Source: a virus (lineage: Duplodnaviria > Heunggongvirae > Uroviricota > Caudoviricetes). From it: a stretch of DNA of 64,000 nucleotides. The notes beneath the pieces are model-generated. The model was not told the DNA's origin. It worked only from the letters and a program-made list of their open reading frames with translations, and searched no databases. The position numbers were made by a program, and so were the translations under genes. The DNA lies in IMG/VR virus record IMGVR_UViG_3300019776_000583, positions 20,162 through 84,161 of that record; one strand, written 5' to 3'. The first letter of the stretch is position 1. Every line of letters begins with the position of its first letter. Below, piece by piece: positions 1-64,000 of the stretch.

Positions 1-369
1 CAGACCGCCTACAAGGCAGCCTCGCTCGAGGCCACCACACTTAAGAGGGAGAGAGAGCATGCAATCGCCGAAGCCATCGCCGAAGCCCGCAACCTGGAGC
101 GCCAGGCAGCGCTGGCCAACGAGGCGCGCCTGCGGTCTGCTGTTGCTGTCGAGCGCCGCGACGCTGAGCGGCTGCGGGCACAACTCGCCGATTCCCTCGG
201 TCGAGCCTGCAGCGCCACTGCAGATTCCGGGGCCGCCGGTGACGCAGCGGCCGCCGCCATCGGGGACGTACTGGCAGAAGCACTGCGAGTTCAGGCGCAG
301 CTTGCAGGAGCAGCTGAAGGTCACGCTGGAGAGGTCCGAGCACTGCTCGACGCCTGGCCAGGCAAGTGA
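1..369 (+). CDS. C-terminal part of a coiled-coil protein (5' end lies outside the window)
   Basis: Frame 1 is open from base 1 to the TGA at 367-369 with strong GC3 bias. Ala/Arg/Glu-rich heptad-like sequence (ERRDAERLRAQLADSL). Confidence 0.5.
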   Translation, partial: QTAYKAASLEATTLKREREHAIAEAIAEARNLERQAALANEARLRSAVAVERRDAERLRAQLADSLGRACSATADSGAAGDAAAAAIGDVLAEALRVQAQLAGAAEGHAGEVRALLDAWPGK

Positions 370-935
370 GGCGCAACCAGGTCAAGGGCGCCAAGAAGAT
401 CAAGCGTCGGGCCAGGCTGGCTCCACGCGCTGAGCGCCGGCATCTGCAGCGCCGCTCGAGGGCCTTCAACGAGCGCGCGCCGCATGCCCGGCGCTACGAC
501 CTGTGGCCTGGCGCGTGGATGACGGAGATGGCCGGCCACCCGTGGTCCCGCATCGAGCTGCGCATCGCGACCAACAGGTTCTGGATGCTGCGCGAGGCCT
601 GGCTGCTTGGCTCCGACGTTGCAAACGATGGCGCCACGCAGGGCTGCGTGATCAACAGGGTGAAATCCCACGTGCGTGGAATGTCGCGCCCGGCGCGAGG
701 AGAGCGCGGCAGAATCGCGACCGTCCTGCTCAACGAGGTCGACCTTCTGAGTCGCCCTTCGGAGATCGGGGCTCACGAGATGACGCACGCCGCGCTGCGC
801 TTCATGGACGTCCGCGGCATCAGGCTCACCGGAGGCATCATCGAAGAGGAGGCCCTCTGCTACACGGTGGGAGAGCTGGTGCGCCAGCTCAACAGCATCT
901 TCTACGCTCACAGCTACAGGCGGCCCAGCCGATGA
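366..935 (+). CDS. Hypothetical protein with an HExxH zinc-metallopeptidase motif (GAHEMTHAAL)
   Basis: Strong GC3 periodicity. GTG start overlaps the upstream stop (GTGA). HEMTH motif near the C-terminus. Confidence 0.5.
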   Translation: MRRNQVKGAKKIKRRARLAPRAERRHLQRRSRAFNERAPHARRYDLWPGAWMTEMAGHPWSRIELRIATNRFWMLREAWLLGSDVANDGATQGCVINRVKSHVRGMSRPARGERGRIATVLLNEVDLLSRPSEIGAHEMTHAALRFMDVRGIRLTGGIIEEEALCYTVGELVRQLNSIFYAHSYRRPSR

Positions 936-1354
936 CCACCATCACAGTCGACGCAGCGCTCGGCATCATGTGCGCCGACTCACACTGGAGCGACGGCCTC
1001 GAGAAGGGCCCGATGCGCAAGGTGTGGCGCATCAACGGCGCGCTCGTTGGCTTCGCTGGGGCCCTCGATGCCATCGAGGCCACCAAGGCCTACCTGAAGG
1101 ATGGCTGCAACGGCAAGCCCCCACCCCAAGCCTGCGCCAGCGCCCTGCTGCTCGACGGGACCAAGGTCTGCACATGGACGCGCCTGGACGGATTCACGAC
1201 GGTCCCGGGCAGGTACGCAATAGGCTCAGGTGGCGCGGCCGCCCGGGCCGCACTCGAAGCCGGTGCCAGCGCCTCCAAGGCCCTGGCGATCGCCCGCAAC
1301 ATCGACGCAAGAACCAGCGGAAGGACGCGCGTGTACAAACTGAACACCAGCTGA
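932..1354 (+). CDS. HslV / proteasome-beta-like N-terminal-nucleophile (Thr) peptidase
   Basis: Begins MTTITVD, so Thr1 would be exposed after Met removal, as in HslV TTIV. GFAG and AIGSGGAAARAAL motifs align with HslV GFAGG and AIGSGG...ARAL. ATGA start/stop coupling with the upstream gene. Confidence 0.75.
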   Translation: MTTITVDAALGIMCADSHWSDGLEKGPMRKVWRINGALVGFAGALDAIEATKAYLKDGCNGKPPPQACASALLLDGTKVCTWTRLDGFTTVPGRYAIGSGGAAARAALEAGASASKALAIARNIDARTSGRTRVYKLNTS

Positions 1355-2535
1355 TGAATCCCATCGAAAGAATCGACCCCGGGCTCTTGCAGTTCGCGTC
1401 CGCGCGACAGATTGAGTTCATCGATGCGATCGAGAAGCACGGCTCACAGACTGCTGCAGCTCGCGCGCTGGGCCTGACTCGCAACACTATCTCCGAGTCG
1501 ATGGCCAGGCTGCGTGAGCGCGCAGCGAAGCAGGGCTACTCGCCCGAGCATGCCTGGAAGCAGCCGGTGCCCGACACGCACGTGGCCAAGGGCGTGTCCA
1601 CCTACTACGACGCCGATGGCAAGGTCCGCGGGCAGTGGGTGAAGGCTGACTTGAGGGCTGGTGAACAGCTGGCCGCCATGAGGTCCGCCGCCGCCGCGAT
1701 GGCAGAGGAGATCCCTCGCGCCTCCCCAATCGAGGGGCCGATCCCCACTGGCGACGAGCTACTGAACGTCTATGTGCTGACAGATGTGCACATCGGTGCT
1801 TTGTGCTGGGCCAAGGAGACCGGCGAGGACTGGGACCTGGCGATAGCCGAGCGGACCCTGTGGGGCTGCTTCGAGAAAATGATCGAGTCGGCGCCGGCTG
1901 CGCGCCACGCCTATGTGGCACAGCTCGGCGACTTCCTTCACAGCGACTCCATGAAGGCGCTGACGCCGGCGAGCGGGCACCTCCTCGATCAGGATGGCCG
2001 CTTCCCAAAGCTGGTGGCGGTGGCCATCCGCGTGTTGCGCCGCATCGTCAACCTGGCGCTCGCAAAGCACGAGCGGGTGACCGTGCTGATGGCGGACGCC
2101 AACCACGACCCGGTGTCTGGCATGTGGCTGCGCGCGATGTTCAGGGCGCTCTACGAGAACGAGCCCCGCATCGAGGTGGTCGACAGCGAGTTCCCCTACT
2201 ACGGGCACCAGCACGGCGAGACGATGGTCTGCTTCCATCACGGCCACCTGGCCAAGAAGGAGGCGCTGCCGCTGCTGTTCGCTACCGCCTTCTCGAAGAT
2301 CTGGGGCGCCACCAAACATCGCGTGGTGCATGTTGGGCACATGCACCACACCGATGAAAAGGAGCACAACGGGATGACCGTGTTCCAGCACCCGACGATC
2401 GCCGCCAAGGACGCCTACGCGGCCCGCGGCGGGTGGCTCGCTCAGCGCGCGGCAAATTGCGTGACCTATCACAAGAAGCATGGAGAGGTGTCGCGGATCA
2501 AGGTGAGGCCGGAGATGCTGGAGACCGCGCTTTGA
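1354..2535 (+). CDS. HTH-domain plus calcineurin-like metallophosphoesterase fusion protein
   Basis: ATG overlaps the upstream stop (TGATG). N-terminal HTH (SQTAAARALGLTRNTISESMARLRE). Metallophosphoesterase motifs LTDVHIG, GDFLHSD, ANHD, HHGH, GHMHH. Confidence 0.75.
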   Translation: MNPIERIDPGLLQFASARQIEFIDAIEKHGSQTAAARALGLTRNTISESMARLRERAAKQGYSPEHAWKQPVPDTHVAKGVSTYYDADGKVRGQWVKADLRAGEQLAAMRSAAAAMAEEIPRASPIEGPIPTGDELLNVYVLTDVHIGALCWAKETGEDWDLAIAERTLWGCFEKMIESAPAARHAYVAQLGDFLHSDSMKALTPASGHLLDQDGRFPKLVAVAIRVLRRIVNLALAKHERVTVLMADANHDPVSGMWLRAMFRALYENEPRIEVVDSEFPYYGHQHGETMVCFHHGHLAKKEALPLLFATAFSKIWGATKHRVVHVGHMHHTDEKEHNGMTVFQHPTIAAKDAYAARGGWLAQRAANCVTYHKKHGEVSRIKVRPEMLETAL

Positions 2536-2781
2536 CGGTCATCATCTATGCGCACTACAGGCCTTGCGCGCAGCTCCGCAGGTTCGCCGAGCGTGGCGCT
2601 CCCCTTCAGTCGGAGGAGACCAGGCGGAAGCGGGCAGAGAGTGCTCGCATCTCCTGGATCGCGAGGCGGGCGTCGAGCGGGGGCTCGGCCGCCTGATCCG
2701 CGTTCGCGGGTGGCGCAGCCCCGCGGGTGTGGCTATGTTCGCGCGTCAAATCCCGCACTGCGTGCTTCACCGAAGGGCCCC

Positions 2782-2955
2782 ATGGCTGCCACCACATCCG
2801 ACATGATCGACAAGGGCTCGAAGGCCTACGAGAAGGCCTGGGACGAGGCCCCGAAGGAGTTCGAGGCCTGCAAGGGTTGCAAGACCCCCGGCTACTGCAA
2901 AGAGCAGGGCTGCCAATCGAAAGAGGCCGCCACGATGAAGAAGATGGTGGGCTGA
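2782..2955 (+). CDS. Small Cys-rich protein (57 aa; CKGCKTPGYCKEQGC)
   Basis: Clean GC3 periodicity only from this ATG onward. The upstream part of listed ORF 2548..2955 lacks coding bias. Confidence 0.5.
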   Translation: MAATTSDMIDKGSKAYEKAWDEAPKEFEACKGCKTPGYCKEQGCQSKEAATMKKMVG

Positions 2956-2956
2956 A

Positions 2957-3466
2957 GTGGGCTTCCTGAAGAAGCTGAGGAATGCGGTCGGCGGGGTGGT
3001 CTCCAAGCTACCCGGCGGCTCCCAGATCCAGAAGGTGGTGGGCAAGGACCCGATCGCCCAGTCCATCATGAAGGTGGACCCTCTGGCTCGAGACATGGCC
3101 GGCGCTGCCGGCCTCATCGCGCCGGGCCAGGCTGCCGACCCCGCCCAGGCTCCAGTCAGGACGGGCTTCCAACCTCCAACGTCTCGCAATGCCGGCTGGC
3201 AGGGTGAGCGCGTCGCTGCGCTTCGAGCGCGGTTTGCAAGGCCTGGCGCCGCGCCAGTTGGAGCGGCTCCTGTGGGCGTCGCCCCGGTCGCGGCCGCCCC
3301 GGTGAGCGCCACGCCCCCTCCTGTTGCGACTGGCGCCGGCGTGACCGCAGCACCCGCCATTTCTCCGCCTTCCGTGGCAGCGCCCGCATCGGTCCCCATG
3401 AACCCCGCGCAACAGGACATCGACACGTACTCGTATGCCTGGGACCGCGCGAACAACACGTACTGA
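2957..3466 (+). CDS. Hypothetical Pro/Ala-rich protein with AAPVG repeats
   Basis: GTG start 1 nt after the upstream stop. Coding GC3 bias. Repetitive AAPVGAAPVGVAPVAAAPV segment. Confidence 0.45.
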   Translation: MGFLKKLRNAVGGVVSKLPGGSQIQKVVGKDPIAQSIMKVDPLARDMAGAAGLIAPGQAADPAQAPVRTGFQPPTSRNAGWQGERVAALRARFARPGAAPVGAAPVGVAPVAAAPVSATPPPVATGAGVTAAPAISPPSVAAPASVPMNPAQQDIDTYSYAWDRANNTY

Positions 3467-3472
3467 GGACCA

Positions 3473-3853
3473 ATGGATCGCCAATTCACACCCGACGAGA
3501 TCGGCAACCCGAAGAAGACCATGGCTCGACGCATGGCCAACGCTGAGGATGAGCCGGTCGGTGGCCTGATCCCCTCGACTGAGAAGGACTCTGGTCAACG
3601 CCAATTCCTCTACGGCCCCAAGCGCAAGCCCAAGAGCAAGGAAGAGGAGGATCGGAAGCGGGGTGATCTCGAGCGGCTCATACGGAAGCGCGACGAGGAC
3701 ATGAAGAACTCGCAATCCGACTTCGAGAAGGAGTTCTCCAAGGACTCCGAGGCGCCCCTGACGGACGCTGTTGTGGCCTCCAGAAAGGCCGCTACGCGGC
3801 CCGCCGAAGAGTCGGATGAAGAGTACGTGGACGCATACCAGGCTGAGGCCTGA
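3473..3853 (+). CDS. Hypothetical highly charged protein (KRKPKSKEEEDRKRGDLERL)
   Basis: GAGGA Shine-Dalgarno 5 nt upstream of the ATG. Strong GC3 bias. Confidence 0.6.
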   Translation: MDRQFTPDEIGNPKKTMARRMANAEDEPVGGLIPSTEKDSGQRQFLYGPKRKPKSKEEEDRKRGDLERLIRKRDEDMKNSQSDFEKEFSKDSEAPLTDAVVASRKAATRPAEESDEEYVDAYQAEA

Positions 3854-3868
3854 GCCGAAGGAAAAGAC

Positions 3869-5941
3869 ATGCTGAAAAAAGTTGGAAACGACGTCGCAGA
3901 AGCCGTTGTTCTTGTCGACCCGATAACTGGCGAGGCCTACGCCGCCAGTGGTGGTGGTGGCGGTGGTGGCAGTGGCGGCAGCGTCACCCTGCCTGGCGTG
4001 AGCGGAACCACCGCTCAGGCGGTTCAAGGCATCTCCGGCGGCGTGGCCATGCCTGTCAGCAACACCAGCCTGGCCAACATTGACATCGACCTTGGCACCC
4101 CTTCGGATGCTGCTGCAACCACCGACGCCGGAGCGTTCTCTCTGATTTCGCTGGTCAAGCGGGCGCTGCAGAACTGGACGTCTCTCCTGGCTCGGCTGCC
4201 GTCTGCGTTGACGGCCGTCCCCAGCCCGGACCAGGCCGCCCAGCCGATGCGGATCGTGGGCCAAAACGCCACCGGCGCTGGCTTCAGCGCGGTTGGCGCA
4301 TCGGTGATCGATAGCTTCTTCGTCCAGACGCCCGTCGTCACGGGCGGCGTCACGTACAACCAGGCAGCTGGCTCACTCAACGTGGTGGCAGGAACCACGG
4401 TCAACGCTGAGTTTCTGGCTCGCTCGGTGTCAGCGTTCAGGGGCTCTCTGCGCCAGAGATTCTCGCTCGTGGCGTCGCAGCGAATCGTCAACAACAACTT
4501 TGCAGTTTTGCTGGCCGACCTGATCGGCGAGTCCTTGAGTTTCACCATCAACTCGACGACATCCGTCACGGTCAACGTGCCGGGGAACACCTTCGATTCC
4601 ACGATGGTTGGTCAGTTCGTCAACATCGGCGGCATCGTCAGTGCGGCGGCCGCCGTGCCGGGCCGCTACGCGGTCGCCAGCGTAGTGACTGGGGTGAGCA
4701 TCACCTTCACCGTGGCTGGCTACCCTGCGACTGGCACTGGCACTTGCACGCTGTTCGGCCGCAACTACGTGCGACACCTCGTCACCGGCGCCACAGCCAC
4801 CGCGCTCAACGTCGACGCCCAGCGCAACGGATGGGCGACTGGTGATACCGCCGCCGTCATCAACACCACCGCCGCCCCCGGCACGGTTGTGCAGACTGAG
4901 TTGACCGGACGCGAGGTGTTCTTCTCCGACTCGCTGAGGGCTTCCAGTACCGCGCCCAGCTTCGTCACCAGGGCATCGAGATACGAAAACATCCCCGATC
5001 AGTCGATCGACCTGTACGTGTTCCTCTGGAACTTCAACGGCACAGTCGCGCCGGCGAGCTCGAGCACGTTCTCTATGGCCCACCTATCGGTCGAGAACTT
5101 TGCGAACCTGCCGGTTTACATCCAGGGGGCGCGATCGATGGGCCAGCAGAATGCACTTCCGGTGCAGCTGCAGGCGGGGGCCAACAGCATCGGCTCGATT
5201 GGCACCGTGACCACGGTCACCGGCGTCACGACCGTCTCAACGGTCACGACGGTTGGGTCGGTGACGGCAGCCAACCTGAACATTCCCGGCATCATCGCTG
5301 ACGTGGCCTCGGCCGCACTGACCGCATCTGCCACAACGGCCGCGTTCACGCCGACGTTTGGGCCGAGCTACGAGGTCAACATTCCCGTCACCGCAGTCAC
5401 GGGAACCCTACCCACCCTGGATGTCGGCATCGAGGAGTCGGACGACAGCGGGACCAACTGGTTCAGGGTGTACGACTTCCCGCGCATCACGGCGACAGGC
5501 ATCTACCGCAGCCCGAAGCTGGCACTGACCGGCAACCGCGTGCGCTACGTGCAGACGGTCGGCGGCACGACGCCGTCATTTACCCGGGCCGTGAACCGCC
5601 TGCAGTCCAGCGACCGCGGGCAGAACATCCGGCAGTTGGTTGACCGCACCGTGGCTCTGGCAACGCTGACCAGCGCCACGCCGGCGCTCAACGTCCAGAA
5701 CAGCACCAACCTGCAACTTCAGGTCAACATCGGAGCCGCCAGCACGGCCCCGTCTCTTCAGATCCAGGGTTCTGACGATGGCGGGGCAAGCTGGTACAGC
5801 ATCGGAGCTCCGTTGGCTGCCGTCGCCTCCAGCACCGTTTCGCTGACCGTCAACAACGTGCAGGCCCAGCAGTCCCGGGCCATTGTCTCGACTGCTGGCA
5901 CTGGCGTGACTTCTGGCTATGTTCTGTTGAAAGCATTCTGA
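3869..5941 (+). CDS. Virion structural protein, fibre-like (Gly/Thr/Ser/Val-rich, 690 aa)
   Basis: GAAGGA Shine-Dalgarno. Poly-Gly (GGGGGGGSGG) near the N-terminus. VTTVTGVTTVSTVTTVG repeat. Composition typical of tail or head fibres. Confidence 0.6.
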   Translation: MLKKVGNDVAEAVVLVDPITGEAYAASGGGGGGGSGGSVTLPGVSGTTAQAVQGISGGVAMPVSNTSLANIDIDLGTPSDAAATTDAGAFSLISLVKRALQNWTSLLARLPSALTAVPSPDQAAQPMRIVGQNATGAGFSAVGASVIDSFFVQTPVVTGGVTYNQAAGSLNVVAGTTVNAEFLARSVSAFRGSLRQRFSLVASQRIVNNNFAVLLADLIGESLSFTINSTTSVTVNVPGNTFDSTMVGQFVNIGGIVSAAAAVPGRYAVASVVTGVSITFTVAGYPATGTGTCTLFGRNYVRHLVTGATATALNVDAQRNGWATGDTAAVINTTAAPGTVVQTELTGREVFFSDSLRASSTAPSFVTRASRYENIPDQSIDLYVFLWNFNGTVAPASSSTFSMAHLSVENFANLPVYIQGARSMGQQNALPVQLQAGANSIGSIGTVTTVTGVTTVSTVTTVGSVTAANLNIPGIIADVASAALTASATTAAFTPTFGPSYEVNIPVTAVTGTLPTLDVGIEESDDSGTNWFRVYDFPRITATGIYRSPKLALTGNRVRYVQTVGGTTPSFTRAVNRLQSSDRGQNIRQLVDRTVALATLTSATPALNVQNSTNLQLQVNIGAASTAPSLQIQGSDDGGASWYSIGAPLAAVASSTVSLTVNNVQAQQSRAIVSTAGTGVTSGYVLLKAF

Positions 5942-5973
5942 ACGTGAGACGCAAGGGCCACCAGGAGTAGACC

Positions 5974-6288
5974 ATGTCACGCAACTACGACGCATCACAA
6001 GTAGGCAGGCCCTACGTCAGGGTCCCTTCGATCCAGATCAAGTACCCGTCCCCGCTGCATGCCACTGTCACCTTTCAGGAGGTGGAGGCTGTCGTTCTGC
6101 AGGATGGCTCGGTGCGCCAGATCGGCGATCTGGGCGAGCGCAGCTTCAGCGTCGACCCCGGTGACATGGACGATGTCCTCCAGCTCCGAGACCCGACGAC
6201 GGGGAACGTCATCCCTGGCGCCACGATGACGGTCCAGCAGCTGATGCTCGGAATGCTTGCGATCATCCGCCGCGAGCAGACGAAGTGA
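5974..6288 (+). CDS. Hypothetical protein (104 aa)
   Basis: AGGAG Shine-Dalgarno. GC3 bias. Confidence 0.6.
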   Translation: MSRNYDASQVGRPYVRVPSIQIKYPSPLHATVTFQEVEAVVLQDGSVRQIGDLGERSFSVDPGDMDDVLQLRDPTTGNVIPGATMTVQQLMLGMLAIIRREQTK

Positions 6289-6761
6289 AGATCGCGCACT
6301 ACGTCGGCCGACACGCGAACGACGGCCTGTCGGCGCGCCTTGGGTGGGCCATTGTCCGCGCCGTGCAGCGCGGCGAGTTCAAGCGCGTCACGCACGTCGA
6401 GTCGATCATCGATGAGCATGAAGACGGCTCCGTGACGATCGCAAGCTCAAGCCTGCGAGACGGCGGCGTGCGCGCCAAGCGCGTGCGACTCACGCCCGGC
6501 GCCTGGATCATCGCCGACGTGCCGCAGTGGGACCGCAGCGCGGCAAAGGAATTGCTCGCCGCGACCGCGGGCCGCCCCTACGACACCCTCGGTGCTGTCG
6601 CCACCGTCATGCCGACCCGCCAGAACAGCGCCCAGTACTTCTGCAGCGAGTGGGTTGGCGCGCCGTACCTGCGCAGCGCCCACATCTTTGGCCCGGCCCA
6701 GCTGGCGGCGCTGACTTTCAGCATAGGCCGCGACGTGACGGCCGAGTTCTTCGGGGCCTGA
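6285..6761 (+). CDS. Hypothetical protein (158 aa)
   Basis: GTG start overlaps the upstream stop (GTGA). GC3 bias. Confidence 0.5.
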   Translation: MKIAHYVGRHANDGLSARLGWAIVRAVQRGEFKRVTHVESIIDEHEDGSVTIASSSLRDGGVRAKRVRLTPGAWIIADVPQWDRSAAKELLAATAGRPYDTLGAVATVMPTRQNSAQYFCSEWVGAPYLRSAHIFGPAQLAALTFSIGRDVTAEFFGA

Positions 6762-6766
6762 GAAGC

Positions 6767-8359
6767 ATGGCATCACCCAACTCAGACATCTACTCGTCGG
6801 CGACCGCCCCCGTGTACGGAGGCAGGACCGCCTCCGCGCCGGCGCCGAGTCCCTCGCCATCGCCGAGCCCGTCTCCGTCTCCTTCACCGTCTCCTTCGCC
6901 GTCTCCGTCGCCTTCGCCTTCGCCGTCACCGAGCCCATCTCCGTCGCCTGCAATCGTGCTGTCTGCGACTGGGAACGCCACGGTCGGCGTCGCGTACACC
7001 ATCACGGCCACTGCCTCCAACCTGACGGCCGGCCTCGTTGGCACTCCAGAGAACGTCACTGGAAGCGCGACCTTCAGCCCCACGACGATCAACCCGGCTC
7101 CAGGCGAACTCAGCAAGCTCTTCAGCGCCACCTACGCCTCCGCTGGAAGCGCATCGGTGCGCGTGACAGCACCTGGCGTGGTGAGCAACACGCTATCGAT
7201 CACCGTCGTGGCAGCCCCGACCCCAGCGCCCGCCCCGGCCCCAGCTCCGGCGCCAGCCCCGTCGACATCGGCTCCGGCCGTGGCCACCGGAGGCACTGTG
7301 CTTGTGTCGGCCACTGCGGCTGGCACCGGCTGGACCAAGCTGTCGCAGTCAGCGTCCGGGACCCTGAACACCGCAGCCGACATCGTGAACCCGTCGCAAC
7401 ACTCCGGAGCTGTGTGGGACAACGCCCGCTCCAGGATGTGGATGGTGGGCGCCGAGACGCACTCGTACGTGGACTTTGGCATGACCAACAGCCCGTACTA
7501 CTGGGACGCCATCACGGGTCAGTTTGGCCGCATGCACGACCACGACCTGAGCGCCAACTACAGAGTGAGCGCGGATGGCATCTGGTATGGAAATTCAGCA
7601 AAGACCCGGCCCCCAGCGCTGCACGTCTACAACCGCATCCGCATGAACGCAGCGGGGAGCCTTGAGCTTTCCTACCCTGCCCAAGATCACCTGTACGTGA
7701 CCCCGATCCTGGAGGGCTCGATCACCGGGCCGAACGCGAAGACCCCGTTCTGGACCTACAACCCGTCGACAGGCCTCTGGAGCAACGACGGGTCTCCTGG
7801 CGACACATCGGCGTGGGCGAACAACGGTAACTCGTTCTGCGGAACCGAGTACGTCTCCGGGTTTGGTTGGGTGACCGCTGAGGACGTTCGCGTCCGCGTG
7901 CTGTCGGACTCTCGGGTCATGACGACGACCAGCGTGTCGGGTCTGACGCCGGGCCCGGTTCACAACAAGATCCTGCCGATCTCGGGTAGTCGCGTCGTCG
8001 CCATGCTCACCGGCGGAAACACGACTCTATGCGTGATTCATCCGCTGCTGAACCTGGCCACCACCACATCGCGCCTGGTGGCCTCGTACCCGGCCCTGGC
8101 CAACCATGATGTGACCTCCTGCGGCTCATGCCTGATGCCGGACGGGCGGATTCTGTTCACGGCTCGGAACTCAGCGGGGCGCTTTGTCGCATTCATCTTC
8201 GACGTGGATGCGAACACCGTGACATCGACCGGGCACACCATTCCCGCTGAGCACCCCGGATACCAGTGGAAGTTTGTGTGGGCCACTTCGCTGAACTGTG
8301 CGCTGTTGTACACGCTGGACGCCTCCAATGTTGCTGCGGTTTGGTCGCTCAAGCTCTAA
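6767..8359 (+). CDS. Tail fibre / receptor-binding protein with (Ser-Pro)24 and (Ala-Pro)n linkers
   Basis: ATG 6 nt after the upstream stop. About 48 aa of perfect SP repeat, then an APAPAPAPAP stretch, then a globular C-terminal domain. Confidence 0.65.
   Translation: MASPNSDIYSSATAPVYGGRTASAPAPSPSPSPSPSPSPSPSPSPSPSPSPSPSPSPSPSPAIVLSATGNATVGVAYTITATASNLTAGLVGTPENVTGSATFSPTTINPAPGELSKLFSATYASAGSASVRVTAPGVVSNTLSITVVAAPTPAPAPAPAPAPAPSTSAPAVATGGTVLVSATAAGTGWTKLSQSASGTLNTAADIVNPSQHSGAVWDNARSRMWMVGAETHSYVDFGMTNSPYYWDAITGQFGRMHDHDLSANYRVSADGIWYGNSAKTRPPALHVYNRIRMNAAGSLELSYPAQDHLYVTPILEGSITGPNAKTPFWTYNPSTGLWSNDGSPGDTSAWANNGNSFCGTEYVSGFGWVTAEDVRVRVLSDSRVMTTTSVSGLTPGPVHNKILPISGSRVVAMLTGGNTTLCVIHPLLNLATTTSRLVASYPALANHDVTSCGSCLMPDGRILFTARNSAGRFVAFIFDVDANTVTSTGHTIPAEHPGYQWKFVWATSLNCALLYTLDASNVAAVWSLKL
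6847..6950 (+). repeat. Hexanucleotide (TCGCCG)n tandem repeat encoding (Ser-Pro)n
   Basis: Visible perfect tandem repeat in the DNA and in the translation. Confidence 0.9.
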
Positions 8360-8377
8360 GGATCAAGGAAAGACAAC

Positions 8378-10654
8378 ATGACCATCACCCTCGGCTTCGA
8401 CGCCCAGACCCCCGAGCAGATCAGTTTCTACTGCACCCCCACGCGCACGATCGCGGCCGACACGAAGGTCACCGTCGAGTACAAGCAGTCGGGCACATCG
8501 ACGTGGAAGACAGGCCACCCGTTGCTGCGAATCACGCCCTCGTACTCAGTGACGAGTGGGCCGGTCGCCCTGGTCGACTCCTGGGCCGGTGTGATCTTCG
8601 ATCTGACGCCAGGCACAACCTACGACGTGCGGCTCACGGTCATCGAGCCAGGGCAAGCCAACGTCGTCATCACCGGAACGCGAGCGACCCGGGCGCTGCC
8701 TGCTGCGGCTGGCGCGACGACCAAGACGGCGACCACTGCGGACAACCTGCAGACCAAGTTTGACTCGCTGCTGCCGGGTGACGTGTTGATGCTGGCGAAT
8801 GGTGTCTACGACTGGTCATCGCAGCCAATTCCGCTGCGCATGCAGGTTGCCGGAACGGAAGCGAACCCGATCTACATTCGTGGCACATCGAAGCTGGGCA
8901 CTGTCATCAAGCGCACCACCGGCTTCGTGACGCAGATGCTTGCCACGGGTAACGTCATCTTTGAAGACCTGACCATCGAAGGGTCGAGCAGTGACTCCGG
9001 CACTGACGCGCAAAGCATTGGCGTGAGCTTCTGGAACGGCGCACCCGGGCAGCCGAACTGCACCTTCCGCAGAATTCTTTTCAAAGGCCTTGACCAAGGG
9101 ATTATTTCGTTCGGAGGTGTCAACGGATGCTTGGTCTACGAGTGCGAGTTCCAGGGGAACAACCCGTGGTCGAAGAGCTACGAGATCAATCCCGCGTCGG
9201 ACATGTTCAATTACACATGGAACGACGACGGCATCTCGCTGCCGGGGTTGGGTAACGCCGCGTGGAACAACACGCTGAACGGTTTCGGCGACGCCTTTTC
9301 CGTGAAGCAGGAGGTCTTCTCTGCTGCGGTGTACTTCTACCGCAACCACGTCAAGATGACGGGCGACGACGCTTGCGAGGGGGATTACGCAACCCGCAAC
9401 TTCGGCTTCTACGACAACTACATCACCAACGCTGGAACGCTGTTCTCCAGCGACCCGATCTATGGTGGCCCGACCTACGTCTTCCGTAACATCGGCATCA
9501 ACATCTGGCGCGGCCCGTTCAAGCTGAACACCACGGGTGGCGGCTTGCTGATGTATTCCAACACCATCATCAAGACCAAGACGCCAGGCGAGAATGCCGG
9601 CTGGTATCTGTCTGGGAATGGTGGGGCCACGAACTTGCGCCAGTGGGCCTACGTCAACAACCTTCTGATCTATCGCGATGCTGGGGTGACGCCGACGATC
9701 TGGCTTGAGCAGGTTGGCAACACACCCATCGACTTCACGAACAACGGCTGGTTCCCAGACAACACCAGCGCCGCCACATTCAAGTGGAATGTCGGCGGGA
9801 ACTTTGGGACGGTCGCCGCAGCTGCCGCTGGAATTGCGGTCACCACCCCAGTGTTCGGCACTTCAGTTCGCCGGCACACAGGTGACGTGGCCGCAGTCAC
9901 GGACCCGTTCGCCACCGACATCGCGATCAGCTCCAACTACCAGACGGCATTTGTCGGCACCCCATCAGTCGCGCTGTCGACAGGCACCACGGTGTCTAAC
10001 GCGGGGGCCGTGATCCCTGGCATCACGGACGGCTTCAGCGGTGCTGCACCTGACATCGGCGCCGCGATCTCTGGCCGCGCCGCAATCACCTACGGCGTCT
10101 CATCGCCAACCGCGGGCACTGCGCCGACCATCACGGTCCAACCCTCCAGCCAGTCCGTGACCGCTGGCGCAACGGCGACGTTCTCGGTGGTGGCCACAGG
10201 GTCGTCGTTGACGTACCAGTGGCGCCTCAATGGCGCGAACATCAGCGGCGCCACTTCGAGCAGCTACACGACCGCGGCGACGGCCCTGTCCGATAGCGGG
10301 CGCGTCTACAGCGTTGTTGTGACGGGTGACACGGCACCGGCCGCGACATCGTCCAACGCCACCCTGACGGTCACGTCCGGAGGCGGTGGCGGTGGCGGCG
10401 CAGCCGGCACGATGACTCTCGGCCCGTTCGGGCTCAACACCGGCAGCGGCCCGCTGCTAGGGACTGCGGTCTCCTACACGCTGACGTCGGGCGAGGTTGG
10501 CTCCGCGAGCGGCACACCGATCAACGGCACCGGGACGCTCAACGCATCCACGGGCCTGCTGTCGATCACGGGCCTCTCCGCCGGCGTGTACTCGGTCCAG
10601 GTCAAGAACGCAGACGGCACGGGCCGCTGGCACGACGTGGTGACGGTGTCCTGA
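8378..10654 (+). CDS. Tailspike / tail-fibre protein with a right-handed beta-helix (pectate-lyase-like) domain and a C-terminal Ig-like domain
   Basis: Shine-Dalgarno AAGGAAAG. Many Asn/Gly-rich beta-helix rungs (NNTLNGFGDAF, YDNYITNAG, FRNIGINIW). Ig-like segment ITVQPSSQSVTAGATATFSV...YQWRLNG. Poly-Gly linker. Confidence 0.7.
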   Translation: MTITLGFDAQTPEQISFYCTPTRTIAADTKVTVEYKQSGTSTWKTGHPLLRITPSYSVTSGPVALVDSWAGVIFDLTPGTTYDVRLTVIEPGQANVVITGTRATRALPAAAGATTKTATTADNLQTKFDSLLPGDVLMLANGVYDWSSQPIPLRMQVAGTEANPIYIRGTSKLGTVIKRTTGFVTQMLATGNVIFEDLTIEGSSSDSGTDAQSIGVSFWNGAPGQPNCTFRRILFKGLDQGIISFGGVNGCLVYECEFQGNNPWSKSYEINPASDMFNYTWNDDGISLPGLGNAAWNNTLNGFGDAFSVKQEVFSAAVYFYRNHVKMTGDDACEGDYATRNFGFYDNYITNAGTLFSSDPIYGGPTYVFRNIGINIWRGPFKLNTTGGGLLMYSNTIIKTKTPGENAGWYLSGNGGATNLRQWAYVNNLLIYRDAGVTPTIWLEQVGNTPIDFTNNGWFPDNTSAATFKWNVGGNFGTVAAAAAGIAVTTPVFGTSVRRHTGDVAAVTDPFATDIAISSNYQTAFVGTPSVALSTGTTVSNAGAVIPGITDGFSGAAPDIGAAISGRAAITYGVSSPTAGTAPTITVQPSSQSVTAGATATFSVVATGSSLTYQWRLNGANISGATSSSYTTAATALSDSGRVYSVVVTGDTAPAATSSNATLTVTSGGGGGGGAAGTMTLGPFGLNTGSGPLLGTAVSYTLTSGEVGSASGTPINGTGTLNASTGLLSITGLSAGVYSVQVKNADGTGRWHDVVTVS

Positions 10655-11316
10655 TGCTGCGCAACATGCGTGAGACGGCGGGCGGGCGGGCCATCCTTGG
10701 CACGCAGTACGTCGGCCTGCTTGGGTCTCAGATCCTCGCCGCCACGGCCACCGGGACCAACGGGCCTGGCGCCATGTACAACGACGGCCTGGTGTCGAGC
10801 AAGCGGTATCGCATGCTGCTGGCCAACCCGTCCGCGTTCCCTGGAGTGGTCTACGAAGACGGCAGCTTCATGGCCTCAGCTGCGGTTTCGACGACCTACC
10901 GGTTGTACGAAGACAACGTCCTCGTTGCGCAGTCGGGGGGTGGGTTCGATATCCCGTTCGTTGTGACGATCGGAGCCTCAGCCGCTCGAGTCGCGGATCC
11001 CACCATCACCATCAGTCGCGGAGAGTGGGGCCTCTGGGCCTACAGATTCCGCAAGCAGCCGCGCGAGGTGCGCGACATCATCATCGAGATGGCGCCATGG
11101 TTTGCGGGAAGGGCCGACAACCCTATGGCAGTTCAGTGCCTTGCTCCGAGCGGCGTATCGGTGTCGGCCTCTCTGTCGGGGACCCGCATCTCAGTCTCTA
11201 TCGGCGGCGGGATTGACGGGTCCATCTACAACATCCCGATCCTGCTGACCACCGACTCGAACCCAGCCAGCGTGCGCGAGTTCGACCTGATTGCCCTGGT
11301 TCAAGAGGTTCAGTGA
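10654..11316 (+). CDS. Hypothetical tail-associated protein (220 aa)
   Basis: ATGA overlap with the tailspike stop. GC3 bias. Confidence 0.55.
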   Translation: MLRNMRETAGGRAILGTQYVGLLGSQILAATATGTNGPGAMYNDGLVSSKRYRMLLANPSAFPGVVYEDGSFMASAAVSTTYRLYEDNVLVAQSGGGFDIPFVVTIGASAARVADPTITISRGEWGLWAYRFRKQPREVRDIIIEMAPWFAGRADNPMAVQCLAPSGVSVSASLSGTRISVSIGGGIDGSIYNIPILLTTDSNPASVREFDLIALVQEVQ

Positions 11317-13775
11317 GCATGATCGAGAACGACGAATACACCGTTGCGGCAGCCCTTGTGTTCGAGGAGCAGCCGCAACCTCAGGACGACCAGGCCGCGC
11401 TGCTGCAGGGCCTCGGCTCGACGCTGCTTGAGGAGTTCAAGCGCGCCGAGTCCGATCGCATGCTGACCGAGCAGCGCTGGCTGAGAGACCTGCGTCAGTA
11501 CCGCGGCCAGTACGACCCCGACGTCGAATCGAAGATCGGCAAGGCTAGGTCTCGCGCATTCGTGCGCAAGACTCGCGTCAAGATCAAGACCATTGACTCG
11601 CGCGTCGCGGACCTGCTGTTCCCGACCGGAGCCAATAAGAACTGGGCGATTGAGGAGACTCCGAAGCCCACCATCTCCCCCGAGCAGAAGGCGCTGATCG
11701 TCCAGTCGTTCAAGCAGCAGGCCCTGCAAGGCCTTCAGCAGCAGGCCCAACAGATGCTGCAGGAGGCGGTTCAGAGCGGAGTCCCCGAGGCTGAAGCCAA
11801 GGCCCAGATCGAGCAGCAGATGGCCGCCCAGATGCGGCAGGCCCAGGCCGACCCGCCGATCCAGGAGATCGAGAAGCTCGCCAAGAAGGCCGCCAAGGAT
11901 GCCGCGGCGCGCATGAGCGAAGTCATCGAGGACCAGTTGGTCGAGGCGCGCTACAAGCAGGTCGCCCTGAAGACCATCCACAGCGGCCACCTGTACGGCG
12001 CCGGCATCCTGAAGGGTCCTCTGGTCGATCGACGCATCAGGACGCGATTCGTCAAGGAGAATGGCAAGTGGGTCTCCAAGACGGAGACCTACGTCATTCC
12101 GTTCATCGACTTTGTTCCGCTGTGGCGCTTCTATCCAGACATGAGCGCGACCGAGATGTCGGCCTGCCGCTTCGCGTACGAGCGCCACACGATGACCCGC
12201 CACGAGATGAGCGGCCTGGCGGAGCGCAAGTCCTTCGCGCGCGGCCGCGAGAAGATCATCGAGTGGATCAAAGCGAACCCGAAGGGCCACGCCACGCCGC
12301 GCTACTGGGACAACGAGCTGCGCAACATTGGCGAGCGCGACGGCGTCCAGGGCGACCCGGGCGGCACGTACGAGGTGCTCGAGAGGTGGGGTTGGCTCAA
12401 TGGCGAGCAGCTGTCGGCGGCCGGCGTCAACGTCCCCGAAGACCGGATGCACGAGGCGTTCTTCAGCAACGTCTGGATGCTCCCCAACGGCACCGTCATC
12501 AAGGTCGCCCTGCAGCAGATCGACGGCGTCACATGGCCGTACTTCATCTACTACTTCGACAAGGACGAGTCGACGATCTTCCCCGAGGGCCTGGCTTCGA
12601 TCATGCGCGACGACCAGGAGATGCTCAACGCGGCCACTCGGATCATGATCGACAACGCCGCCATCACGAGTGGCGGCCAGCTCGAGGTCACACCGCACCT
12701 GTTGAGCAAGGTCGAGAACGTCGACGAGATCATCCCCTGGAAGGTCTGGCTCCGGAACAACCAGAGCCCCGGGTCTCCCGCTATCCGAGAGATCCGATTC
12801 GGGTCGAACATCGGCGAGCTCTCGCAGATGGCGGCCATGTTCGAGAACAACGCCGACGAGACCACCGCGATCCCGCGCTACATGAGCGGTGAGAACGCGA
12901 CCAACGGGGCCGCCGGCACGAGCTCCGGGCTGTCGATGCTGATGGGCGCCGTCAACATCGTCACCAAGGACTTGATCACCTCGTACGACGAGGGGATCAC
13001 GGTCGGCTTCATCCGTGGCACCTACCACTGGAACATGAAGTTCAACCCCGACGACACGATCAAAGGGGACTACGACGTCAAGGCCACGGGCAGCGCGAGC
13101 CTGGTGGCAAAGGAGGTCCGAGCCCGAGCCCTGAACGAGTTCGCTCAGATGACGGCCAACCCGCTGGACGACCCATGGATCAAGCGCGGCGTGCTGAACA
13201 AGCTGCGCGCCGAGGCCAACGAGCTGGTCGACTGCGTGAAGACTCAGGAGGAGTTCGATGCGGAGCAGAACAGCCCGCAGAACATCGCCAACATGCAGCT
13301 GCAGCAGCAGATGGTGGTCGCGCAGCTTCAGGAGCTGATGGCGAAGATCCAGAAGACTGCTGCCGACACCGAGAAGGCCATGGCCAGTGTGAAGCTACTC
13401 GACGCCCAGGCCGTCAGCGCCAAGGTGTCGACCGCCTACGCTGCGCTGCAGGCCGGCGGTGTGGCCACGAGCCAGCCGACGATCGCGCCCGCAGGCGACG
13501 AGATCCTGCGCTCGGCCGGGTGGCAGGACGCAACGCCCGACCCATCGATCGCGCAGCTCAACGGGCCGCCGGTCCAGGAGCGGCAGGGCACCGCGACGAA
13601 GATGGGCTCAGGCCAGTCGTTCGCCGTCGAGCCGCGCGGCGACACTGACCCAATGACGCCGCAGGATCCAAATGCGGCCCAGCCGCAACAGCAGCCAACC
13701 GACGCCGCCCCGCAGCCAGCGACCGGCATGGATGGTGTCAACGGCGGTATCGAGACGCAAAGGATTGAGCCTTGA
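11313..13775 (+). CDS. Portal (head-to-tail connector) protein, podovirus type
   Basis: 820 aa and positioned immediately before scaffold and major capsid genes. The Gln-rich C-terminal tail (MQLQQQMVVAQLQELMAKIQ) resembles the T7 gp8 C-terminus. ATGA overlap with the upstream gene. Confidence 0.7.
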   Translation: MSMIENDEYTVAAALVFEEQPQPQDDQAALLQGLGSTLLEEFKRAESDRMLTEQRWLRDLRQYRGQYDPDVESKIGKARSRAFVRKTRVKIKTIDSRVADLLFPTGANKNWAIEETPKPTISPEQKALIVQSFKQQALQGLQQQAQQMLQEAVQSGVPEAEAKAQIEQQMAAQMRQAQADPPIQEIEKLAKKAAKDAAARMSEVIEDQLVEARYKQVALKTIHSGHLYGAGILKGPLVDRRIRTRFVKENGKWVSKTETYVIPFIDFVPLWRFYPDMSATEMSACRFAYERHTMTRHEMSGLAERKSFARGREKIIEWIKANPKGHATPRYWDNELRNIGERDGVQGDPGGTYEVLERWGWLNGEQLSAAGVNVPEDRMHEAFFSNVWMLPNGTVIKVALQQIDGVTWPYFIYYFDKDESTIFPEGLASIMRDDQEMLNAATRIMIDNAAITSGGQLEVTPHLLSKVENVDEIIPWKVWLRNNQSPGSPAIREIRFGSNIGELSQMAAMFENNADETTAIPRYMSGENATNGAAGTSSGLSMLMGAVNIVTKDLITSYDEGITVGFIRGTYHWNMKFNPDDTIKGDYDVKATGSASLVAKEVRARALNEFAQMTANPLDDPWIKRGVLNKLRAEANELVDCVKTQEEFDAEQNSPQNIANMQLQQQMVVAQLQELMAKIQKTAADTEKAMASVKLLDAQAVSAKVSTAYAALQAGGVATSQPTIAPAGDEILRSAGWQDATPDPSIAQLNGPPVQERQGTATKMGSGQSFAVEPRGDTDPMTPQDPNAAQPQQQPTDAAPQPATGMDGVNGGIETQRIEP

Positions 13776-14011
13776 TCGTATTGAATCTCGACGAGCAGAT
13801 CAGGGCCTCAACGCAAGTCCTGCGAGCGCACCGCGAGACCGACTCGATGATCCACGTTCTCGGGTTGTTGGACTTGCTCGATCGCTCCTATAAGGAGCAA
13901 CTCGCCGATGTTGCGGCTGCGGATCTCGCGAAGGTCCAGGGAGCGCTGAAGCAGGTCACAAGCCTGCGTGATGCGATCTTTGGTCCCGAGGGCTTGATTC
14001 CGCGACTGTGA
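13772..14011 (+). CDS. Small hypothetical protein (79 aa)
   Basis: TTG start overlaps the portal stop. Moderate GC3 bias. Confidence 0.35.
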   Translation: MIVLNLDEQIRASTQVLRAHRETDSMIHVLGLLDLLDRSYKEQLADVAAADLAKVQGALKQVTSLRDAIFGPEGLIPRL

Positions 14012-14040
14012 GGGGGCCGCCATCCGGCGCGAGAGGACAC

Positions 14041-14976
14041 ATGGAAACTGAAGACCAAGACGCAGAAGCTGAGTTCGCCAGCGCCTTCAATGAAGACGAG
14101 ATGGCGGAGCAGTCCACCGAGGGCGAGAGCCAGGTCGCCGACAGCGATGTCGCGGGCGATGCCGGCCAGAACGGTGGCGGTCAGCCCGCGTCCGATGGCG
14201 TCGCGGTGGCGCTCAACACCGAAGCTCCGGCCGCGGCCGAGGAGTCAGCTTCCGACATCGACAAGGAGCGACAGCGGCTCAAGTCCTGGGAGGGTCGACT
14301 GAAGGCCCGAGAGGCCGAGATCGAGTCCAAGGCTCAGCAGTCGCAGCAAGGCGAAGAGCAGGGCGAAGAGGCGGCCGATGCGCTCGAGAGCGTGGCCGAG
14401 GCGGCCCAGGCCAAGGGGTCCACCGAGATGGCGCAGGCGGCGAACGCCGCGGCAGAGGCCATCGAGGCCGGAGAGATCTCCCCCGAGGATGCTGTCGCCC
14501 AGCTGTCGGAGGACTTCGGCGAAGAGTTCATCAAGATGATCAAGGCGATCGTGGTTGCGACGACCAAGAAGGAAGTCGAACCCGTTGCCCGAACCGTTGA
14601 CGACGTCGTGTCGTCGCTCCACAGCAAGGAGGAGAGGGCCCACTTCAAGGCCATCGCCGACAAGCACCCCGACTTCAGCGAGATCGGCAAGTCCGACTCG
14701 TTCAAGAGCTTCATTCAGGGCCTGCCCGATGACGTTCGCGGCGACGCCGAGAACGTGGCAAAGGGCGGCTCTGCTGAAGATGTAATCGCCCTGCTGGATG
14801 CGTTCAAAGAATCGCAGTCGCCGGCCAATTCGAGCGCGCAGCCCTCTGCTGAGGACACTGGTGGCGCCGAGTCTGGAATGGAGGACCTCGAGGGAGTTCG
14901 CAGCGGCGGGGTGAGGTTGCCCGAGAAGCCCAGCCCGAGCCAGGAAGACTACGCCGGGGCCTGGGACCAATTCTGA
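14041..14976 (+). CDS. Scaffolding protein candidate (acidic, Ala/Glu-rich, 311 aa)
   Basis: Lies between portal and major capsid genes. GAGAGGA Shine-Dalgarno before the ATG. Very acidic and helical composition. Confidence 0.55.
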   Translation: METEDQDAEAEFASAFNEDEMAEQSTEGESQVADSDVAGDAGQNGGGQPASDGVAVALNTEAPAAAEESASDIDKERQRLKSWEGRLKAREAEIESKAQQSQQGEEQGEEAADALESVAEAAQAKGSTEMAQAANAAAEAIEAGEISPEDAVAQLSEDFGEEFIKMIKAIVVATTKKEVEPVARTVDDVVSSLHSKEERAHFKAIADKHPDFSEIGKSDSFKSFIQGLPDDVRGDAENVAKGGSAEDVIALLDAFKESQSPANSSAQPSAEDTGGAESGMEDLEGVRSGGVRLPEKPSPSQEDYAGAWDQF

Positions 14977-15201
14977 CTGCCTGAAGGGGCCACGACTGCC
15001 CTCACAGCCGCTGTAGCAAGGTGCAGCGGATACCAAACACCTTGCAACCTGGAGTTGGACGCACGTCGAGTGCGGCTGGACGCGGGATACGCCTGACGGC
15101 GCCCCGAGCACGTTCACCTTGGCCATAGCCGACAGAAAGTCAGCTCCTTTCGTGACCGCAATTCCGCGGTTGTGGTGAATGCCAAATCGAAAGGAAACAT
15201 C

Positions 15202-16185
15202 ATGGCATCGACTGTTTATGGCGACATCAGCCCGCGTACCGCGGCCTACGCCGAGAAAGAGCTGCTCAAGCGCGGCCTCCCGTTCCTGGTTCTCGAGAAG
15301 TTCGGTCAGAGCAAGCCTCTGCCCAGCAACTCCACCCGGGTGATGAAGTTCCGGCGCTACAACGCGCTGCCCAACACCCCGGTCACCCTGGGTGAAGGCG
15401 TGACCCCCACCTCGACCAACCTGTCCGTGACCGACGTGACCGCCACGCTGCAGCAGTACGGCAGCCTGACGACCATCAGCGACGTCATCCTGGACACCCA
15501 CGAGGACCCGACGCTGCAAGAAGCCGTCGCCCTGCTGGGTGAGCAGGCGGCCCAGATGATCGAGAAGATGCGCTATGGCGTCCTGCGCGCAGGCACCAAC
15601 GTGATCTTCGCCAACGGCGCGACCCGCGGCGCGGTGAACACCGCGATCACCCTGACGCTGCAGCGCCGCGCGACGCGCGCCCTGAAGCGGCAGAACGCCC
15701 GCTTCATCACCAGCGTCATTCGCTCGACCCCGAACTGGGGCACCGAGAACGTGGCTCCGGGCTTCGTCGCGCTGATCCACACGGACTGCGAGGCCGACGT
15801 GCGAGGCCTGAGCGGCTTCGTGCCGGCCGAGAAGTATGGCTCGATGACCCCCTGGGAAAACGAGCTGGGCAAGGTCGAGGACGTGCGCTACGTCAGCTCG
15901 ACGATCTTCGAGCCCTTCATCAACGCCGGCGGCGCGGCCGGCACGATGCTCTCGAGCGGCGGCAGCAATGCTGACGTGTACCCGGTGCTGTTCCTGGCCA
16001 AGGACGCCTACGCCACCATCGCGCTGAAGGGCATGTACGCCCTGACGCCGATGGTCGTGAACCCCAAGCCCAGCGACAGCGACCCCCTGGCCCAGCGCGG
16101 CCACGTCAGCTGGAAGGCGTACCAGACCTGCGTGATCCTGAACGATGCGTTCATGATCCGCGGCGAGGTGGCTGCCACCGCCTGA
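15202..16185 (+). CDS. Major capsid protein (HK97-fold, N4 / epsilon15-like family)
   Basis: AAAGGAAAC Shine-Dalgarno and ATG. FRRYNALPNTPVTLGEGVTPTS motif typical of podophage major capsid proteins. Length of about 330 aa. Position after the scaffold gene. Strong hairpin terminator immediately downstream. Confidence 0.75.
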   Translation: MASTVYGDISPRTAAYAEKELLKRGLPFLVLEKFGQSKPLPSNSTRVMKFRRYNALPNTPVTLGEGVTPTSTNLSVTDVTATLQQYGSLTTISDVILDTHEDPTLQEAVALLGEQAAQMIEKMRYGVLRAGTNVIFANGATRGAVNTAITLTLQRRATRALKRQNARFITSVIRSTPNWGTENVAPGFVALIHTDCEADVRGLSGFVPAEKYGSMTPWENELGKVEDVRYVSSTIFEPFINAGGAAGTMLSSGGSNADVYPVLFLAKDAYATIALKGMYALTPMVVNPKPSDSDPLAQRGHVSWKAYQTCVILNDAFMIRGEVAATA

Positions 16186-16190
16186 TGAAG

Positions 16191-16217
16191 TGAAGGAGGG
16201 GGAGTGATCCCCCTCCT
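16191..16217 (+). terminator. Intrinsic-terminator-like or attenuator hairpin directly after the major capsid gene
   Basis: GGAGGGGGA / TCCCCCTCC form a perfect 9-bp GC-rich stem with a 6-nt loop (AGTGAT) immediately after the stop codon. Confidence 0.5.
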
Positions 16218-16247
16218 CGCCATCTCAACACGACACAAGGAAAAATC

Positions 16248-16793
16248 ATGTCCCGTCTCGACGACATTTTCAGCGGCCCCGTCCGCAAGGCCCTCGCTGC
16301 CACCACGACCAGCGCGCACGTTCTGGCCGCCACCGGCGGCGCCACTGCAACCGTGGCCACCACGGGCGCCGTGGTTTCCCAGATCGACGGCATCACGCGC
16401 TCCCGCGCAGCCCTTGCCGCCCAGTCGCTGCAACCCACGCACGACATCTTCGGCAACGCCAACTCGGCCGCCTACGCGGTGCCGATCGGTAGCACCGTCT
16501 ACACGGTGCTGGGCGTCAACGCTGCCGGCACCATCGCGGTGGTGCAGGGCACGTTCGCCGGCCAGAACCTGGTTCCCTCGGCCACCGCCGGCCTGGGCGC
16601 CTTGTCCAATGCCGGCACGTCCTTCGTGGGCGATGGCTCGATCCCGAGCCTGCCCGACGGCTTCGCGCCGCTGGGCCTGGTGAAGTCCGTGGCGACGTCC
16701 GCCACGTTCACCCCTGGCACCACGCTGCTGAACGCGGCTGGCGTCACCCACACGTTCTTCGACATCGGCCTGATCCCTTCGATCAAGCCGTAA
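16248..16793 (+). CDS. Hypothetical virion protein, possibly capsid decoration (181 aa, Ala/Thr/Gly-rich)
   Basis: AAGGAAAAA Shine-Dalgarno. Flanked by hairpins on both sides. Confidence 0.55.
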   Translation: MSRLDDIFSGPVRKALAATTTSAHVLAATGGATATVATTGAVVSQIDGITRSRAALAAQSLQPTHDIFGNANSAAYAVPIGSTVYTVLGVNAAGTIAVVQGTFAGQNLVPSATAGLGALSNAGTSFVGDGSIPSLPDGFAPLGLVKSVATSATFTPGTTLLNAAGVTHTFFDIGLIPSIKP

Positions 16794-16809
16794 TCGGCGC
16801 GTGGTAGGT

Positions 16810-16845
16810 GGGGCCGCTTCGGTGGCCCCGCCATGTTCTTGTTTC
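16810..16845 (+). terminator. Rho-independent terminator
   Basis: GGGGCC-GCTTCGGT-GGCCCC hairpin followed by the T-rich tract GCCATGTTCTTGTTTC. Confidence 0.55.
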
Positions 16846-16862
16846 ATCTGTGAGGTCCATTC

Positions 16863-17234
16863 ATGTCTGCAAACTCCCAGGTCTCGACCCTCGAGTCCAC
16901 CAAGCCGGCCGCCGCTGCGGTCGCCAAGGCCGCCATCAAGCCGACGGCCGTCAAATCCAACGGCCATGACGTCGCTCTGAGCGGCAAGAAGGCAACCCTG
17001 ACCATCCACCCCTCCGAGGGCATCGGCGGCGAAGACGCCGTGCTGGTTGGCGTCAACGGCTTCATGTACCAGATCCCCCGCAGCGAGCCGCAGGAGATCC
17101 CGGTCGAGGCCCTGGCCATCCTGGAGAACTCCGTCGGCGTCCACCTGTCGACCGGCAAGGGCGCCGAGGTCACCGAGCGTCGCGTGCCGCGCTTCGCCTA
17201 CACCGTCCACTCCGTCGACAAGCTCGACGCCTGA
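16863..17234 (+). CDS. Hypothetical structural protein (123 aa)
   Basis: GTGAGG Shine-Dalgarno. GC3 bias. Confidence 0.55.
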   Translation: MSANSQVSTLESTKPAAAAVAKAAIKPTAVKSNGHDVALSGKKATLTIHPSEGIGGEDAVLVGVNGFMYQIPRSEPQEIPVEALAILENSVGVHLSTGKGAEVTERRVPRFAYTVHSVDKLDA

Positions 17235-17245
17235 AGGAGGCCTGA

Positions 17246-18037
17246 ATGGGCACCACCCTCATCCGCGACGTTTTCTACCGAGCGTCCTCGCAGCTCAACG
17301 ACCTGAGCCCGCAGTTCACTCGGTGGAAGCAGCGCGAGCTGGTGGATGCCTGCAACGACGGGCAGCGGGCTGTTGCGAAGTACATCCCATCCAGCTCAGC
17401 CCGGGTCGACTCCGTCAAGTTGCAGGCCGGCAGCAAGCAATCGATCGAGCGCATCCTGGCGGCCAGCATCCTGCCTGGCGACGGATCACCCGCGGCCGAC
17501 GTCAACGGCACCTACTTCCAGACCGCCATCCGAAACATGGGTGCCAATGGCTCGACGCCAGGCTCCGTGATTCGCGTGATCGATCGAGAGGTCCTGGACA
17601 CCACTACGCCTGACTGGCACATCGCGGCTGCCGGCACCTACGCCGGCGTGCGCGGCGTGGTCTTCGACCCCCGCTATCCGAAGGTCTTCTACGCATGGCC
17701 CCCGCTGCCGGCCGCGACCAACTGGTGGATCGAGCAGTCGATGCTGGCTGACCCCGTGCTGATCCCTCAGGCTGCGGAGGGAACCTACGGGTGGGAGGGA
17801 TCGAGCACCACGTCGATCTCGATCGATGACAAGTACGTCGACGACCTGGTGAACTACATCATGGCGCGCGCGTTCATGAAGGACGCCGAGTGGGCCGCCA
17901 ACCCGGCCATGGCTCAGAACTACACGAGCCTCTTCGTGGGTAGCGTCAACGCCCAAGTGACCGCGCTGACAGGCGTCAACCCGAACCTGCAGTCGCTGCC
18001 GTTCAATCCCAACGTCCCGGCCAAGTCGGCGCGATGA
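17246..18037 (+). CDS. Hypothetical structural protein (263 aa)
   Basis: AAGGAGG Shine-Dalgarno. Confidence 0.55.
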   Translation: MGTTLIRDVFYRASSQLNDLSPQFTRWKQRELVDACNDGQRAVAKYIPSSSARVDSVKLQAGSKQSIERILAASILPGDGSPAADVNGTYFQTAIRNMGANGSTPGSVIRVIDREVLDTTTPDWHIAAAGTYAGVRGVVFDPRYPKVFYAWPPLPAATNWWIEQSMLADPVLIPQAAEGTYGWEGSSTTSISIDDKYVDDLVNYIMARAFMKDAEWAANPAMAQNYTSLFVGSVNAQVTALTGVNPNLQSLPFNPNVPAKSAR

Positions 18038-18675
18038 CCCCATCGCAGCTGTACTCGCGCATCCTGCCATTCGTGCCAGGATGCCCGGAGCCGACTGTGG
18101 ATCAGGCGGTGATGGACGCCGTCATCGAGTTCGCGGATCGGACCCAGGCGATCTTCACGACCAGCACGCCCGTCCCATTGGTGGACGGGCGGTCGACCTA
18201 CTACGTCTTCGGCGACTACGGCCTCGAGCCCGACCTGATCCGCGGCGTCTATGTTGGCCCGAGAGAACTGACTCATGCCACCCAAAGCCGGCTTCACGAC
18301 CTCATACCGTCCTGGCAGACGGCAGAGTCGAGTGAGCCGACCGTGTACACCACGTTCGAAGAATCCGGATCGATCACCGTCTACCCGAAGCCGCGCAACG
18401 TGAATGGCGGGGCGCTGACGATCGTCGCCACATGGTCCCCCGGCCTTGATGCAACGTCGTTCCCAGACGAGTTGGGCCGCCGCTACTTCAGGGACCTTGC
18501 CGAGGGCGCCAAAGCAAGGCTGATGATGATGCCCGACAGGAAGTGGACCAACCCACAGCTCGGGGCGATCTGCCAAGGCAAGTTCGACTCTGGCATTTCA
18601 GACGCCAGGATCGAGGCCATCCACGCAAAGGGGGCTGGATCCATCGTCGTCAGGCAGCGGCAATTCGGGAGCTGA
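18034..18675 (+). CDS. Hypothetical structural protein (213 aa), possible head-tail adaptor
   Basis: ATGA start/stop overlap with the upstream gene. Position in the structural module. Confidence 0.5.
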   Translation: MTPSQLYSRILPFVPGCPEPTVDQAVMDAVIEFADRTQAIFTTSTPVPLVDGRSTYYVFGDYGLEPDLIRGVYVGPRELTHATQSRLHDLIPSWQTAESSEPTVYTTFEESGSITVYPKPRNVNGGALTIVATWSPGLDATSFPDELGRRYFRDLAEGAKARLMMMPDRKWTNPQLGAICQGKFDSGISDARIEAIHAKGAGSIVVRQRQFGS

Positions 18676-18676
18676 C

Positions 18677-20302
18677 ATGCCGACGATTGTCGTGAAGGCA
18701 TTCGGCGGCATGAGGCCCATTCTGGAGCCTCAGCTGCTGGACCCGTCGGAGTCGCAGGTGGCGCAGAACGTGCGCCTGATCAGTGGTGCCATCGCCCCGC
18801 TGCGAGGCGCGACCACCATGCGCGCAGCCTCCATCGCATCTCCGCAGACCATCTGGCGGTTCGGCGACAGCGCGACCGAGAATGAATGGTGGCTCGAGTT
18901 CGCAGGCCGCGTCGACGTCATCCGATCGCCCATCCCATCCGACCCGTGGGGCAGAACCTACTGGTCCGACGGCGCGACCGCGAAGTACGCCCCAAGCTCC
19001 GTCCTCCTCTCTGGTGGTGGCACACTGCCTGGGGCAAGCTACACGCTCGGCGTGCCGGCCCCAACGGTGGCCCCAACCGTCTCTGGCACCGCCAGCACGG
19101 CGTCCACATCGGAGACGCGGTCCTACGTCTACACCTACGTGTCGGCATACGGCGAGGAGGGGCCCCCATCGCCGCCGTCGGCGCCTCAGTCGCTGGACCC
19201 CACTGCCGCGGTGACGCTGAGTGCGATGCAGACCGGGCCATCGGGCTCGTACAACATCACCCTCAAGCGCATCTATCGCACGTCCACCGTCGGCTCGACG
19301 GCGCAGTTCCAGTACGTCACCGAGATCCCGGTGGCCACGGTCAGTCACGTCGACACCAAGAGCCAAGCCCTCCTTGGCGAGGTGCTCGCTACAGAGGACT
19401 GGAGCCCGCCCCCTTCAGGCCTTACGGGCCTGAAGATGCTCGCCAATGGCGGTGCGATTGGATTCGTCGGCAACACCGTCTACACCACCGAGCCCAACCT
19501 GCCTCACGCATGGGCCCACTCGACAGCCATCGAGGAGAAGATCGTCGGCCTTGGCGTGTTTCGCCAGGGTGCCGTGCTGCTCACGAACGGATACCCCTAC
19601 ATCTACACCGGGGCGGACCCGTCGGCCATGACGCCGGAGCGCCTGGAGAGGCCCCTTGCCCTGATGTCAAGGGCGAGCATCGTCGATACCGGAGATGGCT
19701 GCCTGTACGCATCCTCCGACGGCCTGGCATCGGTTGGGTCTGGAGGCGGCGAGATCGTCACCAAGGCCCTCATCAGCCCGGAGCAGTGGCGCGCGTACAA
19801 CCCGTCTTCGATGGTGGCCGCGGTGATCGACGGCCGATACCACTGCCTGTACACAAACACGAGCGGCGTGCGCGGCATGCTGATCTTCGACTTTGATGGT
19901 GGCGGCGCCAAGTTCACAAGCTGCGACTTCAATACCGCGGCTGCAGTCTCTGCGCTGTACCCAGACCCGCGCACTGGCACGTTGTACATGGTGCAGTCGG
20001 GCAACATTATCAGGTTCGATCGAGGAGCCTCTTTGACGGCCACCTGGCGCAGCGGCATCTACCGCCTCGCGTCGCCGGCCAACATGTCGTGCTTCGCAGT
20101 TGATGCGGCAGCCTACCCCGTGACGCTGAAGGTCTACGCCGACGGCGCCTTGGTGCACACGGCAAGCGTCGCATCTCGCCTTGCTGCGCGCCTGCCTGCC
20201 GGATTTGAGGCGACAGACTGGAGCTTCGAGCTCTCCGGGACCGCCAAGATCACGCGCATCGTCCTGGCGACGTCCATGTCGGAGCTGAAGGCTGTTTCGT
20301 GA
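18677..20302 (+). CDS. Tail tubular / nozzle protein candidate (541 aa)
   Basis: GGGAG Shine-Dalgarno. Position matches T7 gp11 / gp12-like genes. Confidence 0.5.
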   Translation: MPTIVVKAFGGMRPILEPQLLDPSESQVAQNVRLISGAIAPLRGATTMRAASIASPQTIWRFGDSATENEWWLEFAGRVDVIRSPIPSDPWGRTYWSDGATAKYAPSSVLLSGGGTLPGASYTLGVPAPTVAPTVSGTASTASTSETRSYVYTYVSAYGEEGPPSPPSAPQSLDPTAAVTLSAMQTGPSGSYNITLKRIYRTSTVGSTAQFQYVTEIPVATVSHVDTKSQALLGEVLATEDWSPPPSGLTGLKMLANGGAIGFVGNTVYTTEPNLPHAWAHSTAIEEKIVGLGVFRQGAVLLTNGYPYIYTGADPSAMTPERLERPLALMSRASIVDTGDGCLYASSDGLASVGSGGGEIVTKALISPEQWRAYNPSSMVAAVIDGRYHCLYTNTSGVRGMLIFDFDGGGAKFTSCDFNTAAAVSALYPDPRTGTLYMVQSGNIIRFDRGASLTATWRSGIYRLASPANMSCFAVDAAAYPVTLKVYADGALVHTASVASRLAARLPAGFEATDWSFELSGTAKITRIVLATSMSELKAVS

Positions 20303-22959
20303 GCCGGTCGACCAAGGTCCCGTCACTTCCGTCCCCGACGCCCGCCAACTCACTGGAGTTCGCCAAGGCGGTGAAGGGCGTGCTCGACGTGAGAGAAGGC
20401 CTCGCTGGTGACCCCCTCGATGCCAACGTCACCCTGCGCGAGCTGGCCGATGGCGGGATCATCAGCGTGTCGCGCACCAGTACCGGCGGGATCGGATCAC
20501 TGCTCCCTGTTGGCGGCGGAGATGGCGCAAGCACCCTTCCCGACCTGACAACGCCTCCAGCACCGACGGGTCTTTCGGCATCCGGCGCTCTCACCAGCAT
20601 CACGCTGCAGTGGGACTCATGGCCGTACAGCAACCACGCCTTCACTGAGGTGTGGAGATCCGCTACAACCAGCTTCGGCGCAGCGGTGCTGATAGGCACG
20701 AGCTCGACGAGGTTCTACTCGGACGCGGTTGGAAGTACTGGCAAGACGTACTACTACTGGATTCGATTCAGGTCGATGGCGGATGTTCCTGGGCCTTACA
20801 ACTCGGTCAGCGGGACTCCAGCATCAAGCGGTCAGGACGTTGGCCTGCTGCTCTCGACGCTGAGCGGCCAGATCACGGAAACGCAGCTCTTCTCTTCGCT
20901 GAACACCCGCATCAACCTGATAGACGGCCCATCAACCACAACGGGCACGGTGGCGGCTCGAGTCAAGACAGAAACGGATGCCCGCGTTGCCGCGCTGACG
21001 GCAGAGGCTGGGTACAGATCGTCAGGTGATGCGACCACCTTGGCCAGCGCTCAGACTTACGCTCAGACATGGTCCTACAGCAAGTCGACCGTGGACAGCG
21101 CAATCGCTGCTCAGGGGACGTCGCTGACGACGGCCTTCACCAACGCTGACGCGACAAACCTTACCAGCGCCAATACCTACACTGCGACATACGCCTACAG
21201 CAAGTCTGCGGTCGATAGCTCACTCAGCTCTTTGAATACATCAATCCGCGCCGACTTTGCTGCCGCGGATAGCACCACTCTTGCATCGGCCAATTCATTT
21301 ACCTACAGCCGGGCGACCATCGATGGGGCAATCTCATCGAGCGCCTCCACTCTGACGGCCGCGTATCAGGCGGCCGATAGCACCACACTGACGTCGGCGA
21401 AGAACTACACCGAAAGCTATGCCTATTCAGCATCCGCCGGATCCGCCACAGCCGGCAATGTCAGCACCCTCACCGCCAGGCTCAACAACTTCAACGGGTC
21501 AGGTGTAAGTGTAGAGACCAGCACATCCGCCACAGCGAGCACTGCAAACGGCCTGGCCGGCCTGTACTCGGTGAAGATGGACCTCAACGGTTTCGTCAGC
21601 GGATTCGGTCTCCAGTCAAGTCTGATTACTGGCGGAACCCCGACCAGTACATTCATCGTCAACGTCGACAAATTTGCTTTGACGACGCCCACCTCGTCGG
21701 TAGCAAACTGGTCTGCATCGACGGCCATCGCACTGAATGCGGTGCGAGGGATCTCGGGCGTCAACGACAAGCTGTTGGTGTGCAAGGTTGCAGGAACGAC
21801 TGGAGGCAGCGCTCCATCGATAGCAGGTAGCGTCGGCACTCGCGTGATCGACGGCGGCGTGACCTGGCAGATCGGTAGCCGCGTTCCGTTCTCGTCCCTC
21901 ACCGTCCCTACGTCGATCAACGGAGCGACCGTCCCCGCTGGCACCTACATTGATGGCGCATACATACTCAACGCCACCATCAACAGTGCCCAGATCGGCA
22001 GCCTTGCTGCCGACAAGATCACGGCCGGCTACACCACCAGCGTAGACCTAGAGAGCGGCGTCTTTGCCGGCTCTGAGTTCTACATCGGAGGCACTGTCAC
22101 CTACGAGTACAGTGACGCAACGGCCCCGACAAAGAAGACAGGCATCGCGAGCGTCTCCAGCCCGAACGTCGCACTGAACACTTCCGGCGCCCTGTTCAAC
22201 TCTGCGTACTTCAAGATTTACAACGGGTCGACTTACGAGACCCCATTCGAGGTCGTCGGCGGTGCCGTCAAGATCAAGAACGCATACATTCAGGATGCGT
22301 CGATCACGACGGCCAAGATCAGCGACACGATTCAGTCGACGAACTACAGTTCATCTGCTGGATGGCAGATCAACAAGAGCGGCACAGCGACGTTCAACCA
22401 AGTCTCGGTGAGGGGGGAGCTCAACGTCGGGGCCATGACTGGTTGGGCATGGCCCGCGGCTGGCCAGTCTGGCGCCCACCTTGGCCCCAACGGCCTGTTG
22501 ATCGGAAACGCCAACGACAACAGGTACTTCTATGTCAACGTAAACGGAGACATATCGGCCCCTGGGCTCACGATCTCAGCTGGATCTGCGTCGTTCAGCG
22601 GGACCCTTTCCGCAAACATCGTCAACACCAATCAGATCGTTGGCGGAGCCACTTCGGTTGGGGCGTCGGCCACATCTGCAGGGGCGTCAGTGAGCGTGAC
22701 GGTCAGCGTTCCTGCTGGCGCATCGGCGATCCTGATCGAATACTTCCTTGGGCCTGACACGGTGACATACACAGGAGGAGGCGGCAAGGATGGCGGTGGC
22801 GGCTACACCTATGGTCCGATCATCGCAGGACTGACAGACAACGGATCCACGACTGGGGCGATCATCATCTCTCCATCCGCTGGCAACCATACGATCACCC
22901 TCTCTCGGTCTTACTACACCGGAACAATGCGCCTTGGCGTCATGGTCCTCAAGCGATGA
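20299..22959 (+). CDS. Large tail protein (886 aa) with an FN3-like domain and tandem fibre repeats
   Basis: GTG start overlaps the upstream stop. FN3-like segment LQWDSWPYSNHAFTEVWRS...YYYWIRF. About 7 tandem repeats (DATTLASAQTYAQTWSYSKSTVDSAI...). Confidence 0.6.
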   Translation: MSRSTKVPSLPSPTPANSLEFAKAVKGVLDVREGLAGDPLDANVTLRELADGGIISVSRTSTGGIGSLLPVGGGDGASTLPDLTTPPAPTGLSASGALTSITLQWDSWPYSNHAFTEVWRSATTSFGAAVLIGTSSTRFYSDAVGSTGKTYYYWIRFRSMADVPGPYNSVSGTPASSGQDVGLLLSTLSGQITETQLFSSLNTRINLIDGPSTTTGTVAARVKTETDARVAALTAEAGYRSSGDATTLASAQTYAQTWSYSKSTVDSAIAAQGTSLTTAFTNADATNLTSANTYTATYAYSKSAVDSSLSSLNTSIRADFAAADSTTLASANSFTYSRATIDGAISSSASTLTAAYQAADSTTLTSAKNYTESYAYSASAGSATAGNVSTLTARLNNFNGSGVSVETSTSATASTANGLAGLYSVKMDLNGFVSGFGLQSSLITGGTPTSTFIVNVDKFALTTPTSSVANWSASTAIALNAVRGISGVNDKLLVCKVAGTTGGSAPSIAGSVGTRVIDGGVTWQIGSRVPFSSLTVPTSINGATVPAGTYIDGAYILNATINSAQIGSLAADKITAGYTTSVDLESGVFAGSEFYIGGTVTYEYSDATAPTKKTGIASVSSPNVALNTSGALFNSAYFKIYNGSTYETPFEVVGGAVKIKNAYIQDASITTAKISDTIQSTNYSSSAGWQINKSGTATFNQVSVRGELNVGAMTGWAWPAAGQSGAHLGPNGLLIGNANDNRYFYVNVNGDISAPGLTISAGSASFSGTLSANIVNTNQIVGGATSVGASATSAGASVSVTVSVPAGASAILIEYFLGPDTVTYTGGGGKDGGGGYTYGPIIAGLTDNGSTTGAIIISPSAGNHTITLSRSYYTGTMRLGVMVLKR
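21020..21500 (+). repeat. Tandem degenerate amino-acid repeats of about 25-30 aa (tail-fibre collar-like) inside the 886-aa tail protein
   Basis: Repeating xADxTTLxSAxxYxxxYAYSKSxVDSxI units visible in the translation. Confidence 0.6.
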
Positions 22960-23345
22960 AGCACTTTGTCATTCACAACGCCGCAGGAGAAATCTTGCGC
23001 TCCGGCATCTGCCAGAATGAGACGTTTGATCTGCAGGCCAATGGTCCCGATGAGTTCGTCATTGAGGCCCAGGCAGACCCAGAGACAGACGCGGTAGATC
23101 CGGCGACCGGGGAGGTTGTCGTCAGCGGAAAGCCGCCGCCTCCGATCGACATGGATTACCGCAAGGCTCGACTGGATGCGTACCCCGGAATCAACGAGCA
23201 GCTCGACATGCTGTGGCATGCGATGGACCGCAACGAGATGGTCAAAGCCGAGCCCTTCTACAGCCGGATCAAGGCCGTCAAGGACTCCTACCCGAAGGAC
23301 AACTCTGTCGCTCCTGGTTCCGTGATCATCTACCAGATGGAGTGA
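22956..23345 (+). CDS. Tail-fibre-assembly / chaperone-like protein candidate (129 aa)
   Basis: ATGA overlap with the upstream gene. Position downstream of the fibre gene. Confidence 0.4.
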   Translation: MKHFVIHNAAGEILRSGICQNETFDLQANGPDEFVIEAQADPETDAVDPATGEVVVSGKPPPPIDMDYRKARLDAYPGINEQLDMLWHAMDRNEMVKAEPFYSRIKAVKDSYPKDNSVAPGSVIIYQME

Positions 23346-23366
23346 ACCTTGACTACACCAAGGCGC

Positions 23367-23876
23367 ATGTGGAGAGCGGAGAACAACAAGTCCGCAAGAG
23401 TCGAAGAGATGGATTGCTTTGGCTGGAGGGTGCACCGTCACGTGCTGCCGGTCGGGTCGTGCATGGTCGTTGTTGCGACTCACCAGATCGATCGATCGGA
23501 GGCTCCGAACAAGGCTCTCTATGTGAGGGGGCGTGGCGTCGTCACCAACAGCCTCGGCGGACAGTTCGACGACCGAACTCCGGGCCTGTTCACGGGGGCA
23601 AGGCCTGACCATCCGGCCGGAACAACAAGGATCCTTGCCGCCGAGGAGCTTGAGTTCTGGTGCTTCAACTGGCACGCGAACCGCGGCGCGCTGCCGGACG
23701 CTGAACCCCTGATCGCCATGAACGCGGAGCCGGTTGAACTGGCGGCCGGCCAGCGCGTCCTACTCTGCGCCGGCTCGCTTGGGCCGCACTCCGTTGGCCC
23801 TTTCGTTGCGACTGGCGAGCCGCTCGTGGCGGCCGGCGACGTGTACGGATTTCTGATTGGAGCGGATCGTGGGTAA
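23367..23876 (+). CDS. Hypothetical protein (169 aa)
   Basis: ORF with moderate GC3 bias. Start uncertain (TTG at 23349 or ATG at 23367). Confidence 0.4.
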   Translation: MWRAENNKSARVEEMDCFGWRVHRHVLPVGSCMVVVATHQIDRSEAPNKALYVRGRGVVTNSLGGQFDDRTPGLFTGARPDHPAGTTRILAAEELEFWCFNWHANRGALPDAEPLIAMNAEPVELAAGQRVLLCAGSLGPHSVGPFVATGEPLVAAGDVYGFLIGADRG

Positions 23877-23889
23877 GCAGCCTCTGTGG

Positions 23890-24603
23890 ATGATCTCTGT
23901 TGGCCACCTGGTGGGCCTGGCCGCCATCGTCGCCGGGCTGACTCTCGTCGCCACCGGAACCTCCAGCGCCTGGTGGCTACTCCTGTGGCCAGCGTTCCAT
24001 GTGCTGGGGTCGCTGATGCTGTCGGTTGGCCTGCACAGGTATTTCTCGCACGGCGCGTTCAAGACGACGAGTGCCTGGCACAACTTCATGGCCTTCTACA
24101 GCGTGCTGCTACTCAACGGCAGCCCGCACGGTTGGGCGGCGGCGCACAACACGCACCACGCGCACTCCGACACTGACCGCGACCCGCACATGGCCGGCTT
24201 GAGCTACCTGGCCTGGAAGCGCTACCGCGATGTCCCCATGGTGAGCCGAGGCGTGCGGCGCCTGGCCGGCGACAGGACGCTCGCATTTGTGCATCGCAAC
24301 GGCCTGTGGCTCTGGGTTGGATTCACGGCGTTGGCCCTGGCCATCTCCCCCGAGGCCTACCTATTTGGCTACCTGATGCCGCTTGGCAGCGTCCACCTGA
24401 TCGGTGCTCTTCACCAGGTCACGAGCCACTCCGGGGGATCTGCGCGCGACATCTGGTGGCTCGAGCTGCTGCTTCCGGCTTGCGGCGAGTGGCTTCACAA
24501 GACCCACCACGACCACCCAGGCCGAGCTGACTACCGCACGAAGTGGTGGCACCTGGACCTGGGCGCGCTCTTCATCAACGCGATTCGCACGGATAGGCGC
24601 TGA
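23890..24603 (+). CDS. Membrane fatty-acid desaturase / hydroxylase-superfamily protein (three His-boxes); candidate lysogenic-conversion moron
   Basis: Hydrophobic N-terminal helices. His-boxes HRYFSH (HxxxxH), HNTHHAH (HxxHH) and HKTHHDH (HxxHH). A GC-rich hairpin and promoter-like sequence lie downstream. Start uncertain: TTG 23857, GTG 23869 or ATG 23890. Confidence 0.65.
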   Translation: MISVGHLVGLAAIVAGLTLVATGTSSAWWLLLWPAFHVLGSLMLSVGLHRYFSHGAFKTTSAWHNFMAFYSVLLLNGSPHGWAAAHNTHHAHSDTDRDPHMAGLSYLAWKRYRDVPMVSRGVRRLAGDRTLAFVHRNGLWLWVGFTALALAISPEAYLFGYLMPLGSVHLIGALHQVTSHSGGSARDIWWLELLLPACGEWLHKTHHDHPGRADYRTKWWHLDLGALFINAIRTDRR

Positions 24604-24756
24604 CAAGACAAGCGGCTTCGTTGGCCGCTCAACGCTTCCGAGAAGAAGGTCTACAGGCTCGCGCGGGGCGCCCCCGCGTCCGTGGAATTGGCCTTCGTGT
24701 GCCGGGCTCGCTGACTAGAATCGGCGGCCAGTCAAGGCTCCGCAAGGCTCATCCGC

Positions 24757-25371
24757 ATGACCCAGTTTCTGAACGCCGCTGAAGACAATTCGGGCCCTAG
24801 CCCAGAGGCAGCTGCGCCAGATGATGTCGCCGCGACCGGCGAAAAGTTTCCTCTCGCTGCGCTGCCTGCGTTCGAGAACACCGCGTTTGCGCCGGACATC
24901 CCTTACGAGCTGACCTACGAGCAATTCGAGGCGCTGCCGGTTTCTGAGCAGTGCTTGCGGGCGAGGGCTTTGATCCTTGGTCTCCAGGAGTGGATCTGCG
25001 AGCAGGATGGTTCCTTCGGGGCCGATGCAATCACGCCCATCCATCGATTCACGCGAGGCGGCATGTACTGCCGCGAGTTGACGATGCCAGCTGGCCTCCT
25101 GATCGTCGGAAAGCGGCACTCGAAAGAGCACCTGGTTGTCATGACAAAGGGCGCATGCACACTCTTCACTGAGCGCGGTCGAGAGGAGTTGTCGGGTTCC
25201 ACAACATTCATCTCTCCGGCCGGAGAGAAGCGTGTTCTCGTCATTCACGAAGAGACAACCTGGCTGACTGTGCATTCCACGCCCTATACAGACCCCGCAC
25301 TTGTTGAGCTGGACATCACCATTCCCGAGGTGCGCGACGTTGCGCGCCGCAATATCCTGGAGGCGCCATGA
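24757..25371 (+). CDS. Hypothetical protein (204 aa)
   Basis: ORF with GC3 bias, preceded by a 153-bp intergenic region with a promoter-like TTGGCC...TAGAAT. Confidence 0.5.
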   Translation: MTQFLNAAEDNSGPSPEAAAPDDVAATGEKFPLAALPAFENTAFAPDIPYELTYEQFEALPVSEQCLRARALILGLQEWICEQDGSFGADAITPIHRFTRGGMYCRELTMPAGLLIVGKRHSKEHLVVMTKGACTLFTERGREELSGSTTFISPAGEKRVLVIHEETTWLTVHSTPYTDPALVELDITIPEVRDVARRNILEAP

Positions 25372-26330
25372 CGCTGGTTTATGTAGGCATTGGCAGCGCG
25401 GTTATCGGAGCCGCCGGAACCGCTTACGCATCGAACAAGGCCGCCAAGACCGGCAAGGCCGGCATAGACGCACAGCGCGAAATGGCCAGCGAAGCCAACG
25501 CACTGAGCAAGGAACAGTTCGACTGGAATAAGTGGGTGTACGAGAACGACATCGCCCCGGCCAACAAGGCCAACCAGGAGATGCAGTTCCTCATTGCCGA
25601 GGACTACCTCGACACCTCGAAGACCAACAAGGACTTCGCGAACGAGCAGCGCGACGAGTACAGGAAGACCTACCTTCCGAACGAACGTCGCGTGGCCGAT
25701 GAGGCCGCCAACTACGACTCGAGCGAGAACGTAGGCCGGCGTAGCGGCATGGCAGCAGCTAACGTCAACCAGCAGTTCAGCAACGCCATTGGTCAGCGCA
25801 CGCGCGCTCTAGGCCGCTACGGCCTGACCTCCACGGCTGGCGGCAATCAAGTTGCGAAAGACTCATTGGCTCAGGCTGCTACCGCCAGCGGCGCGGCCAC
25901 TGGAGCGGCCTTTGACACCCAAGACAAGGCAATCTCCCTTCGCAGCGGAGTGGCCAACTTTGGCCGCAACATGCCAAACACTGCCGCACAAGCCAATGCC
26001 ACAGGCAACGCTGCGAATGGTGGCGCATCTTCCACGAGCCAGCTCTCAGCCAATGCAGCCGGAGCTGGCGCATCGTTCATGAACGGCGCTTACAACAACC
26101 GGGTCGGCGGCATGAACTACTACGGCAACGTGATGGGCGCCACTGGAGCTCGTGAGTCCGCGCTGTGGGGAAACGTCGCCCAGGGCTTGGGAAATCTGAC
26201 TGGGTCCATCGTTCAGGGCAACGGCGGGTGGGGGGCAATGGGAAGCAAGATCGGCGGCATGTTCGGTGGCGGCGGCATGGACACCGGCAACTACATGCCG
26301 GCCGGTGAGTACATCGGAGGGGGGATCTGA
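25368..26330 (+). CDS. Internal virion (ejection) protein candidate with an N-terminal transmembrane helix (320 aa, Gly/Ala/Asn-rich)
   Basis: ATGA overlap with the upstream gene. N-terminal TM helix LVYVGIGSAVIGAAGTAYA. Position matches T7 gp13 / gp14. Confidence 0.55.
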   Translation: MTLVYVGIGSAVIGAAGTAYASNKAAKTGKAGIDAQREMASEANALSKEQFDWNKWVYENDIAPANKANQEMQFLIAEDYLDTSKTNKDFANEQRDEYRKTYLPNERRVADEAANYDSSENVGRRSGMAAANVNQQFSNAIGQRTRALGRYGLTSTAGGNQVAKDSLAQAATASGAATGAAFDTQDKAISLRSGVANFGRNMPNTAAQANATGNAANGGASSTSQLSANAAGAGASFMNGAYNNRVGGMNYYGNVMGATGARESALWGNVAQGLGNLTGSIVQGNGGWGAMGSKIGGMFGGGGMDTGNYMPAGEYIGGGI

Positions 26331-28135
26331 TGAGCTTCGGACTACTGGCTGGCATCGCCGGCGCATTCCCCGCCATTCAGCGAGGCATGGACGATCAGAA
26401 AGCTCGCGACCAGGCCGACGAGGACCGCAAGTTCCAGCTCGAGCAGCGCGAGGCCGCGAAGGCTGATCGCGCCTTCGGGCTGCAGCAGCGGGACCGCCAG
26501 GTTGCTGAGCAGAACCGCCAGGACAACCTCAACCGCGAACTGGCTGCGGTGCCGCAGACGCGCGAGATCGAAGTCACCAAAGACCAGCTCAACGAGGACT
26601 CTGCAGGCAACACCTGGATGGCTCCGACCAAGGTCAAGTCAACCGTCGCTGCGCCCGAGTGGGTCAAGTTCAAGTCCACCGCTGAAGTGCTTCGCAGGAA
26701 CCAGGAGTTTGAGAAGGCTGACGCCTACGAGGCGATGTCCAAGAAGGCTCAGTTCGCCGACTCGGCCCAGCGATTCCATCGCCTCAAGTCCGGCGCCGCT
26801 GGAATGTCACTCGAGCAGCTCGCCAAGGCCGCCTCCGACATCTACAACAACGACCCCCTCCCGGCGCAAATTGAGAGCGCGACGCCGGTCGCCGGCGGCA
26901 TGCAAATCACCGTCAGGAACAAGGACACCGGCGTGTCGGACAGCATGGTCGTCAAAGACCAGGCCGAACTGCTTCAACGCCTGGAGGCCTACTACAGCCC
27001 CGACACCTACGCGAACTACCTGCAACTGCAGGACAAGAGAGCAGCTGAGCTCGCTAAGCCTCGGAAGCTGGCTCCTGGGGAGATTGAGGTTGTGGGTGCT
27101 GCGCCTGGGCGCAACAACAACCCCACGGCCGCTCAAGTGCGGGCTGCTGCGGGCGGTGCTGGCGGTGGCGCCGGTGCTGGAAAGATGCCGGCAACGGTGT
27201 ACGACCAGGCTCGCAACATGATGAACGATTCTTTCGGCAAGAACGACACACCAGCACAGGTGCGCTCCGATGCCGAGAACTACCTCGATCGAGTTGTAAG
27301 GACCAATCCTGGTATTTCAGCCGCGCGCGCACAACGCATCGCTATCGCAGGCGCTTTGGACCCGTCCAAGCACACCCCCCACTTCAACCCGGCCACTGGT
27401 CAGATCGACATTGCTGTCGTCGATGATGACAAGAAGCCATACACGATTACTCCGAATGCATTCTCACCGGAGGAGGTTGCATCTCCGGAGTTCAAGAAGC
27501 GGTTTCCTCAGGCTGACATAAAGGCAACCGCCGAAGGCCTTATCAGGGCGACGGCGGGCGGCGACAAGGACAAGGAGCGGGCCATTCGTTCTGCCGCATT
27601 CGACCCGGCTGCGCAGAAGAAGTTCTTCGATGAAGCCCAGGCGGAGGCTGACAAGGCCGTTGCCGAGGCCCTTGCAAAGAACGCCAAGCTGCCAAAGCCA
27701 GAGCCCGAGGAGGCCATCAGGGCTCGTGCGCAGGCCGGCATGGAGGAGTGGTCTGGAAACATGCGGCGCAAGCTGGACTTGGTGTCCAAATTTGCCGACC
27801 CGCCGAAGGTTGAGGCCCCCAAGAAGGCCCCGCCGTCGCCAAGGCCCGCAAATGACTTCGGCCTTGGCGCCACAAGACCGATCGATCAGCAGTCCTATTT
27901 TGGCCTGAGCACTTTCCAGGCCAACGAGCTGGCAGCTCGACAGGCGAGAGATGCGCGCGCAGCGATGCCGCCGCGAGCCTCTGTCGACCGAGCCGCGGCC
28001 GACAGAGATCCAGACATCACCCGGCTTCGCCGTGAAGTGCAGGGCGCACTGCGCGCCGGCAAGTCCGTCGAGGCCAACAACAAACTCGCCGAGATAAAGC
28101 GCATCGAGCAAGAGCGCCACACGCGCGTCCAGTGA
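26330..28135 (+). CDS. Internal virion (ejection) protein candidate (601 aa)
   Basis: TGATG start/stop overlap. Position just before the giant SLT-containing protein, as for T7 gp15. Confidence 0.55.
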   Translation: MSFGLLAGIAGAFPAIQRGMDDQKARDQADEDRKFQLEQREAAKADRAFGLQQRDRQVAEQNRQDNLNRELAAVPQTREIEVTKDQLNEDSAGNTWMAPTKVKSTVAAPEWVKFKSTAEVLRRNQEFEKADAYEAMSKKAQFADSAQRFHRLKSGAAGMSLEQLAKAASDIYNNDPLPAQIESATPVAGGMQITVRNKDTGVSDSMVVKDQAELLQRLEAYYSPDTYANYLQLQDKRAAELAKPRKLAPGEIEVVGAAPGRNNNPTAAQVRAAAGGAGGGAGAGKMPATVYDQARNMMNDSFGKNDTPAQVRSDAENYLDRVVRTNPGISAARAQRIAIAGALDPSKHTPHFNPATGQIDIAVVDDDKKPYTITPNAFSPEEVASPEFKKRFPQADIKATAEGLIRATAGGDKDKERAIRSAAFDPAAQKKFFDEAQAEADKAVAEALAKNAKLPKPEPEEAIRARAQAGMEEWSGNMRRKLDLVSKFADPPKVEAPKKAPPSPRPANDFGLGATRPIDQQSYFGLSTFQANELAARQARDARAAMPPRASVDRAAADRDPDITRLRREVQGALRAGKSVEANNKLAEIKRIEQERHTRVQ

Positions 28136-28169
28136 TGCTCCAACCGCATGCGACTGAAAGAATCGACGA

Positions 28170-31100
28170 ATGAAGAACAGCCTGACACCGTTCACCGCAG
28201 ATGACCTACTTGCCGCACCTCAATCCGGCCAGGCTTCTCAGCCGGAGAGCGGCACCGCTGCCATCTTCGATGCGCTGCTGTCGCAAGAGTCCGGCGGCCG
28301 GCAATTCGACAAGAATGGCGCCCCCATCACGAGCTCAGCTGGCGCCGTCGGCATCGCTCAGGTCATGGAGAAGACGGGGCCCGAGGCCGCTGCGCTGGCG
28401 GGCCTGCCGTGGGATCGGGATCGGTGGCAGCGCGACGCCGACTACAACAAGGCGATCGGCAACGCCTACTTTCAGAAGCAGCTGAACGAATTCGGAAACG
28501 TGCCTCAGGCGCTGGCTGCCTACAACGCAGGCCCTGGCGCGGTTCGGCGCGCGGTAGCACTTGCGCAGCGCGACGGCCAGCCGGACGCCTGGCTTGCAAA
28601 GCTGCCAGAGGAGACTCGAAGCTACGTGCCGGCCGTTCTGTCTCGTGCCGGCGTCCCGATGCCGGCCGGCGCAGCCGAGCCCGACAAGCAGTACTACGGC
28701 ACTCCGTCGAAGGAGTTCATCCCTCTCGCCTCCAGGAAGCCTGGAGCGACTGCCGGCGACTTCGTGCGCGAGTTCATCGCGTCTGGAGCCTCTGGCATTG
28801 GCTCGATCATTCAAGCTGGCGGAGAGGTGGCTGCAGCCGTGGCCAACAAGGTCAGCGGCACCAACGACTACGAGGGAAAGAACGTCTTCGCGGGGACTGC
28901 CGATTCACTGCGGCAGAACATGACGGAGGGCGGCCGAGCGGCCCTCGCAGACAGCAACATCGAGGGAAGCCTCGCCGACCTGTCTTTGGAGAAGCTGCCG
29001 AGCTCCCCCCAGGCCTGGGGGATGCTGACGGCAAACGTCCTTGGGTCATTGGCCTCGACGATGATCCCGATGGTCGGCCCGATGGCGCGCGTCGCATCTA
29101 CAGCCAAAGCTGGGGATGTTGCCCGCCTGGCATCCGCGTCTCGTACGGCAAAAGTGGCTGGCGCCGGATTCGGTGCTGCGCAGACCGGGGGCGCTGCTGC
29201 AGAAGAGGTTCGCAAGAGCGCCGAGAAGGCGATCTCCGGCATGACTCACGAGCAGCTGATGTCGTCAGTCCCGTCCTACGCTCAGGCGTTCGGCGAAACA
29301 GGCGACGAGGCTCAGGCAAGGTCTGCTGTTGTGAACTCCGCGGCGCAGCTCGCCGGCATGGGTGCGGCCGTGTTTGGTGCGGTCGGCGGCGCAGTCAACG
29401 CAAAGGTGATCGAAGACATCATCTTGAAGCAGGGCATCACGAAGATGCTCGGAAACAAGTTGCCGACGCGCCTCGCTGTTGGGGCCCCTGTTATTGGGAT
29501 GGCTGAAGGCGGGCAAGAGGTCTCCGAGAAGGTTGGGCAGAACATTGGTGAGGACCTGGGCCTCGGCCGAGATCCGATGGCTGACCCGCTGCGGGACACT
29601 GCTGGTGACTTCGTTGGCGGCATGATCGGCGGCAATGCTGTCGGCGGCGTTGCGGCGCTTCGGCGGCCTGAGATGGATCCCGTGGCGCGCAAGGCATCGG
29701 AGCCAAACAGCCCGTTGTCCAAGGCGGCAACTCAGGGTGTGATTGCCACCGATGCTGCGCCGCAGCCCGCGTCGCCAGCCCCCGTAGACCCGGCCCAGCG
29801 CCTGGCCGAGCTCGAGGCCATCGGCCAGCAGGGCGGCGTCTTCACGCCCGGGCAGCAGCAAGAATACGAGGCACTCAAGGGCGCCCGAGACGCTACCCCT
29901 GGCGCCGTGCCCGACGAGATCGGCCCGCGCGCCATGGCCGCTCGCGACGCCCTGCGCGTCGACCGCAGCCTGATGGATGCGCTGCGCGCAGACACCTCCC
30001 CCATCAAGCCCTCGGCCCTGCTGAAGGACCTGTCGATCGCCACTAGCAAGAGTGCTCAGCCCGCCATGCGCGAGCAGGCCCTGACGCGCGTCGAGATGGC
30101 AATGGAGTGGGCCAGAGCGAACCCGGCCCCGACGATCGAGACGGGGATCGAGGAGATCTCCGGCTTCTCCGGCGGCGAAGATCGCCCGACCGGCCCGCGG
30201 CCGACCGCGACTCAGCTGCGCGCCGGCGTCGACCGCGACGCCGAGCTGATTGGCCAGCGCGATGGCGGCCTGGCTAATCCGGCCGGCCAGCGCTCCCGCG
30301 ACGAGGCCGACCGCCGCGAGCAGGCCGCGATCGACATCGAGTCCGCGCCCAACGCTTCGCCCGAGGTGCTGGACCGCGCCGTAGCGCTGCGCCAGCAGGC
30401 CGCGAGCCTGCGCCGCCGGGCCGACGAGATGGACGCTCAGCCAGGCGCTGGCGGCACGTCTGGCGTTGGCTTTGCCCGCGACCGCGCCGGCATCGACGAG
30501 CAGCGCCAGGCAAACCTCGAGCGCAACATGCGCGCGCCGGCCGCTACGGCCGCTCCCGCCGCACCGGCGCCCGTCGCCGTCACAGCCACCGACCAGGCCC
30601 GCCTGGAGTCCGCAGCGCTGGCCGGCAAGGACGCCCAGCGCCGCGCTGAGGACAGCCCCCGCCAGGTCATCATCGACCGCGCGCTGCGCAACGTCGAGGA
30701 GCGCGGCGGCGTGGCCAGCCCGGCCGAGGCCCGAATCTTCCAGGAGGCCGGCGTCGGCAAGCCGTACGACCGCATCGACGAGAGCCTGGCCGGCGAGCCC
30801 TCGACCGACCAGCAGCTCACCGGCGCGACCGGCATCGCGCTGGGCCGCGCCCCGCGCGAGAGCTTGCGCCAGGGCCAGCAGTCCGAAGCCGACCTGATCG
30901 CCCGGGAGCAGCGCGACCGCAGCGACAGCCGCATGAAGGCTCTGGCCGCCGAGCGCGCCGCCACCCAGGCCGCACGCCCGGGCGAGAGGGCTGCAGCGCC
31001 GGCGCCCTCCGCCGACGACGTCATCGCCGCCCTGAAGACAATCCCGGCCCTCCGCACGGCCGAGCAGAAGTCGCTGGTCGACATCGCGCGCCGCAACTAC

Positions 31101-34100
31101 ACCGTCGAGCAGATGCGCGTCATGAACGATGCCGCCGTCAACCCGGCGAACCTGAGCGCGACCGACAAGTTGCAGCTGCAGCAGATCCGCAAGTCCGAGG
31201 AGCGTGACGCGGCGCTGCTGGCCCTGCCCGACGTCGCCATCCCGGCTGGCAATGGGCCCGCCTTCATCCGCAAGCGCAAGGCCCAGATCGAGGCCGCCGC
31301 TGCCCAGGGCTTCGAGACCGTTGAGCGCCGCGACGGCGTATTCGTGATTCGCAATTCGCGAACGGGCGCTGAGATGCGCCTGTCTGGCCGTGCCGACGCA
31401 GCGCTGGCCCGCGAGGCCATCCGCAAGATGGTCGACGAGCGAGCTCACGCCGCCGCCACCAGCCCGAAGAACGACCGCAAGGATCCCAGTTGGGCCCAGA
31501 TCGACGCGATCAACTGGAAGAAGGGTGACCCGATCCCATTGAACGGCGTGACCGTTCGCATCGAGAACCCCGTCGGCTCCATCCGCCGCGCACGCCCTGA
31601 TGCGCCGGTGCAGTGGAAGACCACGATGAAGCACCACTACGGCGAGATCGCCGGCACCAAGGGTGTCGACGGCGACCCGGTGGACGTCTTCGTGGGGCCG
31701 AACCCCGCAAGCCCGAAGATCTGGGTGATCGACCAGGTCACGGAGGGCGGCAAGCTCGACGAGCACAAGGTGATGTTCGGCTTCGACAGCGAGTCGGCCG
31801 CGCGCGCCGGCTACCTGTCGAACTTCAGCAGCGGCTGGAAGGGCCTGGGCAACATCACTGAGATGACCCAGGACGAGTTCCGCGCCTGGATCAAGGACCA
31901 GGGCGCCACGATGGCGCCGGCTGCCGAAGCCGCGCCGGCCCAGCAGGATGATGCTGAAAAGGCAACGACCGGCGCCGCAGAAGCGGCACCCGACATCGCC
32001 ACCGAAGTCGAGCCCGAATCCGGCTCGTTCACCGTCCGCATGGATGGCAAGAACGTGCGCTTCGAGCGCCGCGGTGTGGACGCGCTTGGAGAGACCGAGT
32101 CGCCTGAGCGAGACGGCAAGGCCACCCGCATCAGCAAGAAGTCTGCAGCACTCATCAAAGCCATCGCAAAGGCGCTGGGCAAGAAAGTCGTCTTCTTCGC
32201 TGACGTGAGCGGCGTGCGCCCTGGCGACGGCTTTGTGGTTCCGAACGAACCTAACACGATCTATTTGAATGAGATCTCAACGATCAGCCCTATGGCCGTC
32301 ATGGGCCATGAGTTCCTGCATACCCTTCGCCTGACCAACCCCAAGGCCTGGGACGCGATCGCGGCCGTCGTCAAGACCAGCGTGAAAGACCCCAAGGGAT
32401 TCCGCAAGGACTACTACGGCGCCGAGAAGGGCGAGAAGCGCGGAGACGGCGCGCTGAGCGAGGAGCAGGGCGGCGAGCTCGAGGAGCTGGTCTCCGACCT
32501 GGGTGGCAACCTGATGACCGACCCCAAGTTCTGGGAGGAGGTCTTCGCCAAGATCCGCGCCGACAACGGCAAGGACGCAAAGGGCATCATCGCCCGCCTG
32601 ATCGCGACGCTCCAGTCGATGATCGACAAGATCGCCGGCACGGTGAAGGGCCGGAAGTTCAAGGCCGACGACCCCGAGAATGGCTTCGTCACCGACCTCG
32701 ACTCCATCCGTGCGGCCTACCGCGACGGCCTGGCGGCCTACCTGCAGCAGAGCGGGGAGTCGAAGGCGGGCATGCAGGCGGAGGTGCTGAAGTCGCGGGG
32801 ACGCGTCGGATTCAGTGAGATTTCCAAGAAGTACCTGGAAGGCTGGCCGCCCGGCTTGCGCGTAGATTACCGCGGCACAGAGGCTTACTACGCAATCAAG
32901 CGATTGCCATACAACGACAACGCCAGCGCGCAGAAGGAGCTTGGCGTCAAGTTCAGTGGCGACATGATGGCGGACATCGGAGCTACCGTGGCGGCAGTTG
33001 CTGCGCGCGACGGATTCCCAGGACTTGATCGCGCACCTCGGATTCCCGTCTATAGCGCAATGCTCAGCGAGATGCAGCTGCGGCAGGCCGGTCGCGGCTA
33101 CATACAAGTTCTGCCCACCGTTGTGGATACAGAAAACGTAGAAACCCTCTACGTCAACTGGTCCAGCGGGTCCTCTGAAGATGAGGTTCGATCCGCCGCC
33201 AGGGCGGAGGCCGCCAACCAGCGCCTGAACAGGATCTTTTACGGGCCATCAAGCGGGGTTGTTTCAGGACTGGAGTCTGGCGCTGTATCGCGAGACCCGT
33301 CAGCCTGGGCGGAGGCGATGGCAACGGCACTCTCCGTGACGGCGCGAGCAACGCCCAAAAAGCAGTCGGCAGAGTGGGGGCGTTCATTTGGTGAGCGCAT
33401 GTGGTCCAGGATGCCTGACAAGTTCGTCGTGGGCGTCTTTGAGGATCTCGGCTCCGACCACCCCGACAAGAGAGCAGAGCTCGCCAAGTGGAGGGCCAGT
33501 GAGTCTGACCGCAAGGAGGCGGTGCGCGCAAATCGCGACTGGGAAAACCGCCCCCTGTACCAAAAGATCCTTGACGCCGTGCGCGGCACACGGGGCCCCG
33601 GATCTGACGAGGCACGCCGATCGCCAGAGCGCGGCATGACGGTCACCGGCTATCACTTTAGCCGCGAGCCTCGCAAGGCCCTGAGTTCAGCGACGCATGG
33701 CCAAGGTTTGCAGGACGCCAACCGCGAGCAGTTCCAGGACGCAGAAGACCAGCGCATTCGCCAGCGGATCTACTTCTACGTCGACAAGGGCACCGGCATC
33801 ACTCCGCTGCCAGGCCTTGGCACGCACGCTCACCGCACGAAGCTGTCTGGCGTGTACGACATGAACAAGGACGCGCTCGGCCTGAGGCGCGGGAAGTCTC
33901 TCGCGGACTTCGAGAGCTCTGTGCTGGACGCGGGGTACGATGGATACCTGGACCGCCGAGACGGCACGCAGCCTGGCGTCGTCATCATGCTGGGCAAGCG
34001 CTCGATCACCCCCGAGTACCTTGGAATGATGGGCTCGATCAAGGACGGTGAGAAGCTGCCTGGCGCAGTGGCCCCCGCGGTTGAGCGCCCCCCGATCTCC

Positions 34101-37100
34101 AAGGGATTGATGTCCAAGGAGATCGATGCCGTCGAGGTCGGAAACATCCCCGGCGCCCGCATGCGCGCAGGCACCCTGACGATCCCGGCCGACCAGGCCG
34201 AGGCCGCCAACGCCGAGATGGCGCGCATCGGCTCGTCCATCCGCTTCAGCAAGGAGCGCCTGGCCACCCCGGCGGAGCAGATCGAGGCCGTTCGCAAGAA
34301 GTACGAGGGCACCGATCAGTGGATGAAGTCGCCCAACGGGCGCCAGACAAACCTGTCGGAGCGCCAGTGGCTGCACGTGCGCACGCCGAGCTTCAAGAAG
34401 TGGTTCGGCGACTGGGAGAAGTTCGCTGCGATGCAGGGCGGCGTCTGGAATGACGCTAGCGGCGAGGTGTCAAAGGTCGTCAGCAGCAGCGGAGAGCCGC
34501 TGGTGGTCTACCACGGCACCGACAACGGCGGCTTCGCAGAGTTCTGGAAGCCCAGCGGAACCAAGCGCGGCGACCTCGGCATCTTCACGACAGACGACCT
34601 TCCGATGGCCGCGAGCTACGTGCATCTCGGCCGCGGGCGGATGCTTGGCGCCGGCGATATTTCGGAGTTTGGTGAACAGGACGCGCAGAAGCCTGGAATC
34701 TATGCGCTGTTTCTGAATATCCGAAAGCCGATCGAGAGAGACTTTGAGGGGGCCAACTGGGACGGTAGCCGCAACGGCCAGTTCATGGTGGTTGACGACG
34801 ACGGCGAGCAACTGTTCAAAGACGATGGTAGCGGGTACTTTGCAGACCACGGCGACGCCTTCGACCTGGTCATTCAAAAGGGCGGCAACATCGAGGAAGC
34901 CACCGACCACTACGAGTCGACAGACAGCGTCGTGCGCGAAGCACAGCGCGGCGGAAGCGATGGCGCGATCATCCGCCAGGTGGTGGACGAGGGTGGCGGT
35001 CGCAGCAGCTACGCGGGCGAGCCGAGCGACATCTTCGTCGCACTCGACCCGAACCAGGTGAAGAGCGCCGACTTCAACGGCGGCGAGTACAGCGTCACCG
35101 AGGACGACATCCGCAAGAGCGCGCCGCGCGAGCACATCCGCGTGCATGAGTTCGAGGTCAGCACTCGCACGCCGTACGCCAAGGAAACGAAGAACTTCAC
35201 GCCAGAGGACGCCCGCGCAAACCTTCTGATCAGCGACTTCGCCGCAGGCCTCGGCCAGGAGAAGTGGCTCAGCGCCGTCACCGAGCTGGTCGAGTCCTAT
35301 CCGAACTACCGCGCAGCGCCGAGCGCCGACACGCCCGAGAAGAAGCTCGAGCGCATAGTCCGCCAGATGGTGGAGAACCTGACGTGGCTGCACGACCGGG
35401 TGCCGGCTGCAACGCGCAGCCGCAGCAAGCTCTGGTATGACGGAGCCAACGCCATCGCGCAGCGCTGGGTGAAGAAGTACGGCATCACCGACGCCCAGGC
35501 GGCCGGCATCCTGGCCGTTCTGAGCCCGCAGAAAGACTGGTTCATGAACGTGAGCCTGGCCAACCGCGTGGCCGACATCCTGAGCGAGCGACAGGCCTTT
35601 CGATGGTCCAATCAGATGGACGAGACGGCCAGCCGGATCTTCGGCAATGAAGCCTACGACGAGGACATCGCCGAGATCCGCGGCGAGACGCTGCAGGACA
35701 TCGATGACCCGTACCTGCGCGCGATGTGGGTGCGCGTGTACGACCAGGCGCACAACTCGAGCTCGTTCTACATCGTCTCGCCGGAGGGCGACTTCATCGC
35801 CGAGGCGCGCACGAAGGGCGGCACCCTCGGGCGCGTGGCGTGGGGTGGAAACAGCACGATCGCCAAAGCTGTTTCGATCTTCGAGAACGGCAGCTTTGAG
35901 AACATCAGCACATCTCTCGGGCGGATGCACAAGGTCCGAAACTTCTACAACAACATCCTCGTGCCGAATAGCCCGAACGGGCACGTGACGATCGACACTC
36001 ATGCGGTGGCGGCCGCGCTGTTGCGCGCACTGTCTGGCAACTCGCTCGAGGTGAAGCACAACTTCAGCGGCCCCAGTAGCGCGCACGCCGGTCTGAAGGG
36101 TGTATACGCCCTCTACGAGGAGGCGTACCGGCGCGCTGCCGCAGAGCGCGGTATCCTCCCGCGCGAGATGCAATCGATCACGTGGGAGGCCATCCGCGGC
36201 CTGTACGTGCCAACATTCAAGGCCCAGGAGCGCAACGTCGACGCGATCGACGCGGTCTGGGACCGCTACAGCAAAGGACGCCTGAGCTATGAAAAAGCCC
36301 GACAACAAGTATTCGAGCTTGGTGGACGCATTGACCCCCCTAGCTGGGAAGGACGCGACCCTGGCGCGTATGTTGAAGATGAACCGGCCTCTGACGATGG
36401 AGACGTATCTGAGGATGGAGCATCCGCAGGGGATTCCTCCGATGACCGCGGAGCTGCTGGCAAGCGTGCCGGCGCCGCTGCGCGCCGGTCAGCAGAACGA
36501 GACGGAAGAGGACGGAATCAAGGCCGAGGCCTTACGCCGCTTGCGGGTGCGCCAGCTGTCCAAGGCGCGGCCGGTCCCGACCCCCGACTCGTCGAAGTAG
36601 CAGAGCGCTACGCGGCAGCGCGCGGCATCAAGCTGCGCCGCCAGGCCGAGTACGTCGGCGTCGATGAAGGGCGCGCACGCCGCATCGCGGCCGCCTACGA
36701 CGCCATGCCACACGCGCCGCAGGACCCCAAGGTCAAGGCAGCCTACGCCAGCCTGATCGAGCAGACTGTCGCGCAGTACAAGGCGCTCGAGGCGGCCGGC
36801 TATCAGTTCTACCTGTTCGACGAGACCAACGACCCATACAAGGGCAACCCGTGGAACGCCATGCGCGACCTGCGGGTCAACAAGGTGATGGGGGTCTTCG
36901 CGACAGAGGCTGGCTTCGGCAGCAGCGACCTGGACGTCGCCGACAACCCGCTGCTTGCGGACACTGGCATCAAGTGGCCGTGGGGTGTTACCGACGGCGA
37001 GCCGAAGCGCGTGCTGGCCAACGACCTGTTCCGCGCCGTTCATGACGCCTTTGGCCACGGCCTGGAGGGCGCCGGCTTCCGTGCGCAGGGCGAGGAGAAC

Positions 37101-37499
37101 GCATGGCAGGCTCACGTGCGGCTGTTCGATGGCCCAGCGCTCGGCGCCATCACAAGCGAGACGCGCGGCCAGAACTCCTTCCTCAACTACGGCCCCAACG
37201 GCGACAAGAACCGCGGCGCCAAAGTAGAGGACACCATCTTCGCCGACCAGAAGACGGGGCTCATGCCGGAGTGGACCTGGCAAGAGGGACGCGCTGCCGA
37301 CGAGGTGTCGTTCGAGCCCGACCAGGACCTAATCGACCTGTTCGAGGACCTTGGCGCGATGGGCCAGCGCAAAGCCCGCGCCGAGACTGCGGCAAGTGCC
37401 CACCCTCAGGCCCAGAAGATCAAAGAAGTCAACGACAATATCCTCGACCTGCTGCAGGAGTTGGAAGACTCCGGGAGCTTGACGATCAACTGCGACTAA
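28170..37499 (+). CDS. Giant polyvalent virion protein (3109 aa): N-terminal lytic transglycosylase (SLT), HExxH zincin-like motif, inorganic-pyrophosphatase-like domain, YHGT-motif domain
   Basis: Single uninterrupted 9.3-kb ORF with coding bias. SLT motifs ESGG...GIAQVM...AYNAGPG at the N-terminus. MGHEFLHTL. DGDPVDVFVG...DEHKV. VVYHGTDNGGFAEF. Confidence 0.85.
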   Translation: MKNSLTPFTADDLLAAPQSGQASQPESGTAAIFDALLSQESGGRQFDKNGAPITSSAGAVGIAQVMEKTGPEAAALAGLPWDRDRWQRDADYNKAIGNAYFQKQLNEFGNVPQALAAYNAGPGAVRRAVALAQRDGQPDAWLAKLPEETRSYVPAVLSRAGVPMPAGAAEPDKQYYGTPSKEFIPLASRKPGATAGDFVREFIASGASGIGSIIQAGGEVAAAVANKVSGTNDYEGKNVFAGTADSLRQNMTEGGRAALADSNIEGSLADLSLEKLPSSPQAWGMLTANVLGSLASTMIPMVGPMARVASTAKAGDVARLASASRTAKVAGAGFGAAQTGGAAAEEVRKSAEKAISGMTHEQLMSSVPSYAQAFGETGDEAQARSAVVNSAAQLAGMGAAVFGAVGGAVNAKVIEDIILKQGITKMLGNKLPTRLAVGAPVIGMAEGGQEVSEKVGQNIGEDLGLGRDPMADPLRDTAGDFVGGMIGGNAVGGVAALRRPEMDPVARKASEPNSPLSKAATQGVIATDAAPQPASPAPVDPAQRLAELEAIGQQGGVFTPGQQQEYEALKGARDATPGAVPDEIGPRAMAARDALRVDRSLMDALRADTSPIKPSALLKDLSIATSKSAQPAMREQALTRVEMAMEWARANPAPTIETGIEEISGFSGGEDRPTGPRPTATQLRAGVDRDAELIGQRDGGLANPAGQRSRDEADRREQAAIDIESAPNASPEVLDRAVALRQQAASLRRRADEMDAQPGAGGTSGVGFARDRAGIDEQRQANLERNMRAPAATAAPAAPAPVAVTATDQARLESAALAGKDAQRRAEDSPRQVIIDRALRNVEERGGVASPAEARIFQEAGVGKPYDRIDESLAGEPSTDQQLTGATGIALGRAPRESLRQGQQSEADLIAREQRDRSDSRMKALAAERAATQAARPGERAAAPAPSADDVIAALKTIPALRTAEQKSLVDIARRNYTVEQMRVMNDAAVNPANLSATDKLQLQQIRKSEERDAALLALPDVAIPAGNGPAFIRKRKAQIEAAAAQGFETVERRDGVFVIRNSRTGAEMRLSGRADAALAREAIRKMVDERAHAAATSPKNDRKDPSWAQIDAINWKKGDPIPLNGVTVRIENPVGSIRRARPDAPVQWKTTMKHHYGEIAGTKGVDGDPVDVFVGPNPASPKIWVIDQVTEGGKLDEHKVMFGFDSESAARAGYLSNFSSGWKGLGNITEMTQDEFRAWIKDQGATMAPAAEAAPAQQDDAEKATTGAAEAAPDIATEVEPESGSFTVRMDGKNVRFERRGVDALGETESPERDGKATRISKKSAALIKAIAKALGKKVVFFADVSGVRPGDGFVVPNEPNTIYLNEISTISPMAVMGHEFLHTLRLTNPKAWDAIAAVVKTSVKDPKGFRKDYYGAEKGEKRGDGALSEEQGGELEELVSDLGGNLMTDPKFWEEVFAKIRADNGKDAKGIIARLIATLQSMIDKIAGTVKGRKFKADDPENGFVTDLDSIRAAYRDGLAAYLQQSGESKAGMQAEVLKSRGRVGFSEISKKYLEGWPPGLRVDYRGTEAYYAIKRLPYNDNASAQKELGVKFSGDMMADIGATVAAVAARDGFPGLDRAPRIPVYSAMLSEMQLRQAGRGYIQVLPTVVDTENVETLYVNWSSGSSEDEVRSAARAEAANQRLNRIFYGPSSGVVSGLESGAVSRDPSAWAEAMATALSVTARATPKKQSAEWGRSFGERMWSRMPDKFVVGVFEDLGSDHPDKRAELAKWRASESDRKEAVRANRDWENRPLYQKILDAVRGTRGPGSDEARRSPERGMTVTGYHFSREPRKALSSATHGQGLQDANREQFQDAEDQRIRQRIYFYVDKGTGITPLPGLGTHAHRTKLSGVYDMNKDALGLRRGKSLADFESSVLDAGYDGYLDRRDGTQPGVVIMLGKRSITPEYLGMMGSIKDGEKLPGAVAPAVERPPISKGLMSKEIDAVEVGNIPGARMRAGTLTIPADQAEAANAEMARIGSSIRFSKERLATPAEQIEAVRKKYEGTDQWMKSPNGRQTNLSERQWLHVRTPSFKKWFGDWEKFAAMQGGVWNDASGEVSKVVSSSGEPLVVYHGTDNGGFAEFWKPSGTKRGDLGIFTTDDLPMAASYVHLGRGRMLGAGDISEFGEQDAQKPGIYALFLNIRKPIERDFEGANWDGSRNGQFMVVDDDGEQLFKDDGSGYFADHGDAFDLVIQKGGNIEEATDHYESTDSVVREAQRGGSDGAIIRQVVDEGGGRSSYAGEPSDIFVALDPNQVKSADFNGGEYSVTEDDIRKSAPREHIRVHEFEVSTRTPYAKETKNFTPEDARANLLISDFAAGLGQEKWLSAVTELVESYPNYRAAPSADTPEKKLERIVRQMVENLTWLHDRVPAATRSRSKLWYDGANAIAQRWVKKYGITDAQAAGILAVLSPQKDWFMNVSLANRVADILSERQAFRWSNQMDETASRIFGNEAYDEDIAEIRGETLQDIDDPYLRAMWVRVYDQAHNSSSFYIVSPEGDFIAEARTKGGTLGRVAWGGNSTIAKAVSIFENGSFENISTSLGRMHKVRNFYNNILVPNSPNGHVTIDTHAVAAALLRALSGNSLEVKHNFSGPSSAHAGLKGVYALYEEAYRRAAAERGILPREMQSITWEAIRGLYVPTFKAQERNVDAIDAVWDRYSKGRLSYEKARQQVFELGGRIDPPSWEGRDPGAYVEDEPASDDGDVSEDGASAGDSSDDRGAAGKRAGAAARRSAERDGRGRNQGRGLTPLAGAPAVQGAAGPDPRLVEVAERYAAARGIKLRRQAEYVGVDEGRARRIAAAYDAMPHAPQDPKVKAAYASLIEQTVAQYKALEAAGYQFYLFDETNDPYKGNPWNAMRDLRVNKVMGVFATEAGFGSSDLDVADNPLLADTGIKWPWGVTDGEPKRVLANDLFRAVHDAFGHGLEGAGFRAQGEENAWQAHVRLFDGPALGAITSETRGQNSFLNYGPNGDKNRGAKVEDTIFADQKTGLMPEWTWQEGRAADEVSFEPDQDLIDLFEDLGAMGQRKARAETAASAHPQAQKIKEVNDNILDLLQELEDSGSLTINCD

Positions 37500-37508
37500 C
37501 GAACAAAA

Positions 37509-38015
37509 ATGCCAATCCAGCCCAAAAGCGACATTTGCCAGGAGCGACTGCATCAGCTGTTCGTGTACGACGAACAGACGGGCATTTTCACGCGCCGCAT
37601 CAGCCGGCGCTGCGCAAAGGCGGGCTCCGTTGCCGGGTGTCGATCCACCGACGGGTACTGGCAAATCTCAATCAGCGGCTCCGTCTATAGAGCCCATCGC
37701 CTTGCGTGGCTGTATGCGCACGGAACCTGGCCCACAAATCAGATCGATCACATTGACGGCAACCGGCTGAACAACAGGATCACCAACCTTAGGGATGTGC
37801 CTCAATCCACCAACATGCTGAACATTCACGCCCCGGGGTCCGCCAACACGACAGGCTTTCGTGGCGTGTTCTTTGATCGCAATAGCGGCACATTTTCGTA
37901 CTCTGTCAGAGTCAAAGGTCGAGACGGGGTCGGTAGCGGGTTCAAGGATGCGATGACAGCGCATCAGGGGTATTTGCTCAGGAAAGAAATTATGATCGGA
38001 GAAGCGCGCCAATGA
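37509..38015 (+). CDS. HNH homing endonuclease with an AP2-type DNA-binding domain
   Basis: HRLAWLYAHGTWPTNQIDHIDGNRLNNRITNLR is an HNH signature. GFRGVFFDRNSGTFSYSV is AP2-like. Confidence 0.8.
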   Translation: MPIQPKSDICQERLHQLFVYDEQTGIFTRRISRRCAKAGSVAGCRSTDGYWQISISGSVYRAHRLAWLYAHGTWPTNQIDHIDGNRLNNRITNLRDVPQSTNMLNIHAPGSANTTGFRGVFFDRNSGTFSYSVRVKGRDGVGSGFKDAMTAHQGYLLRKEIMIGEARQ

Positions 38016-41000
38016 AGTCTTGCAGCTACACCTTCCGCGGCCCCGACGGCGAGAACGTCGTTCTTCGTGGCATGGCCGCCATCAAGGCATTCCTGGCCAG
38101 CGGAGGGCTGGAGTACCTGCGGGCGCCGGAGGTGAGCAGGACCACTGAGCGCGACGTCACGCAGACGCCCGAGTTCAAGCGCTGGTTCGGCGACAGCGTC
38201 ATGACCGTTGACGGCAAGCCCGGCGGCAAGCCGCTGACGCTGTACCACGGCGGCTTCCCCCTTGTTGATCAGCCGCCCGGCAAGGGCATCCCCAAGGCCA
38301 GCACGCGGGGTGCTCTGGGCTACGGCTTCTACATGACCCCCGATGAAGGTCGCGCCGAGATGTACGCCGGCGAGTCCGGCGGCTGGGGTCGCCCCGACGG
38401 CAAGGTCACAGCGCTCTATGCCCGCCTGCTGAACCCACTGGTGATCGAGCACGACGACAAGCAAGACCCGGTCATCACGGGCCTGGTTGCCGCCGGCATG
38501 CCGCGCGACAAGGCAATCAAGAAGGTCGAGAAGGCCAACGAGGAGCACGGCTGGACCGGCAAGGAGCTGATGTCTGCCGCCACCAAGGCCAGCCACGACG
38601 GCGTCGTGCTCAAGCGCGGCGGCAAGATCTCCGAGGTCGTCACCTACCAGCCGACCCAGGTCAAGAGCGCCATCGGCAACGACGGCTCGTTCTCGTGGAG
38701 CCCCGACATCCGCAAGAGCGCCGAGCGCCACTGGTACAGCCAGCTCGAGCGCGCGATTGAAGGCGTCCCCGCGCGCCTGGACAACCAGTCGGCCGTGCAG
38801 TGGTCGCAATGGCTCAAGGCCAACGCCAGCAAGCTCGGCGTCAAGCAAGACGAGGTGACCTGGTCCGGCATCGAGGACTGGCTCAAGCTCAAGGGCAAGG
38901 AGAAGGTCTCGAAGGCGGAGATCGGCGAGTACCTGGCCGAGGGCGGCGTGCGGGTTGAGGAGACGGTTCTGGGTGACGGCGATCGCTGGACCAGAATGGA
39001 TACCGGGGAGAGCACTCAAAACGAGGATGTGGCAAGGCAATGGGCTTCGTCCGGCGTTGACTTCAACTACGACAAGTCCAGCACCAAATACAGCCAATAC
39101 ACCCTCCCCGGCGGCACGAACTACCGCGAGGTGCTGCTGACGCTGCCGGAGCCCAAGCTCGCAGAGATCGAGCCATGGACCGTCGGACGCATGCGCTCCA
39201 GCAAGGACAAGCTGCTGGACATGGGTTTCTCGCAGTTGGCGATAGACACGGCCATTGCAAAGGCGACCGAGACCGGAGGCGTGGAGTCCGCGCTGCGCGC
39301 CATGGACGCCAAGGTTGCGTCCGGCACGGCCAGCCAGGGCCAGCGAGAGGCGGCTCAGCTGCTGCGCGGCATGGCGTCCGGTGAGCGCAAGAACAAGGAG
39401 GCGCGCCTGGTTGCACTGGCAAAGGCGGGCTACAAGTCAGGCCACTGGGACCAGAAGAACGTGCTCGCGCACATTCGCCTCAACGACCGCGTCGATGCCG
39501 ACGGCAAGCGCGTGCTGTTCGTCGAGGAGCTGCAGAGCGACTTCGCGCAAGACGCTCGCAAGAAAGGCATTCAGTCCAGCTACAAGCTGGAGGACGTGCA
39601 ACTCACCGATGGTCCGCTTCCGGCGACCTTCTACTACATCAAGACACCCGACAACGTCTTCCAGATCCTGAAGTCGCAGCACTCCAGCGAGCAGGCTGCG
39701 CGCGAGTACATCGTCCGCGAGAAGAAGATCAATAGCGGCGGCGTTCCGAGCGCCCCCTTCATCGACGACACCACCAAGTGGCTCAACCTTGCCATGAAGC
39801 GAGTCATCAAGCTGGCGGTGGACGATGGCTACGATGCCGTCGCGTTTGTGAACGGCGAGCAGAGTGCTGATCGGTATGACCTGAGCAAGCAAATCAGCAA
39901 GGTGCTTTGGAATGAAGACACAAAGAGGCTGACGGCCTACGACAAGAACACATCCGAGCGCCGCACCAGTGGCCGCGCAGTCATTGATGAGAGCGATGTG
40001 ACTGCAGATCGACTTGAAGATTATGTTGGCAAGGATGTTGCCAAGAAGCTGCTGGAAATGACGCCGGACGAGGATGGCGACAGATCGCTTTCCGGCCTCG
40101 ACCTCAAGGTCGGCGGCGAAGGCATGAAGGCCTTCTACGACAAGATCGTGCCGCAGGCGGCCGGCGGCCTGGTGAAGAAGATGGGCGGGGAGGGGATGAC
40201 GAAGGTGACTCTGCCCAAGATGCCGGGCGGCCGGGCTGTGGTGCGCAATGGAGTCGAGATCAAGACGATTGGCGACATTCAACAGCCCGGCTTCCTCGTC
40301 ACCGACGAGATGCGCGACAAGGCCTCCGGCGGCATGCCGCTGTTCAGCCGCGAGCGACAGACCGACACAGAAGCCTTCAAGAATTGGTTCGGCGACAGCA
40401 AGGTCGTCGATGCCGGGGGCAAGCCGCTGGTTGTGTACCACGGCACGGCAGAGGACTTTGCTGAGTTTGACCCGACGCGCGCCGGCCGCAACTACTTCAG
40501 CTCCGGCGCCCGCCGCGGCATGTTCTTCACCAGCAACCCCGGCACCGCAAGCGTGTACGCCGAGAAGCCGTCTGGCGCGTACCTGAACCCGTCAGATCCG
40601 GAGCGGGCCGACTTCGGCCGCGGCACAGCCACGATCATGCCTGTGTACCTGTCGCTGCAGAATCCGCTGGTCATCAGCACGAAGAAGTCGCCCGACAAGT
40701 TCTTCGACGGGAGGTGGGAGGACATCTTTTCGCGTGTCGAAGCCCGCGGTCACGACGGCGCGATCATTCGCGGAGGTGCGGAGTTCAAGCGCGATCTGTA
40801 TGTGGCCTTGGAGCCCACCCAGATCAAGTCCGCAATCGGCAACACTGGCGCCTTTGCGACTGACAATCCGGACATTACCAAGTCTACCGAGCGCGCCGCG
40901 ATGGGCCTCAACGAGAGCCGCCTCGACCGCGTCATGAACGAGTGGGGCTACACCAGCGGCAAGTCTCGAGCCGCGCTGACCTACATCGATCCGAGCGACT

Positions 41001-44000
41001 TCCTCGCTGCGACCACCGAGTCTCCTGAGGCGATAGAGCGCATCCGCCGCGAGGCTGGTGAACTCGACATGGGCAACCTCACTTCGGAGTCGCAGACCCC
41101 GTTCCTGAAGGTTGAGAAGCGCTCCAACGACAAGGAGTGGCGCATCGTTGGCCACGAGGGTCGGCACCGCATGGCCGCCCTGCAGAAGGCCGGCTACAAC
41201 CAAGTACCGATCGTGCTGTACCAGTACGGCGCGACTGACGACTTCGGCGCCAAGATCTCTGGCCAGAGGCTGATGGGCCAAGACTTCGAGTACGTCGGTC
41301 CCGGATCTCGCGGGCAAGACATTGTCCTGGGCGAAGCCACCTCAATCACATTCGACAACAAGGCGAAGATTGCCGATGAGTTCGGTCGCGGCGACGCGCA
41401 GTTCTCTCGCGAGCGCACCGACACGCCCGAGTTCAAGCGCTGGTTCGGTGGCAGCGTTCTCACCGACAACGACAGCCGCCCGATGGTTATGTACCACCAG
41501 ACCAAGAGCGACTTCTCTGAATTCAAGCCCGGAGGCAACGACGCCACGCTCAGCGGGCCGGCGATATGGGTTCGGCCGGACCCATCAGTCATGGCCTCTG
41601 GCCACAACACCGGCACGCGCCGCAAGGGCCAGTTCCAACCCGGAACGCGCGAGATTCCTCTGTATGTGCGCCTGACAAACGCACTCGGCAGCAACAGCTC
41701 CAACTGGAGAGAGGTATACGGCCAGTTCAAGAGCAAGGGCAATAGCCCCTGGCTGATGGATCAGGCGTTCATCGATGAACTGAAGTCGAAGGGCTACGAC
41801 GGGGTGATGCACCTCAGCAATGACGGCGAGATGGAGGAAGTGGCCGTCTTCGACGCCAACCAGGTCAAGAGCGTCTTCAACGACGGTAGCTTCGACGAGA
41901 CCGACTCCAACATCCTCTCCAGCGCCGCGCGCAACTGGCAGACGCCAGGCGCCTCCAAGTTCGATGATGCCGTCCAGAAGTTCCAGGACAAGAACGTCGA
42001 CCTCCTCCGCGTGCAGCAGGCCCTGAAAGAGGCTGGCGTCGAGATCGCCAACGATCGCGACGCATACCTGAAGGAGGAGCTCTTCCACGGCCGTGCTGCC
42101 AAGCGCACCGAGGACTTCACCAAGAAGGAGCTCGAGCCCTTGACGAAGGCCATGGCTGACCGCGGCCTGACCATCGAGGAGCTCGACGAGTACCTGCACG
42201 CTCGCCACGCAAAGGAGGCGAACGACCTCGTAGCCGAGCGCAACCCAGACAGCCAGGACCTCCAGGACGGCGGGTCCGGCATGAAGTCCAAGGATGCCCA
42301 GGACTACTTGGCTGGCCTGCCATCCGACAAGCGAGAGCACCTGGCTGCCGTCGCCGCACAGGTCGACAAGATGCTGGCCAGGACGCGCCAGCTCATGGTC
42401 GACTACGAGCTCGAGGGCGCAGACACGGTCAAGGGCTGGGGCGAGATGTTCCAGCACTACGTGCCGCTGATGCGCGAGGACGATGGCGACGCGCCGTCCG
42501 GCCTTGGTATGGGCCAGGGCTTCAGCATCAAGGGCCGCGAGGTCAAAAGCCGCACCGGCTCGACGAAGAAGGTCGTCGACATCCTGGCCAACATCGCGCT
42601 GCAGCGCGAGCGCGTGATCGTGCGCGGCGAGAAGAACCGCGTCGGCCAGGCGCTGGTGAACTTGGCTCGCGAGAACGAGAACAAGGACTTCTGGACCGTC
42701 GACCTGACGCCCACGACGCCGACCTACGACCCCAAGAAGGGCGTCGTGGTGCAGCGGCCGGACCCGATGTTCAAGATGCGACCCAACGTGCTGGTGGCCA
42801 AGTTCAAGGAGGCCGACGGCAGCGTCAAGGAGCACGCTGTCATCTTCGACGAGAAGGACTCCCGCGCCGTGCGCGCCGCCGCCTCGCTGAAGAACCTCGA
42901 GGCTGCCCGCATGGAGGGCTTCCTGGGTGGCGCAGCGGCGGTCACCCGCTACTTCAGCGCGATCGTCACCCAGTACAACCCGGTCTTCGGCGTCATCAAC
43001 TTCATGCGCGACTTCCAGGCCGTGATGCTCAACCTGAAGAGCACCCCGCTGGATGGTAAGCAGAAGCAGATCGCCGCCGACTCGATGCGCGCGGTGAAGC
43101 AGATCTACTCGAACCTGCGCAGCGGCAAGGACACCGGCGACCTGCAGAAGCTCTTCGACGAGTTCCGCGACGCCGGCGGCCAGACTGGCTTCCGCCAGCT
43201 CTACGCCGACAGCGCCGACCGCGCCGACGCCATCCGTGAGGCCATCAACCCTGACGCCTGGACCGACACCAAGCTGGGCAAGATCTTCACCGCCAACGGC
43301 GTCTTGAAGGTCCCCATGGCCAAGGCTATGCGCGCGTCGAAGGGCGTCTTCCAATGGCTCACCGACTACAACGACACTCTCGAGAATGCCACCCGCCTGG
43401 CAGTCTACAAGGCCGGCAAGGAGCAGTTCCTGTCGGAGGGCCTGGGAGAGACTGAGGCCCGCGAGAAGGCCGCCAGCATCGCCAAGAACATCAGCGCCAA
43501 CTTCAACCGCAAGGGCGAGCTGGGCCAGCAGATCGGCGCTCTCTACGCCTTCTTCAACGCCAGCGCGCAGGGCACAGCCCGCCTGGGCCAGCTGCTCTTC
43601 GACATGGAGCCCGGCAAGCCCAAGACAATCCGCCTGTCGCGCGTCGGCAAGCGCATCGTGACCGGCGGCGTGCTGCTGGGCGTGGCGCAGGCGCTGGCGC
43701 TGTCTGCCGCCGGCTTCAGCGACGATGATCCGCCGGAGTTCGTTCGCGAGCGGTCGATCGTGATCCCGACCGGCGGCAAGAGCTACATCTCGATCCCCAT
43801 GCCGCTGGGCCTGCACGTGCTACCCAACCTGGGCCGCGTGACGACCGAGTGGGCCATGGGTGGCTTCGACAAGACGCCGCAGCGCGCCGTAGCCATGGTT
43901 GGCCTGCTGGCCGAGGCCTTTGTGCCGACCGGATCCAGCGGCCTTTCGATGCAGACGCTGGCGCCTACCGCGGTGGACCCACTGGTGGCGCTGACCGAGA

Positions 44001-44629
44001 ACAAGGACTGGCAGGGCCGGCCGATCGCCAAGGAGAGCATGAACCCGGCGATCCCGGGCCATGCGCTGGTGAAGGACACAGCGACAGCCTGGTCGCGCGT
44101 GATGGCCGAGGCGATCAACTACGCCACCGGCGGCAACCATTACCTGCGCGGTGCGGTGAGCCCGACCCCGGACCAGCTCGACTACCTGATCTCCGCCCTG
44201 GGCGGCGGGGTGGCCAACGAGATCTCCAAGGCCCAACAGACCGGCTCTAGCCTGGCCACCGGCGAGTCATTGCCGACCTACAAGATCCCGCTGGTGGGCC
44301 GCCTGATCGGCAACGCCGCCAGCCAGCAGAGCGAGGGCACGGCCTTCTACTCCGCGTCGCGCAAGCTGAACGAGCTGGAGACGGAGATCAAGGGCCTGCA
44401 GAAGGACGGTAGGAGCCAGGAGGCGGCCGCACTGCGCGCCTCGCGGCCGGACGCCTACCTCATGGCCCAGGTCAACCGGGCCGAGAGAGACATCTCGAAG
44501 CTGCGCAAGGAGAAGAGCTCGCTGATTGAGTCTGGCGCACCGCGCGAACAGGTTCGCGCAGTGGAGGAGAAGATCACCGCGCGCATGGCGGCCTTCAACC
44601 GGGCCTTCGACCAGATGCAGCCTCGGTAG
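38012..44629 (+). CDS. Giant polyvalent virion protein (2205 aa) carrying three tandem copies of the FKxWFGDS...YHG[TG] domain and a hydrophobic C-terminal region
   Basis: ATGA overlap with the HNH gene. Uninterrupted 6.6-kb ORF. Three paralogous roughly 200-aa modules, each beginning TPEFKRWFGDS / EAFKNWFGDS / TPEFKRWFGGS and ending QVKSAIGN / QIKSAIGN / QVKSVFND. Confidence 0.85.
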   Translation: MKSCSYTFRGPDGENVVLRGMAAIKAFLASGGLEYLRAPEVSRTTERDVTQTPEFKRWFGDSVMTVDGKPGGKPLTLYHGGFPLVDQPPGKGIPKASTRGALGYGFYMTPDEGRAEMYAGESGGWGRPDGKVTALYARLLNPLVIEHDDKQDPVITGLVAAGMPRDKAIKKVEKANEEHGWTGKELMSAATKASHDGVVLKRGGKISEVVTYQPTQVKSAIGNDGSFSWSPDIRKSAERHWYSQLERAIEGVPARLDNQSAVQWSQWLKANASKLGVKQDEVTWSGIEDWLKLKGKEKVSKAEIGEYLAEGGVRVEETVLGDGDRWTRMDTGESTQNEDVARQWASSGVDFNYDKSSTKYSQYTLPGGTNYREVLLTLPEPKLAEIEPWTVGRMRSSKDKLLDMGFSQLAIDTAIAKATETGGVESALRAMDAKVASGTASQGQREAAQLLRGMASGERKNKEARLVALAKAGYKSGHWDQKNVLAHIRLNDRVDADGKRVLFVEELQSDFAQDARKKGIQSSYKLEDVQLTDGPLPATFYYIKTPDNVFQILKSQHSSEQAAREYIVREKKINSGGVPSAPFIDDTTKWLNLAMKRVIKLAVDDGYDAVAFVNGEQSADRYDLSKQISKVLWNEDTKRLTAYDKNTSERRTSGRAVIDESDVTADRLEDYVGKDVAKKLLEMTPDEDGDRSLSGLDLKVGGEGMKAFYDKIVPQAAGGLVKKMGGEGMTKVTLPKMPGGRAVVRNGVEIKTIGDIQQPGFLVTDEMRDKASGGMPLFSRERQTDTEAFKNWFGDSKVVDAGGKPLVVYHGTAEDFAEFDPTRAGRNYFSSGARRGMFFTSNPGTASVYAEKPSGAYLNPSDPERADFGRGTATIMPVYLSLQNPLVISTKKSPDKFFDGRWEDIFSRVEARGHDGAIIRGGAEFKRDLYVALEPTQIKSAIGNTGAFATDNPDITKSTERAAMGLNESRLDRVMNEWGYTSGKSRAALTYIDPSDFLAATTESPEAIERIRREAGELDMGNLTSESQTPFLKVEKRSNDKEWRIVGHEGRHRMAALQKAGYNQVPIVLYQYGATDDFGAKISGQRLMGQDFEYVGPGSRGQDIVLGEATSITFDNKAKIADEFGRGDAQFSRERTDTPEFKRWFGGSVLTDNDSRPMVMYHQTKSDFSEFKPGGNDATLSGPAIWVRPDPSVMASGHNTGTRRKGQFQPGTREIPLYVRLTNALGSNSSNWREVYGQFKSKGNSPWLMDQAFIDELKSKGYDGVMHLSNDGEMEEVAVFDANQVKSVFNDGSFDETDSNILSSAARNWQTPGASKFDDAVQKFQDKNVDLLRVQQALKEAGVEIANDRDAYLKEELFHGRAAKRTEDFTKKELEPLTKAMADRGLTIEELDEYLHARHAKEANDLVAERNPDSQDLQDGGSGMKSKDAQDYLAGLPSDKREHLAAVAAQVDKMLARTRQLMVDYELEGADTVKGWGEMFQHYVPLMREDDGDAPSGLGMGQGFSIKGREVKSRTGSTKKVVDILANIALQRERVIVRGEKNRVGQALVNLARENENKDFWTVDLTPTTPTYDPKKGVVVQRPDPMFKMRPNVLVAKFKEADGSVKEHAVIFDEKDSRAVRAAASLKNLEAARMEGFLGGAAAVTRYFSAIVTQYNPVFGVINFMRDFQAVMLNLKSTPLDGKQKQIAADSMRAVKQIYSNLRSGKDTGDLQKLFDEFRDAGGQTGFRQLYADSADRADAIREAINPDAWTDTKLGKIFTANGVLKVPMAKAMRASKGVFQWLTDYNDTLENATRLAVYKAGKEQFLSEGLGETEAREKAASIAKNISANFNRKGELGQQIGALYAFFNASAQGTARLGQLLFDMEPGKPKTIRLSRVGKRIVTGGVLLGVAQALALSAAGFSDDDPPEFVRERSIVIPTGGKSYISIPMPLGLHVLPNLGRVTTEWAMGGFDKTPQRAVAMVGLLAEAFVPTGSSGLSMQTLAPTAVDPLVALTENKDWQGRPIAKESMNPAIPGHALVKDTATAWSRVMAEAINYATGGNHYLRGAVSPTPDQLDYLISALGGGVANEISKAQQTGSSLATGESLPTYKIPLVGRLIGNAASQQSEGTAFYSASRKLNELETEIKGLQKDGRSQEAAALRASRPDAYLMAQVNRAERDISKLRKEKSSLIESGAPREQVRAVEEKITARMAAFNRAFDQMQPR

Positions 44630-44799
44630 GCTACCGGGAGATGGATTGGACGATGCTGGCGGTGCAACCCACCGCCAGCAAGACCCACCCAGCAGTCAAG
44701 AGCAGCTGGGTGATCTCTCGCGGGGCCTTTGCCAGGCCCCACAAGAACAGTCCGAATAGAACGAAAAGTATGAGCATGCGCCGAATCTAGCAAGGCCCC

Positions 44800-45010
44800 T
44801 CTAAGCCACTACTGCTACGCGATTGCTACGACGGCCCGGAGACCCGCATGGCTGCTGGGCGACTACCCCGTGAGCTACGGAGGCTTGGTGCTGGTCACCG
44901 CCTGTAGAACCGCTTCCAGGCATCATCAAGGTACACTGCTTGTCACCCGTTGTCACCGTCGATTGCTACTTGTGCATCGACTCGTGTGCATCGGTAGCAC
45001 TGGAGGTGCT
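44800..45010. promoter_or_regulatory. Candidate attP / integrase arm-site region (clustered short direct repeats upstream of int)
   Basis: Repeats TTGTCACC x2, GTGCATCG x2, TTGCTAC / TGCTACG at least x4 within about 200 bp of non-coding DNA immediately 5' of the integrase gene. Confidence 0.4.
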
Positions 45011-45015
45011 ACGGC

Positions 45016-46110
45016 GTGGCAAGCATCAAGCAAATGGGCCCGAAGTCCTGGCGCGTGCAGATCCGACGCAAGGGACACAAGACGATCACCAAGACCCTCA
45101 CCACTGAGCGGCTGGCCAAGCAGTTCGCCGCAAGGGTAGAGGGTGACATCGAAGACGGCAAGCCGCCCACCGTCGGCACGGACATCACGGTCAGCCAGGC
45201 AGTCGAGGCCTTCCGGGAGCTGCGCGACACCGGCCAGCGCCCAGTGGCGCGCGGCTCGACCGAGTTCTACATGCTGCGCCATCTCGAGGAGGGCATGGGC
45301 GGCTGGAGGGTCGATGCGGTGACGCCGCAGAGGCTGGCCTCCTGGGCCCGCTCGCGCATGGACGAGGGCGCCGGCCCAGCCACCATCGGCATGGAGGTCT
45401 CCAAGCTGGGCACCGTGATGCGGCACGCCAGCGCGTGGCTGCGCACGCCGCTGCCAGACATCGTGGCGCCGGCCCGGGCGCTGCTCGAGTATTCAGGCCT
45501 GGTGGGCCCCAGCCAACACCGAGAGAGGCGGCCCACAGAGGACGAGTTGGTCCGGCTACTCGAGATCGCTGACCCGACGATGCAGGACCTGATGCTGGCC
45601 GCCATCCTGACGACGATGCGCCGCGGCGAGCTCACGCGCATCCTGTGGGCGGACCTAGACGAGGAGCGCAAGCTGGTCCTGATCCGCGACCGCAAGCACC
45701 CACGCAAGAAGCAGGGAAACCACATGTGGTGCCCGCTGCTGGGTGACGCGATGAAGGTGCTGAAGCGCCAACCCCACGTCGACGAAAGGATCTTCCCGGT
45801 CGACAACGAGTGGGTCAGCGACACCTTCAAGGCGATGTGCGACCAGCTTGGGATTGAGGACCTGCACTTTCACGACCTGCGTCATGAAGGCACGAGCCGG
45901 CTATTCGAGGCCGGCTACCGGATCGAGCAGGTCCGCCTGGTGACAGGCCACAAGAAGCTCGAGAACCTGATGCGGTACACCAACCTCAGGCCAGAGCACC
46001 TTTCTTCGCCGCCGCCCGTTTTTGGTCCAGGTAATCCGCCACGTCTCGGTGGTCAGCCCAGCGCTGCCCCTGATCCAGGTACGTCGGGATCGGAAATCGA
46101 TCCTCGCTGA
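45016..46110 (+). CDS. int: Tyrosine recombinase / phage integrase
   Basis: GGAGG Shine-Dalgarno and GTG start. N-terminal arm-binding-like domain. C-terminal HDLRHEGTS (HxxR) and LMRYTNL (catalytic Tyr). Unusual ~45-aa C-terminal extension. Confidence 0.9.
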   Translation: MASIKQMGPKSWRVQIRRKGHKTITKTLTTERLAKQFAARVEGDIEDGKPPTVGTDITVSQAVEAFRELRDTGQRPVARGSTEFYMLRHLEEGMGGWRVDAVTPQRLASWARSRMDEGAGPATIGMEVSKLGTVMRHASAWLRTPLPDIVAPARALLEYSGLVGPSQHRERRPTEDELVRLLEIADPTMQDLMLAAILTTMRRGELTRILWADLDEERKLVLIRDRKHPRKKQGNHMWCPLLGDAMKVLKRQPHVDERIFPVDNEWVSDTFKAMCDQLGIEDLHFHDLRHEGTSRLFEAGYRIEQVRLVTGHKKLENLMRYTNLRPEHLSSPPPVFGPGNPPRLGGQPSAAPDPGTSGSEIDPR

Positions 46111-46219
46111 TCTGGTTGCGGATGCTGCCGGCGGACATGGCGAGCTCCTCTCCGAGCTGCTTGAGGCTCAATCGTAGGCCGTGCTTTTCGATGAGGTAAG
46201 CCTGGGCGAGGAAGCTCAT
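45986..46219 (-). CDS. AlpA / excisionase-family HTH DNA-binding protein (Xis-like)
   Basis: 77 aa. LSLKQLGEELAMSAGSIRNQISEDRFPIPTYLDQGQRWADHRDVADYL resembles AlpA/Xis MerR-like HTH proteins. Convergent with int and overlaps its 3' end by about 125 bp. Confidence 0.65.
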   Translation of the reverse strand: MSFLAQAYLIEKHGLRLSLKQLGEELAMSAGSIRNQISEDRFPIPTYLDQGQRWADHRDVADYLDQKRAAAKKGALA

Positions 46220-46323
46220 GGTGTCGTGTTGGTGGCGCCGGTTCGGCACATTTGGCGAGGGACCGGCAGCTGGCCTCGGATATGACGGCCCGAGGGCCCC
46301 GCATGTGCCATGCGGTCTACGAA

Positions 46324-47139
46324 CTACTTGCCGATGTTGATGAAGGGCACCGCGCCGCCGGCCTGAGTGACCGGGAGCTTCCCGTCCCACTTGGCGATCG
46401 CCTGCAGTTGCACGTACTCGGTGCCGCCCTGCTTGGCCACCGCCTCGGCCTTGATGCGGATCGCGTCGGCCTCGCCTTGCGCCTCGATGCGCAGGCGGTC
46501 TGCCTCTGCCTTGGCCACCTTGATGTCGTTCTCCTTCTTCTGGAGCACGAACTGGCTGTTGGCAGCCGCCTTGATGTTCGCCTCGAGCGCAGGGTCGGTG
46601 ACGAGGTTGCGCACGTTGGCGCTGCGCACGAAGAACCAGCCCTTGCCGGCCGATGCGTCCAGGTCGCTCTGCAGCGCCTTGACCACCTTCGCGGCGATCG
46701 CAGTGCGCTCGGTGTGCACGGTGCCCGATCCAAACTCCGCGACGGCGCTGTAGATCGCCTCACGCGCCTGGCGCGTCACGTAGTTCATGCCAACCCTGAC
46801 GCCATCTTCTTTGTCGATCTGCATCACGTCGCCAGGCCACCGGGTCATGATCGCCGGCGCCTTGGACGGGTCGATCTGGACGTAGATGTCGATGTCCAAG
46901 TCGGCTAGCGTGATCTTGTCGAGCGTCTGGGGCTTGAGGTCGTTGAGGGCCAGCGGCAGCTCCTTGGCGGACACCTCGGTGACGCGCTTGAACAGCGTGA
47001 AGTAGACGCCGGCCGGCATGGTCTCGGGCTTGACTTGGCCGAGGGTTGACTCGACGCCCACGTTGCCGGTGTCGATCTGCGAGCAGGCGCCCAGCACGGT
47101 CGCGAAAAGGATGAGGATCAGAGACTTGATGGACTTCAT
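46324..47139 (-). CDS. SPFH / band-7 (stomatin/prohibitin-like) domain lipoprotein
   Basis: Signal peptide with lipobox LGAC. SPFH-like core and a C-terminal coiled coil (AKAEADRLRIEAQGEADAIRIKAEA). Confidence 0.75.
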   Translation of the reverse strand: MKSIKSLILILFATVLGACSQIDTGNVGVESTLGQVKPETMPAGVYFTLFKRVTEVSAKELPLALNDLKPQTLDKITLADLDIDIYVQIDPSKAPAIMTRWPGDVMQIDKEDGVRVGMNYVTRQAREAIYSAVAEFGSGTVHTERTAIAAKVVKALQSDLDASAGKGWFFVRSANVRNLVTDPALEANIKAAANSQFVLQKKENDIKVAKAEADRLRIEAQGEADAIRIKAEAVAKQGGTEYVQLQAIAKWDGKLPVTQAGGAVPFINIGK

Positions 47140-47146
47140 GGTTTCC

Positions 47147-47338
47147 TTACAGAAGAGGCTGAGAGGGGAGGTGGTTTGCCAACGCGACGAGGGACAGCAA
47201 GGCGGCCAGCAGGGCCCCGAGGGCGATGCCGTGCTTCGTAATGAAGCGGGCTGACGCCTTGCGCGTCTCGGGGTCGGAGGCTTGCCAGGCGGCGTAGCCG
47301 GCGACGATCAGGACGATGAGGACAAAGAGGTGCTTCAC
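47147..47338 (-). CDS. Small two-TM membrane protein (63 aa)
   Basis: Two hydrophobic helices (LFVLIVLIVAGYAAW, ALGALLAALLSLVAL). 8 nt upstream of the SPFH gene. Confidence 0.5.
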   Translation of the reverse strand: MKHLFVLIVLIVAGYAAWQASDPETRKASARFITKHGIALGALLAALLSLVALANHLPSQPLL

Positions 47339-47345
47339 ACTGGAC

Positions 47346-47555
47346 CTAGTACTTTCCTCCCGGCTTGCGCGCCGGGCTGACGGTGATGACGTCCACGTGC
47401 CGGCCAGCCGCCCATGGGGCTACGCTGACCTGCTCGATGGAGACGGTGAGGCCCGACTTGCGGGCCTGCAGCGCGAGGGCGTGAGCTTCGCGCTCAATCT
47501 GAGCAGTCATGTCGTCGACCGTGATGTCGACGCCATGCTCGTCGAAGCTCACCAC
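47346..47555 (-). CDS. Small hypothetical protein (69 aa)
   Basis: ORF with GC3 bias in an operon-like arrangement. Confidence 0.4.
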   Translation of the reverse strand: MVSFDEHGVDITVDDMTAQIEREAHALALQARKSGLTVSIEQVSVAPWAAGRHVDVITVSPARKPGGKY

Positions 47556-47559
47556 GACC

Positions 47560-47748
47560 TCAGATGACGGCGGCGCCGTCGATCGACAGAACCTGGCCCG
47601 GACGGATCTTCAGCGGCTTGTCGGCGCCAGCGACCTTGACTTGGAGGTACGGGCCGTTGACGTGGGCTTCCTGGCGCAGGAACGTGCCCTCGCCCTTGAC
47701 GCCGTTGAAGCGGCGGAAGACGAGACGCTGGTTCTTCTTCAGTTTCAT
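47560..47748 (-). CDS. Small hypothetical protein (62 aa; MKLKKNQRLVFRRFNGVKGEG...)
   Basis: ATG start, with the upstream part of the listed ORF replaced by the overlapping neighbour. GC3 bias. Confidence 0.45.
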   Translation of the reverse strand: MKLKKNQRLVFRRFNGVKGEGTFLRQEAHVNGPYLQVKVAGADKPLKIRPGQVLSIDGAAVI

Positions 47749-48164
47749 GCTTTGCTTTCGGTGGTGGTGGAAACGTCGCCTTCGGTCTGGGCGCCGATTC
47801 CGGCCAGGTCTTCGGGCGTCAAGCTGGTCGCCGTGCTGGCGATCAGGTCGGCGAGCGCGGGGCTGATGCCTCCGTCGCTCTTGGTCGGCGCGGCCGCGGC
47901 CTGACTTGCGATCTGGTACGGCATCCACTGGCAGTAGCTGCCGCCCGGCAGGGGGTCGCCCGGCTGAACCAGCGTGATGCCGATTCGGGTGTGGAAGTGC
48001 CCATCGTGATCGGTGATGGACAGATTCACGGTGCGCTCGTTGAGCACGAAGATCACGACCGCATGCAGCGGCTGCGCGCCGCGTCGGACCATCAGTCCCG
48101 CATCTTCACTATCGGGGATGAAGTGCACGTGGCGGCTGATGTCGGGGATGATGATGTTGGGCAC
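47745..48164 (-). CDS. Hypothetical protein (140 aa)
   Basis: GTG start preceded by AAGGA. Strong GC3 bias. Overlaps the downstream gene by 4 nt. Confidence 0.5.
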   Translation of the reverse strand: MPNIIIPDISRHVHFIPDSEDAGLMVRRGAQPLHAVVIFVLNERTVNLSITDHDGHFHTRIGITLVQPGDPLPGGSYCQWMPYQIASQAAAAPTKSDGGISPALADLIASTATSLTPEDLAGIGAQTEGDVSTTTESKA

Positions 48165-48401
48165 AAGGTCCTTTCGAGGTGGTTGATAAAGAAAGCGGTC
48201 GCATCGTATCAGAGAAAGTTGGACGCGCAACAGAAAGTTATGCGTTTGTTTTCCTCTTCATCGAGAACAGTCGCCAGCAGTGACCGCAATGCCAGCTCTC
48301 TCGGGTTCTCTGCACACCGCCTGGGAGTGGGCGGTCTGCTTTGCACTTGGCGCAGAACTTCAAGGGCCCGGGCGCCGGCGCCGTTGGGGCCGGCGGGGCC
48401 A

Positions 48402-48947
48402 TCAGTACAGGCCCGTCAGGTCGGGCTCCTTGTAGAGCTCAGACTTGCCGATCTTTCCTCCATCAAGGATCACTGGCGTGCCATCGGCCTTGAACTTCGA
48501 GAAGTTGCTGTCGGCGACCCGGCAGTCGGCCTCAATCTTCTCGAACCCGGCAAGGAAGGCGACACCGTTGCCGGTGACTTCGCTATCGCACAGAGCGTCG
48601 AGCGCCGCCTCCCGGTCGAAAATCCTGGCGATCGCATGCCTGGTCTTCAGTACGCTGGCGCATCCATCGAGATGCGCTGCCAGCTCCTGCATGGCGGTAG
48701 ACGTGATGCCGGTGTTGCTCTCGATGTAGACGCATCGCAGGAACTCCGCGAACTCCTCAATGTGCACGCCGATCTGCACCGACAGGTCAGCCTCAGAGCC
48801 GGGCTTCTTGCCGCAGGCTTCGAGCCACGTAGCCACCGCGCGTACACCGGCGCCGTGGCTGCGCCGCATCTCGATCACTGCGGGGTGCTTGTTCGCGCCG
48901 TCGACAGCAGCGAGCTGCTCGGAGAGTTCGTTGGTGATTGTGGTCAT
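48402..48947 (-). CDS. MazG-like all-alpha nucleotide pyrophosphohydrolase candidate
   Basis: Start MTTITNELSEQL. IHIEEFAEFLR and EVTGNGVAFLAGF segments resemble MazG-family EExxE-type motifs. Low-certainty family assignment. Confidence 0.5.
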   Translation of the reverse strand: MTTITNELSEQLAAVDGANKHPAVIEMRRSHGAGVRAVATWLEACGKKPGSEADLSVQIGVHIEEFAEFLRCVYIESNTGITSTAMQELAAHLDGCASVLKTRHAIARIFDREAALDALCDSEVTGNGVAFLAGFEKIEADCRVADSNFSKFKADGTPVILDGGKIGKSELYKEPDLTGLY

Positions 48948-49474
48948 TGGTACATGCCTTTCGTGAGGAAGTGGAAGTAGTGAAGGAACTCGGCCTCGGC
49001 GACGTCGTACGGCATCTGGGTGATGATCACCGGCGCCGGGGCGCCCTTGATCGACCACTCATCAGTGTCGCCAGGGAAGAGCTGGGCGCGCTCAGCGAGC
49101 AGCACGTCGTTGTCGGCCTGCTTCACCAGTGGGTCGAGCTCGTATGGCAGGCCAAAGCGGGCTGCCACCGCGCGCCAGACGCGATCCTCGAGCTCGGCGT
49201 AGTCCGCCAGAAGGCGCTTGTTGGGGCGCGTCATGTCGCGGATGAGGCCCTCGGGGGCGTCGTGCATCAGGCCCTGCAGCTTGAGGTGGTCAGGCAGGAC
49301 TTGTGCGACCAGCAGGCTGTGCTCCGCCACACTGTAGAAGCCCTCCATCTGGCCGCCGTAGCGGCACTCGCGCGAGATGCCAGAGGCCAGGTCGAGGATG
49401 TTCATGTCCTCGGGCCGCGGGTTGGCCGGATAGAAGCGACCGCCGCTTCGTGTGCGCATCCAGTCGCCACTCAT
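48944..49474 (-). CDS. HD-domain phosphohydrolase (YfbR-like 5'-deoxynucleotidase)
   Basis: VAEHSLLVAQVL...LMHDAPEGLIRDM gives an H...HD metal-binding signature. Confidence 0.75.
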   Translation of the reverse strand: MSGDWMRTRSGGRFYPANPRPEDMNILDLASGISRECRYGGQMEGFYSVAEHSLLVAQVLPDHLKLQGLMHDAPEGLIRDMTRPNKRLLADYAELEDRVWRAVAARFGLPYELDPLVKQADNDVLLAERAQLFPGDTDEWSIKGAPAPVIITQMPYDVAEAEFLHYFHFLTKGMYQ

Positions 49475-50112
49475 TGGGCAGCTTTCTTGGCCGTCGCCTC
49501 GATGAGCCGCAGCGCGCGCTCAATCTCTTGAACGGCCTGGGCGCAGCAGTACGAGCAGAGGTCTTCGAGGTCGCCATCGTTGTAGATCTCGACGTCGGCC
49601 GCAAACTTCAGCGCGTGCCGCTCGCTCTCGTGCTCTCCAGGCACGAGGCCCGGGCGGGTTACACGCACCACAATGCCGCCAAGCGCTCGAACGGCTTCGT
49701 ACTCGTTCGGAAATCGCAGGTCCTCGGTGAGGATGTCAATGTTCCTCGCCAGCCGTGGCTCGACTGCGCGTCTCCAGGCATCGACCCAGATGCTCTCGCC
49801 GATTAGGTCTCGGCCCCACTCGGTGCCGAGGGTGACCATCGCATGTCGCGGAGTCTTACCGCAGAGCTTTGGCGATGGCACCTCCTTGAGGTCGCCCTCG
49901 ATCTCCTGGTCATCGAGGCCGAAGGTGCGCAGCATGTCCTTCAGAGGGCCGGCGAACCGAATGCGCGCCGCTGGCAACGACCCCGCCAGCGTCTGCGCGG
50001 CGGTTGACTTGCCAGACCCCTTCAGCCCGCACAGCGCGATGAGTCTCCCTCGAGCGGGCTGGTTCGTTTCTGTGCTCACATCTCCTTCTTTCTGCCGCAG
50101 CGCGGCGTTCAT
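49471..50112 (-). CDS. Deoxynucleoside monophosphate kinase (T4 gp1-like dNMP kinase)
   Basis: P-loop GLKGSGKST. IRFAGPLKD, IVVRVTRPG and IYNDGDLEDLC align with T4 dNMP kinase motifs YQLAGPIKD, IHVVRPGQ and ITNDGSLEELF. Confidence 0.8.
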   Translation of the reverse strand: MNAALRQKEGDVSTETNQPARGRLIALCGLKGSGKSTAAQTLAGSLPAARIRFAGPLKDMLRTFGLDDQEIEGDLKEVPSPKLCGKTPRHAMVTLGTEWGRDLIGESIWVDAWRRAVEPRLARNIDILTEDLRFPNEYEAVRALGGIVVRVTRPGLVPGEHESERHALKFAADVEIYNDGDLEDLCSYCCAQAVQEIERALRLIEATAKKAAQ

Positions 50113-51014
50113 TCCTGGGTGGGATTCGGCGGCTTGATCTCGCCGCCCAGCGCGCGAATCAGATCCTCGATCAGCGGGCGAAGTTCCCCGGTTTCGAGGG
50201 CCACGTTGGCATCGAACGCATCGGACTTTTCGGCGCTCGTCGCGGCCTCCAGCGCCACGTCGAGCATGCTGATCTTGCGCAGCGACAGGTCGTCTGCCAG
50301 CACGAACGACACCCGCCCGGCGCGAGATAGCGCCACGCGAGTCGGCTGCTTGCCCTGGTTGATGTGGTCACCAACCTCGTCGATGTCGAGCGTGTGGCGC
50401 GAGTAGCGCACGACAGCCTTCTCGCCGTCGGGCTGCTTGAGCTCGCACTCGCGGTCCAGGCTGAACGGCTCATGGGCCTCCTTGTCGAGCAGCCAGGCGG
50501 CCATGCACGACGCGGGCGACTGGGCCGTCTGCAGAGCCGAGAACTGCACGCCAGGCAGCGCCTCTGCCAGCAGCGAGGTCAGGTCTCCGGCGCGGTTCCA
50601 GGACTGCGTGCCGATGACCACCAGGCCGTCCTGCGGGTCGATCCAGATCGCGACCTCGCTATCCTTAGGGAAGGCCTTGGGCAGGAGCTCGTGGATGACC
50701 TGCTCCTTCAGCTCCTTGAAGGACTTGCCCTTGGGGCGGCGGCCGGTGTCGGCCTCGACCTTGTCGAGCAGGACCTCGAGGTGGCGCTTGACCTCGCTGG
50801 CGGGCACACTCTTGGTCTGCGTGCGCACGGCGATGATCAGCTGGCCTCCGATCGACTCGACCAGGGTCTCGTGCTTTCCCCGTGGCCGCACGAAGCCGGC
50901 GGACTTTGTCTGGGTCGGAGCGCATGGCACGAACTCGCGCGCAATGACGCCGGAGATCAGCGCGCCCAGGTTGATGGGGCCGACTGCGCGGACGATGACT
51001 GCGTTCTTGAACAT
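50109..51014 (-). CDS. rdgC: Recombination-associated protein RdgC
   Basis: Full-length (301 aa) similarity to RdgC, including LLPKAF and the C-terminal ETGELRPLIEDLIRALGGE. Confidence 0.85.
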   Translation of the reverse strand: MFKNAVIVRAVGPINLGALISGVIAREFVPCAPTQTKSAGFVRPRGKHETLVESIGGQLIIAVRTQTKSVPASEVKRHLEVLLDKVEADTGRRPKGKSFKELKEQVIHELLPKAFPKDSEVAIWIDPQDGLVVIGTQSWNRAGDLTSLLAEALPGVQFSALQTAQSPASCMAAWLLDKEAHEPFSLDRECELKQPDGEKAVVRYSRHTLDIDEVGDHINQGKQPTRVALSRAGRVSFVLADDLSLRKISMLDVALEAATSAEKSDAFDANVALETGELRPLIEDLIRALGGEIKPPNPTQE

Positions 51015-51028
51015 GGTTCTTTCTGCTG

Positions 51029-51343
51029 CTACCGCAGCTGCTCTGGTTCGGTGTTGGTGATGGCGTGAGCCGCTTTGTGATGCTCGTCACACAGCCAAGT
51101 GAACAACATCGGCGCGCCGTAGTGCGGGTGGTGCGCCTCCGCCTTTCCGCCGCAAATCTCGCACGGCCACGGCGTCAGCTTTCCTCGAAGTATGGCTTTG
51201 TTGACCGCGTTGTGGCACCTGACCTTGTCTGCATTACGCTGCCTCCAAGCCCTGTTGGCCCTGCCGCGCGCCGCCTTACCCTCTGGTGTTTTGCCGTAGG
51301 CGCGAACGGCCGCAATGCGGTCATCACGGTTTGCATACGGCAT
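51029..51343 (-). CDS. Small Cys/His-rich zinc-finger (HNH-like) protein
   Basis: CHNAVNKAI...CEICGGKAEAHHPHY...WLCDEHHKAAH. 4-nt spacing after the SSB gene. Start chosen at M56 of the listed ORF. Confidence 0.5.
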   Translation of the reverse strand: MPYANRDDRIAAVRAYGKTPEGKAARGRANRAWRQRNADKVRCHNAVNKAILRGKLTPWPCEICGGKAEAHHPHYGAPMLFTWLCDEHHKAAHAITNTEPEQLR

Positions 51344-51347
51344 ACGA

Positions 51348-51848
51348 CTAGAAGGGGATATCCGAATCGAGGTCGTCGAAGCTAGTGCTGGACGTTTGGC
51401 GCTGCGGCGCGCGCTGAGCCGGAGCTGACGTGCGCTGGTTGGGAGCGGGCGCCCGGCTCTGCGCCGGGGGTGCCTGCCGCTGTTGAGGATCCTGGCTGCG
51501 CTGCCCACCGCCCTGTTGCTGGCCGCCGCCCTCGCCGCCGCCAGCCAGGTCGATCTCGAGCACCCGGCCCACCAGCTTGCTGCCGGTCCCGTTCTTGCCC
51601 TCGTACTCTTCGATGTGCACGTCGGACAGGATCACGTCCACCAGGCCTCCGGCGTTCAGGTACGGCGCGAGCGCTTCGGCGCGCTTGCCCCACATGGAGG
51701 CATCGACCCACTGGGTGGGGCGGTACTTCTGGCCGTCGGCCTTCTTGCCGTACGAGAAGGCGAGGGCGAGGTTGCAGACGGCGTCACCGTTGGGGGTGAA
51801 GCGAACCTCAGCGTCACGGCCGATGCGGGCCAATCCGATGACTTTCAT
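51348..51848 (-). CDS. ssb: Single-stranded DNA-binding protein
   Basis: OB-fold N-terminus, Gly/Gln-rich linker, and acidic C-terminal tail DDLDSDIPF. AAGGAAG Shine-Dalgarno. Confidence 0.9.
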   Translation of the reverse strand: MKVIGLARIGRDAEVRFTPNGDAVCNLALAFSYGKKADGQKYRPTQWVDASMWGKRAEALAPYLNAGGLVDVILSDVHIEEYEGKNGTGSKLVGRVLEIDLAGGGEGGGQQQGGGQRSQDPQQRQAPPAQSRAPAPNQRTSAPAQRAPQRQTSSTSFDDLDSDIPF

Positions 51849-51858
51849 GGTCTTCCTT

Positions 51859-52044
51859 TCAGGCGCCGAAGCGCCGCTTGTTGAACTGTTTCTTCAGCGC
51901 CTTCGTGGCGCCTCGGAGGCTGCGGGGACTGTTGAACGCGGTGGTGTCGCTTGTGGGGTGAGCGACGATGTCGCGGTCGGGGTAGCTGACTGGGACCAGG
52001 TCCTCGGCCATCCTGCGCAGCCGCTTCTGCTGCTTTCCGCTCAT
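51859..52044 (-). CDS. Small hypothetical protein (61 aa)
   Basis: Strong GC3 bias. ATGA overlap with the exonuclease gene. Confidence 0.45.
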   Translation of the reverse strand: MSGKQQKRLRRMAEDLVPVSYPDRDIVAHPTSDTTAFNSPRSLRGATKALKKQFNKRRFGA

Positions 52045-52838
52045 GCCGCCGCCTTCATCTGGTTGTTGGAGTACGGGGTGCGGAAAAAGTTCTCCATCTG
52101 CTTCACTCGGCCCGCAAATTTCAGGAGCCCAAGCTCCATCTCCTCAATGAAGCCCTCGTCCCTGTGGACGCGCTGGACGTACAGGTCATTGCCGTTGTTC
52201 AGCACAGCCAGGTCGGGCACGCCCATGATGAAGTCCCACCACTTGCGGCCCGTGATCCACATGCAACCCTGAATCTGGTGCTTGTACTCGGACAGGTCTC
52301 CGGTGCGCAGGATCGCGATGACCTTGTTCAGGTCGATCGGGACCTTGCACTCCATGCCGCCATCGCAGCCCACCAAGCCGTCGACGCTGGCCCCGAAGAG
52401 GCGGTCGTCGGTCAGGATCACACCCTGCTCGTCCACGATCACGCCGAAGCGCTCTTCGTAGCGCATGCGGGCGAACTGCTCCTGCTCTTTACCGCGGCGC
52501 AGTGCGAAGGTCTCGAAGGTGTCACCGTACGGCTGCTTGGTGATGCGCTCGATCGCCAGGGTGGCCGCCAGGCGCTCGCTTCCGGGGCTGGGATCGCCGA
52601 CCGGCTGACCGGCCAAGGCCTTGTCGACAGCGCCGGCCGATGGCTTCTTCTTGTAGCCGGCCGCGAGGCAGGCTTCAGCATCGCTTTTGCCGGCCCTGAT
52701 GGCGGCCACGTAGGTAGCCTGCTGATCCGTCAGCTCGCCAGTCATCTCGAGCGCTTGGCTGAACGTGCTGGCGGTGATGACACCGGCTCGGGCTGCATGC
52801 CACTCGGGCGTGCCCTGCTCGCAGTTGATGTGGATCAT
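52041..52838 (-). CDS. YqaJ-family viral recombination exonuclease (lambda Exo / RecE-like)
   Basis: GTPEWHAARAGVITASTF is the YqaJ signature. Adjacent to the Erf annealing protein gene. Confidence 0.85.
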   Translation of the reverse strand: MIHINCEQGTPEWHAARAGVITASTFSQALEMTGELTDQQATYVAAIRAGKSDAEACLAAGYKKKPSAGAVDKALAGQPVGDPSPGSERLAATLAIERITKQPYGDTFETFALRRGKEQEQFARMRYEERFGVIVDEQGVILTDDRLFGASVDGLVGCDGGMECKVPIDLNKVIAILRTGDLSEYKHQIQGCMWITGRKWWDFIMGVPDLAVLNNGNDLYVQRVHRDEGFIEEMELGLLKFAGRVKQMENFFRTPYSNNQMKAAA

Positions 52839-53629
52839 TTCTGCTCTCCTTGTTGGGCGGTTGTGGCTGCCGCACGTAGGGCAGCACGATGAGCGAGCGC
52901 TCGGTCCTTGAACTGCTTGGCGCCAACTCCATCGGAGGCGGCCGCAAACTCACCCATTACTCGGGCGTAAACGGCGCTGAGCTCCTTCTCGGTCTTGGTG
53001 GCCTCCACTTCTTTCGAGGCGGCCTCCACAGTCGGGCCCTTGACGCCGCCACTGGCTTCGTCAAAGGATGCGCCGTCATCGTCGACCTGTTCCTTGGTGG
53101 ACATGCCGGTGGCGGCCAGCAGCGTGTAGCGCTCCAGGTAGGTGACCGCGGAGGCGACCTGCTGGATGCTGTTCTTCTTGCCGCTGTCGTCGGGCGCGGC
53201 GTCCATCGTCACCGCCTCAGAGTGGCCGAGCTTGTGGGTGATGATGCAAGACACCACAACGCGCTGAGCTTCCTTCTTGACGTCCCAGCGGTGCGACAGG
53301 CCGTGCCGCGCCATCGCCGGCACCACCACGTCGGTGATGTCGGACAGTTCGGCGTGCTTGTAGCCGACGAAATTGCCCTGCTTGTCCGAGTAGCCGACCT
53401 GCTTGCGCTTGAAGATCTCGAGCGGCTCCGACTTGAAGTCGGTCATCGCGGCGACGAAGGCCTTGCGGGCCTCGCCGGCTTCCCAGCGCTCCTGCAGCGC
53501 CATCAGGCGCTCGAGGCGGTCCAGGTCCGCGCCCTGGGACACGGCCATCTGCAACAGGTCGGCCGGCGTGGCGGCCTTCAGAACTACCACCTGCTTGGGT
53601 GCGGCTGGCATATCGATTACTTCATTCAC
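52835..53629 (-). CDS. erf: Erf-family single-strand annealing protein
   Basis: TYLERYTLLAATGMSTKE aligns with P22 Erf SYARKYCLNGLFGIDD. AGGAG Shine-Dalgarno plus GTG start is favoured (alternative ATG at 53611). Confidence 0.7.
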   Translation of the reverse strand: MNEVIDMPAAPKQVVVLKAATPADLLQMAVSQGADLDRLERLMALQERWEAGEARKAFVAAMTDFKSEPLEIFKRKQVGYSDKQGNFVGYKHAELSDITDVVVPAMARHGLSHRWDVKKEAQRVVVSCIITHKLGHSEAVTMDAAPDDSGKKNSIQQVASAVTYLERYTLLAATGMSTKEQVDDDGASFDEASGGVKGPTVEAASKEVEATKTEKELSAVYARVMGEFAAASDGVGAKQFKDRALAHRAALRAAATTAQQGEQK

Positions 53630-53676
53630 GGGGATCTCCTGTGGACCAACAAAATGGTGACTATACAACAGAAAGT

Positions 53677-54351
53677 TTAGACCAGCGTGCGCTTTTTCTC
53701 ATGGAATCTCTTCAAAGACTCCGAGCGCATGGCGCGCTCCTCGGGTGACTGAACCCTCCCAGCTCGGGCGGCGGACATCTTCGCCCTGGTTTCGGCCGAT
53801 AAGACTCGACCCTTAGCCGCCGACGCGATCTTTGCGCGCACCTCTGGCAGCGCCATCGCGGCCCTCAGCGCCGGAAGGTACGAGGCAACTTCTTCGGGGG
53901 TCTTCTTGCACCCCTTCCTTGCGGCTGACATGCGAGACTTCTGCTGCTCCGACTTTGGGCGGCCCCGCATGTATTCACTGATCTTTGCCGCGTGCTCCGG
54001 CCTCAGTGGCACTCCTTTCTTGGCCCTCGAAATCCGGGCCTTTGCTTCGTCGGTGTGCCTCCGCCCCACGGCCCCCTCGCCGCCGTCCGTGAGGTTGCAC
54101 AACGGAGCGCCCAAGCCCCTAAAGCAGCGGACCAGAAACTTCTCGTGCTCGCAGGCCTCTTCGTTGGTTCGCCAGAGCGCGAGCACCTCGACCGCGACAC
54201 CGTGAGCCAGCGACACACTGACCCACCACCTGTTGCGGTGGGACCGCTGCCACGGCCTGCTTTTGACGCCCTTCCCGATGTAGAAGACGGCACCGTCTGA
54301 TGCCCGACGGTGCAGGTACGTGCAGAACATGCCGTCTGGTATGCGCTTCAT
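53677..54351 (-). CDS. GIY-YIG homing-endonuclease-like protein with C-terminal NUMOD3 repeats
   Basis: VFYIGKG...R...H...E is a GIY-YIG core. Repeated HTDEAKARISRAKKG / EQQKSRMSAARKG / ETRAKMSAARAG are NUMOD3-like motifs. TGATG coupling with the upstream gene. Confidence 0.65.
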   Translation of the reverse strand: MKRIPDGMFCTYLHRRASDGAVFYIGKGVKSRPWQRSHRNRWWVSVSLAHGVAVEVLALWRTNEEACEHEKFLVRCFRGLGAPLCNLTDGGEGAVGRRHTDEAKARISRAKKGVPLRPEHAAKISEYMRGRPKSEQQKSRMSAARKGCKKTPEEVASYLPALRAAMALPEVRAKIASAAKGRVLSAETRAKMSAARAGRVQSPEERAMRSESLKRFHEKKRTLV

Positions 54352-55742
54352 CAGGCGGGCTGCATCAGGCGCGCGATCTCCTCGAAAGCGTCGTAGGTGC
54401 CGAGCCACTCGGCGGCGATCGCGGGCTCGACGTCGAAGGCGCGGGCCACGGCTGCGGTCAGGCGCTCATCGTCGGGGCGCTTGGCTGCGGGCTTGGGCAG
54501 GGCGGCCGCGCGCGCAGCTTCGGCCTGGCGCTCCACCTCGAAGGCGTCGGTCTGCTCGGTGACCGGGGGCTTGACCTCCTCGGTCGGCACGTAGTGCACG
54601 ATCGTCGCGCCATTGGTGCCGGGCGACTCAGTGCGCTGCAGCTGCACTGGCGCGGCGGAGGCAAACTCAACCACGGGGGTCTCGGCCAGCAGCTTGCGCT
54701 CGAGCTCGGCATCCTCGGCCGCCTGGCGGGCTGCAGTCTCCGCGGCGCGCGAGGCAGCCTGCTGGCGCTCGAACTGAGCACGCTGCTCATCCAGCTGGCG
54801 CTGCTGCTCAGCGATGCGCTCCTGGGCCTGGCGCTCGGCCTCAGCCCGCGCAGCCTCCGCGGCGCGCTCGGCAGCGGCCGCGGCTTCGGCGCGCTGGCGC
54901 TCCTCGGCCTGGATGCGCTCAGACAGGATGCGGCGCTGCTCCCATTCGCGCTCGATGGCAGCCCGGCGCTCTTCCTCAGCCCGGCGGGCGGCTTCCTGCT
55001 GGGCGGCGAGCTCAGCGCGCTGGCGCTCCAGCTCGGCGCGCTCGGCGGCCAGGCTCGCGGCCTCGGCGCGCTGGCGCTCAGCCCGCTCCTCGGAGGCTTT
55101 GGCAGCACTCATCATCGCCTCGAGCTTCGTGCGAACCACGTCAGCCGCGGCCTCAGCCTCGCCTTGCAGCTCTGCGAAGAACTCCTTGTCGATCATCGAC
55201 ATTGCCAGGGCAACGGCAGCAGTCTCGATCTCCGAGGACGTCTTTCCGATGCAGGAGGCGGGCAGGCTATAGATCTCAGCGATGCGCTCGCGGATGGCCT
55301 TGATGCGAGCGGCTTCGGCGTCGTCGCGGGCCTTCTTCTCGGCGGCGCGGCGGTCTTCGTCGGCCTTGATCGCCTCGTCGAGCGGGCGCTCGAGCAGCTG
55401 CACGCGGGCCGCGAATCCGTCGCGCAGCTCGCGCGCCTTCTTCTGGGCGGCCAGCAGCGGCTGGTTCCAGGTCTTGTAGACCTCGTCGGCGGTGGTGCGC
55501 ACGGAGACCAGCTCCTTGCGCGCCTTGCGAGCGGCGTCGTTGCCCTTGGTTGTCGTCAGGTCGTAGACGACGTCCTTGTGACGCGCTTCGATCTGCGCGA
55601 GCGTTTGCTCGATAGGGTCGAACACCGCGAGGCCAGCGTTCGGTGCCTGGCCGGCCGCCTGCTCATTGGCGGCCGGCCCGACGACCTCCCACGGAGGGCC
55701 GGCGTCGGCGCCGGGCTCGTGGAAGCTGGGGTCGTTACTCAT
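54351..55742 (-). CDS. Coiled-coil protein with an ERQRAE-type low-complexity core (463 aa)
   Basis: AGGAG Shine-Dalgarno 7 nt before the ATG. The antisense + ORF 54300..55757 looks like GC-rich junk. Confidence 0.6.
   Translation of the reverse strand: MSNDPSFHEPGADAGPPWEVVGPAANEQAAGQAPNAGLAVFDPIEQTLAQIEARHKDVVYDLTTTKGNDAARKARKELVSVRTTADEVYKTWNQPLLAAQKKARELRDGFAARVQLLERPLDEAIKADEDRRAAEKKARDDAEAARIKAIRERIAEIYSLPASCIGKTSSEIETAAVALAMSMIDKEFFAELQGEAEAAADVVRTKLEAMMSAAKASEERAERQRAEAASLAAERAELERQRAELAAQQEAARRAEEERRAAIEREWEQRRILSERIQAEERQRAEAAAAAERAAEAARAEAERQAQERIAEQQRQLDEQRAQFERQQAASRAAETAARQAAEDAELERKLLAETPVVEFASAAPVQLQRTESPGTNGATIVHYVPTEEVKPPVTEQTDAFEVERQAEAARAAALPKPAAKRPDDERLTAAVARAFDVEPAIAAEWLGTYDAFEEIARLMQPA
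54647..55037 (-). repeat. Low-complexity Glu/Arg/Ala/Gln coiled-coil repeat region
   Basis: ERAERQRAEAASLAAERAELERQRAELAAQQEAARRAEEERR... Confidence 0.6.
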
Positions 55743-55811
55743 GAAAAGCTCCTGTGACGTGGAGCCACGAGTATACAACTTGTTGTTGGCCGCGCAAGAG
55801 AAAGTTATCGA

Positions 55812-56315
55812 CTATTTGTCGATCTGCTCGCGCGCGATCTCCACGAGGCGGGGGTCGGCCCGCGTCATCGCGTCGAGCAGCAGGCGCTTCTCTTCCAAGT
55901 AGACCCGAGCGAACTTCGGATCGTGCTCGACGATGCTCGAGGTGTTGCTGATCATGTCGGCGACCTTGATCGTCTGCACCCAGCCAGGGGCTCCAGACAA
56001 GCGCGACCGGCTGGCAGCCTTGCGAGCGGCGCGGCTACCAAGCTCAAGGTCGGACAGCAGCATGACGCTGCCAGCAACAACATCGCCGAACGCCCCGGCC
56101 AGTTGATCACGAGTCACGCCCTGGTCTTCAACGCTGTCGTGGAGCCAGGCGGTCGCTAGGTATACGTCGAGATCTACCAGGCCGGCCGGCGCAGCGGTGG
56201 CGGCAATGCCAGCCACCTCCGCCAAGTGGTCCGAGTAGGGGTTGTTCGTGTACTTTCGCCGCTGGTCACGATGAACCAATCGAGCAAAGACCATTGCTTT
56301 GATCGAAAGGTTCAC
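55812..56315 (-). CDS. SpoT/RelA-type HD-domain hydrolase (small alarmone hydrolase-like)
   Basis: HRDQRRKYTNNPYSDHLAEVAGI...AWLHDSVEDQ matches the Rel/SpoT HD signature (H...RxxGEPY..H...HD..ED). GGGAGA Shine-Dalgarno and GTG start. Confidence 0.7.
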   Translation of the reverse strand: MNLSIKAMVFARLVHRDQRRKYTNNPYSDHLAEVAGIAATAAPAGLVDLDVYLATAWLHDSVEDQGVTRDQLAGAFGDVVAGSVMLLSDLELGSRAARKAASRSRLSGAPGWVQTIKVADMISNTSSIVEHDPKFARVYLEEKRLLLDAMTRADPRLVEIAREQIDK

Positions 56316-56551
56316 GCCATCTCCCGGGGCACACGCCCAGAGCGGATACTGTCGGCGAGCTCCGTCAGCGATACCCGGCCACCGCCCTCGTCATCGGACA
56401 CCGCGCTCGCATGGTCCTGCAGCGCTCGGAAGCGGTCAGCGTCGCGCTCCAGTTCGCCGTTGCGGCCATGGGAGACGAGAGCCAGTGCGAAGACACCGCC
56501 GACACCGCCGAAGATGACGCCGACGAGAACGCCAACGAAGTAAGAATCCAT
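56312..56551 (-). CDS. Small membrane protein (79 aa, one TM helix)
   Basis: AGGAG Shine-Dalgarno. TM segment FVGVLVGVIFGGVGGVFALALV. Confidence 0.5.
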   Translation of the reverse strand: MDSYFVGVLVGVIFGGVGGVFALALVSHGRNGELERDADRFRALQDHASAVSDDEGGGRVSLTELADSIRSGRVPREMA

Positions 56552-56622
56552 GAAAGCTCCTGAGTTGTGACGCGACCCATTATCCAACAATTGCTTGGCG
56601 ACGCAACAGGTAGTTCAGGAAT

Positions 56623-56892
56623 TCACTTCTTCTTCGTGTACATCTCTGGCTCGGTCTTGCGCCATCCGCGGTTCTTGCTGGCGTCCTGGACCTTGGTGTT
56701 GCCGGGCGTGTTCTTGCCGCCCTTGTCGAGAGCCTTCACGTGAGCGACGTCCTTTCCATCGCCCTTGGTGACTTTGCCGTCGGCGATCGCCTCGCGACGG
56801 GCGGCGTTGTTGAGGACGCGCTTCTGAATGTTCGCTGGCTCGGCGTTGTAGGCCTTTTGGTAGGCGAGCTTCGCGGGGGTGGACGTCGGCAT
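56623..56892 (-). CDS. Small basic Lys-rich protein (89 aa)
   Basis: Clean GC3 periodicity from this ATG. The upstream extension of the listed ORF is not coding-like. Confidence 0.5.
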   Translation of the reverse strand: MPTSTPAKLAYQKAYNAEPANIQKRVLNNAARREAIADGKVTKGDGKDVAHVKALDKGGKNTPGNTKVQDASKNRGWRKTEPEMYTKKK

Positions 56893-56911
56893 GTGGTCTT
56901 TCTGGGATGGG

Positions 56912-57112
56912 TTACCAGTAGTAGATGTGCGGCTTGCTGGCCAGCGGCCACTCCACGCGATCGACGTCGTCGAGGTCCGTGGTCCTGGTGGCAAGGCGCT
57001 CGAGCCTGCGGGCCTGCGCCCGAGAGGGTCGCTCGAAGTAGATGTGATGGTGCCAGCCCGGGCTCTTCGAGGGGCTGAACTGGCGGTGATGATGGTGTCG
57101 GGTACGCGACAT
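56912..57112 (-). CDS. Small His-rich hypothetical protein (66 aa; RHHHHRQF...GWHHH)
   Basis: ORF with GC3 bias. Weak Shine-Dalgarno. Confidence 0.3.
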   Translation of the reverse strand: MSRTRHHHHRQFSPSKSPGWHHHIYFERPSRAQARRLERLATRTTDLDDVDRVEWPLASKPHIYYW

Positions 57113-57149
57113 GAATTGCTCCGGCGGTGGTCACAATTTCATGTTGATC

Positions 57150-59250
57150 TCCTGTTGGATTGAAGAGGGCGTCTGGATTCGAACCAGCGCTCCAGTGTCG
57201 CAGGGTGGCGCGACGGCCGGAGCTGAGCATTCCAAGAGGGGCTCGCTGACTCCCCGCCCGCGGGCTGCACCGAGGCCCGCACACCACCCTCAGATCAGCG
57301 GGCAGGTCGCTACTCCTGCTCCTGGCTCGTTATCGTTACGCCAGGCCCCGCACGAGTCGAACGTGCTTTAGGTTTCCCACTCCACGCACGCGTGTTGTCT
57401 GAACCTGTTGCCCAACCTCAGGCGTGTCTGCATTCCACGCTGCCGCTGATCTGAAGGTCGAGGGCGCAGGGAGCTGGCTCCGAGCCCTGAGGAGAGGTCT
57501 TCGTCGGCCCCCGTTGTGATGGGGGGCGTCCTGGCACGAGTTTCGCCAACGAGTGGCTACTGTCGACCGACTTCACTGAGCACCGCACTTACTGTGCGCC
57601 CTCGGGCCTGCATCCGCACATTACGTCTCCGGGGTAACGCCGGAGGTTGCGCATTGCTGCTGGCCCTTTCCGAGTGGGATGCAGGCCCGAAGGGGCAGCT
57701 TGCCTGCCAGCACGAGCTTTAAGCCCTCGGGGCCCTACGGTTTCGCCCGTCCGCCTTCTGCGCCAGGGTTTTCAATCAGCCATCTGGAGGGCCTTGCGCC
57801 TTCTTTGGGCCGCCTTGCGGCGACTCCGGGTCAAGGCGCATGACCCAGCAGACATTCACCCGGTTTGATTCCCAGTACGGTCTGCAAGCGCTGTCGGAAT
57901 TTTTCGAGGGTGGCGCATCGAGGTAGCCGATGCGTTTTTTCAGCCGGACCTGATGTTACGGTTCCCGGCACTTGATGCGTACACCCTCTGATCATCGGCC
58001 TGGGCGCAACTCCAGGTTGAACTCCGTAGACGGTCCTCCCTTGCTCCGAGCCGCGCTCCAGCGCCGCCTGCCCAGAACCCACCTTTCTTCCCACCTGAGT
58101 CGAACAGGCGCTTACTGGCTGTGTGCCCCGCGCTTAGAAATTGGGGCGCCCGATGATCAGAAAGTCCCCGTCTCTCCGGGGTGTCTCGCGCTATTTCCTG
58201 TGCCACGGTCCCGCGTTGACCGCTCGTTTCGTTCGAGCTTCGACTGCACAACCTCTACACCGCTCGTTACGTTTCGCGCGGCCACGTGAAGGGCCTTGTA
58301 CTTCGGACACCCTCAGATCATGGCCCGGGGCTTGATACCCGGTCAGCAACACACTGCCAGTTGCCTGCGGCGGGATGCACGTCTGCAGAGCCCACTCCAC
58401 TTCCTGTCCGCGCCTTCGCAGCACCTTGTACGGTTCCTGGCGTTGAGCGGGGCTAGCCGCGCGCTTCGGGGGTATGCAAGCAGTGACCCATGCCGTCCGG
58501 TGTTTCATGTTTCTGCACCGCGCCTAGCGTGTCCTTCCACGCCGGCCATGATCTGAAAGTCCCCGCTACTCTCCCGGGGTGGTCGCGCAGATCACTTTGC
58601 ACTGTTGCCTGACCCAGGGGTTAGTGCACTACCCTGGCGCCTCATGCTGGCTGACTGCGTGTTGCCGCTGCTCCTGTCTGACGATTGCTCGTCGAAATAG
58701 TTCCCTGTCGTCGGCATCGATTCAACGCCTTGCGGCTCCACGCGCCTTGCACTCTCTCTCGGCAGGGAGCCGAGGTCATCCACATTTTTGTTGCGCCCGG
58801 CTACGGGCCGCTTCACTTCATGCAGACTGTGGCCAGGTCTGCATTAGCTCGGAGCTACCGAGCGGGTCTCGTTGATTGCGGCCGTTGACAGGCCAGTCGG
58901 CCCAGTCCATCGCCGACGGCACGGCGAGCGTCTTCACCATCAGGGCTGGCGGCGCCCGACTTCTACCAACGCCCCGTCCGAGCAGTTTTGCGGCATCCAT
59001 CGGTCGCTTGCGCGGCCGGCCGTTGGGTCACATGCTCCATGTGGCGGGGCACCGCCAGCCCTGATAGTGCGGCACTCTGTCCGCCCGTCAAGCTATCTGC
59101 CGTGGGTCCGGCCGCTTTCGCCGGTGGCAAGGGTCCTAGCCTCTGAGCTGGTCAGGCCCGTTCAGTGCAAGCTAAGGGGCTGAACCTCCCCAGGAGGCGC
59201 GCCTTGCGGCGCCTACGCGCTTGCTGCGTCTCGGGACGGAATATACAACA
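57150..59250. ncRNA. Candidate large structured non-coding RNA locus: 2.1 kb ORF-free, with at least three paralogous modules closed by co-varying helices (strand unresolved, minus favoured by context)
   Basis: No ORF longer than 105 aa on any frame despite high GC, and no coding GC3 periodicity. Three module-closing helices: 57286-57300 with 57442-57456, 57986-57998 with 58149-58161, and 58311-58324 with 58543-58556. Each pairs ccYtcWGATCAnnGG with ccnnTGATCWGAAag and shows compensatory changes (cagcgg/ccgctg, catcgg/ccgatg, catggcc/ggccatg). Conserved AGTCGAA-loop hairpins with different stems (57349-57365 gcacg/cgtgc; 58093-58107 cctg/cagg). Duplicated GAAAGTCCCCG...CCGGGGTG segments at 58153 and 58549. 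Confidence 0.4.
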
Positions 59251-59258
59251 AAGAGGTG

Positions 59259-59501
59259 TCATGGCAACATTTTTTTTGCCAATGTTGCGATCGCATGCAG
59301 GCCCAGGCGCGGGTCGTCGCACAGGGATCCTGCCCCAATGAATCCGTAGTCTAGCCCGCCGTAGTGCACGGATGCGACGACGCCAACGATCGATCCACTC
59401 CGGGCCTCATCCAGAATCGTCTCCAACTGCAAGACGGTGTTTGGGTCAACTCGCAGTCTTTTTAGCTCTAGTGGCGGTGGGCTTGGTGGCTTTTCCGACA
59501 T
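59259..59501 (-). CDS. Small hypothetical protein (80 aa) downstream of the repressor
   Basis: ORF overlaps the repressor 3' end by 56 nt. Moderate coding bias. A hairpin overlaps its stop. Confidence 0.4.
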   Translation of the reverse strand: MSEKPPSPPPLELKRLRVDPNTVLQLETILDEARSGSIVGVVASVHYGGLDYGFIGAGSLCDDPRLGLHAIATLAKKMLP

Positions 59502-59916
59502 GATCTTTCGTGCCTCTCTTTATCTCAAGAAACGGTGGGATTGATTTTGTTGCTTCTCGCGCGTTGATTGTGTGAGCGCCCCTTTCAAGCGCGGCCAGGT
59601 GCATCTTGGCGAACTCTCCAATCAAGTTCTTTGCGTCGTACGGCAGCCTGCAAATCACAAGCAGCAGGTCGATGTCTCTTTGATCGATCAGTGCATTGAT
59701 CGTGCTGTCGTCCCCCGAGTGCCTCGCTCCCTCGCTCCAGTCGAGTTGGAACTTCAGGATCTCCTCCAGCTGCCTGGCTAAGCGCTTGCTTGGGTTGCTG
59801 CGCCCGCTCTCCCAGTGCCTCACAGCCTGGTCAGTGACGCCCATCTTGTCGGACAGTTCTGTAACAGAGATCCCAAGCTGGTCTCTCCGAGCCCGGATCT
59901 GATCCTTGATCTTCAT
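59446..59916 (-). CDS. XRE-family HTH transcriptional repressor (CI-like)
   Basis: N-terminal HTH_XRE (LGISVTELSDKMGVTDQAVRHWESGRSNPS). Divergent from a + strand gene, with a palindromic operator in the intergenic region. Confidence 0.75.
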   Translation of the reverse strand: MKIKDQIRARRDQLGISVTELSDKMGVTDQAVRHWESGRSNPSKRLARQLEEILKFQLDWSEGARHSGDDSTINALIDQRDIDLLLVICRLPYDAKNLIGEFAKMHLAALERGAHTINAREATKSIPPFLEIKRGTKDHVGKATKPTATRAKKTAS

Positions 59917-59940
59917 TTGACCTCCTGTGCCTAACGCAGG

Positions 59941-59967
59941 TTGTCAACACTCCGTTCTGTTGGCAAG
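59941..59967. promoter_or_regulatory. Palindromic operator TTGTCAACA-N9-TGTTGGCAA in the repressor / cro-like divergent region
   Basis: Inverted repeat read directly. The half-site GCCAACAGAA / TTCTGTTGGC recurs in other early intergenic regions. Confidence 0.5.
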
Positions 59968-59996
59968 CAAAACTTTTGTTGCGTACAATGGGTCGC
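59962..59996 (+). promoter_or_regulatory. Sigma70-like early rightward promoter (TTGGCA-N18-TACAAT) overlapping the operator
   Basis: Near-consensus -35 and -10 hexamers. AGGAGT Shine-Dalgarno and ATG at 60024 follow downstream. Confidence 0.5.
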
Positions 59997-60023
59997 GCCG
60001 AAGTCCGGCGCTAGGAGTACGCA

Positions 60024-60380
60024 ATGCAATTCGTCAACTCGAGTGGCAAACCGCTCGACATCAAGGCCATGCAGGATGCCGCAAGGCGCAAGGCCAGGCC
60101 CCAGTCCAGCGAGGCCTATCACAAGGGCTGGCTGGCATCCGGGTTCCCGCCCCAGCGCCTGATCGACGCGAAGATCGAGCATGAGCGAAAGGTCTCCGAC
60201 GCCGCCGCGGTAGGCCGCCGGATGCTGCCGTGGGATGAAGGTCGCTACATGCGCGACTCCAAGCCCACCAAGGTCAGGTCCAGGCCCTACGACACCCTCG
60301 CAGCCGCCATGGAAGCCTGCGCCCTTGCGGAGCGCACGGGATGGCGCGGATGCTCGTGGCTCGAGATCAGCAAGGGGTAG
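60024..60380 (+). CDS. Hypothetical protein (118 aa), first gene of the rightward early operon (cro position)
   Basis: AGGAGT Shine-Dalgarno. GC3 bias. No obvious HTH motif. Confidence 0.5.
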   Translation: MQFVNSSGKPLDIKAMQDAARRKARPQSSEAYHKGWLASGFPPQRLIDAKIEHERKVSDAAAVGRRMLPWDEGRYMRDSKPTKVRSRPYDTLAAAMEACALAERTGWRGCSWLEISKG

Positions 60381-60385
60381 GCCGA

Positions 60386-60928
60386 GTGATCACCCACACA
60401 ACGACCATTCGGCCCAAGGTCGACCTGGCCAACCAGGTCATCACGATCGAAGAAGCTGTCTCCACTCCGGATTTATTCGAGCCGCAGAGACTGATGGAGC
60501 AGCACGCACGCATCGTCATCGACTTGCGGGACAAGGCCACACGAGACGCCCTCATCTGCCTGGGCTGGAGGCCGCCAGCCGAGCCTGCCTCGAGCCTGCC
60601 GGCCACCATCCCCCAACCCGACATTCGCACACTCGTCAGGGCTCGAGACCCAGGCACAAGCGTTGCAGCGGCAGAGCGGGTTGCGGCCTTTGGGGCGGCA
60701 CACTCTGGACGCATCCTGGACACGTTGCGTGGCGCCGACCTGACGCCAGACGAGATTGGATCCGCATGTGGTCTCACTGGCGTCCAGGTGTCTCGGCGAA
60801 TGAGGCAACTGCAAGAGCTCGGCCACGTAGCTGTCGTCCAGGTCGATGATGGCCACGGGTCCACGGAGGACCTCAGGCGCGGCGGCGCTCGCGTGTGGAG
60901 AAGGCTCAAGGGGCCAACAGAAAGTTGA
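60386..60928 (+). CDS. Winged-helix DNA-binding protein candidate (180 aa)
   Basis: GTG start with AAGGGG upstream. C-terminal LTPDEIGSACGLTGVQVSRRMRQLQELGHV looks wHTH/MarR-like. Confidence 0.45.
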   Translation: MITHTTTIRPKVDLANQVITIEEAVSTPDLFEPQRLMEQHARIVIDLRDKATRDALICLGWRPPAEPASSLPATIPQPDIRTLVRARDPGTSVAAAERVAAFGAAHSGRILDTLRGADLTPDEIGSACGLTGVQVSRRMRQLQELGHVAVVQVDDGHGSTEDLRRGGARVWRRLKGPTES

Positions 60929-61017
60929 ACTAGAATCCGCCGCCCGCTTGAACTTGGCCGAGAGAGCGGGTGCTGTTGTCGACAGGCTCAAGGTGAGAGT
61001 CGACATAACCAGGCACT

Positions 61018-61093
61018 GTCCATCGATGAAAGGGCGTCCCCGAAAGGGGTCCGTTCTTCCTGGTGACGGGGCCAACCGCCCTTTCATCCATGG
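61018..61093. promoter_or_regulatory. Long interrupted palindrome (17-bp arms CCATCGATGAAAGGGCG / CGCCCTTTCATCCATGG) upstream of the replication gene; candidate origin or regulatory site
   Basis: Near-perfect inverted repeat separated by about 40 bp, itself containing a GTCCCCGAAAGGGGTC hairpin. Lies in the 224-bp gap before the O-like gene. Confidence 0.4.
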
Positions 61094-61152
61094 GCAGAAA
61101 GCGTTCTGTGCAGATCCATCCCTCCGGTCCCGGTAGGCCCCCCAGCCAAATC

Positions 61153-62019
61153 ATGGTTGTCTCGTCGTCTGAAGCTGCGGCTCCGCCGTACCCGGCAGAC
61201 ACGAAGGCCAAGGGCTGGCGCTTCGAGCTCGACTACGAGCGCATCGAGCAGTCGGACACCTGGGTCCTCGCGACGGCAGAGATGCGGCCATGGCTGCTGA
61301 TGCTTTGGATGACAGCTTGGCGGCAGGTCCCGTGCGGGTCGCTGCCGGCGGTCGACGACCTGATCGCGGCGCGCATCGGGATGGATGTCCGGCAGTTCCG
61401 CGCGCACCGCGACATCCTGATGCGCGGCTGGTCGCTGCACTCCGACGGCCGCATGTACCACGGCGCCATCACCGAGCAAGTGCTCGGCCTGCTTGGCGTC
61501 CGATCCAAAGAGGCCGCCCGCAAGCAGGCATGGCGAGACAAGCAAGATCAACAGCTTGCAGCTCTTCGTCCCGCGGGACAACCGCAGGACTCCGGTCGGA
61601 ATCCGGCGTCAGCGACGCTACCAGAACCAGAACCAGAACCGGAAGAAAGACAAAGGTCAAGTGCAGTGCCGCCGAGCGCTCCGCGTCGGCGCACCACTCC
61701 GTCTGCCGATGCGGTGAAGCTGATGGTCGCTGATGGGGTCTCGGATGAGGTTGCCTTGGCCTGGATGCAGGTCCGCAGGGCAAAGCGGCTCCCCTTGACT
61801 GACCTGGCGTGGAGGGATGTGAAGGAGCAGGCGGCGCTGGTCAGCATGACCCCCCATCAAGCCGTTGAGTACGCGGCCCGGAGCTCATGGGGCGGCTTCA
61901 AGGCGAGTTGGGTTGAGCGCGATCGGGCGGGCGGCAACGGAACTAAATCCGGGCAGACCAAGTCAATCTCCGGCATGAACTATTCGGAAGGCTTCGACGC
62001 GCATGGCAACATCCTCTGA
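61153..62019 (+). CDS. Replication initiation / replisome-organiser-like protein (DUF1376-like N-terminus; PEPEPEPE linker)
   Basis: N-terminal GWRFELDYERIEQSDTWVLATAEMRPWLLMLWMTAWRQ resembles phage replication-protein N-domains. Followed directly by a DnaC-like loader gene. Confidence 0.5.
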   Translation: MVVSSSEAAAPPYPADTKAKGWRFELDYERIEQSDTWVLATAEMRPWLLMLWMTAWRQVPCGSLPAVDDLIAARIGMDVRQFRAHRDILMRGWSLHSDGRMYHGAITEQVLGLLGVRSKEAARKQAWRDKQDQQLAALRPAGQPQDSGRNPASATLPEPEPEPEERQRSSAVPPSAPRRRTTPSADAVKLMVADGVSDEVALAWMQVRRAKRLPLTDLAWRDVKEQAALVSMTPHQAVEYAARSSWGGFKASWVERDRAGGNGTKSGQTKSISGMNYSEGFDAHGNIL

Positions 62020-62800
62020 CATCGGTTCGCTGCTGGGCGGCCGCGAGTTCACTGGCCTCTGCGAGACGCACGGCGAGTACAAGGGGCGCATCTACCGCCT
62101 GGGCGGCAGCGATCGCCGCAGCCTGTGCCCCCAGTGCTCGGCTGAGGCGGCCCTCTTGGCTGCGCGCCAGGCCGAGGCAGACCGGGAGCGCCAGCGCGCG
62201 CAGCGGTCCCTCGATGCGGCCGCCGAGGCCTTGGCCGTCTCAAAGGTGCCTCAGCGCTTCATCGGCAAGACTTTCGACACGTACATCGCCGAGACCCCCG
62301 AGCAGCAAGCAGCACTAACCATCTGCCGCCAGTACGCCGAAGACTTTTCCGAGCACCGGCGCGCCGGCACGGGCCTGACGCTTGCAGGCGGCAAGGGCAC
62401 CGGCAAGAGCCACCTGTCGGCATCGATCATCCACCACATCATCCCCGACCGATCGGCGCTTTACGCGACCGTGGGCGACGTGATTCGAGCCGTGCGTGAC
62501 ACCTGGCGGCGCGACAGCCCGATCAGCACCGGCAAGATGATCGAGAACCTGCGCGGACTGGACCTTCTGGTTCTGGATGAGATCGGCGTGCAGTCCGGCA
62601 CAGACGGCGAGCACACGATTCTCTACGACGTGCTGGACGGCCGATACCGCGACTGCGCACCAACCATCCTGCTCACAAACCTGGGGGCCGCCGCAATGCA
62701 GCAGGCCATCGGGGACCGCCTGTTCGATCGCTTGCGGGAGACGTCGAAGTGGGTGAGGTGCGATTGGGACAGCTACCGATCTCGGGCGAGGGCGCAGTGA
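62003..62800 (+). CDS. DnaC / IstB-like AAA+ helicase loader
   Basis: Walker A LAGGKGTGKSHL and Walker B LLVLDEIG. N-terminal Cys/His cluster. 17-nt overlap with the upstream gene. Confidence 0.85.
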   Translation: MATSSDIGSLLGGREFTGLCETHGEYKGRIYRLGGSDRRSLCPQCSAEAALLAARQAEADRERQRAQRSLDAAAEALAVSKVPQRFIGKTFDTYIAETPEQQAALTICRQYAEDFSEHRRAGTGLTLAGGKGTGKSHLSASIIHHIIPDRSALYATVGDVIRAVRDTWRRDSPISTGKMIENLRGLDLLVLDEIGVQSGTDGEHTILYDVLDGRYRDCAPTILLTNLGAAAMQQAIGDRLFDRLRETSKWVRCDWDSYRSRARAQ

Positions 62801-63072
62801 TGACGCAACGACCCCCGGTCGATGGCTTCATCGAGAAGCTGATGGACGTCCTGTCGCTGATCTTGTCCGAGCCCCGAACTCCCCGCCAGATCATCGAGAT
62901 CACCGATTACAAGGCCGACACGGTCCACAAGTACTTGGACAAAGGTATCGACTTCGGACTTGTGTACATCGTCGCGTATGAGCCTCAGTCGGCACCAGGG
63001 CGAAGGAGGCAGCCTATCTATGCGCACCAGGCCAGCCCGTTCGAGAAGCCTAACGCGCCGCCCCCAAAGTGA
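62800..63072 (+). CDS. Small hypothetical protein (90 aa)
   Basis: TGATG overlap with the dnaC-like stop. GC3 bias. Confidence 0.45.
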   Translation: MTQRPPVDGFIEKLMDVLSLILSEPRTPRQIIEITDYKADTVHKYLDKGIDFGLVYIVAYEPQSAPGRRRQPIYAHQASPFEKPNAPPPK

Positions 63073-63335
63073 CGACAGGCCTCGTCGATGGGATGTCTCT
63101 GCAAGATGCTGCGGATGCGGTTTCTGGCAAAGCGGCGAGCCTCCTGCGGCCCGGCCAGGATCTTGCGGTCTGGACAGAGATGGGGAGGTCAACAGTTCTG
63201 GTCGGCATCGCGACTCCGAATGCAGCAGGCACCGTCGCAATCAGCAGGTCGGAGTACGACGGCCTGAAGCTCATGGAGATCATCGATGGACGTCTACTTT
63301 CTCAAAGGCCCCCGGGGCTCGCTGCTGCCGGCTGA
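63069..63335 (+). CDS. Small hypothetical protein (88 aa)
   Basis: GTG start overlaps the upstream stop (GTGA). Confidence 0.4.
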   Translation: MTTGLVDGMSLQDAADAVSGKAASLLRPGQDLAVWTEMGRSTVLVGIATPNAAGTVAISRSEYDGLKLMEIIDGRLLSQRPPGLAAAG

Positions 63336-63756
63336 CGATGAGCAGGCAGCCCTGCTGGACAAGATCCCTCAGTCAGCGCTCGTCAAAGTCAGTCTCTCGC
63401 AAGTCCGCAACCCGAAATTCCACCGCAAGTACTTCGCCCTCTTGGGTTACGCCTACGCGATGTGGCAGGACACCCAGCCGGCGCGCGAGTACAAGGGCAG
63501 CCCGGTGGTCACGTCTTTCGAGCGTTTCCGCGATGAGGTGACGATCTTGGCTGGCCATCATGAGGCAGTTTTCAGTGTGACTGGAGAGCTCAGGCTGCAG
63601 GCCAAGTCAGTGAGCTTTGCGAAGATGGATGAGACCGGCTTCGAGAAGTTCTACAGCCGCGTGATCGACGTGCTGCTGCAGAAGGTTCTTCACAACGACA
63701 GGCTCACACCAGAGAAGATGCGCGCGTACGTCGACCAGGTGATCTCTTTCAGTTGA
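63286..63756 (+). CDS. Conserved phage protein (DUF1367-like; MDVYFLKGP...)
   Basis: ORF with coding bias and the N-terminal MDVYFLK motif typical of a prophage-associated family. Confidence 0.5.
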   Translation: MDVYFLKGPRGSLLPADDEQAALLDKIPQSALVKVSLSQVRNPKFHRKYFALLGYAYAMWQDTQPAREYKGSPVVTSFERFRDEVTILAGHHEAVFSVTGELRLQAKSVSFAKMDETGFEKFYSRVIDVLLQKVLHNDRLTPEKMRAYVDQVISFS

Positions 63757-63880
63757 ACCTTTTCGTGGTTGACAGGTCTATCGCTTGCTAAATCACAAGG
63801 ACAGATATGAGCTTTGAGAGCCCGAATGCCGTGGGCGCTACGGTTGAGCAAGTGGTTAGGCCTGTAGCCGGAGCGAAAGA

Positions 63881-64000
63881 ATGATTGACAAGAAGCGGAT
63901 CGAAGAAGAGGCGCAACACTTTTTTGAGTGGCCAGACCCGAAGCGCAAAGACCATGTGACGCTGACATCGTGCTTGATCTTTGCGGCGACCATTGCCGAG
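63881..64000 (+). CDS. Hypothetical protein, N-terminal fragment (continues past the window end)
   Basis: GGAGCGAAAGA Shine-Dalgarno then ATG. Open to the window end. Confidence 0.4.
   Translation, partial: MIDKKRIEEEAQHFFEWPDPKRKDHVTLTSCLIFAATIAE

Follow-up and report, generated by a model that had tools for sequence, protein, structure and literature searches.

A minimal proteasome/HslV-like threonine hydrolase of an uncultured phage is a probable member of the PPH family

A 140-residue protein encoded by an uncultured tailed phage is probably a stripped-down Ntn hydrolase of the HslV/BPH group, at ~140 residues most likely an HslU-independent threonine peptidase or a related amide-bond hydrolase. 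We assign it with good confidence to PPH, on the combined evidence of the published description of that family, a match to PHROG 1040, sequence profile and fold. PPH was described by Fuchs, Alva and Lupas in 2021 (PMC8665760), in a survey that counted 324 PPH sequences in a 90% non-redundant set. It is the only primarily viral branch of the proteasome family and proves very large in metagenomes, where we recovered 1,742 clusters (50% identity, E ≤ 1e-10) against the 324 sequences of 2021. With a published family, a PHROG and annotated look-alikes in Caulobacter phages, the protein is of an already known kind; its locus adds context rather than a new principle and offers no special advantage as an entry point to PPH.

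Gene and coding signal

The gene lies near the start of the window, the whole stretch of DNA that was analysed, which comprises 64 kb of an 86-kb metagenomic scaffold (Table 1). The initial annotation had described a product beginning MTTITVD and carrying the signatures GFAG and AIGSGG, all of which are present in the 140-aa protein (GFAG at residues 40–43, AIGSGG at residues 96–101). GC content by codon position is 0.59/0.59/0.84 in the 932–1354 frame, the same pattern as in the neighbouring genes. The long ORF that overlaps it from position 970 is the frame of the downstream gene extended upstream, and its GC pattern across 970–1353 is the mirror of that in the 932–1354 frame; because the alternative frame merely mirrors this signal, we take 932–1354 to be the coding one. 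Measured against an 84%-identical homologue, dN/dS for the gene is 0.20, a sign of purifying selection. Its product has 31 close homologues in metagenomic assemblies, at identities of 40–100%.

At the 5' end of the gene, the sequence ATGA holds both its start codon and the stop codon of the upstream ORF; at the 3' end, in TGATG, its own stop codon shares bases with the start codon of the downstream gene. These overlaps make translational coupling to both flanking genes plausible, in keeping with the earlier description of a coupled gene placed between an HExxH-motif protein and an HTH-metallophosphoesterase. Scanning positions 1–4000 for promoters and terminators gave no promoter-like site and one terminator-like site, on the minus strand, which is no more than shuffled sequence gives. 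The region thus fits a single operon.

Table 1. Features at and around the PPH gene, in window coordinates
Feature	Position	Strand	Description
Rz-like i-spanin, 3' part	1..369	+	PHROG 312 'Rz-like spanin'
Candidate o-spanin (Rz1-like lipoprotein)	59..433	+	Other frame, overlaps i-spanin; true start inside ORF
HExxH protein	366..935	+	189 aa (possibly ~136 aa, internal start); putative small zinc-dependent hydrolase
PPH gene (probable assignment)	932..1354	+	140 aa, start MTTITVD; minimal proteasome/HslV-like N-terminal-threonine hydrolase
Predicted catalytic codons	Thr2 935-937; Asp16 977-979; Lys30 1019-1021; Gly40 1049-1051	+	
Predicted catalytic codons, continued	Gly43 1058-1060; Ser99 1226-1228; Asp125 1304-1306	+	
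HTH + calcineurin-like metallophosphoesterase/exonuclease	1354..2535	+	393 aa

Fold and family

The only clear hit of the protein among PHROGs is phrog_1040 ('peptidase HslV family', E 1.3e-19), and we regard PPH as roughly equivalent to that family. Searched as a single sequence it gave no match to the Pfam Proteasome family PF00227, for which some members of its own family have a precomputed match, and it scored 12.3 bits with the NCBIfam HslV model PRK05456, against a cut-off of 137. Because both of these tests fail, its placement rests on profile and fold and not on curated thresholds.

An AlphaFold model built with 23 homologues (pLDDT 92, pTM 0.87) is a beta-sandwich with a lone helix, residues 45–56, between the strands 37–42 and 70–75. 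The best PDB matches of this model found by Foldseek were all HslV or 20S beta subunits, from E ~4e-7 upward and with query TM of 0.72–0.78. At the sequence level, a single-sequence PDB search returned uridylate kinase as its sole match, which we attribute to chance, and a 23-sequence profile reached HslV marginally (E 0.004); clear PDB matches required a 100-sequence family profile. That profile aligned end to end with T. maritima HslV at E 6e-13, matched BPH at E 5e-12 over its C-terminal positions 58–139 and matched 20S beta5 at E about 5e-10. Aligned with E. coli HslV by hhalign, the family gave a probability of 97.3% over 139 columns. The comparison with HslV, 20S beta and BPH models that the initial annotation had proposed thus supports its placement of the protein in this superfamily.

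An exhaustive HMM search extended the family to 7,028 cluster representatives at E ≤ 1e-3, the 1,742 given above being those at E ≤ 1e-10; each represents a 50%-identity cluster. Nearly all of the best 150 representatives are 135–150 aa long (median ~141 aa) and match from residue 1, and 156 of 180 family sequences, with a median length of 141 aa, begin with MT. JGI names family members HslVU peptidase subunit. None of 50,697 phage records matched the 140-aa protein or the family consensus in tblastn at E ≤ 1e-3, and megablast with the first 20 kb of the window found no match, which together point to a clade without a close cultured relative. Searching IMG/VR and GTDB genomes for related loci with the close-homologue alignment returned nothing useful.

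As published, PPH proteins have ~140 residues, belong to group I, radiate from BPH/HslV and carry no propeptide; helix H2 is missing from them, as it is from RPC, and they are encoded by Caudovirales phages and by phage-derived genes in the hosts of these phages (PMC8665760). The protein studied here is 140 aa long and starts MTT, its residues T2, D16, K30, G40 and G43 align with the Thr1/Asp17/Lys33/oxyanion Gly set of the beta-core and hardly vary within the family, and H2 is absent from both the model and the hhalign alignment. That a tailed phage encodes it is seen from the portal, MCP, Gp77 adaptor, SU10-type adaptors and integrase in the window. No defining difference separates it from the published PPH, whose representative is WP_042125023.1; particular to the present case are its source, an uncultured temperate GP4-like podophage, and its pairing with an HTH-metallophosphoesterase within its clade.

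Two groups of relatives come close. BPH is likewise a stand-alone, HslV-derived protein with no known unfoldase (PMC5777263), and its match to the PPH profile falls mainly in the C-terminal half; it differs in having ~200 aa, in keeping H2, in forming a tetradecamer and in being a cellular gene of stress operons. Among predicted structures of viral proteins, the best match is the 'Proteasome subunit beta' of Caulobacter phage CcrBL9 (146 aa; E 1.3e-11, TM 0.82/0.79), alongside the 'Ntn hydrolase domain protein' of Caulobacter phage CcrColossus (131 aa; E 9.5e-8, TM 0.75/0.80). Both proteins are of the same size class as the target, are 25–29% identical to it and come from giant Caulobacter siphophages. 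Our literature search found no experimental papers on phage HslV or PPH; what it returned was the bioinformatic study of 2021 and a genome note in which the automatic annotation is repeated.

Active site and proposed mechanism

In the hhalign alignment, Thr2, Asp16, Lys30, Gly40 and Ser99 of PPH pair with Thr1, Asp17, Lys33, Gly45 and Ser124 of mature HslV. Conservation at these and nearby positions was read from 166 members of at least 130 aa, some of them close homologues and the others representatives of the 50%-identity clusters, among which overall identity is only about 30–35%. Lys30 and Gly43 occur in all 166, Gly98 in 165, Asp16 in 163, Thr2 in 158 (with Ser in 3), Ser or Thr at position 99 in 155 and Asp125 in 151; a few members have Gly in place of Ser99. 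The Thr1/Lys33/Ser-Gly constellation, whose loss was the observation that the initial annotation had named as telling against it, is thus intact and near-invariant across these members. Constraint of this strength on the active site makes the protein almost certainly an enzyme, with Thr1, Asp16 and Lys30 as its predicted catalytic triad.

In the mechanism we propose, PPH would be translated within a late packaging/lysis/morphogenesis operon, coupled to its neighbours. Host methionine aminopeptidase would strip Met1 and, there being no propeptide, expose Thr as residue 1; we infer this step from the permissive nature of Thr in second position and from the like maturation of E. coli HslV, another protein with an MTT start. 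The free amine and hydroxyl of Thr1, together with Lys30 and Asp16, could then attack an amide bond, with the backbone of Gly40/Gly43 stabilising the attack and the Gly98-Ser99-Gly100 loop completing the active site, as in HslV. PPH would presumably work without HslU, since it has lost the H2 segment of the pocket that receives the HslU tail and its gene has no AAA+ partner in the vicinity.

The same scaffold might instead support non-degradative Ntn chemistry, for example as a connectase-like transpeptidase or ligase, or as an amidase whose substrate is a modified protein or some small molecule. The proteasome-like superfamily does contain a ligase, connectase, and the loss of H2 may not suit a stacked-ring chamber (PMC8665760); the stand-alone relatives BPH and Anbu are inert in standard peptidase assays, though BPH does react with epoxomicin (PMC5777263). 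However, the residues conserved in PPH are the classical proteolytic set of HslV and 20S beta, the closest structures are proteases, and no feature points specifically to another reaction. We therefore consider non-degradative chemistry quite unlikely.

Departure from HslV

The initial annotation had read the protein as an HslV/proteasome-like Thr-protease lacking an adjacent HslU. The N-terminal-threonine hydrolase fold and the catalytic set stand, but the protein falls outside HslV proper. Its likeness to HslV (ClpQ) covers the Ntn beta-sandwich, the MTT start, the residues Thr1/Asp17/Lys33/Gly45/Ser124 and the GFAG and GSGG motifs; unlike HslV, PPH is ~36 residues shorter, falls under both the HslV and the Pfam Proteasome thresholds and has no hslU neighbour. 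Mature HslV residues ~68–83, which form helix H2, and a 9-residue loop are left unmatched by the PPH family in hhalign, and the PPH model places one helix (45–56) where HslV has H1 and H2. Helix H2 is missing from the protein.

Neither a Walker-A scan nor Pfam found an AAA+ unfoldase encoded in the 64-kb window or in the 10 kb upstream of it, the upstream part being judged by precomputed Pfam matches. The Walker-A proteins of the window are a dNMP kinase and a DnaC/IstB-like helicase loader; incidental motifs occur in RdgC, a YqaJ exonuclease, a tail-tip protein and two proteins of 601 aa and 158 aa, the last two without a Pfam match. The lack of an adjacent HslU is thereby confirmed for the window and for 10 kb of upstream flank, and no HslU stands beside PPH in any locus examined.

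PPH might serve as a functional HslV replacement that docks on the host HslU and redirects ATP-dependent degradation during infection. Its homology to HslV runs over the full length, it starts MTT as HslV of E. coli does and has no propeptide, and proteobacterial hosts usually encode HslU. The pocket for the HslU C-tail in HslV includes Phe54/Phe57 in H1 and Ala79/Lys80 in H2 (PMC6429459). In PPH, however, the positions of Ala79/Lys80 lie within the deleted segment and those of Phe54/Phe57 align with Glu49/Lys52. With an HslV equivalog score of 12 bits against 137 and no HslU at any of the loci, docking on host HslU is very improbable.

Genomic context across phages

Judged from its gene content, the source is a temperate podophage distantly linked to Ralstonia phage GP4. 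The window encodes a tyrosine integrase, a Gp77 fibre-tail adaptor domain (GP4-type), SU10-type adaptors, a portal, an MCP (phrog_1357) and two giant polyvalent proteins, and TerS and TerL lie just upstream of it, at the locus catalogued as L001. Gene order runs from TerS through small genes, TerL, the i-spanin with an overlapping lipobox ORF and the HExxH protein to PPH, and continues with the HTH-metallophosphoesterase, small genes, tail/fibre-like genes, portal, a scaffold-like gene and MCP; portal, scaffold and MCP stand ~10 kb downstream of PPH. By portal sequence, the nearest cultured phage is Pseudomonas phage Rollin (34% identity), whose complete genome, searched in six frames with the HMM, yielded no PPH.

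For a wider view of context, 80 IMG/VR loci and other loci were reduced to 54 PPH clusters at 70% identity; neighbouring ORFs were clustered and searched with HMMs made from the clusters, and representatives were named with PHROGs. A packaging, head, neck or lysis gene lies within 4 kb of PPH in 31 of the 54 loci, and the most frequent neighbour family occurs in no more than 9 of the 54. Within a conserved head-neck order (scaffold, MCP, Ad1, Hc1, MuF, Neck1, tail terminator), PPH stands just upstream of Ad1, after scaffold/MCP, in five loci, at the junction of Ad1 and Hc1 in three, and after Hc1, between Hc1 and MuF, in one. It directly follows TerL in two further settings and endolysin in two, with a third copy within 0.7 kb of an endolysin. 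Other copies sit among small early-type genes downstream of a DNA ligase or after a MuF-like gene, and one is an isolated copy in a bacterial chromosome of 4.5 Mb, with ordinary genes on either side. Such a distribution suits a mobile accessory gene carried by late operons and not a core morphogenesis gene.

These positions bear on an earlier suggestion that the protein could be an unconventional prohead protease, acting in capsid maturation. The 31 of 54 loci near packaging, head, neck or lysis genes, often with PPH beside MCP or a head-tail adaptor, would suit such a role, as would the interval from portal to MCP in the window, where we recognised no prohead protease of a canonical type. PPH, however, has neither the fixed head-module position nor the presence throughout a lineage that would mark a prohead protease: it takes three different junctions of a single synteny, turns up after endolysin or TerL, beside DNA ligase and alone in a bacterial chromosome, is missing from Rollin, and in the present phage lies well upstream of portal, scaffold and MCP. 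Scaffold-using podophages of the T7/P22/GP4 type are not known to need a protease. The varying late-module positions and the absence from Rollin mark PPH as an accessory gene, which disfavours the suggestion and leaves a prohead-protease role with very little probability. The other role suggested earlier, that of a host-takeover factor, is conceivable but gained no support from the analysis.

That PPH might be an HslV remnant which has lost catalysis and keeps a structural or regulatory function, as its truncated fold could suggest, is extremely improbable given the invariance of Lys30 and Gly43, the near-invariance of Thr2 and Asp16 at such low overall identity, and the dN/dS value.

Being a mobile accessory gene with no fixed protein partner argues against both a prohead protease and a hijacker of HslU and points to a specific substrate. 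The HslU-independent hydrolase that we favour might then be a free-standing, ATPase-independent late mini-proteasome that cleaves a specific target, for example a host protein involved in defence or stress, a repressor or regulator of the phage itself, or a giant polyvalent ejected protein. We offer this role as speculation and hold it to be rather doubtful; if true, PPH would be the first proteasome-family enzyme of a virus to which a defined infection role is assigned.

Neighbouring genes

The metallophosphoesterase gene lies directly 3' of PPH in all six loci examined in the clade (6/6), in which the relatives' PPH proteins are 59–85% identical to the target. Its product combines an N-terminal HTH (Pfam HTH_1, E 5e-7) with a match to PHROG 704 'DNA repair exonuclease' (E 1.7e-121), is ~51% identical to metallophosphoesterases of Rhodobacter phages and has the readable motifs DVH, GD, ANHD, HHGH and GHMHH. 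Metallophosphoesterases of this kind occur in >2,000 phage records, and neither annotation nor a six-frame HMM search found an adjoining PPH at the metallophosphoesterase loci of RcSalem and Pam1. The enzyme is thus set aside as a general partner of PPH, and the pairing appears specific to the clade of the target.

Upstream, the HExxH protein belongs to PHROG 1365, where its function is given as unknown. Its residues H137-E138-x-x-H141 and E161-E162 do not vary among 14 homologues, and its AlphaFold model (pLDDT 73) gave no significant PDB fold match. The gene directly precedes PPH in L001 and L003; L002 and L004 have a shorter ORF in that place (136 and 158 aa, respectively), L094 has an unrelated 138-aa gene between HExxH and PPH, and L095 has the spanin directly before PPH and no HExxH gene between TerL and PPH. 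The arrangements in L094 and L095 rule out the HExxH protein as an obligatory PPH partner. None of the three cassette proteins matched a PADLOC defence model.

Further upstream, the cassette is preceded by putative lysis genes. The whole i-spanin has 168 aa (L001 8932-9438), with its start outside the window; it has a transmembrane helix at its N-terminus, a coiled coil after that, and a weak match to DUF2570. The candidate o-spanin, as read from its translation alone, has a lipobox, LLLLSSAATLSGC, followed by a proline-rich segment.

Integration and recombination module

The phage is temperate and has a recombination module of its own, as indicated by a tyrosine integrase gene followed by a long minus-strand block. 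This block encodes an SPFH/Band-7 protein, a dNMP kinase, RdgC, a YqaJ-type exonuclease and an ERF recombinase, as well as a NUMOD3-containing protein and an HD-domain protein.

Coordinates of features in the phage and of a chromosomal homologue of its proteasome-like hydrolase (PPH). Positions are those of the window unless a locus is named; L001 is a locus on the source contig of the window (ERZ28660116 scaffold_124) that reaches upstream of it, L009 a bacterial chromosomal locus.
Feature	Position	Strand	Description
TerL (large terminase)	L001 5234-8923, just upstream of window		1,229 aa
Rz-like i-spanin	1-369; full gene L001 8932-9438	+	Transmembrane helix and coiled coil; phrog_312
Candidate o-spanin	59-433	+	Out-of-frame ORF overlapping i-spanin; lipobox LSGC, proline-rich tail
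HExxH protein	366-935	+	Invariant HExxH and EE motifs
Extra genes	2957-10654		Products of 690 aa; 758 aa with Ig-like domain; 467-610-aa ORF; 220 aa with Gp77 adaptor domain
Fatty-acid desaturase-domain protein	23857-24603	+	248 aa; Pfam FA_desaturase, E 5e-8
Giant protein	28170-37499	+	3,109 aa; PHROG family matches
Giant protein	38012-44629	+	2,205 aa; three ART-PolyVal ADP-ribosyltransferase stretches; LPD38 domain
Tyrosine integrase	45016-46110	+	
Minus-strand block	46324-57000	-	Follows tyrosine integrase
PPH homologue	L009 8001-8450		149 aa; ENA ERZ25070591, 4.5-Mb contig; bacterial chromosome

Terminase, lysis genes and the HExxH protein

Upstream of the HExxH gene, TerL is far longer than in clade relatives (1,229 versus 507 aa). 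BLAST comparison with TerL of L094, an 85%-related phage, broke the match into three extein pieces (residues 1-162, 529-674 and 1004-1229), a pattern that implies interruption by two predicted inteins, one of which carries a LAGLIDADG homing endonuclease domain. The putative intein ends are a Cys that begins the first and an HN that closes the second, followed by Thr.

TerL and the HExxH gene flank the spanin pair, next to which neither a holin nor an endolysin was recognised; in the relative L095, a CHAP endolysin instead sits upstream of TerS. The HExxH protein has an Arg/Lys-rich N-terminus of ~50 residues that is missing from some homologues, and a PDB fold search with it returned no recognisable match, the best being a non-significant hit to YbeY. 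We consider it a putative small metallohydrolase restricted to the clade.

Chromosomal copy and active-site loop of the PPH family

The PPH homologue in L009 is solitary, flanked by genes for a GFO/IDH/MocA oxidoreductase and a PAS-domain protein, and no phage gene lies less than 8 kb away. It echoes the chromosomal copies in Pseudoalteromonas and Mesorhizobium described by Fuchs et al. (PMC8665760). In the family alignment, the Ser of the GSG active-site loop (position 99; window 1226-1228) is replaced by Thr in 40 of 166 members and by Gly in 6, and an AIGGGG reading of the loop occurs among close clade members. Judged from this alignment, the family does not strictly need a hydroxyl at position 99.

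Extra genes, giant proteins and the structural block

Between the metallophosphoesterase and portal genes, the phage carries ~8 kb of additional genes, where L094 has just three small ORFs (L094 7687-8554). Further downstream, the larger of two giant proteins matches endolysin and lytic tail-fibre families in its N-terminal part and DarB-like antirestriction and minor-head-protein families in an internal region. Both giants look like polyvalent virion proteins that are ejected. The fatty-acid desaturase-domain gene, located within the tail/structural gene block, is a possible moron or auxiliary metabolic gene.

Follow-up and report, generated by a model that had tools for sequence, protein, structure and literature searches.

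A predicted minimal SCD1-type membrane desaturase travels with a cupin-fold partner beside the tail-fibre genes of temperate phages

The tail module of a temperate phage carries a gene for a small membrane desaturase, predicted to belong to the stearoyl-CoA desaturase (SCD1) type, which together with the adjacent gene for a cupin-fold protein (g_175) forms an obligate, co-inherited pair. This pair is accessory to the phage, has moved between phage backbones as judged by sequence identities, and recurs beside tail-fibre genes of unrelated kinds. The window, by which we mean the whole stretch of DNA that was analysed, comprises 64,000 nucleotides of a Caudoviricetes virus record (IMG/VR IMGVR_UViG_3300019776_000583, positions 20,162 to 84,161), and its features are collected in Table 1. 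As to what the pair does, we regard the case as evenly balanced that it represents a catalytically competent minimal desaturase with a cupin partner, together acting as a mobile, non-virion module that raises membrane unsaturation.

Table 1. Positions of the features discussed in the text (nucleotides of the window; desaturase residues counted from TTG 23857)
Feature	Position	Strand	Remarks
Portal	11313-13775		podovirus-type structural module
Major capsid protein	15172-16185		podovirus-type structural module
SU10-type adaptor			among the structural genes of the podovirus-type module
p511, tail protein	18677-20302		upstream of the fibre
Tail fibre, 886 aa	20299..22959	+	tail-fibre PHROGs; Pfam Phage_Tail_Tip PF09327
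g_129, small fibre-linked protein, 129 aa	22956..23345	+	4-nt overlap with the fibre stop
g_175, cupin-fold partner	23349..23876	+	175 aa from TTG 23349; directly 5' of the desaturase
Membrane desaturase gene	23869..24603	+	likely start GTG 23869, 244 aa
His box 1, HRYFSH	24034-24051	+	residues 60-65
His box 2, HNTHH	24145-24159	+	residues 97-101
Ninth His, H191, on TM4	24427-24429	+	conserved
His box 3, HKTHH	24496-24510	+	residues 214-218
GC-rich hairpin	24661..24679	+	stem of 8 bp, loop of 3 nt; within the 153 nt that separate the desaturase from g_204
g_204, tail-module gene 3' of the desaturase	24757..25371	+	PHROG 12032, 24280
g_320, g_601, then two giant polyvalent proteins (giant ejected-type)			downstream of g_204
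Tyrosine integrase	45016..46110	+	PHROG 1; Pfam PF00589

The longest open reading frame of the desaturase spans 23857..24603 (+) from a TTG start (248 aa), whereas the source gene call, like the sequence-only reading made before our analysis, opens the gene at ATG 23890 (237 aa). The frame is real and ends at 24603, but GTG 23869 is more likely to be the start than ATG 23890, because a GGAG Shine-Dalgarno sequence lies 7 bases 5' of it and homologues open with MGKQPLWMI. With the GTG start, the gene shares 8 nt, including the stop codon, with the end of g_175. The Pfam score, 71 homologous clusters and the confidence of the structural model (all given below) show that the frame is not a chance ORF. 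The histidine boxes HxxxxH, HxxHH and HxxHH that had been picked out by eye are indeed present (Table 1), and the hydrophobic N-terminal region reported with them can be assigned to a pair of predicted membrane-spanning helices, at residues 11-32 and 38-64. Nine histidines are invariant in 46 aligned homologues (H60, H65, H97, H100, H101, H191, H214, H217 and H218), which we take to be the counterpart of the nine-His di-iron site of SCD1. The spacing of 37 residues between box 1 and box 2 is presumably identical to that in mouse SCD1.

Of the two families proposed for the protein on the basis of these boxes, desaturase and hydroxylase, only the first stands: Pfam FA_desaturase (PF00487) scored 33.4 bits over residues 39-228 (gathering cut-off, 29.7), but FA_hydroxylase (PF04116) gave no match in the Pfam search and was rejected. 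The NCBIfam equivalog for DesA (NF049918) aligned to no more than residues 55-112 and scored 36.7 bits, far below its cut-off of 400; by this measure the phage desaturase is not a DesA orthologue. A profile of the 46 homologues searched against PDB sequences matched human SCD1 (E 7e-19) and mouse SCD1 (2.5e-18) over about 220 positions. The AlphaFold2 model, with a mean pLDDT of 95.4, has four transmembrane helices, the two above and residues 140-163 and 165-190. Foldseek aligned this model with the SCD1 structures 4ZYO, 6WF2 and 4YMK at TM 0.72-0.75 and probability 1.0, and returned nothing else from the PDB, although sequence identity to SCD1 is only 21-22%. On these profile and model comparisons, assignment of the protein to the SCD1-type di-iron membrane desaturases is secure.

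The phage enzyme shares with SCD1 (4ZYO, 4YMK, 6WF2) and with the DesA/DesC-type Delta-9 enzymes the motifs HX4H, HX2HH and HX2HH and the TM4 histidine, and with SCD1 the four-helix transmembrane fold. It differs in size, since SCD1, DesA and DesC have approximately 320-390 aa and the phage protein about 245 aa, without N- and C-terminal cytosolic extensions and with a shorter loop between box 2 and TM3 than that of SCD1. It also differs from SCD1 in that it needs, or at any rate always travels with, a cupin-fold partner. A database search gathered 71 desaturase clusters at 46-100% identity, all of about 240-250 aa, below which identity falls to around 30% and to desaturases of 381 aa. When 1.84 billion representatives were scanned in full with HMMER, 166 proteins matched at E <=1e-30, and nearly all of the best 150 of these 166 matches have 230-270 aa. 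Such mini-desaturases thus appear from these searches to be a broad class, almost unannotated in the sources searched. Fusion partners offered no functional clue, as the long matches P0188 and P0284 are tandem double desaturases with no other domain; within the cassette itself there is no electron-donor domain or donor gene. That the phage protein falls some 100 residues short of SCD1 counts against the account, given below, of a competent enzyme that raises membrane unsaturation.

The partner protein, g_175, is soluble. Its source gene call begins at ATG 23367 and gives 169 aa. It has no Pfam or PHROG family, and its own family of 59 clusters is likewise without a Pfam domain, with no match to the Pfam cupin models; by its fold, it is a double-stranded beta-helix (cupin) protein. 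In a core alignment of 40 sequences, H31 and E102 never vary, and H29 and H109 hardly do. The divergent members (L008, L098, L100, L101 and L104) have other residues in place of these candidate ligands, and we therefore set aside the idea that g_175 is a clear metalloenzyme. Because the putative metal ligands vary across the family, a role as adaptor or substrate presenter seems more likely than catalysis. Two further relationships were considered and rejected, namely with g_204, which carries the PHROG annotation 'tail fibre adhesin' (hhalign probability 0.2%), and with LpxO-type hydroxylases (0.1%). Against a viral fold library, g_175 matched uncharacterised phage proteins only.

The desaturase is not a solitary insert but the second gene of a pair: in every locus with a desaturase at least 36% identical to ours, drawn from Burkholderiales metagenome-assembled genomes (MAGs), metagenome contigs and IMG/VR viral contigs, a g_175 homologue lies immediately 5', making 27 distinct pairs. 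The reverse test, with the g_175 profile against viral contigs, gave 18 loci, and all 18 have the desaturase downstream. Across the 27 pairs the junction between the two genes ranges from -17 to +14 nt, most commonly -8, and the two genes are apparently translationally coupled. Pairwise identities of g_175 and of the desaturase are correlated (r = 0.80), and in a Mantel test none of 2000 permutations reached this value. Taken together, these comparisons indicate that g_175 and the desaturase are an obligate, co-inherited two-gene unit.

The window around the pair is a podovirus-type structural module in which the genes run in the order fibre, g_129, g_175, desaturase, g_204, g_320, g_601, giant proteins and integrase. 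The location first proposed for the desaturase, between tail-fibre genes and internal virion proteins, was thus correct, with the fibre on its 5' side and virion and giant ejected-type proteins on its 3' side. The view that the phage is temperate also held, because the window encodes a tyrosine integrase; in addition, one relative is integrated in the chromosome of a Hydrogenophaga MAG. For the tail protein p511, short-tailed temperate phages of the Stx2 type and phages of Aeromonas and Achromobacter have counterparts at about 34% identity, and 365 phage records match it, including Ralstonia and Burkholderia phages. On the 5' side of the pair, the C-terminal tip of the fibre (approximately residues 780-886) recurs only in loci with g_129, as judged by subject-coordinate BLAST. 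The g_129 family ends in the motif YRxxRxxxYPxxxEQLDxLW and has PHROG matches of unknown function. A viral scan returned 255 relatives of g_129, and full-length homologues occur without the pair in L248-251, L254 and L255. Membership of g_129 in the enzyme module was accordingly rejected; because its presence varies with that of the fibre tip and many phages have it but not the pair, we assign it to the tip, probably as its partner or chaperone. On the 3' side, g_204 has no solved structural relative. Several relatives that lack the pair keep g_204 homologues, with g_320 (for example L184, L186, L190 and L207), so that g_204 and g_320 mark the downstream edge of an accessory slot.

Using p511, we found 30 viral loci that span the p511-to-g_320 interval, of which only five carry the pair. 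The desaturase is therefore not a conserved structural component, as had been anticipated from the sequence. The identity of the desaturase does not follow that of the backbone: in L089, p511 is 34% identical and the desaturase 72%, and in L172 the values are 51-55% and 51%. In the Hydrogenophaga prophage the pair is placed after a lambda-type gpM-gpL-gpJ tail. These patterns point to horizontal mobility between phage backbones. The slot from the fibre to g_320 varies from 4.0 to 10.3 kb among relatives, and in L200 it holds other cargo, with a Phage_tail_APC chaperone at the position analogous to that of the pair.

In all loci whose 5' neighbour could be classified, a tail-fibre gene precedes the pair, with 0-2 small ORFs in between. 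The fibres that precede it include the Phage_Tail_Tip type of the window, gpJ-like proteins, proteins that match tail-fibre PHROG families with the annotation 'long tail fiber protein distal subunit' (L096, L097 and L100), and a fibre resembling those of Burkholderia phages DC1 and BcepIL02 (L092). In a locus from a Bacteroidota MAG (L008), the pair sits between a 'host specificity' fibre on its 5' side and, on its 3' side, a 2OG-Fe(II) oxygenase with a collagen-like fibre. By these annotations the pair recurs beside at least four unrelated kinds of fibre in two phyla, a non-random position. The link to fibres does not extend to all viral mini-desaturases, an association that we considered and rejected: those sampled at about 30% identity have no g_175 and lie outside fibre loci, their neighbours including ribonucleotide reductase, taurine dioxygenase, ketoacyl synthase and an LpxO-like gene. 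Some of these distant enzymes have an ACP-like ORF on one side, as read in L114, and a beta-ketoacyl synthase on the other, as found by Pfam in L107; in L116 the neighbour is an LpxO-type Asp_Arg_Hydrox gene. The ACP-like and ketoacyl synthase neighbours, like the Delta-9 enzymes of cyanophages, support acyl-chain chemistry in the wider class.

A position directly behind the fibre gene could mean that the pair takes part in fibre maturation or virion assembly, either as a membrane-anchored platform or through lipid modification of the fibre protein. Genes straight after fibre genes usually encode chaperones or adhesins, g_129 behaves in this way, and the chaperone of L200 occupies the corresponding place. 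Yet the other 25 of the 30 backbone relatives build their fibres without the pair, and the invariant, complete di-iron site points to catalysis on a lipid-like substrate and not to scaffolding. Because most relatives do without the pair and the catalytic site does not vary, we consider a role in fibre assembly highly improbable, and we know of no precedent for a desaturase with such a role.

The pair might alternatively be a passive hitch-hiker, metabolic cargo serving homeoviscous or cold adaptation, whose place beside the fibre would reflect only that no other part of these genomes recombines and tolerates insertions so readily. We rate this as unlikely in itself, and as about as likely as the envelope conversion discussed below. 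The length range of the slot and the other cargo in L200 are in keeping with it. Desaturases are also on record as auxiliary metabolic genes of cyanophages and of viruses from cryopegs (PMC5776448, PMC7300359), and a temperate Yersinia phage carries a desaturase and an acyl-CoA oxidase as strain-specific cargo (PMC9224151). Hitch-hiking does not readily account, however, for an association that holds across unrelated backbones, across phyla and in all 27 pairs, nor for the related mini-desaturases elsewhere in viral contigs that are not linked to fibres, and it leaves the obligate cupin partner unexplained.

The pair's repeated place next to unrelated fibres, which extends to a phage of Bacteroidota, hints that its function is tied to host recognition, a tie for which 'membrane fluidity' by itself offers no explanation. 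The pair may alter the acyl chains of envelope lipids (phospholipid, lipid A or ornithine lipid), a conversion of envelope or receptor that comes close to the lysogenic conversion proposed in the sequence-only reading and that we hold to be doubtful although worth weighing; its suggested effect, that the lysogen or cell debris would adsorb or admit related phages less, or that surface properties would shift, is doubtful to the same degree. The strict adjacency to the fibre kinds listed above argues for such a conversion, as do the absence of cupin-less distant mini-desaturases from fibre loci, the prediction that the desaturase is an integral membrane enzyme, and the temperate nature of the phage. 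The LpxO-type gene beside the L116 desaturase and the 2OG oxygenase that follows the L008 pair are further points in its favour, and there is a parallel with P22 gtrABC, Sf6 oac, T5 llp and cor, all of which adjoin receptor-binding genes. Several observations weigh on the other side. The pair accompanies many fibre tips instead of co-varying with one, and because it travels with so many different tips, one specific receptor as its target is disfavoured. No promoter or terminator of its own was found, its genes being packed in a late string, and PADLOC finds nothing for the cassette, with g_129, g_175 and the desaturase all lacking a match in PADLOC-DB v2 at E up to 0.1. Moreover, an acyl desaturase facing the cytoplasm changes buried acyl chains and not exposed epitopes. 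That the pair is a fibre-linked module for envelope-lipid conversion, in which the cupin selects or presents the acyl substrate and the lipid change controls phage adsorption or DNA entry, strikes us as unlikely. If true, it would provide superinfection exclusion or protect progeny from debris, as a lipid-level counterpart of O-antigen seroconversion, and the module would spread with host-range cassettes across phage types and phyla.

Whether the desaturase deserves the name moron, as the sequence-only reading proposed, depends in part on transcription signals. The GC-rich hairpin that had been noted at about 24660 is present; it has no T tract, was not called by a terminator scan, and belongs to an intergenic region whose fold as a whole is unremarkable (z = -0.99). 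A promoter-like element claimed after the desaturase was not recovered, as a sigma-70-type scan of 20000-26500 gave no match. The distance from the desaturase to the gene that follows is no more than approximately 35 nt in about half of its relatives. The GC content of the gene is 0.654 against 0.642 for the window, and its GC3 is 0.84 against 0.81-0.91 for core genes. The gene is accessory, as a moron should be, but it has no detected promoter or terminator of its own and no compositional shift, and it overlaps its neighbours; the name fits only if taken loosely, to mean accessory cargo. The simplest reading, and the most likely, is that the desaturase is co-transcribed with the late tail genes, because the pair sits in the tightly packed, same-strand gene string of the fibre. 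As the scan covered the sigma-70 consensus only, the fibre gene, g_129 or g_175 may contain a promoter of divergent sequence, and expression in the lysogen is hence possible.

Morons are well known 3' of fibre and tailspike genes, for example lambda lom, phi80/N15 cor, P22 gtrABC and Sf6 oac. Like them, the pair is accessory, has a membrane product, lies beside a receptor-binding gene and is found in some relatives. Unlike them, it has no detected promoter or terminator and no shift in composition, it overlaps its neighbours, and its desaturase belongs to a class that acts on acyl chains and not on O-antigen or a protein receptor.

We return to the reading that we prefer, that of a mobile module raising membrane unsaturation outside the virion. 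In this account, the desaturase would be a stripped-down stearoyl-CoA-desaturase type that has four membrane helices and its nine-His di-iron site on the cytoplasmic side, and it would be made together with g_175 as a single accessory module. The module would move horizontally between backbones within the recombination-prone tail-fibre region and would be expressed with the late tail genes. Using O2 and an electron donor of the host, the enzyme may introduce a cis double bond, Delta-9-like to judge by its motifs, either into acyl chains of the host's own membrane lipids or into one that g_175 presents to it. The outcome would be greater membrane unsaturation in the infected or induced cell, presumably to the benefit of the phage. 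Hosts of the Comamonadaceae type make unsaturated fatty acids by the anaerobic FabA/FabB route, and for this reason the gain from an extra Delta-9 desaturase is not obvious.

Unlike the host-derived cyanophage vFAD type, the desaturase shows no close relationship to a host enzyme: no close host desaturase was found among 185,579 species genomes. In the contig scan of these genomes a single-protein query confirmed nothing, whereas an alignment-based query found relatives. Close relatives occur in only four Burkholderiales-type MAG contigs, each with phage cassette genes, and the next match, at 37%, is a Bacteroidota MAG contig with the pair inside a phage structural module. After it come cellular genomes at 24-31%, and the nearest cellular sequences outside the paired clade are 27-32% identical. 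Among 50,697 deposited phage genomes, tblastn found only Pelagibacter phage Mosig, at 27% identity, and megablast of 20-30 kb for related deposited phages found none. The deposited podophages of the Stx2/933W type and of Burkholderia, Achromobacter and Ralstonia (about 58-63 kb), whose proteins are about 34% identical to p511 and which the window further resembles in its giant ejected-type proteins downstream, include none with the paired desaturase by tblastn.

Phage desaturases as such are already known, from cyanophages (PMC5776448), cryopeg viruses (PMC7300359) and a temperate Yersinia phage (PMC9224151). For the cyanophage enzymes vFAD-I/II, Delta-9 desaturation of lipids has been confirmed by experiment (Roitman et al. 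2018, PMC5776448); Phyre2 linked the FADs of cryopeg and sea-ice viruses to SCD1 4ZYO (Zhong et al. 2020, PMC7300359). Both groups have in common with the phage enzyme described here the three His motifs, the accessory status and the superfamily (PMC5776448, PMC7300359). The vFADs belong to cyanomyophages and the cryopeg FADs to contigs of about 220-230 kb, and they cluster with host DesC and lie among metabolic genes. The paired clade, in contrast, is found in temperate podo- and siphophages of Burkholderiales, in fibre loci, paired with a cupin and without a close cellular homologue. A literature search found no description of a fibre-linked or cupin-paired phage desaturase. The novelty lies in an enzyme of minimal architecture that has an obligate cupin partner, is linked to fibres, and has no close homologue in cells and no close relative among the 50,697 deposited phage genomes.

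To conclude, the desaturases of phages have until now been seen as metabolic helpers that lytic marine phages took from their hosts, and the paired clade places them in the host-range region of temperate freshwater and soil Burkholderiales phages and in that of one or more phages of Bacteroidota. As an SCD-type desaturase that is minimal by nature, the enzyme could aid studies of structure and mechanism in a family that does not lend itself easily to them. Should the pair alter envelope lipids and thereby influence how phages enter or lyse the cell, lipid desaturation would join the routes by which phages remodel the cell surface.

In L107 and L114, a beta-ketoacyl synthase gene (matching PF00109/PF02801 in L107) comes after a mini-desaturase of ~30% identity to the desaturase of the window, and in L114 an 87-aa ORF, putatively ACP-like as read from its DSM motif, precedes the mini-desaturase. 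The same layout is shared by L115, L117, L119, L120 and L160, where a similar ORF of ~380-400 aa comes after the desaturase. Viral contigs with this layout are often very large, and these loci look like a phage fatty-acid synthesis mini-cluster. The association of a desaturase with an oxygenase is a recurring theme: an LpxO-type Asp/Asn beta-hydroxylase (PF05118) lies after the desaturase in L116, and in L008, from a Bacteroidota phage, a 2OG-Fe(II) oxygenase comes next after the cupin-desaturase pair, just ahead of a collagen-like fibre gene. Mini-desaturase paralogues also occur three to five in tandem, in viral contigs and in one Bdellovibrionales chromosome, and two homologues (P0188, P0284) are double desaturases, fused in one protein.

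Features of the window and of related loci
Locus	Feature	Coordinates	Details
Window	Large ORF upstream of portal	3869-5941 (+)	690 aa
Window	Large ORF upstream of portal	6527-8359 (+)	610 aa
Window	Fibre tip and g_129	22600-23345	
Window	Fibre and g_129	20299-23345	GC 0.58-0.60; GC3 0.69-0.75
Window	g_204	24757-25371	As fibre and g_129
Window	Giant 'polyvalent' protein	28170-37499	3109 aa; SLT, InPase, ART-PolyVal, DUF7178
Window	GC peak	30001-31000	Within 3109-aa ORF
Window	HNH endonuclease	37509-38015	Between giant genes
Window	Giant 'polyvalent' protein	38012-44629	2205 aa; ART-PolyVal, LPD38
L096	Second cassette layout	8637-9463	
L097	Second cassette layout	8630-9465	
L100	Second cassette layout	8721-9559	
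L172	Second cassette layout	5148-5977	
L200	Post-fibre slot	5757-7747	Also L213
L107	Ketoacyl synthase locus	9693-11874	
L114	Ketoacyl synthase locus	9636-11790	
L148	Tandem array	6770-10660	
L009	Tandem array	7516-10762	
L111	Tandem array		
L153	Tandem array		
L116	Desaturase-oxygenase locus	10725-11378	
L008	Desaturase-oxygenase locus	10782-11780	

Elsewhere in the window, the two large ORFs upstream of the portal, where a terminase would be expected, had no PHROG or Pfam match. Both giant proteins have the look of multi-toxins or effectors that are ejected; the GC peak within the larger one (0.75 vs 0.64 window-wide) is probably a low-complexity segment.

The final ~100 residues of the tail fibre and the small fibre-linked protein g_129 are found together in the window and in L005, L007, L087, L089, L090, L094, L095, L098, L099 and L171, and the C-terminal ~50-aa domain of g_129 occurs in >200 viral contigs, frequently as a tiny stand-alone ORF. 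GC and GC3 of the fibre, g_129 and g_204 are below those of the core genes and the desaturase, in line with these host-range genes having been exchanged more recently. In a second cassette layout, the fibre gene is separated from the cupin-desaturase pair by an ORF of ~150 aa and then one of ~126 aa, and the second of these matches DUF7936 in L096. L200 is a backbone relative without the desaturase, and after its fibre come a Phage_tail_APC chaperone, an ORF with weak similarity (E 1e-4) to the cupin-fold partner g_175, and an ORF of 214 aa that matches no family. Therefore, the slot occupied by the desaturase pair may also hold other cupin-plus-enzyme cargo.

Follow-up and report, generated by a model that had tools for sequence, protein, structure and literature searches.

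Two giant genes at the end of a phage structural module

The window analysed in this work, i.e., the whole stretch of 64,000 nucleotides taken from the record of a tailed phage (Caudoviricetes), harbors two giant genes, referred to as P1 and P2, whose ORFs are both intact and which together span 16.46 kb, that is, 25.7% of the window. The earlier note had described two giant ORFs of 3109 and 2205 aa covering about a quarter of the window, and its coordinates proved exact. The genes of the locus are the following:

28170..37499, + strand: P1, predicted polyvalent protein gene; intact 3109-aa ORF; Pfam SLT, InPase, ART-PolyVal and DUF7178
37509..38015, + strand: free-standing HNH endonuclease gene, 168 aa; Pfam HNH_3, 4.4e-17; phrog_99, 4.8e-52
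38012..44629, + strand: P2, predicted polyvalent protein gene; intact 2205-aa ORF; Pfam ART-PolyVal (three copies) and LPD38
45016..46110, + strand: tyrosine integrase (context), directly downstream of P2; phrog_1, 5.7e-48

Upstream of P1 and P2, on the same strand, are located genes for the portal, the major head protein, virion structural proteins, an 'internal virion protein' and tail fibres; P1 and P2 are the final genes of this structural module and the integrase comes next, a Pfam Phage_integrase being annotated also in the source contig record. The two genes thus occupy the late, virion-gene location that characterizes phage-type polyvalent proteins (Iyer et al. 2017), and each large polypeptide carries at least two unrelated effector domains (SLT, InPase, ART and DUF7178 in P1; three ART copies and LPD38 in P2). 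The HNH ORF between the giant genes, unmentioned in the earlier note, has a GC content of 56.4% (64-66% in its neighbours) and a GC3 of 69% (82-87% in its neighbours); its stop codon overlaps the start codon of P2 (ATGA), and no such gene is present at the P1/P2 junction of the related IMG/VR loci L002, L003 and L004. This ORF is a recent insertion that separates the two giant genes.

Outside its single ART copy, P1 contains the following regions:

28245..28568, + strand: N-terminal SLT lytic transglycosylase, P1 aa 26-133; Pfam PF01464, 1.8e-12
29007..29669, + strand: Gly/Ala-rich, moderately hydrophobic region, P1 aa ~280-500; 18% Ala, 14% Gly
31494..31895, + strand: inorganic pyrophosphatase (InPase), P1 aa 1109-1242; Pfam PF18823, 4.7e-44
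32016..32864, + strand: putative zincin-like metallopeptidase region, P1 aa 1283-1565; HExxH at aa 1380-1384 (32307-32321)
33624..34040, + strand: conserved domain with GxHFS...YFYV...AGYxGY, P1 aa 1819-1957; 26 invariant columns across 5 loci
35286..36200, + strand: DUF7178 region, P1 aa ~2373-2677; Pfam PF23802, 7.9e-30
36579..37376, + strand: conserved C-terminal domain, P1 aa ~2804-3069; phrog_3170

The lytic transglycosylase and the inorganic-pyrophosphatase-like segment, both of which had been proposed in the earlier note, are confirmed by these Pfam matches. The former also matches Slt70-type lytic transglycosylases of the PDB (3e-8) and exhibits the motifs E40-S41 (catalytic), GIAQ and AYNAG; the latter lies within a stretch (aa 986-1247) matching, at 6e-34, the C-terminal part of PDB 9b41_L ('gp19 Portal'), an InPase homologue fused to a portal protein. 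As for the zincin-like HExxH previously pointed out, the motif itself (MGHEFLHTL) is kept in six related loci, but no statistical support for a zincin family was found in searches that included Pfam; the region looks zincin-like and is a putative metallopeptidase. The Kyte-Doolittle maxima of the Gly/Ala-rich region fall at aa 387-419, and this region might be inserted into a membrane. The conserved domain at aa 1819-1957 has no Pfam match and, according to hhalign, is not an ART (probability 1.8%). The DUF7178 region shares 35-42% identity with proteins of Roseobacter/Rhodobacteraceae phages, and the C-terminal domain 45-75% identity with segments of cyanophages and uncultured phages labelled 'lysin' or 'large polyvalent protein', without any match in Pfam or the PDB.

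The regions of P2 lying outside its ART copies are:

38702..40363, + strand: large conserved module, P2 aa 231-784; matches in >25 IMG/VR loci, 29-55% identity
40859..41416, + strand: possible ParB/Srx-like segment, P2 aa 950-1135; motif GHEGRHRMAA; weak Pfam ParB_N match, E 0.22
41909..44626, + strand: conserved C-terminal module, P2 aa 1300-2205; phrog_14770, 3.4e-188; phrog_616, 1.6e-94
43655..43711, + strand: hydrophobic helix, P2 aa 1882-1900; hydropathy peak 1.85
43724..44296, + strand: LPD38, P2 aa 1905-2095; Pfam, 1.1e-38

The large module has no match in Pfam, NCBIfam, PHROG or PDB sequences. The segment at aa 950-1135, found in none of the related loci retrieved, can only tentatively be regarded as ParB/Srx-like. 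The C-terminal module, embedding the hydrophobic helix and LPD38, is the portion of P2 conserved across many phages; in tblastn searches it shares 50% identity with phage Dartukuta, 39.5% with Methanosarcina virus MetMV and 30% with giant proteins of Stx phages.

Four copies of the ART-PolyVal domain

The earlier note had recognized a four-fold repeat, with one copy in P1 and three in P2, and had suggested that it is ART-like. The four copies are:

34377..35084, + strand: ART-PolyVal copy 1, P1 aa 2070-2305; Pfam PF18760, 55.3 bits; H2115, F2139, Y2150, D2264
38159..38686, + strand: ART-PolyVal copy 2 (P2a), P2 aa 50-225; Pfam PF18760, 54.9 bits; H79, Y107, Y118, D196
40361..40849, + strand: ART-PolyVal copy 3 (P2b), P2 aa 784-946; Pfam PF18760, 80.6 bits; H810, F838, Y849, D915
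41417..41890, + strand: ART-PolyVal copy 4 (P2c), P2 aa 1136-1293; Pfam PF18760, 56.7 bits; H1162, W1186, H1198, D1263

Both statements hold. Pairwise BLASTP between the copies gives E values from 7e-5 to 7e-18, and the four-way alignment contains 17 invariant columns, including WFG, YH, DG and QxKS; when scanned separately, every copy alone exceeds the curated gathering threshold of PF18760 (31.2 bits). The range indicated in the earlier note for the repeat of P1 (aa 1830-2060), by contrast, misses it, the real one being aa 2070-2305. The copies share 25-32% identity and are old paralogues; P2c is the most divergent among them, and copy 1 carries inserts of 19 and ~50-70 aa. The AlphaFold (AF2) model of P2b, the sole copy modelled, has a pLDDT of 90.3, and its PDB neighbours are all ARTs (tankyrase, PARPs, cholix, diphtheria toxin, exotoxin A), together with a cyanophage A4 ejection protein, whose chain is the best structural neighbour. 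That the repeats belong to ART-PolyVal, the ART family reported for polyvalent proteins, is therefore supported, in agreement with the previous indication that ART domains are known cargo of such proteins (Iyer et al. 2017, PMC5512222).

The active site differs from that initially expected, i.e., a diphtheria-toxin-like H-Y-E site, whose conserved triad had been proposed as a check of the ART assignment. The YHGT signature was an apt cue, and the His is present in all four copies; nevertheless, the catalytic Glu at strand 5 is absent and replaced by an invariant Asp, both in the family alignment and in each copy. In the alignment of 69 family sequences, the His is conserved in 68, the Asp in all 69, and each of the three positions of QxKS in 68; these invariant features are kept in all four copies. 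In the P2b model the His ends strand 1 and the Asp lies just ahead of strand 5. At the strand-2 aromatic position, copy 1 has F, P2a Y, P2b F and P2c W, so that the nominal H-Y-D Tyr occurs in P2a only, and the same position across the family is occupied by F (38), Y (24) or W (4). The triad of the family is thus H-aromatic-D, not H-Y-E. With Phe or Trp in place of the strand-2 Tyr in three copies, and with the helix Tyr likewise missing from P2c, weak or absent activity of some copies is conceivable. A literature search retrieved no biochemical report on the ART-PolyVal family.

Variation among related phages

P1 is collinear with giant ORFs of the IMG/VR loci L002-L005 (block-wise 40-74% identity), whose P2 homologues share 54-70% identity with P2. 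In L005, modules from both P1 and P2 are found within one 3988-aa ORF, which suggests that the two proteins might form one functional unit. The ART copies show different degrees of conservation: the orthologues of copy 1 in L002, L003 and L004 are 60-69% identical and that of P2a in L002 80% identical, while P2b has no close orthologue among the related loci compared, the best match (45%) being in L006. P2c shares 19-42% identity with its positional homologue in L002, and the adjoining next 100 aa are 96% identical; with this sharp boundary, the cassette is either replaced or hypervariable. Related loci contain one to five ART copies at >=60 bits, plus weaker partial matches, and among the representatives retrieved by a database search for ART-PolyVal some have as many as 22 matched stretches. 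From one related phage to another, the ARTs behave as cassettes that can be exchanged.

Proposed function and comparison with known systems

P1 and P2 are likely to be polyvalent proteins, encoded by a temperate tailed phage, that are packaged and ejected with the DNA, their ART and other cargo acting in the cell; the whole mechanism is one that we infer, and their status as injected virion proteins is probable from gene position and precedent. According to this model, the capsid would contain P1 and P2 as internal (ejection) proteins, which would exit together with the DNA when a cell is infected; peptidoglycan would be cut by the N-terminal SLT of P1, and the C-terminal module of P2 (hydrophobic helix and LPD38), possibly with the Gly/Ala-rich region of P1, would engage the envelope. 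The cargo, i.e., the four ARTs, the InPase, a probable zincin peptidase and several further domains, would then act in the cell, where the peptidase, if the zincin assignment is correct, may cut the polypeptide into working units and the ARTs would use NAD+ to ADP-ribosylate host targets, either protein or nucleic acid. The four ARTs are old paralogues with the invariant His and Asp retained in each, so that their targets probably differ.

It is improbable that the ART-like domains are mainly structural, that is, blocks of an internal capsid core, the pre-ejectosome, that organise DNA and build the ejection conduit while having hardly any ART activity, if any (pseudo-enzymes). Such a role would be consistent with the best fold neighbour being one of the structural proteins that build the A4 pre-ejectosome, where gp26 and gp27 make up the outer ring and are in contact with DNA (PMC12002296), and with Phe/Trp at the triad Tyr in three of four copies and the missing helix Tyr of P2c. 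However, the essentially invariant His and Asp of the 69 diverse members, kept together with QxKS in all four copies, show a conservation typical of active sites, the alternation of Phe and Tyr at strand 2 would fit a ligand-stacking aromatic, and free-standing ART-PolyVal proteins of 150-300 aa, which are common, fit poorly with a purely structural giant-core role. It is very improbable that P1 and P2 remain unpackaged, as late cytoplasmic effectors or as lysis/superinfection-exclusion factors in the producing cell: even though the genes end the late block and adjoin the integrase, where morons and accessory genes often reside, the N-terminal lytic transglycosylase and the conserved C-terminal hydrophobic-helix module are features of ejection proteins, giant genes are again located 3' of the tail-fibre genes in relatives and in phages whose capsid protein is related, and solved virions contain InPase and ART-like domains.

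A different issue, leaving the packaging model unchanged, is whether the ARTs act on nucleic acids or small molecules, through DNA/RNA ADP-ribosylation like DarT or NAD+-linked interference with immune signalling. This we regard as rather unlikely: the presence of a pyrophosphatase and of a possible ParB-like nucleotide-binding segment on the same proteins speaks for it, but the ARTs nearest in fold (tankyrase, PARPs, exotoxin A) modify proteins and protein targets have been predicted for polyvalent ARTs by analogy with T4 Alt (PMC5512222), although the present evidence fits either target class alike.

Regarding T7 gp16-type proteins, to which the earlier note had likened P1, the likeness stands for the N-terminal lytic transglycosylase, the very large size and the gene position in the structural module, both proteins presumably passing through the envelope before the DNA does. 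It does not extend further: no gp16-like PHROG or Pfam family was found among the P1 matches, and no similarity beyond the SLT. To our knowledge, T7 gp16 has no ART, InPase or LPD38 domain. The resemblance is a functional analogy only, resting on the SLT domain.

The A4 chain (PDB 9k3a chain B) is probably gp27 of cyanopodophage A4, judging from its molecule name and length, a large ejection protein whose structure was determined in situ within the podophage capsid (PMC12002296). It contains one ART-like domain, without a Pfam match, and aa 1425-1462 read YHGT...GSGTYFS, i.e., the YHGT...GxYF[ST] motif; it matches the P2b model at the fold level, the sequence match being weak and at motif level only (2.8 bits), and the A4 paper describes no ART domain. 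Diphtheria-toxin/PARP ARTs share the fold, the strand-1 His in a literal YHGT and aromatics at the toxin Y54 and Y65 positions, and the family profile aligns YHGT/GFYST/AAGY of diphtheria toxin (H21, Y54, Y65) with YHGT/GxFFT/AxxY of the repeats, a match that is not significant (E 0.23). They differ in the acid, which is Glu instead of the invariant Asp in G-[HY]-D-G, and in the C-terminal QxKS motif, which is specific to ART-PolyVal. T4 Alt, the model for polyvalent ARTs (PMC5512222), is a virion-carried ART that is injected with the DNA and modifies host proteins, as P1 and P2 would be if packaged; however, it is a single-domain member of the R-S-E (Alt/VIP2) clade, whereas the ARTs described here are H-aromatic-D and embedded in giant multidomain proteins.

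The closest counterparts are the phage-type polyvalent proteins with ART-PolyVal described by Iyer, Burroughs, Anand, de Souza and Aravind (2017; PMC5512222), such as the vRNAP of Roseovarius Plymouth podovirus 1 and, with its 12 ART copies, the P. aeruginosa prophage protein WP_023121221.1; their active site is H-Y-D (strands 1, 2 and 5 bearing His, Tyr and Asp, respectively; Tox-ART-HYD2 clade), and a zincin-like MPTase hub domain is common in them, yet not obligatory. P1 and P2 share with these proteins the ART family, several copies per protein, the late virion-gene location, the association of ART with InPase, LPD38 and a peptidoglycan hydrolase, and the predicted logic of effector injection with the DNA. 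They differ in their own domain order, in the arrangement as two adjacent genes split by an HNH endonuclease gene and in conserved modules without a family (P1 aa 1819-1957 and 2804-3069; P2 aa 231-784); moreover, P1 and P2 showed no vRNAP, helicase or methylase module. Since the ART-PolyVal class and its multi-copy proteins were already described in 2017, P1 and P2 represent a further example of a kind of system already known.

Two giant genes and their ADP-ribosyltransferase repeats

P1 and P2, the two adjacent giant polyvalent-protein genes (the names are also used for their products), are intact ORFs with the coordinates and lengths reported in the earlier note, and their span (16.46 kb) covers about one quarter of the window. 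A repeated domain, referred to as ART (ADP-ribosyltransferase), is present once in P1 and three times in P2 (P2a, P2b, and P2c):

28170..37499, + strand: P1, intact ORF, 3109 aa
34377-35084, + strand: ART copy of P1, aa 2070-2305
38012..44629, + strand: P2, intact ORF, 2205 aa
38159-38686, + strand: P2a, P2 aa 50-225
40361-40849, + strand: P2b, P2 aa 784-946
41417-41890, + strand: P2c, P2 aa 1136-1293

The four-fold repetition is real: pairwise BLASTP comparison of the four copies gave E-values from 7e-5 to 7e-18 with an identity of 25-36%, and 17 columns of their four-way alignment are invariant, among them F-K-x-W-F-G, Y-H, D-G, and Q-x-K-S. The P1 range that the earlier note had indicated for structural checks (aa 1830-2060) is about 200 residues off the repeat. 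All four copies belong to the Pfam family PF18760 (ADP-ribosyltransferase in polyvalent proteins), their scores, when they were scanned singly, being 55.3 (P1), 54.9 (P2a), 80.6 (P2b), and 56.7 (P2c) bits, with a curated cut-off of 31.2 bits. The AlphaFold2 model of P2b (mean pLDDT 90.3, pTM 0.85) was compared with the PDB using Foldseek, and the top 50 matches were exclusively ARTs, i.e., tankyrase 1/2, PARP2, PARP4, cholix toxin, and diphtheria toxin, with E-values near 1e-3 and TM-scores of 0.28-0.46. Hence, the ART nature of the repeats, which had been proposed from the sequence, is borne out by both family assignment and predicted fold; neither of the outcomes named there as contrary evidence (a non-ART fold, or repeats that do not align) was found.

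In the family alignment, composed of 69 sequences and built after gathering stand-alone homologues, His36 is shared by 68/69 sequences and Asp141 by all of them, and the Q, K, and S residues of QxKS are each present in 68/69. In the P2b model, the His is located at the end of strand 1 (VVYHG) and the Asp directly before strand 5; these are the positions where ARTs place their catalytic residues. ART-PolyVal has been described as possessing H (strand 1), Y (strand 2), and D (strand 5) and as a member of the Tox-ART-HYD2 clade (Iyer et al., PMC5512222). In the comparison with H-Y-E enzymes made in the earlier note, the YHGT cue was apt, but the acidic residue is an Asp and not the Glu of those enzymes.

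Residues of the four ART copies (His; strand-2 aromatic; helix Tyr position; Asp)
P1 copy: H2115; F2139; Y2150; D2264
P2a: H79; Y107; Y118; D196
P2b: H810; F838; Y849; D915
P2c: H1162; W1186; H1198; D1263

The strand-2 position is occupied family-wide by F (38), Y (24), or W (4), and on the basis of this alignment the conserved feature seems to be an aromatic residue rather than Tyr as such. In an alignment of the ART-PolyVal profile with diphtheria toxin, the corresponding motifs of the toxin are YHGT (H21), GFYST (Y54), and AAGY (Y65); taken alone, this alignment is not significant (E 0.23). Judging from their sequences, the four ART copies of this phage are diverged and apparently intact.

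Other domains of P1 and P2

The remaining parts of the two proteins, both encoded on the + strand, contain the following regions:

P1 aa 26-133: SLT lytic transglycosylase (Pfam 1.8e-12; E-S, GIAQ, and AYNAG motifs present)
P1 aa ~280-500: Gly/Ala-rich, moderately hydrophobic stretch
P1 aa ~520-1090 (window 29727-31439): low-complexity Ala/Arg/Glu/Gln-rich region (20% Ala, 11% Arg)
P1 aa 1109-1242: InPase, inorganic pyrophosphatase (Pfam 4.7e-44)
P1 aa 1283-1565: HExxH region, putative zincin-like
P1 aa 1819-1957 (window 33624-34040): conserved domain without a family (GxHFS...YFYV...AGYxGY)
P1, up to aa 2677: DUF7178 (Pfam)
P1 aa 2804-3069: conserved C-terminal domain, recurring in cyanophage 'lysin' or 'large polyvalent protein' genes
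P2 aa 231-784 (window 38702-40363): conserved module of ~550 aa without a family
P2 aa 950-1135 (window 40859-41416): possible ParB/Srx-like segment, with motif GHEGRHRMAA, RIVGHEGRHRMAAL
P2 C-terminal module, ~900 aa: strongly hydrophobic helix (aa 1882-1900) and LPD38 (1.1e-38)

The N-terminal lytic transglycosylase and the pyrophosphatase segment had both been anticipated in the earlier note, and the Pfam matches, together with the SLT motifs, agree with it. The low-complexity region, whose local GC content is up to 71%, is probably an extended helical linker. P1 aa 986-1247 (window 31125-31910), that is, InPase plus ~120 preceding residues, matches the C-terminal third of PDB 9b41_L ('gp19 Portal') at 6e-34, and the same InPase module is found in phages of Xanthomonas, Xylella, and Achromobacter, where it is annotated as 'minor head protein' or 'portal'; shorter P1 queries returned mostly InPase-only proteins. 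Since the module exists both in portal fusions and in polyvalent proteins, it moves between the two contexts.

In the homologues of the HExxH region from six related loci, GHExxH and the downstream EExxxD are invariant. The AF2 model (two sequences, pLDDT 71.5) predicts a helix, three strands, the HExxH helix, more helices, and a Glu helix; this order of helices and strands is that of the zincin core according to Iyer et al., which the modelled region looks to resemble. The domain at P1 aa 1819-1957 (~140 aa, 26 invariant columns over five loci) is superficially similar to an ART (GYHFS...IYFYV...GYDGYL), and it was considered as a fifth, degenerate copy; this assignment was rejected, the hhalign probability being 1.8% and the ART HMM giving no match even without filters. 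A PDB sequence search with P1 aa 2791-3109 gave no match.

More than 25 phage loci of IMG/VR have a counterpart of P2 aa 231-784, with 29-55% identity; no Pfam, NCBIfam, or PHROG match was found for this module, nor any match in a PDB sequence search with aa 225-790, and its sequence conservation indicates a widespread, still unnamed polyvalent-protein domain. The segment at aa 950-1135 has a weak Pfam ParB_N match (E 0.22) and can tentatively be regarded as ParB-like; a homologue was not found in ~50 related loci, and, together with P2b, this segment looks like a lineage-specific module gain. The widely conserved part of P2 is its C-terminal module (phrog_14770, 3.4e-188), whose tblastn identity is 50% with phage Dartukuta, 39.5% with Methanosarcina virus MetMV, and 30% with giant proteins of Stx phages.

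Genomic context, HNH gene and variation among relatives

The genes surrounding P1 and P2 are:

11313-13775, + strand: portal / head-tail adaptor-like gene
15172-16185, + strand: major head protein
17246-18675, + strand: virion structural proteins
18677-20302, + strand: 'internal virion protein'
20299-22959 and 24757-25371, + strand: tail-fibre genes
25368-26330, + strand: further virion structural protein
37509..38015, + strand: free-standing HNH endonuclease, 168 aa (Pfam HNH_3 4.4e-17; phrog_99 4.8e-52)
45016-46110, + strand: tyrosine integrase, directly downstream of P2
46324-47139, - strand: Band_7 / lipoprotein-like gene, after the integrase

P1 and P2 close the structural block of the phage, and the structural genes upstream and the integrase after P2 identify the element as a temperate tailed phage. 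Capsid proteins with 39-43% identity to that of this phage occur in Pseudoalteromonas podophage Y3, Pseudomonas phage Rollin, Xanthomonas phage DES1, and Stenotrophomonas phage StenR_269; in the late part of their structural genes, Rollin and DES1 each harbor a gene of >2100 aa. The whole window contains no tRNA genes. A sequence identical to P2 is recorded on a single 86-kb metagenome scaffold, and a scan of genome contigs retrieved only metagenome bins of unrelated phyla, which are probably mis-binned phage contigs. When the 16.5-kb region was searched with megablast, none of 50,697 phage records matched, and a close relative in culture is not known; the relatives analysed come from IMG/VR, a scan of which gave 41 loci.

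The HNH gene located between the two giant genes does not figure in the earlier note. It begins 9 nt downstream of the stop codon of P1, and at its 3' end its stop codon and the start codon of P2 overlap (ATGA); its GC content is 56.4% versus 64-66% in the neighbours, and its GC3 69% versus 82-87%. It is missing from the P1-P2 junction of all the related loci. By its composition and distribution, it is probably a recently gained free-standing homing endonuclease, i.e., an intergenic insertion. The alternative that the HNH gene split a single ancestral gene was rejected, because three related loci (L002, L003, and L004) have the same adjacent giant gene pair, 3-12 nt apart, without any HNH gene. 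In another one (L005), modules of P1 and of P2 lie within a single 3988-aa ORF, which is why the two genes are best regarded as a single functional unit.

The related loci carry from one to five ART copies (matches of at least 60 bits), and weaker partial matches lift some of these counts. Orthologues of the P1 copy share 60-69% identity, P2a has one orthologue at 80%, and for P2b the best identity is 45%. When window 41417-42200 (P2 aa 1136-1400) was compared with positions 14867-16000 of L002, P2c was found to share 19-42% identity with its positional homologue versus 96% for the next 100 residues, after aa 1300. Such a step at the end of P2c suggests, at the sequence level, either the replacement of a cassette or a very fast local divergence (hypervariability). 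A 26-nt exact DNA match, ACGCCCGAGTTCAAGCGCTGGTTCGG, located at window 38165-38190 and 41423-41448, lies at the 5' border of both P2a and P2c, and it could represent microhomology for recombination between cassettes. The identity step, the 26-nt match, the variable copy number, and the fold match to cyanophage A4 are all compatible with a broader scenario, which we regard as rather doubtful: ART-PolyVal domains would be swappable cassettes, exchanged by recombination like polymorphic-toxin tips and flanked by conserved junction motifs (TPxFKxWFG at the 5' side and QxKSAxGNxG at the 3' side), each of them ADP-ribosylating a different host defence component; the fold would also be structural in podophage pre-ejectosomes, as in A4 gp27, and the HNH endonuclease might promote the exchange.

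Proposed mechanism and comparison with known systems

The host cell is believed to encounter polyvalent proteins before any other phage proteins. Beyond what was observed at this locus (the identity of the domains, the ART fold, the conservation of key residues, the position among late genes, and the variation of the modules), a mechanism can be proposed in which P1 and P2 would be packaged in the virion and then ejected; among the supports for packaging is the match of the InPase region (P1 aa 986-1247) to the solved portal 9b41_L (6e-34). The SLT domain would then open the peptidoglycan, the hydrophobic and LPD38 module would engage the envelope, the putative zincin-like HExxH domain might process the polypeptide chain, and the ARTs would modify host targets with NAD+.

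The locus falls within both ART-PolyVal and the phage-type polyvalent proteins. According to Iyer et al. (2017, PMC5512222), no protein-modifying domain is more common in polyvalent proteins than the ART, which occurs in one or many copies, with up to 12 copies in one P. aeruginosa prophage protein. An exhaustive HMMER search with P2b (E <= 1e-3) retrieved 15,759 representative clusters (50% identity), among them giant proteins in which up to 22 stretches matched. Four ART copies across two proteins are thus unremarkable, and the locus is no new kind of system, its architecture, multi-copy arrangement, and proposed mechanism having already been described in 2017 (Iyer et al.). The P1 and P2 copies lie outside the H-Y-E ART clade, having Asp in place of Glu, and P1 is not homologous to T7 gp16 past the SLT domain; the ART fold, as modelled for P2b, provides a link to gp27 of cyanophage A4 (PDB 9k3a chain B, taken to be this protein), which is part of a solved pre-ejectosome. 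The literature search found no biochemical study of the ART-PolyVal family. This apparent gap, the sharp boundary of the P2c cassette, and the fold link to a solved pre-ejectosome make up the interest of the locus, where a comparison of paralogues could ask whether the copies differ in their targets; four diverged copies in one phage, together with the P2c step, represent a reasonable test bed for ART targets.
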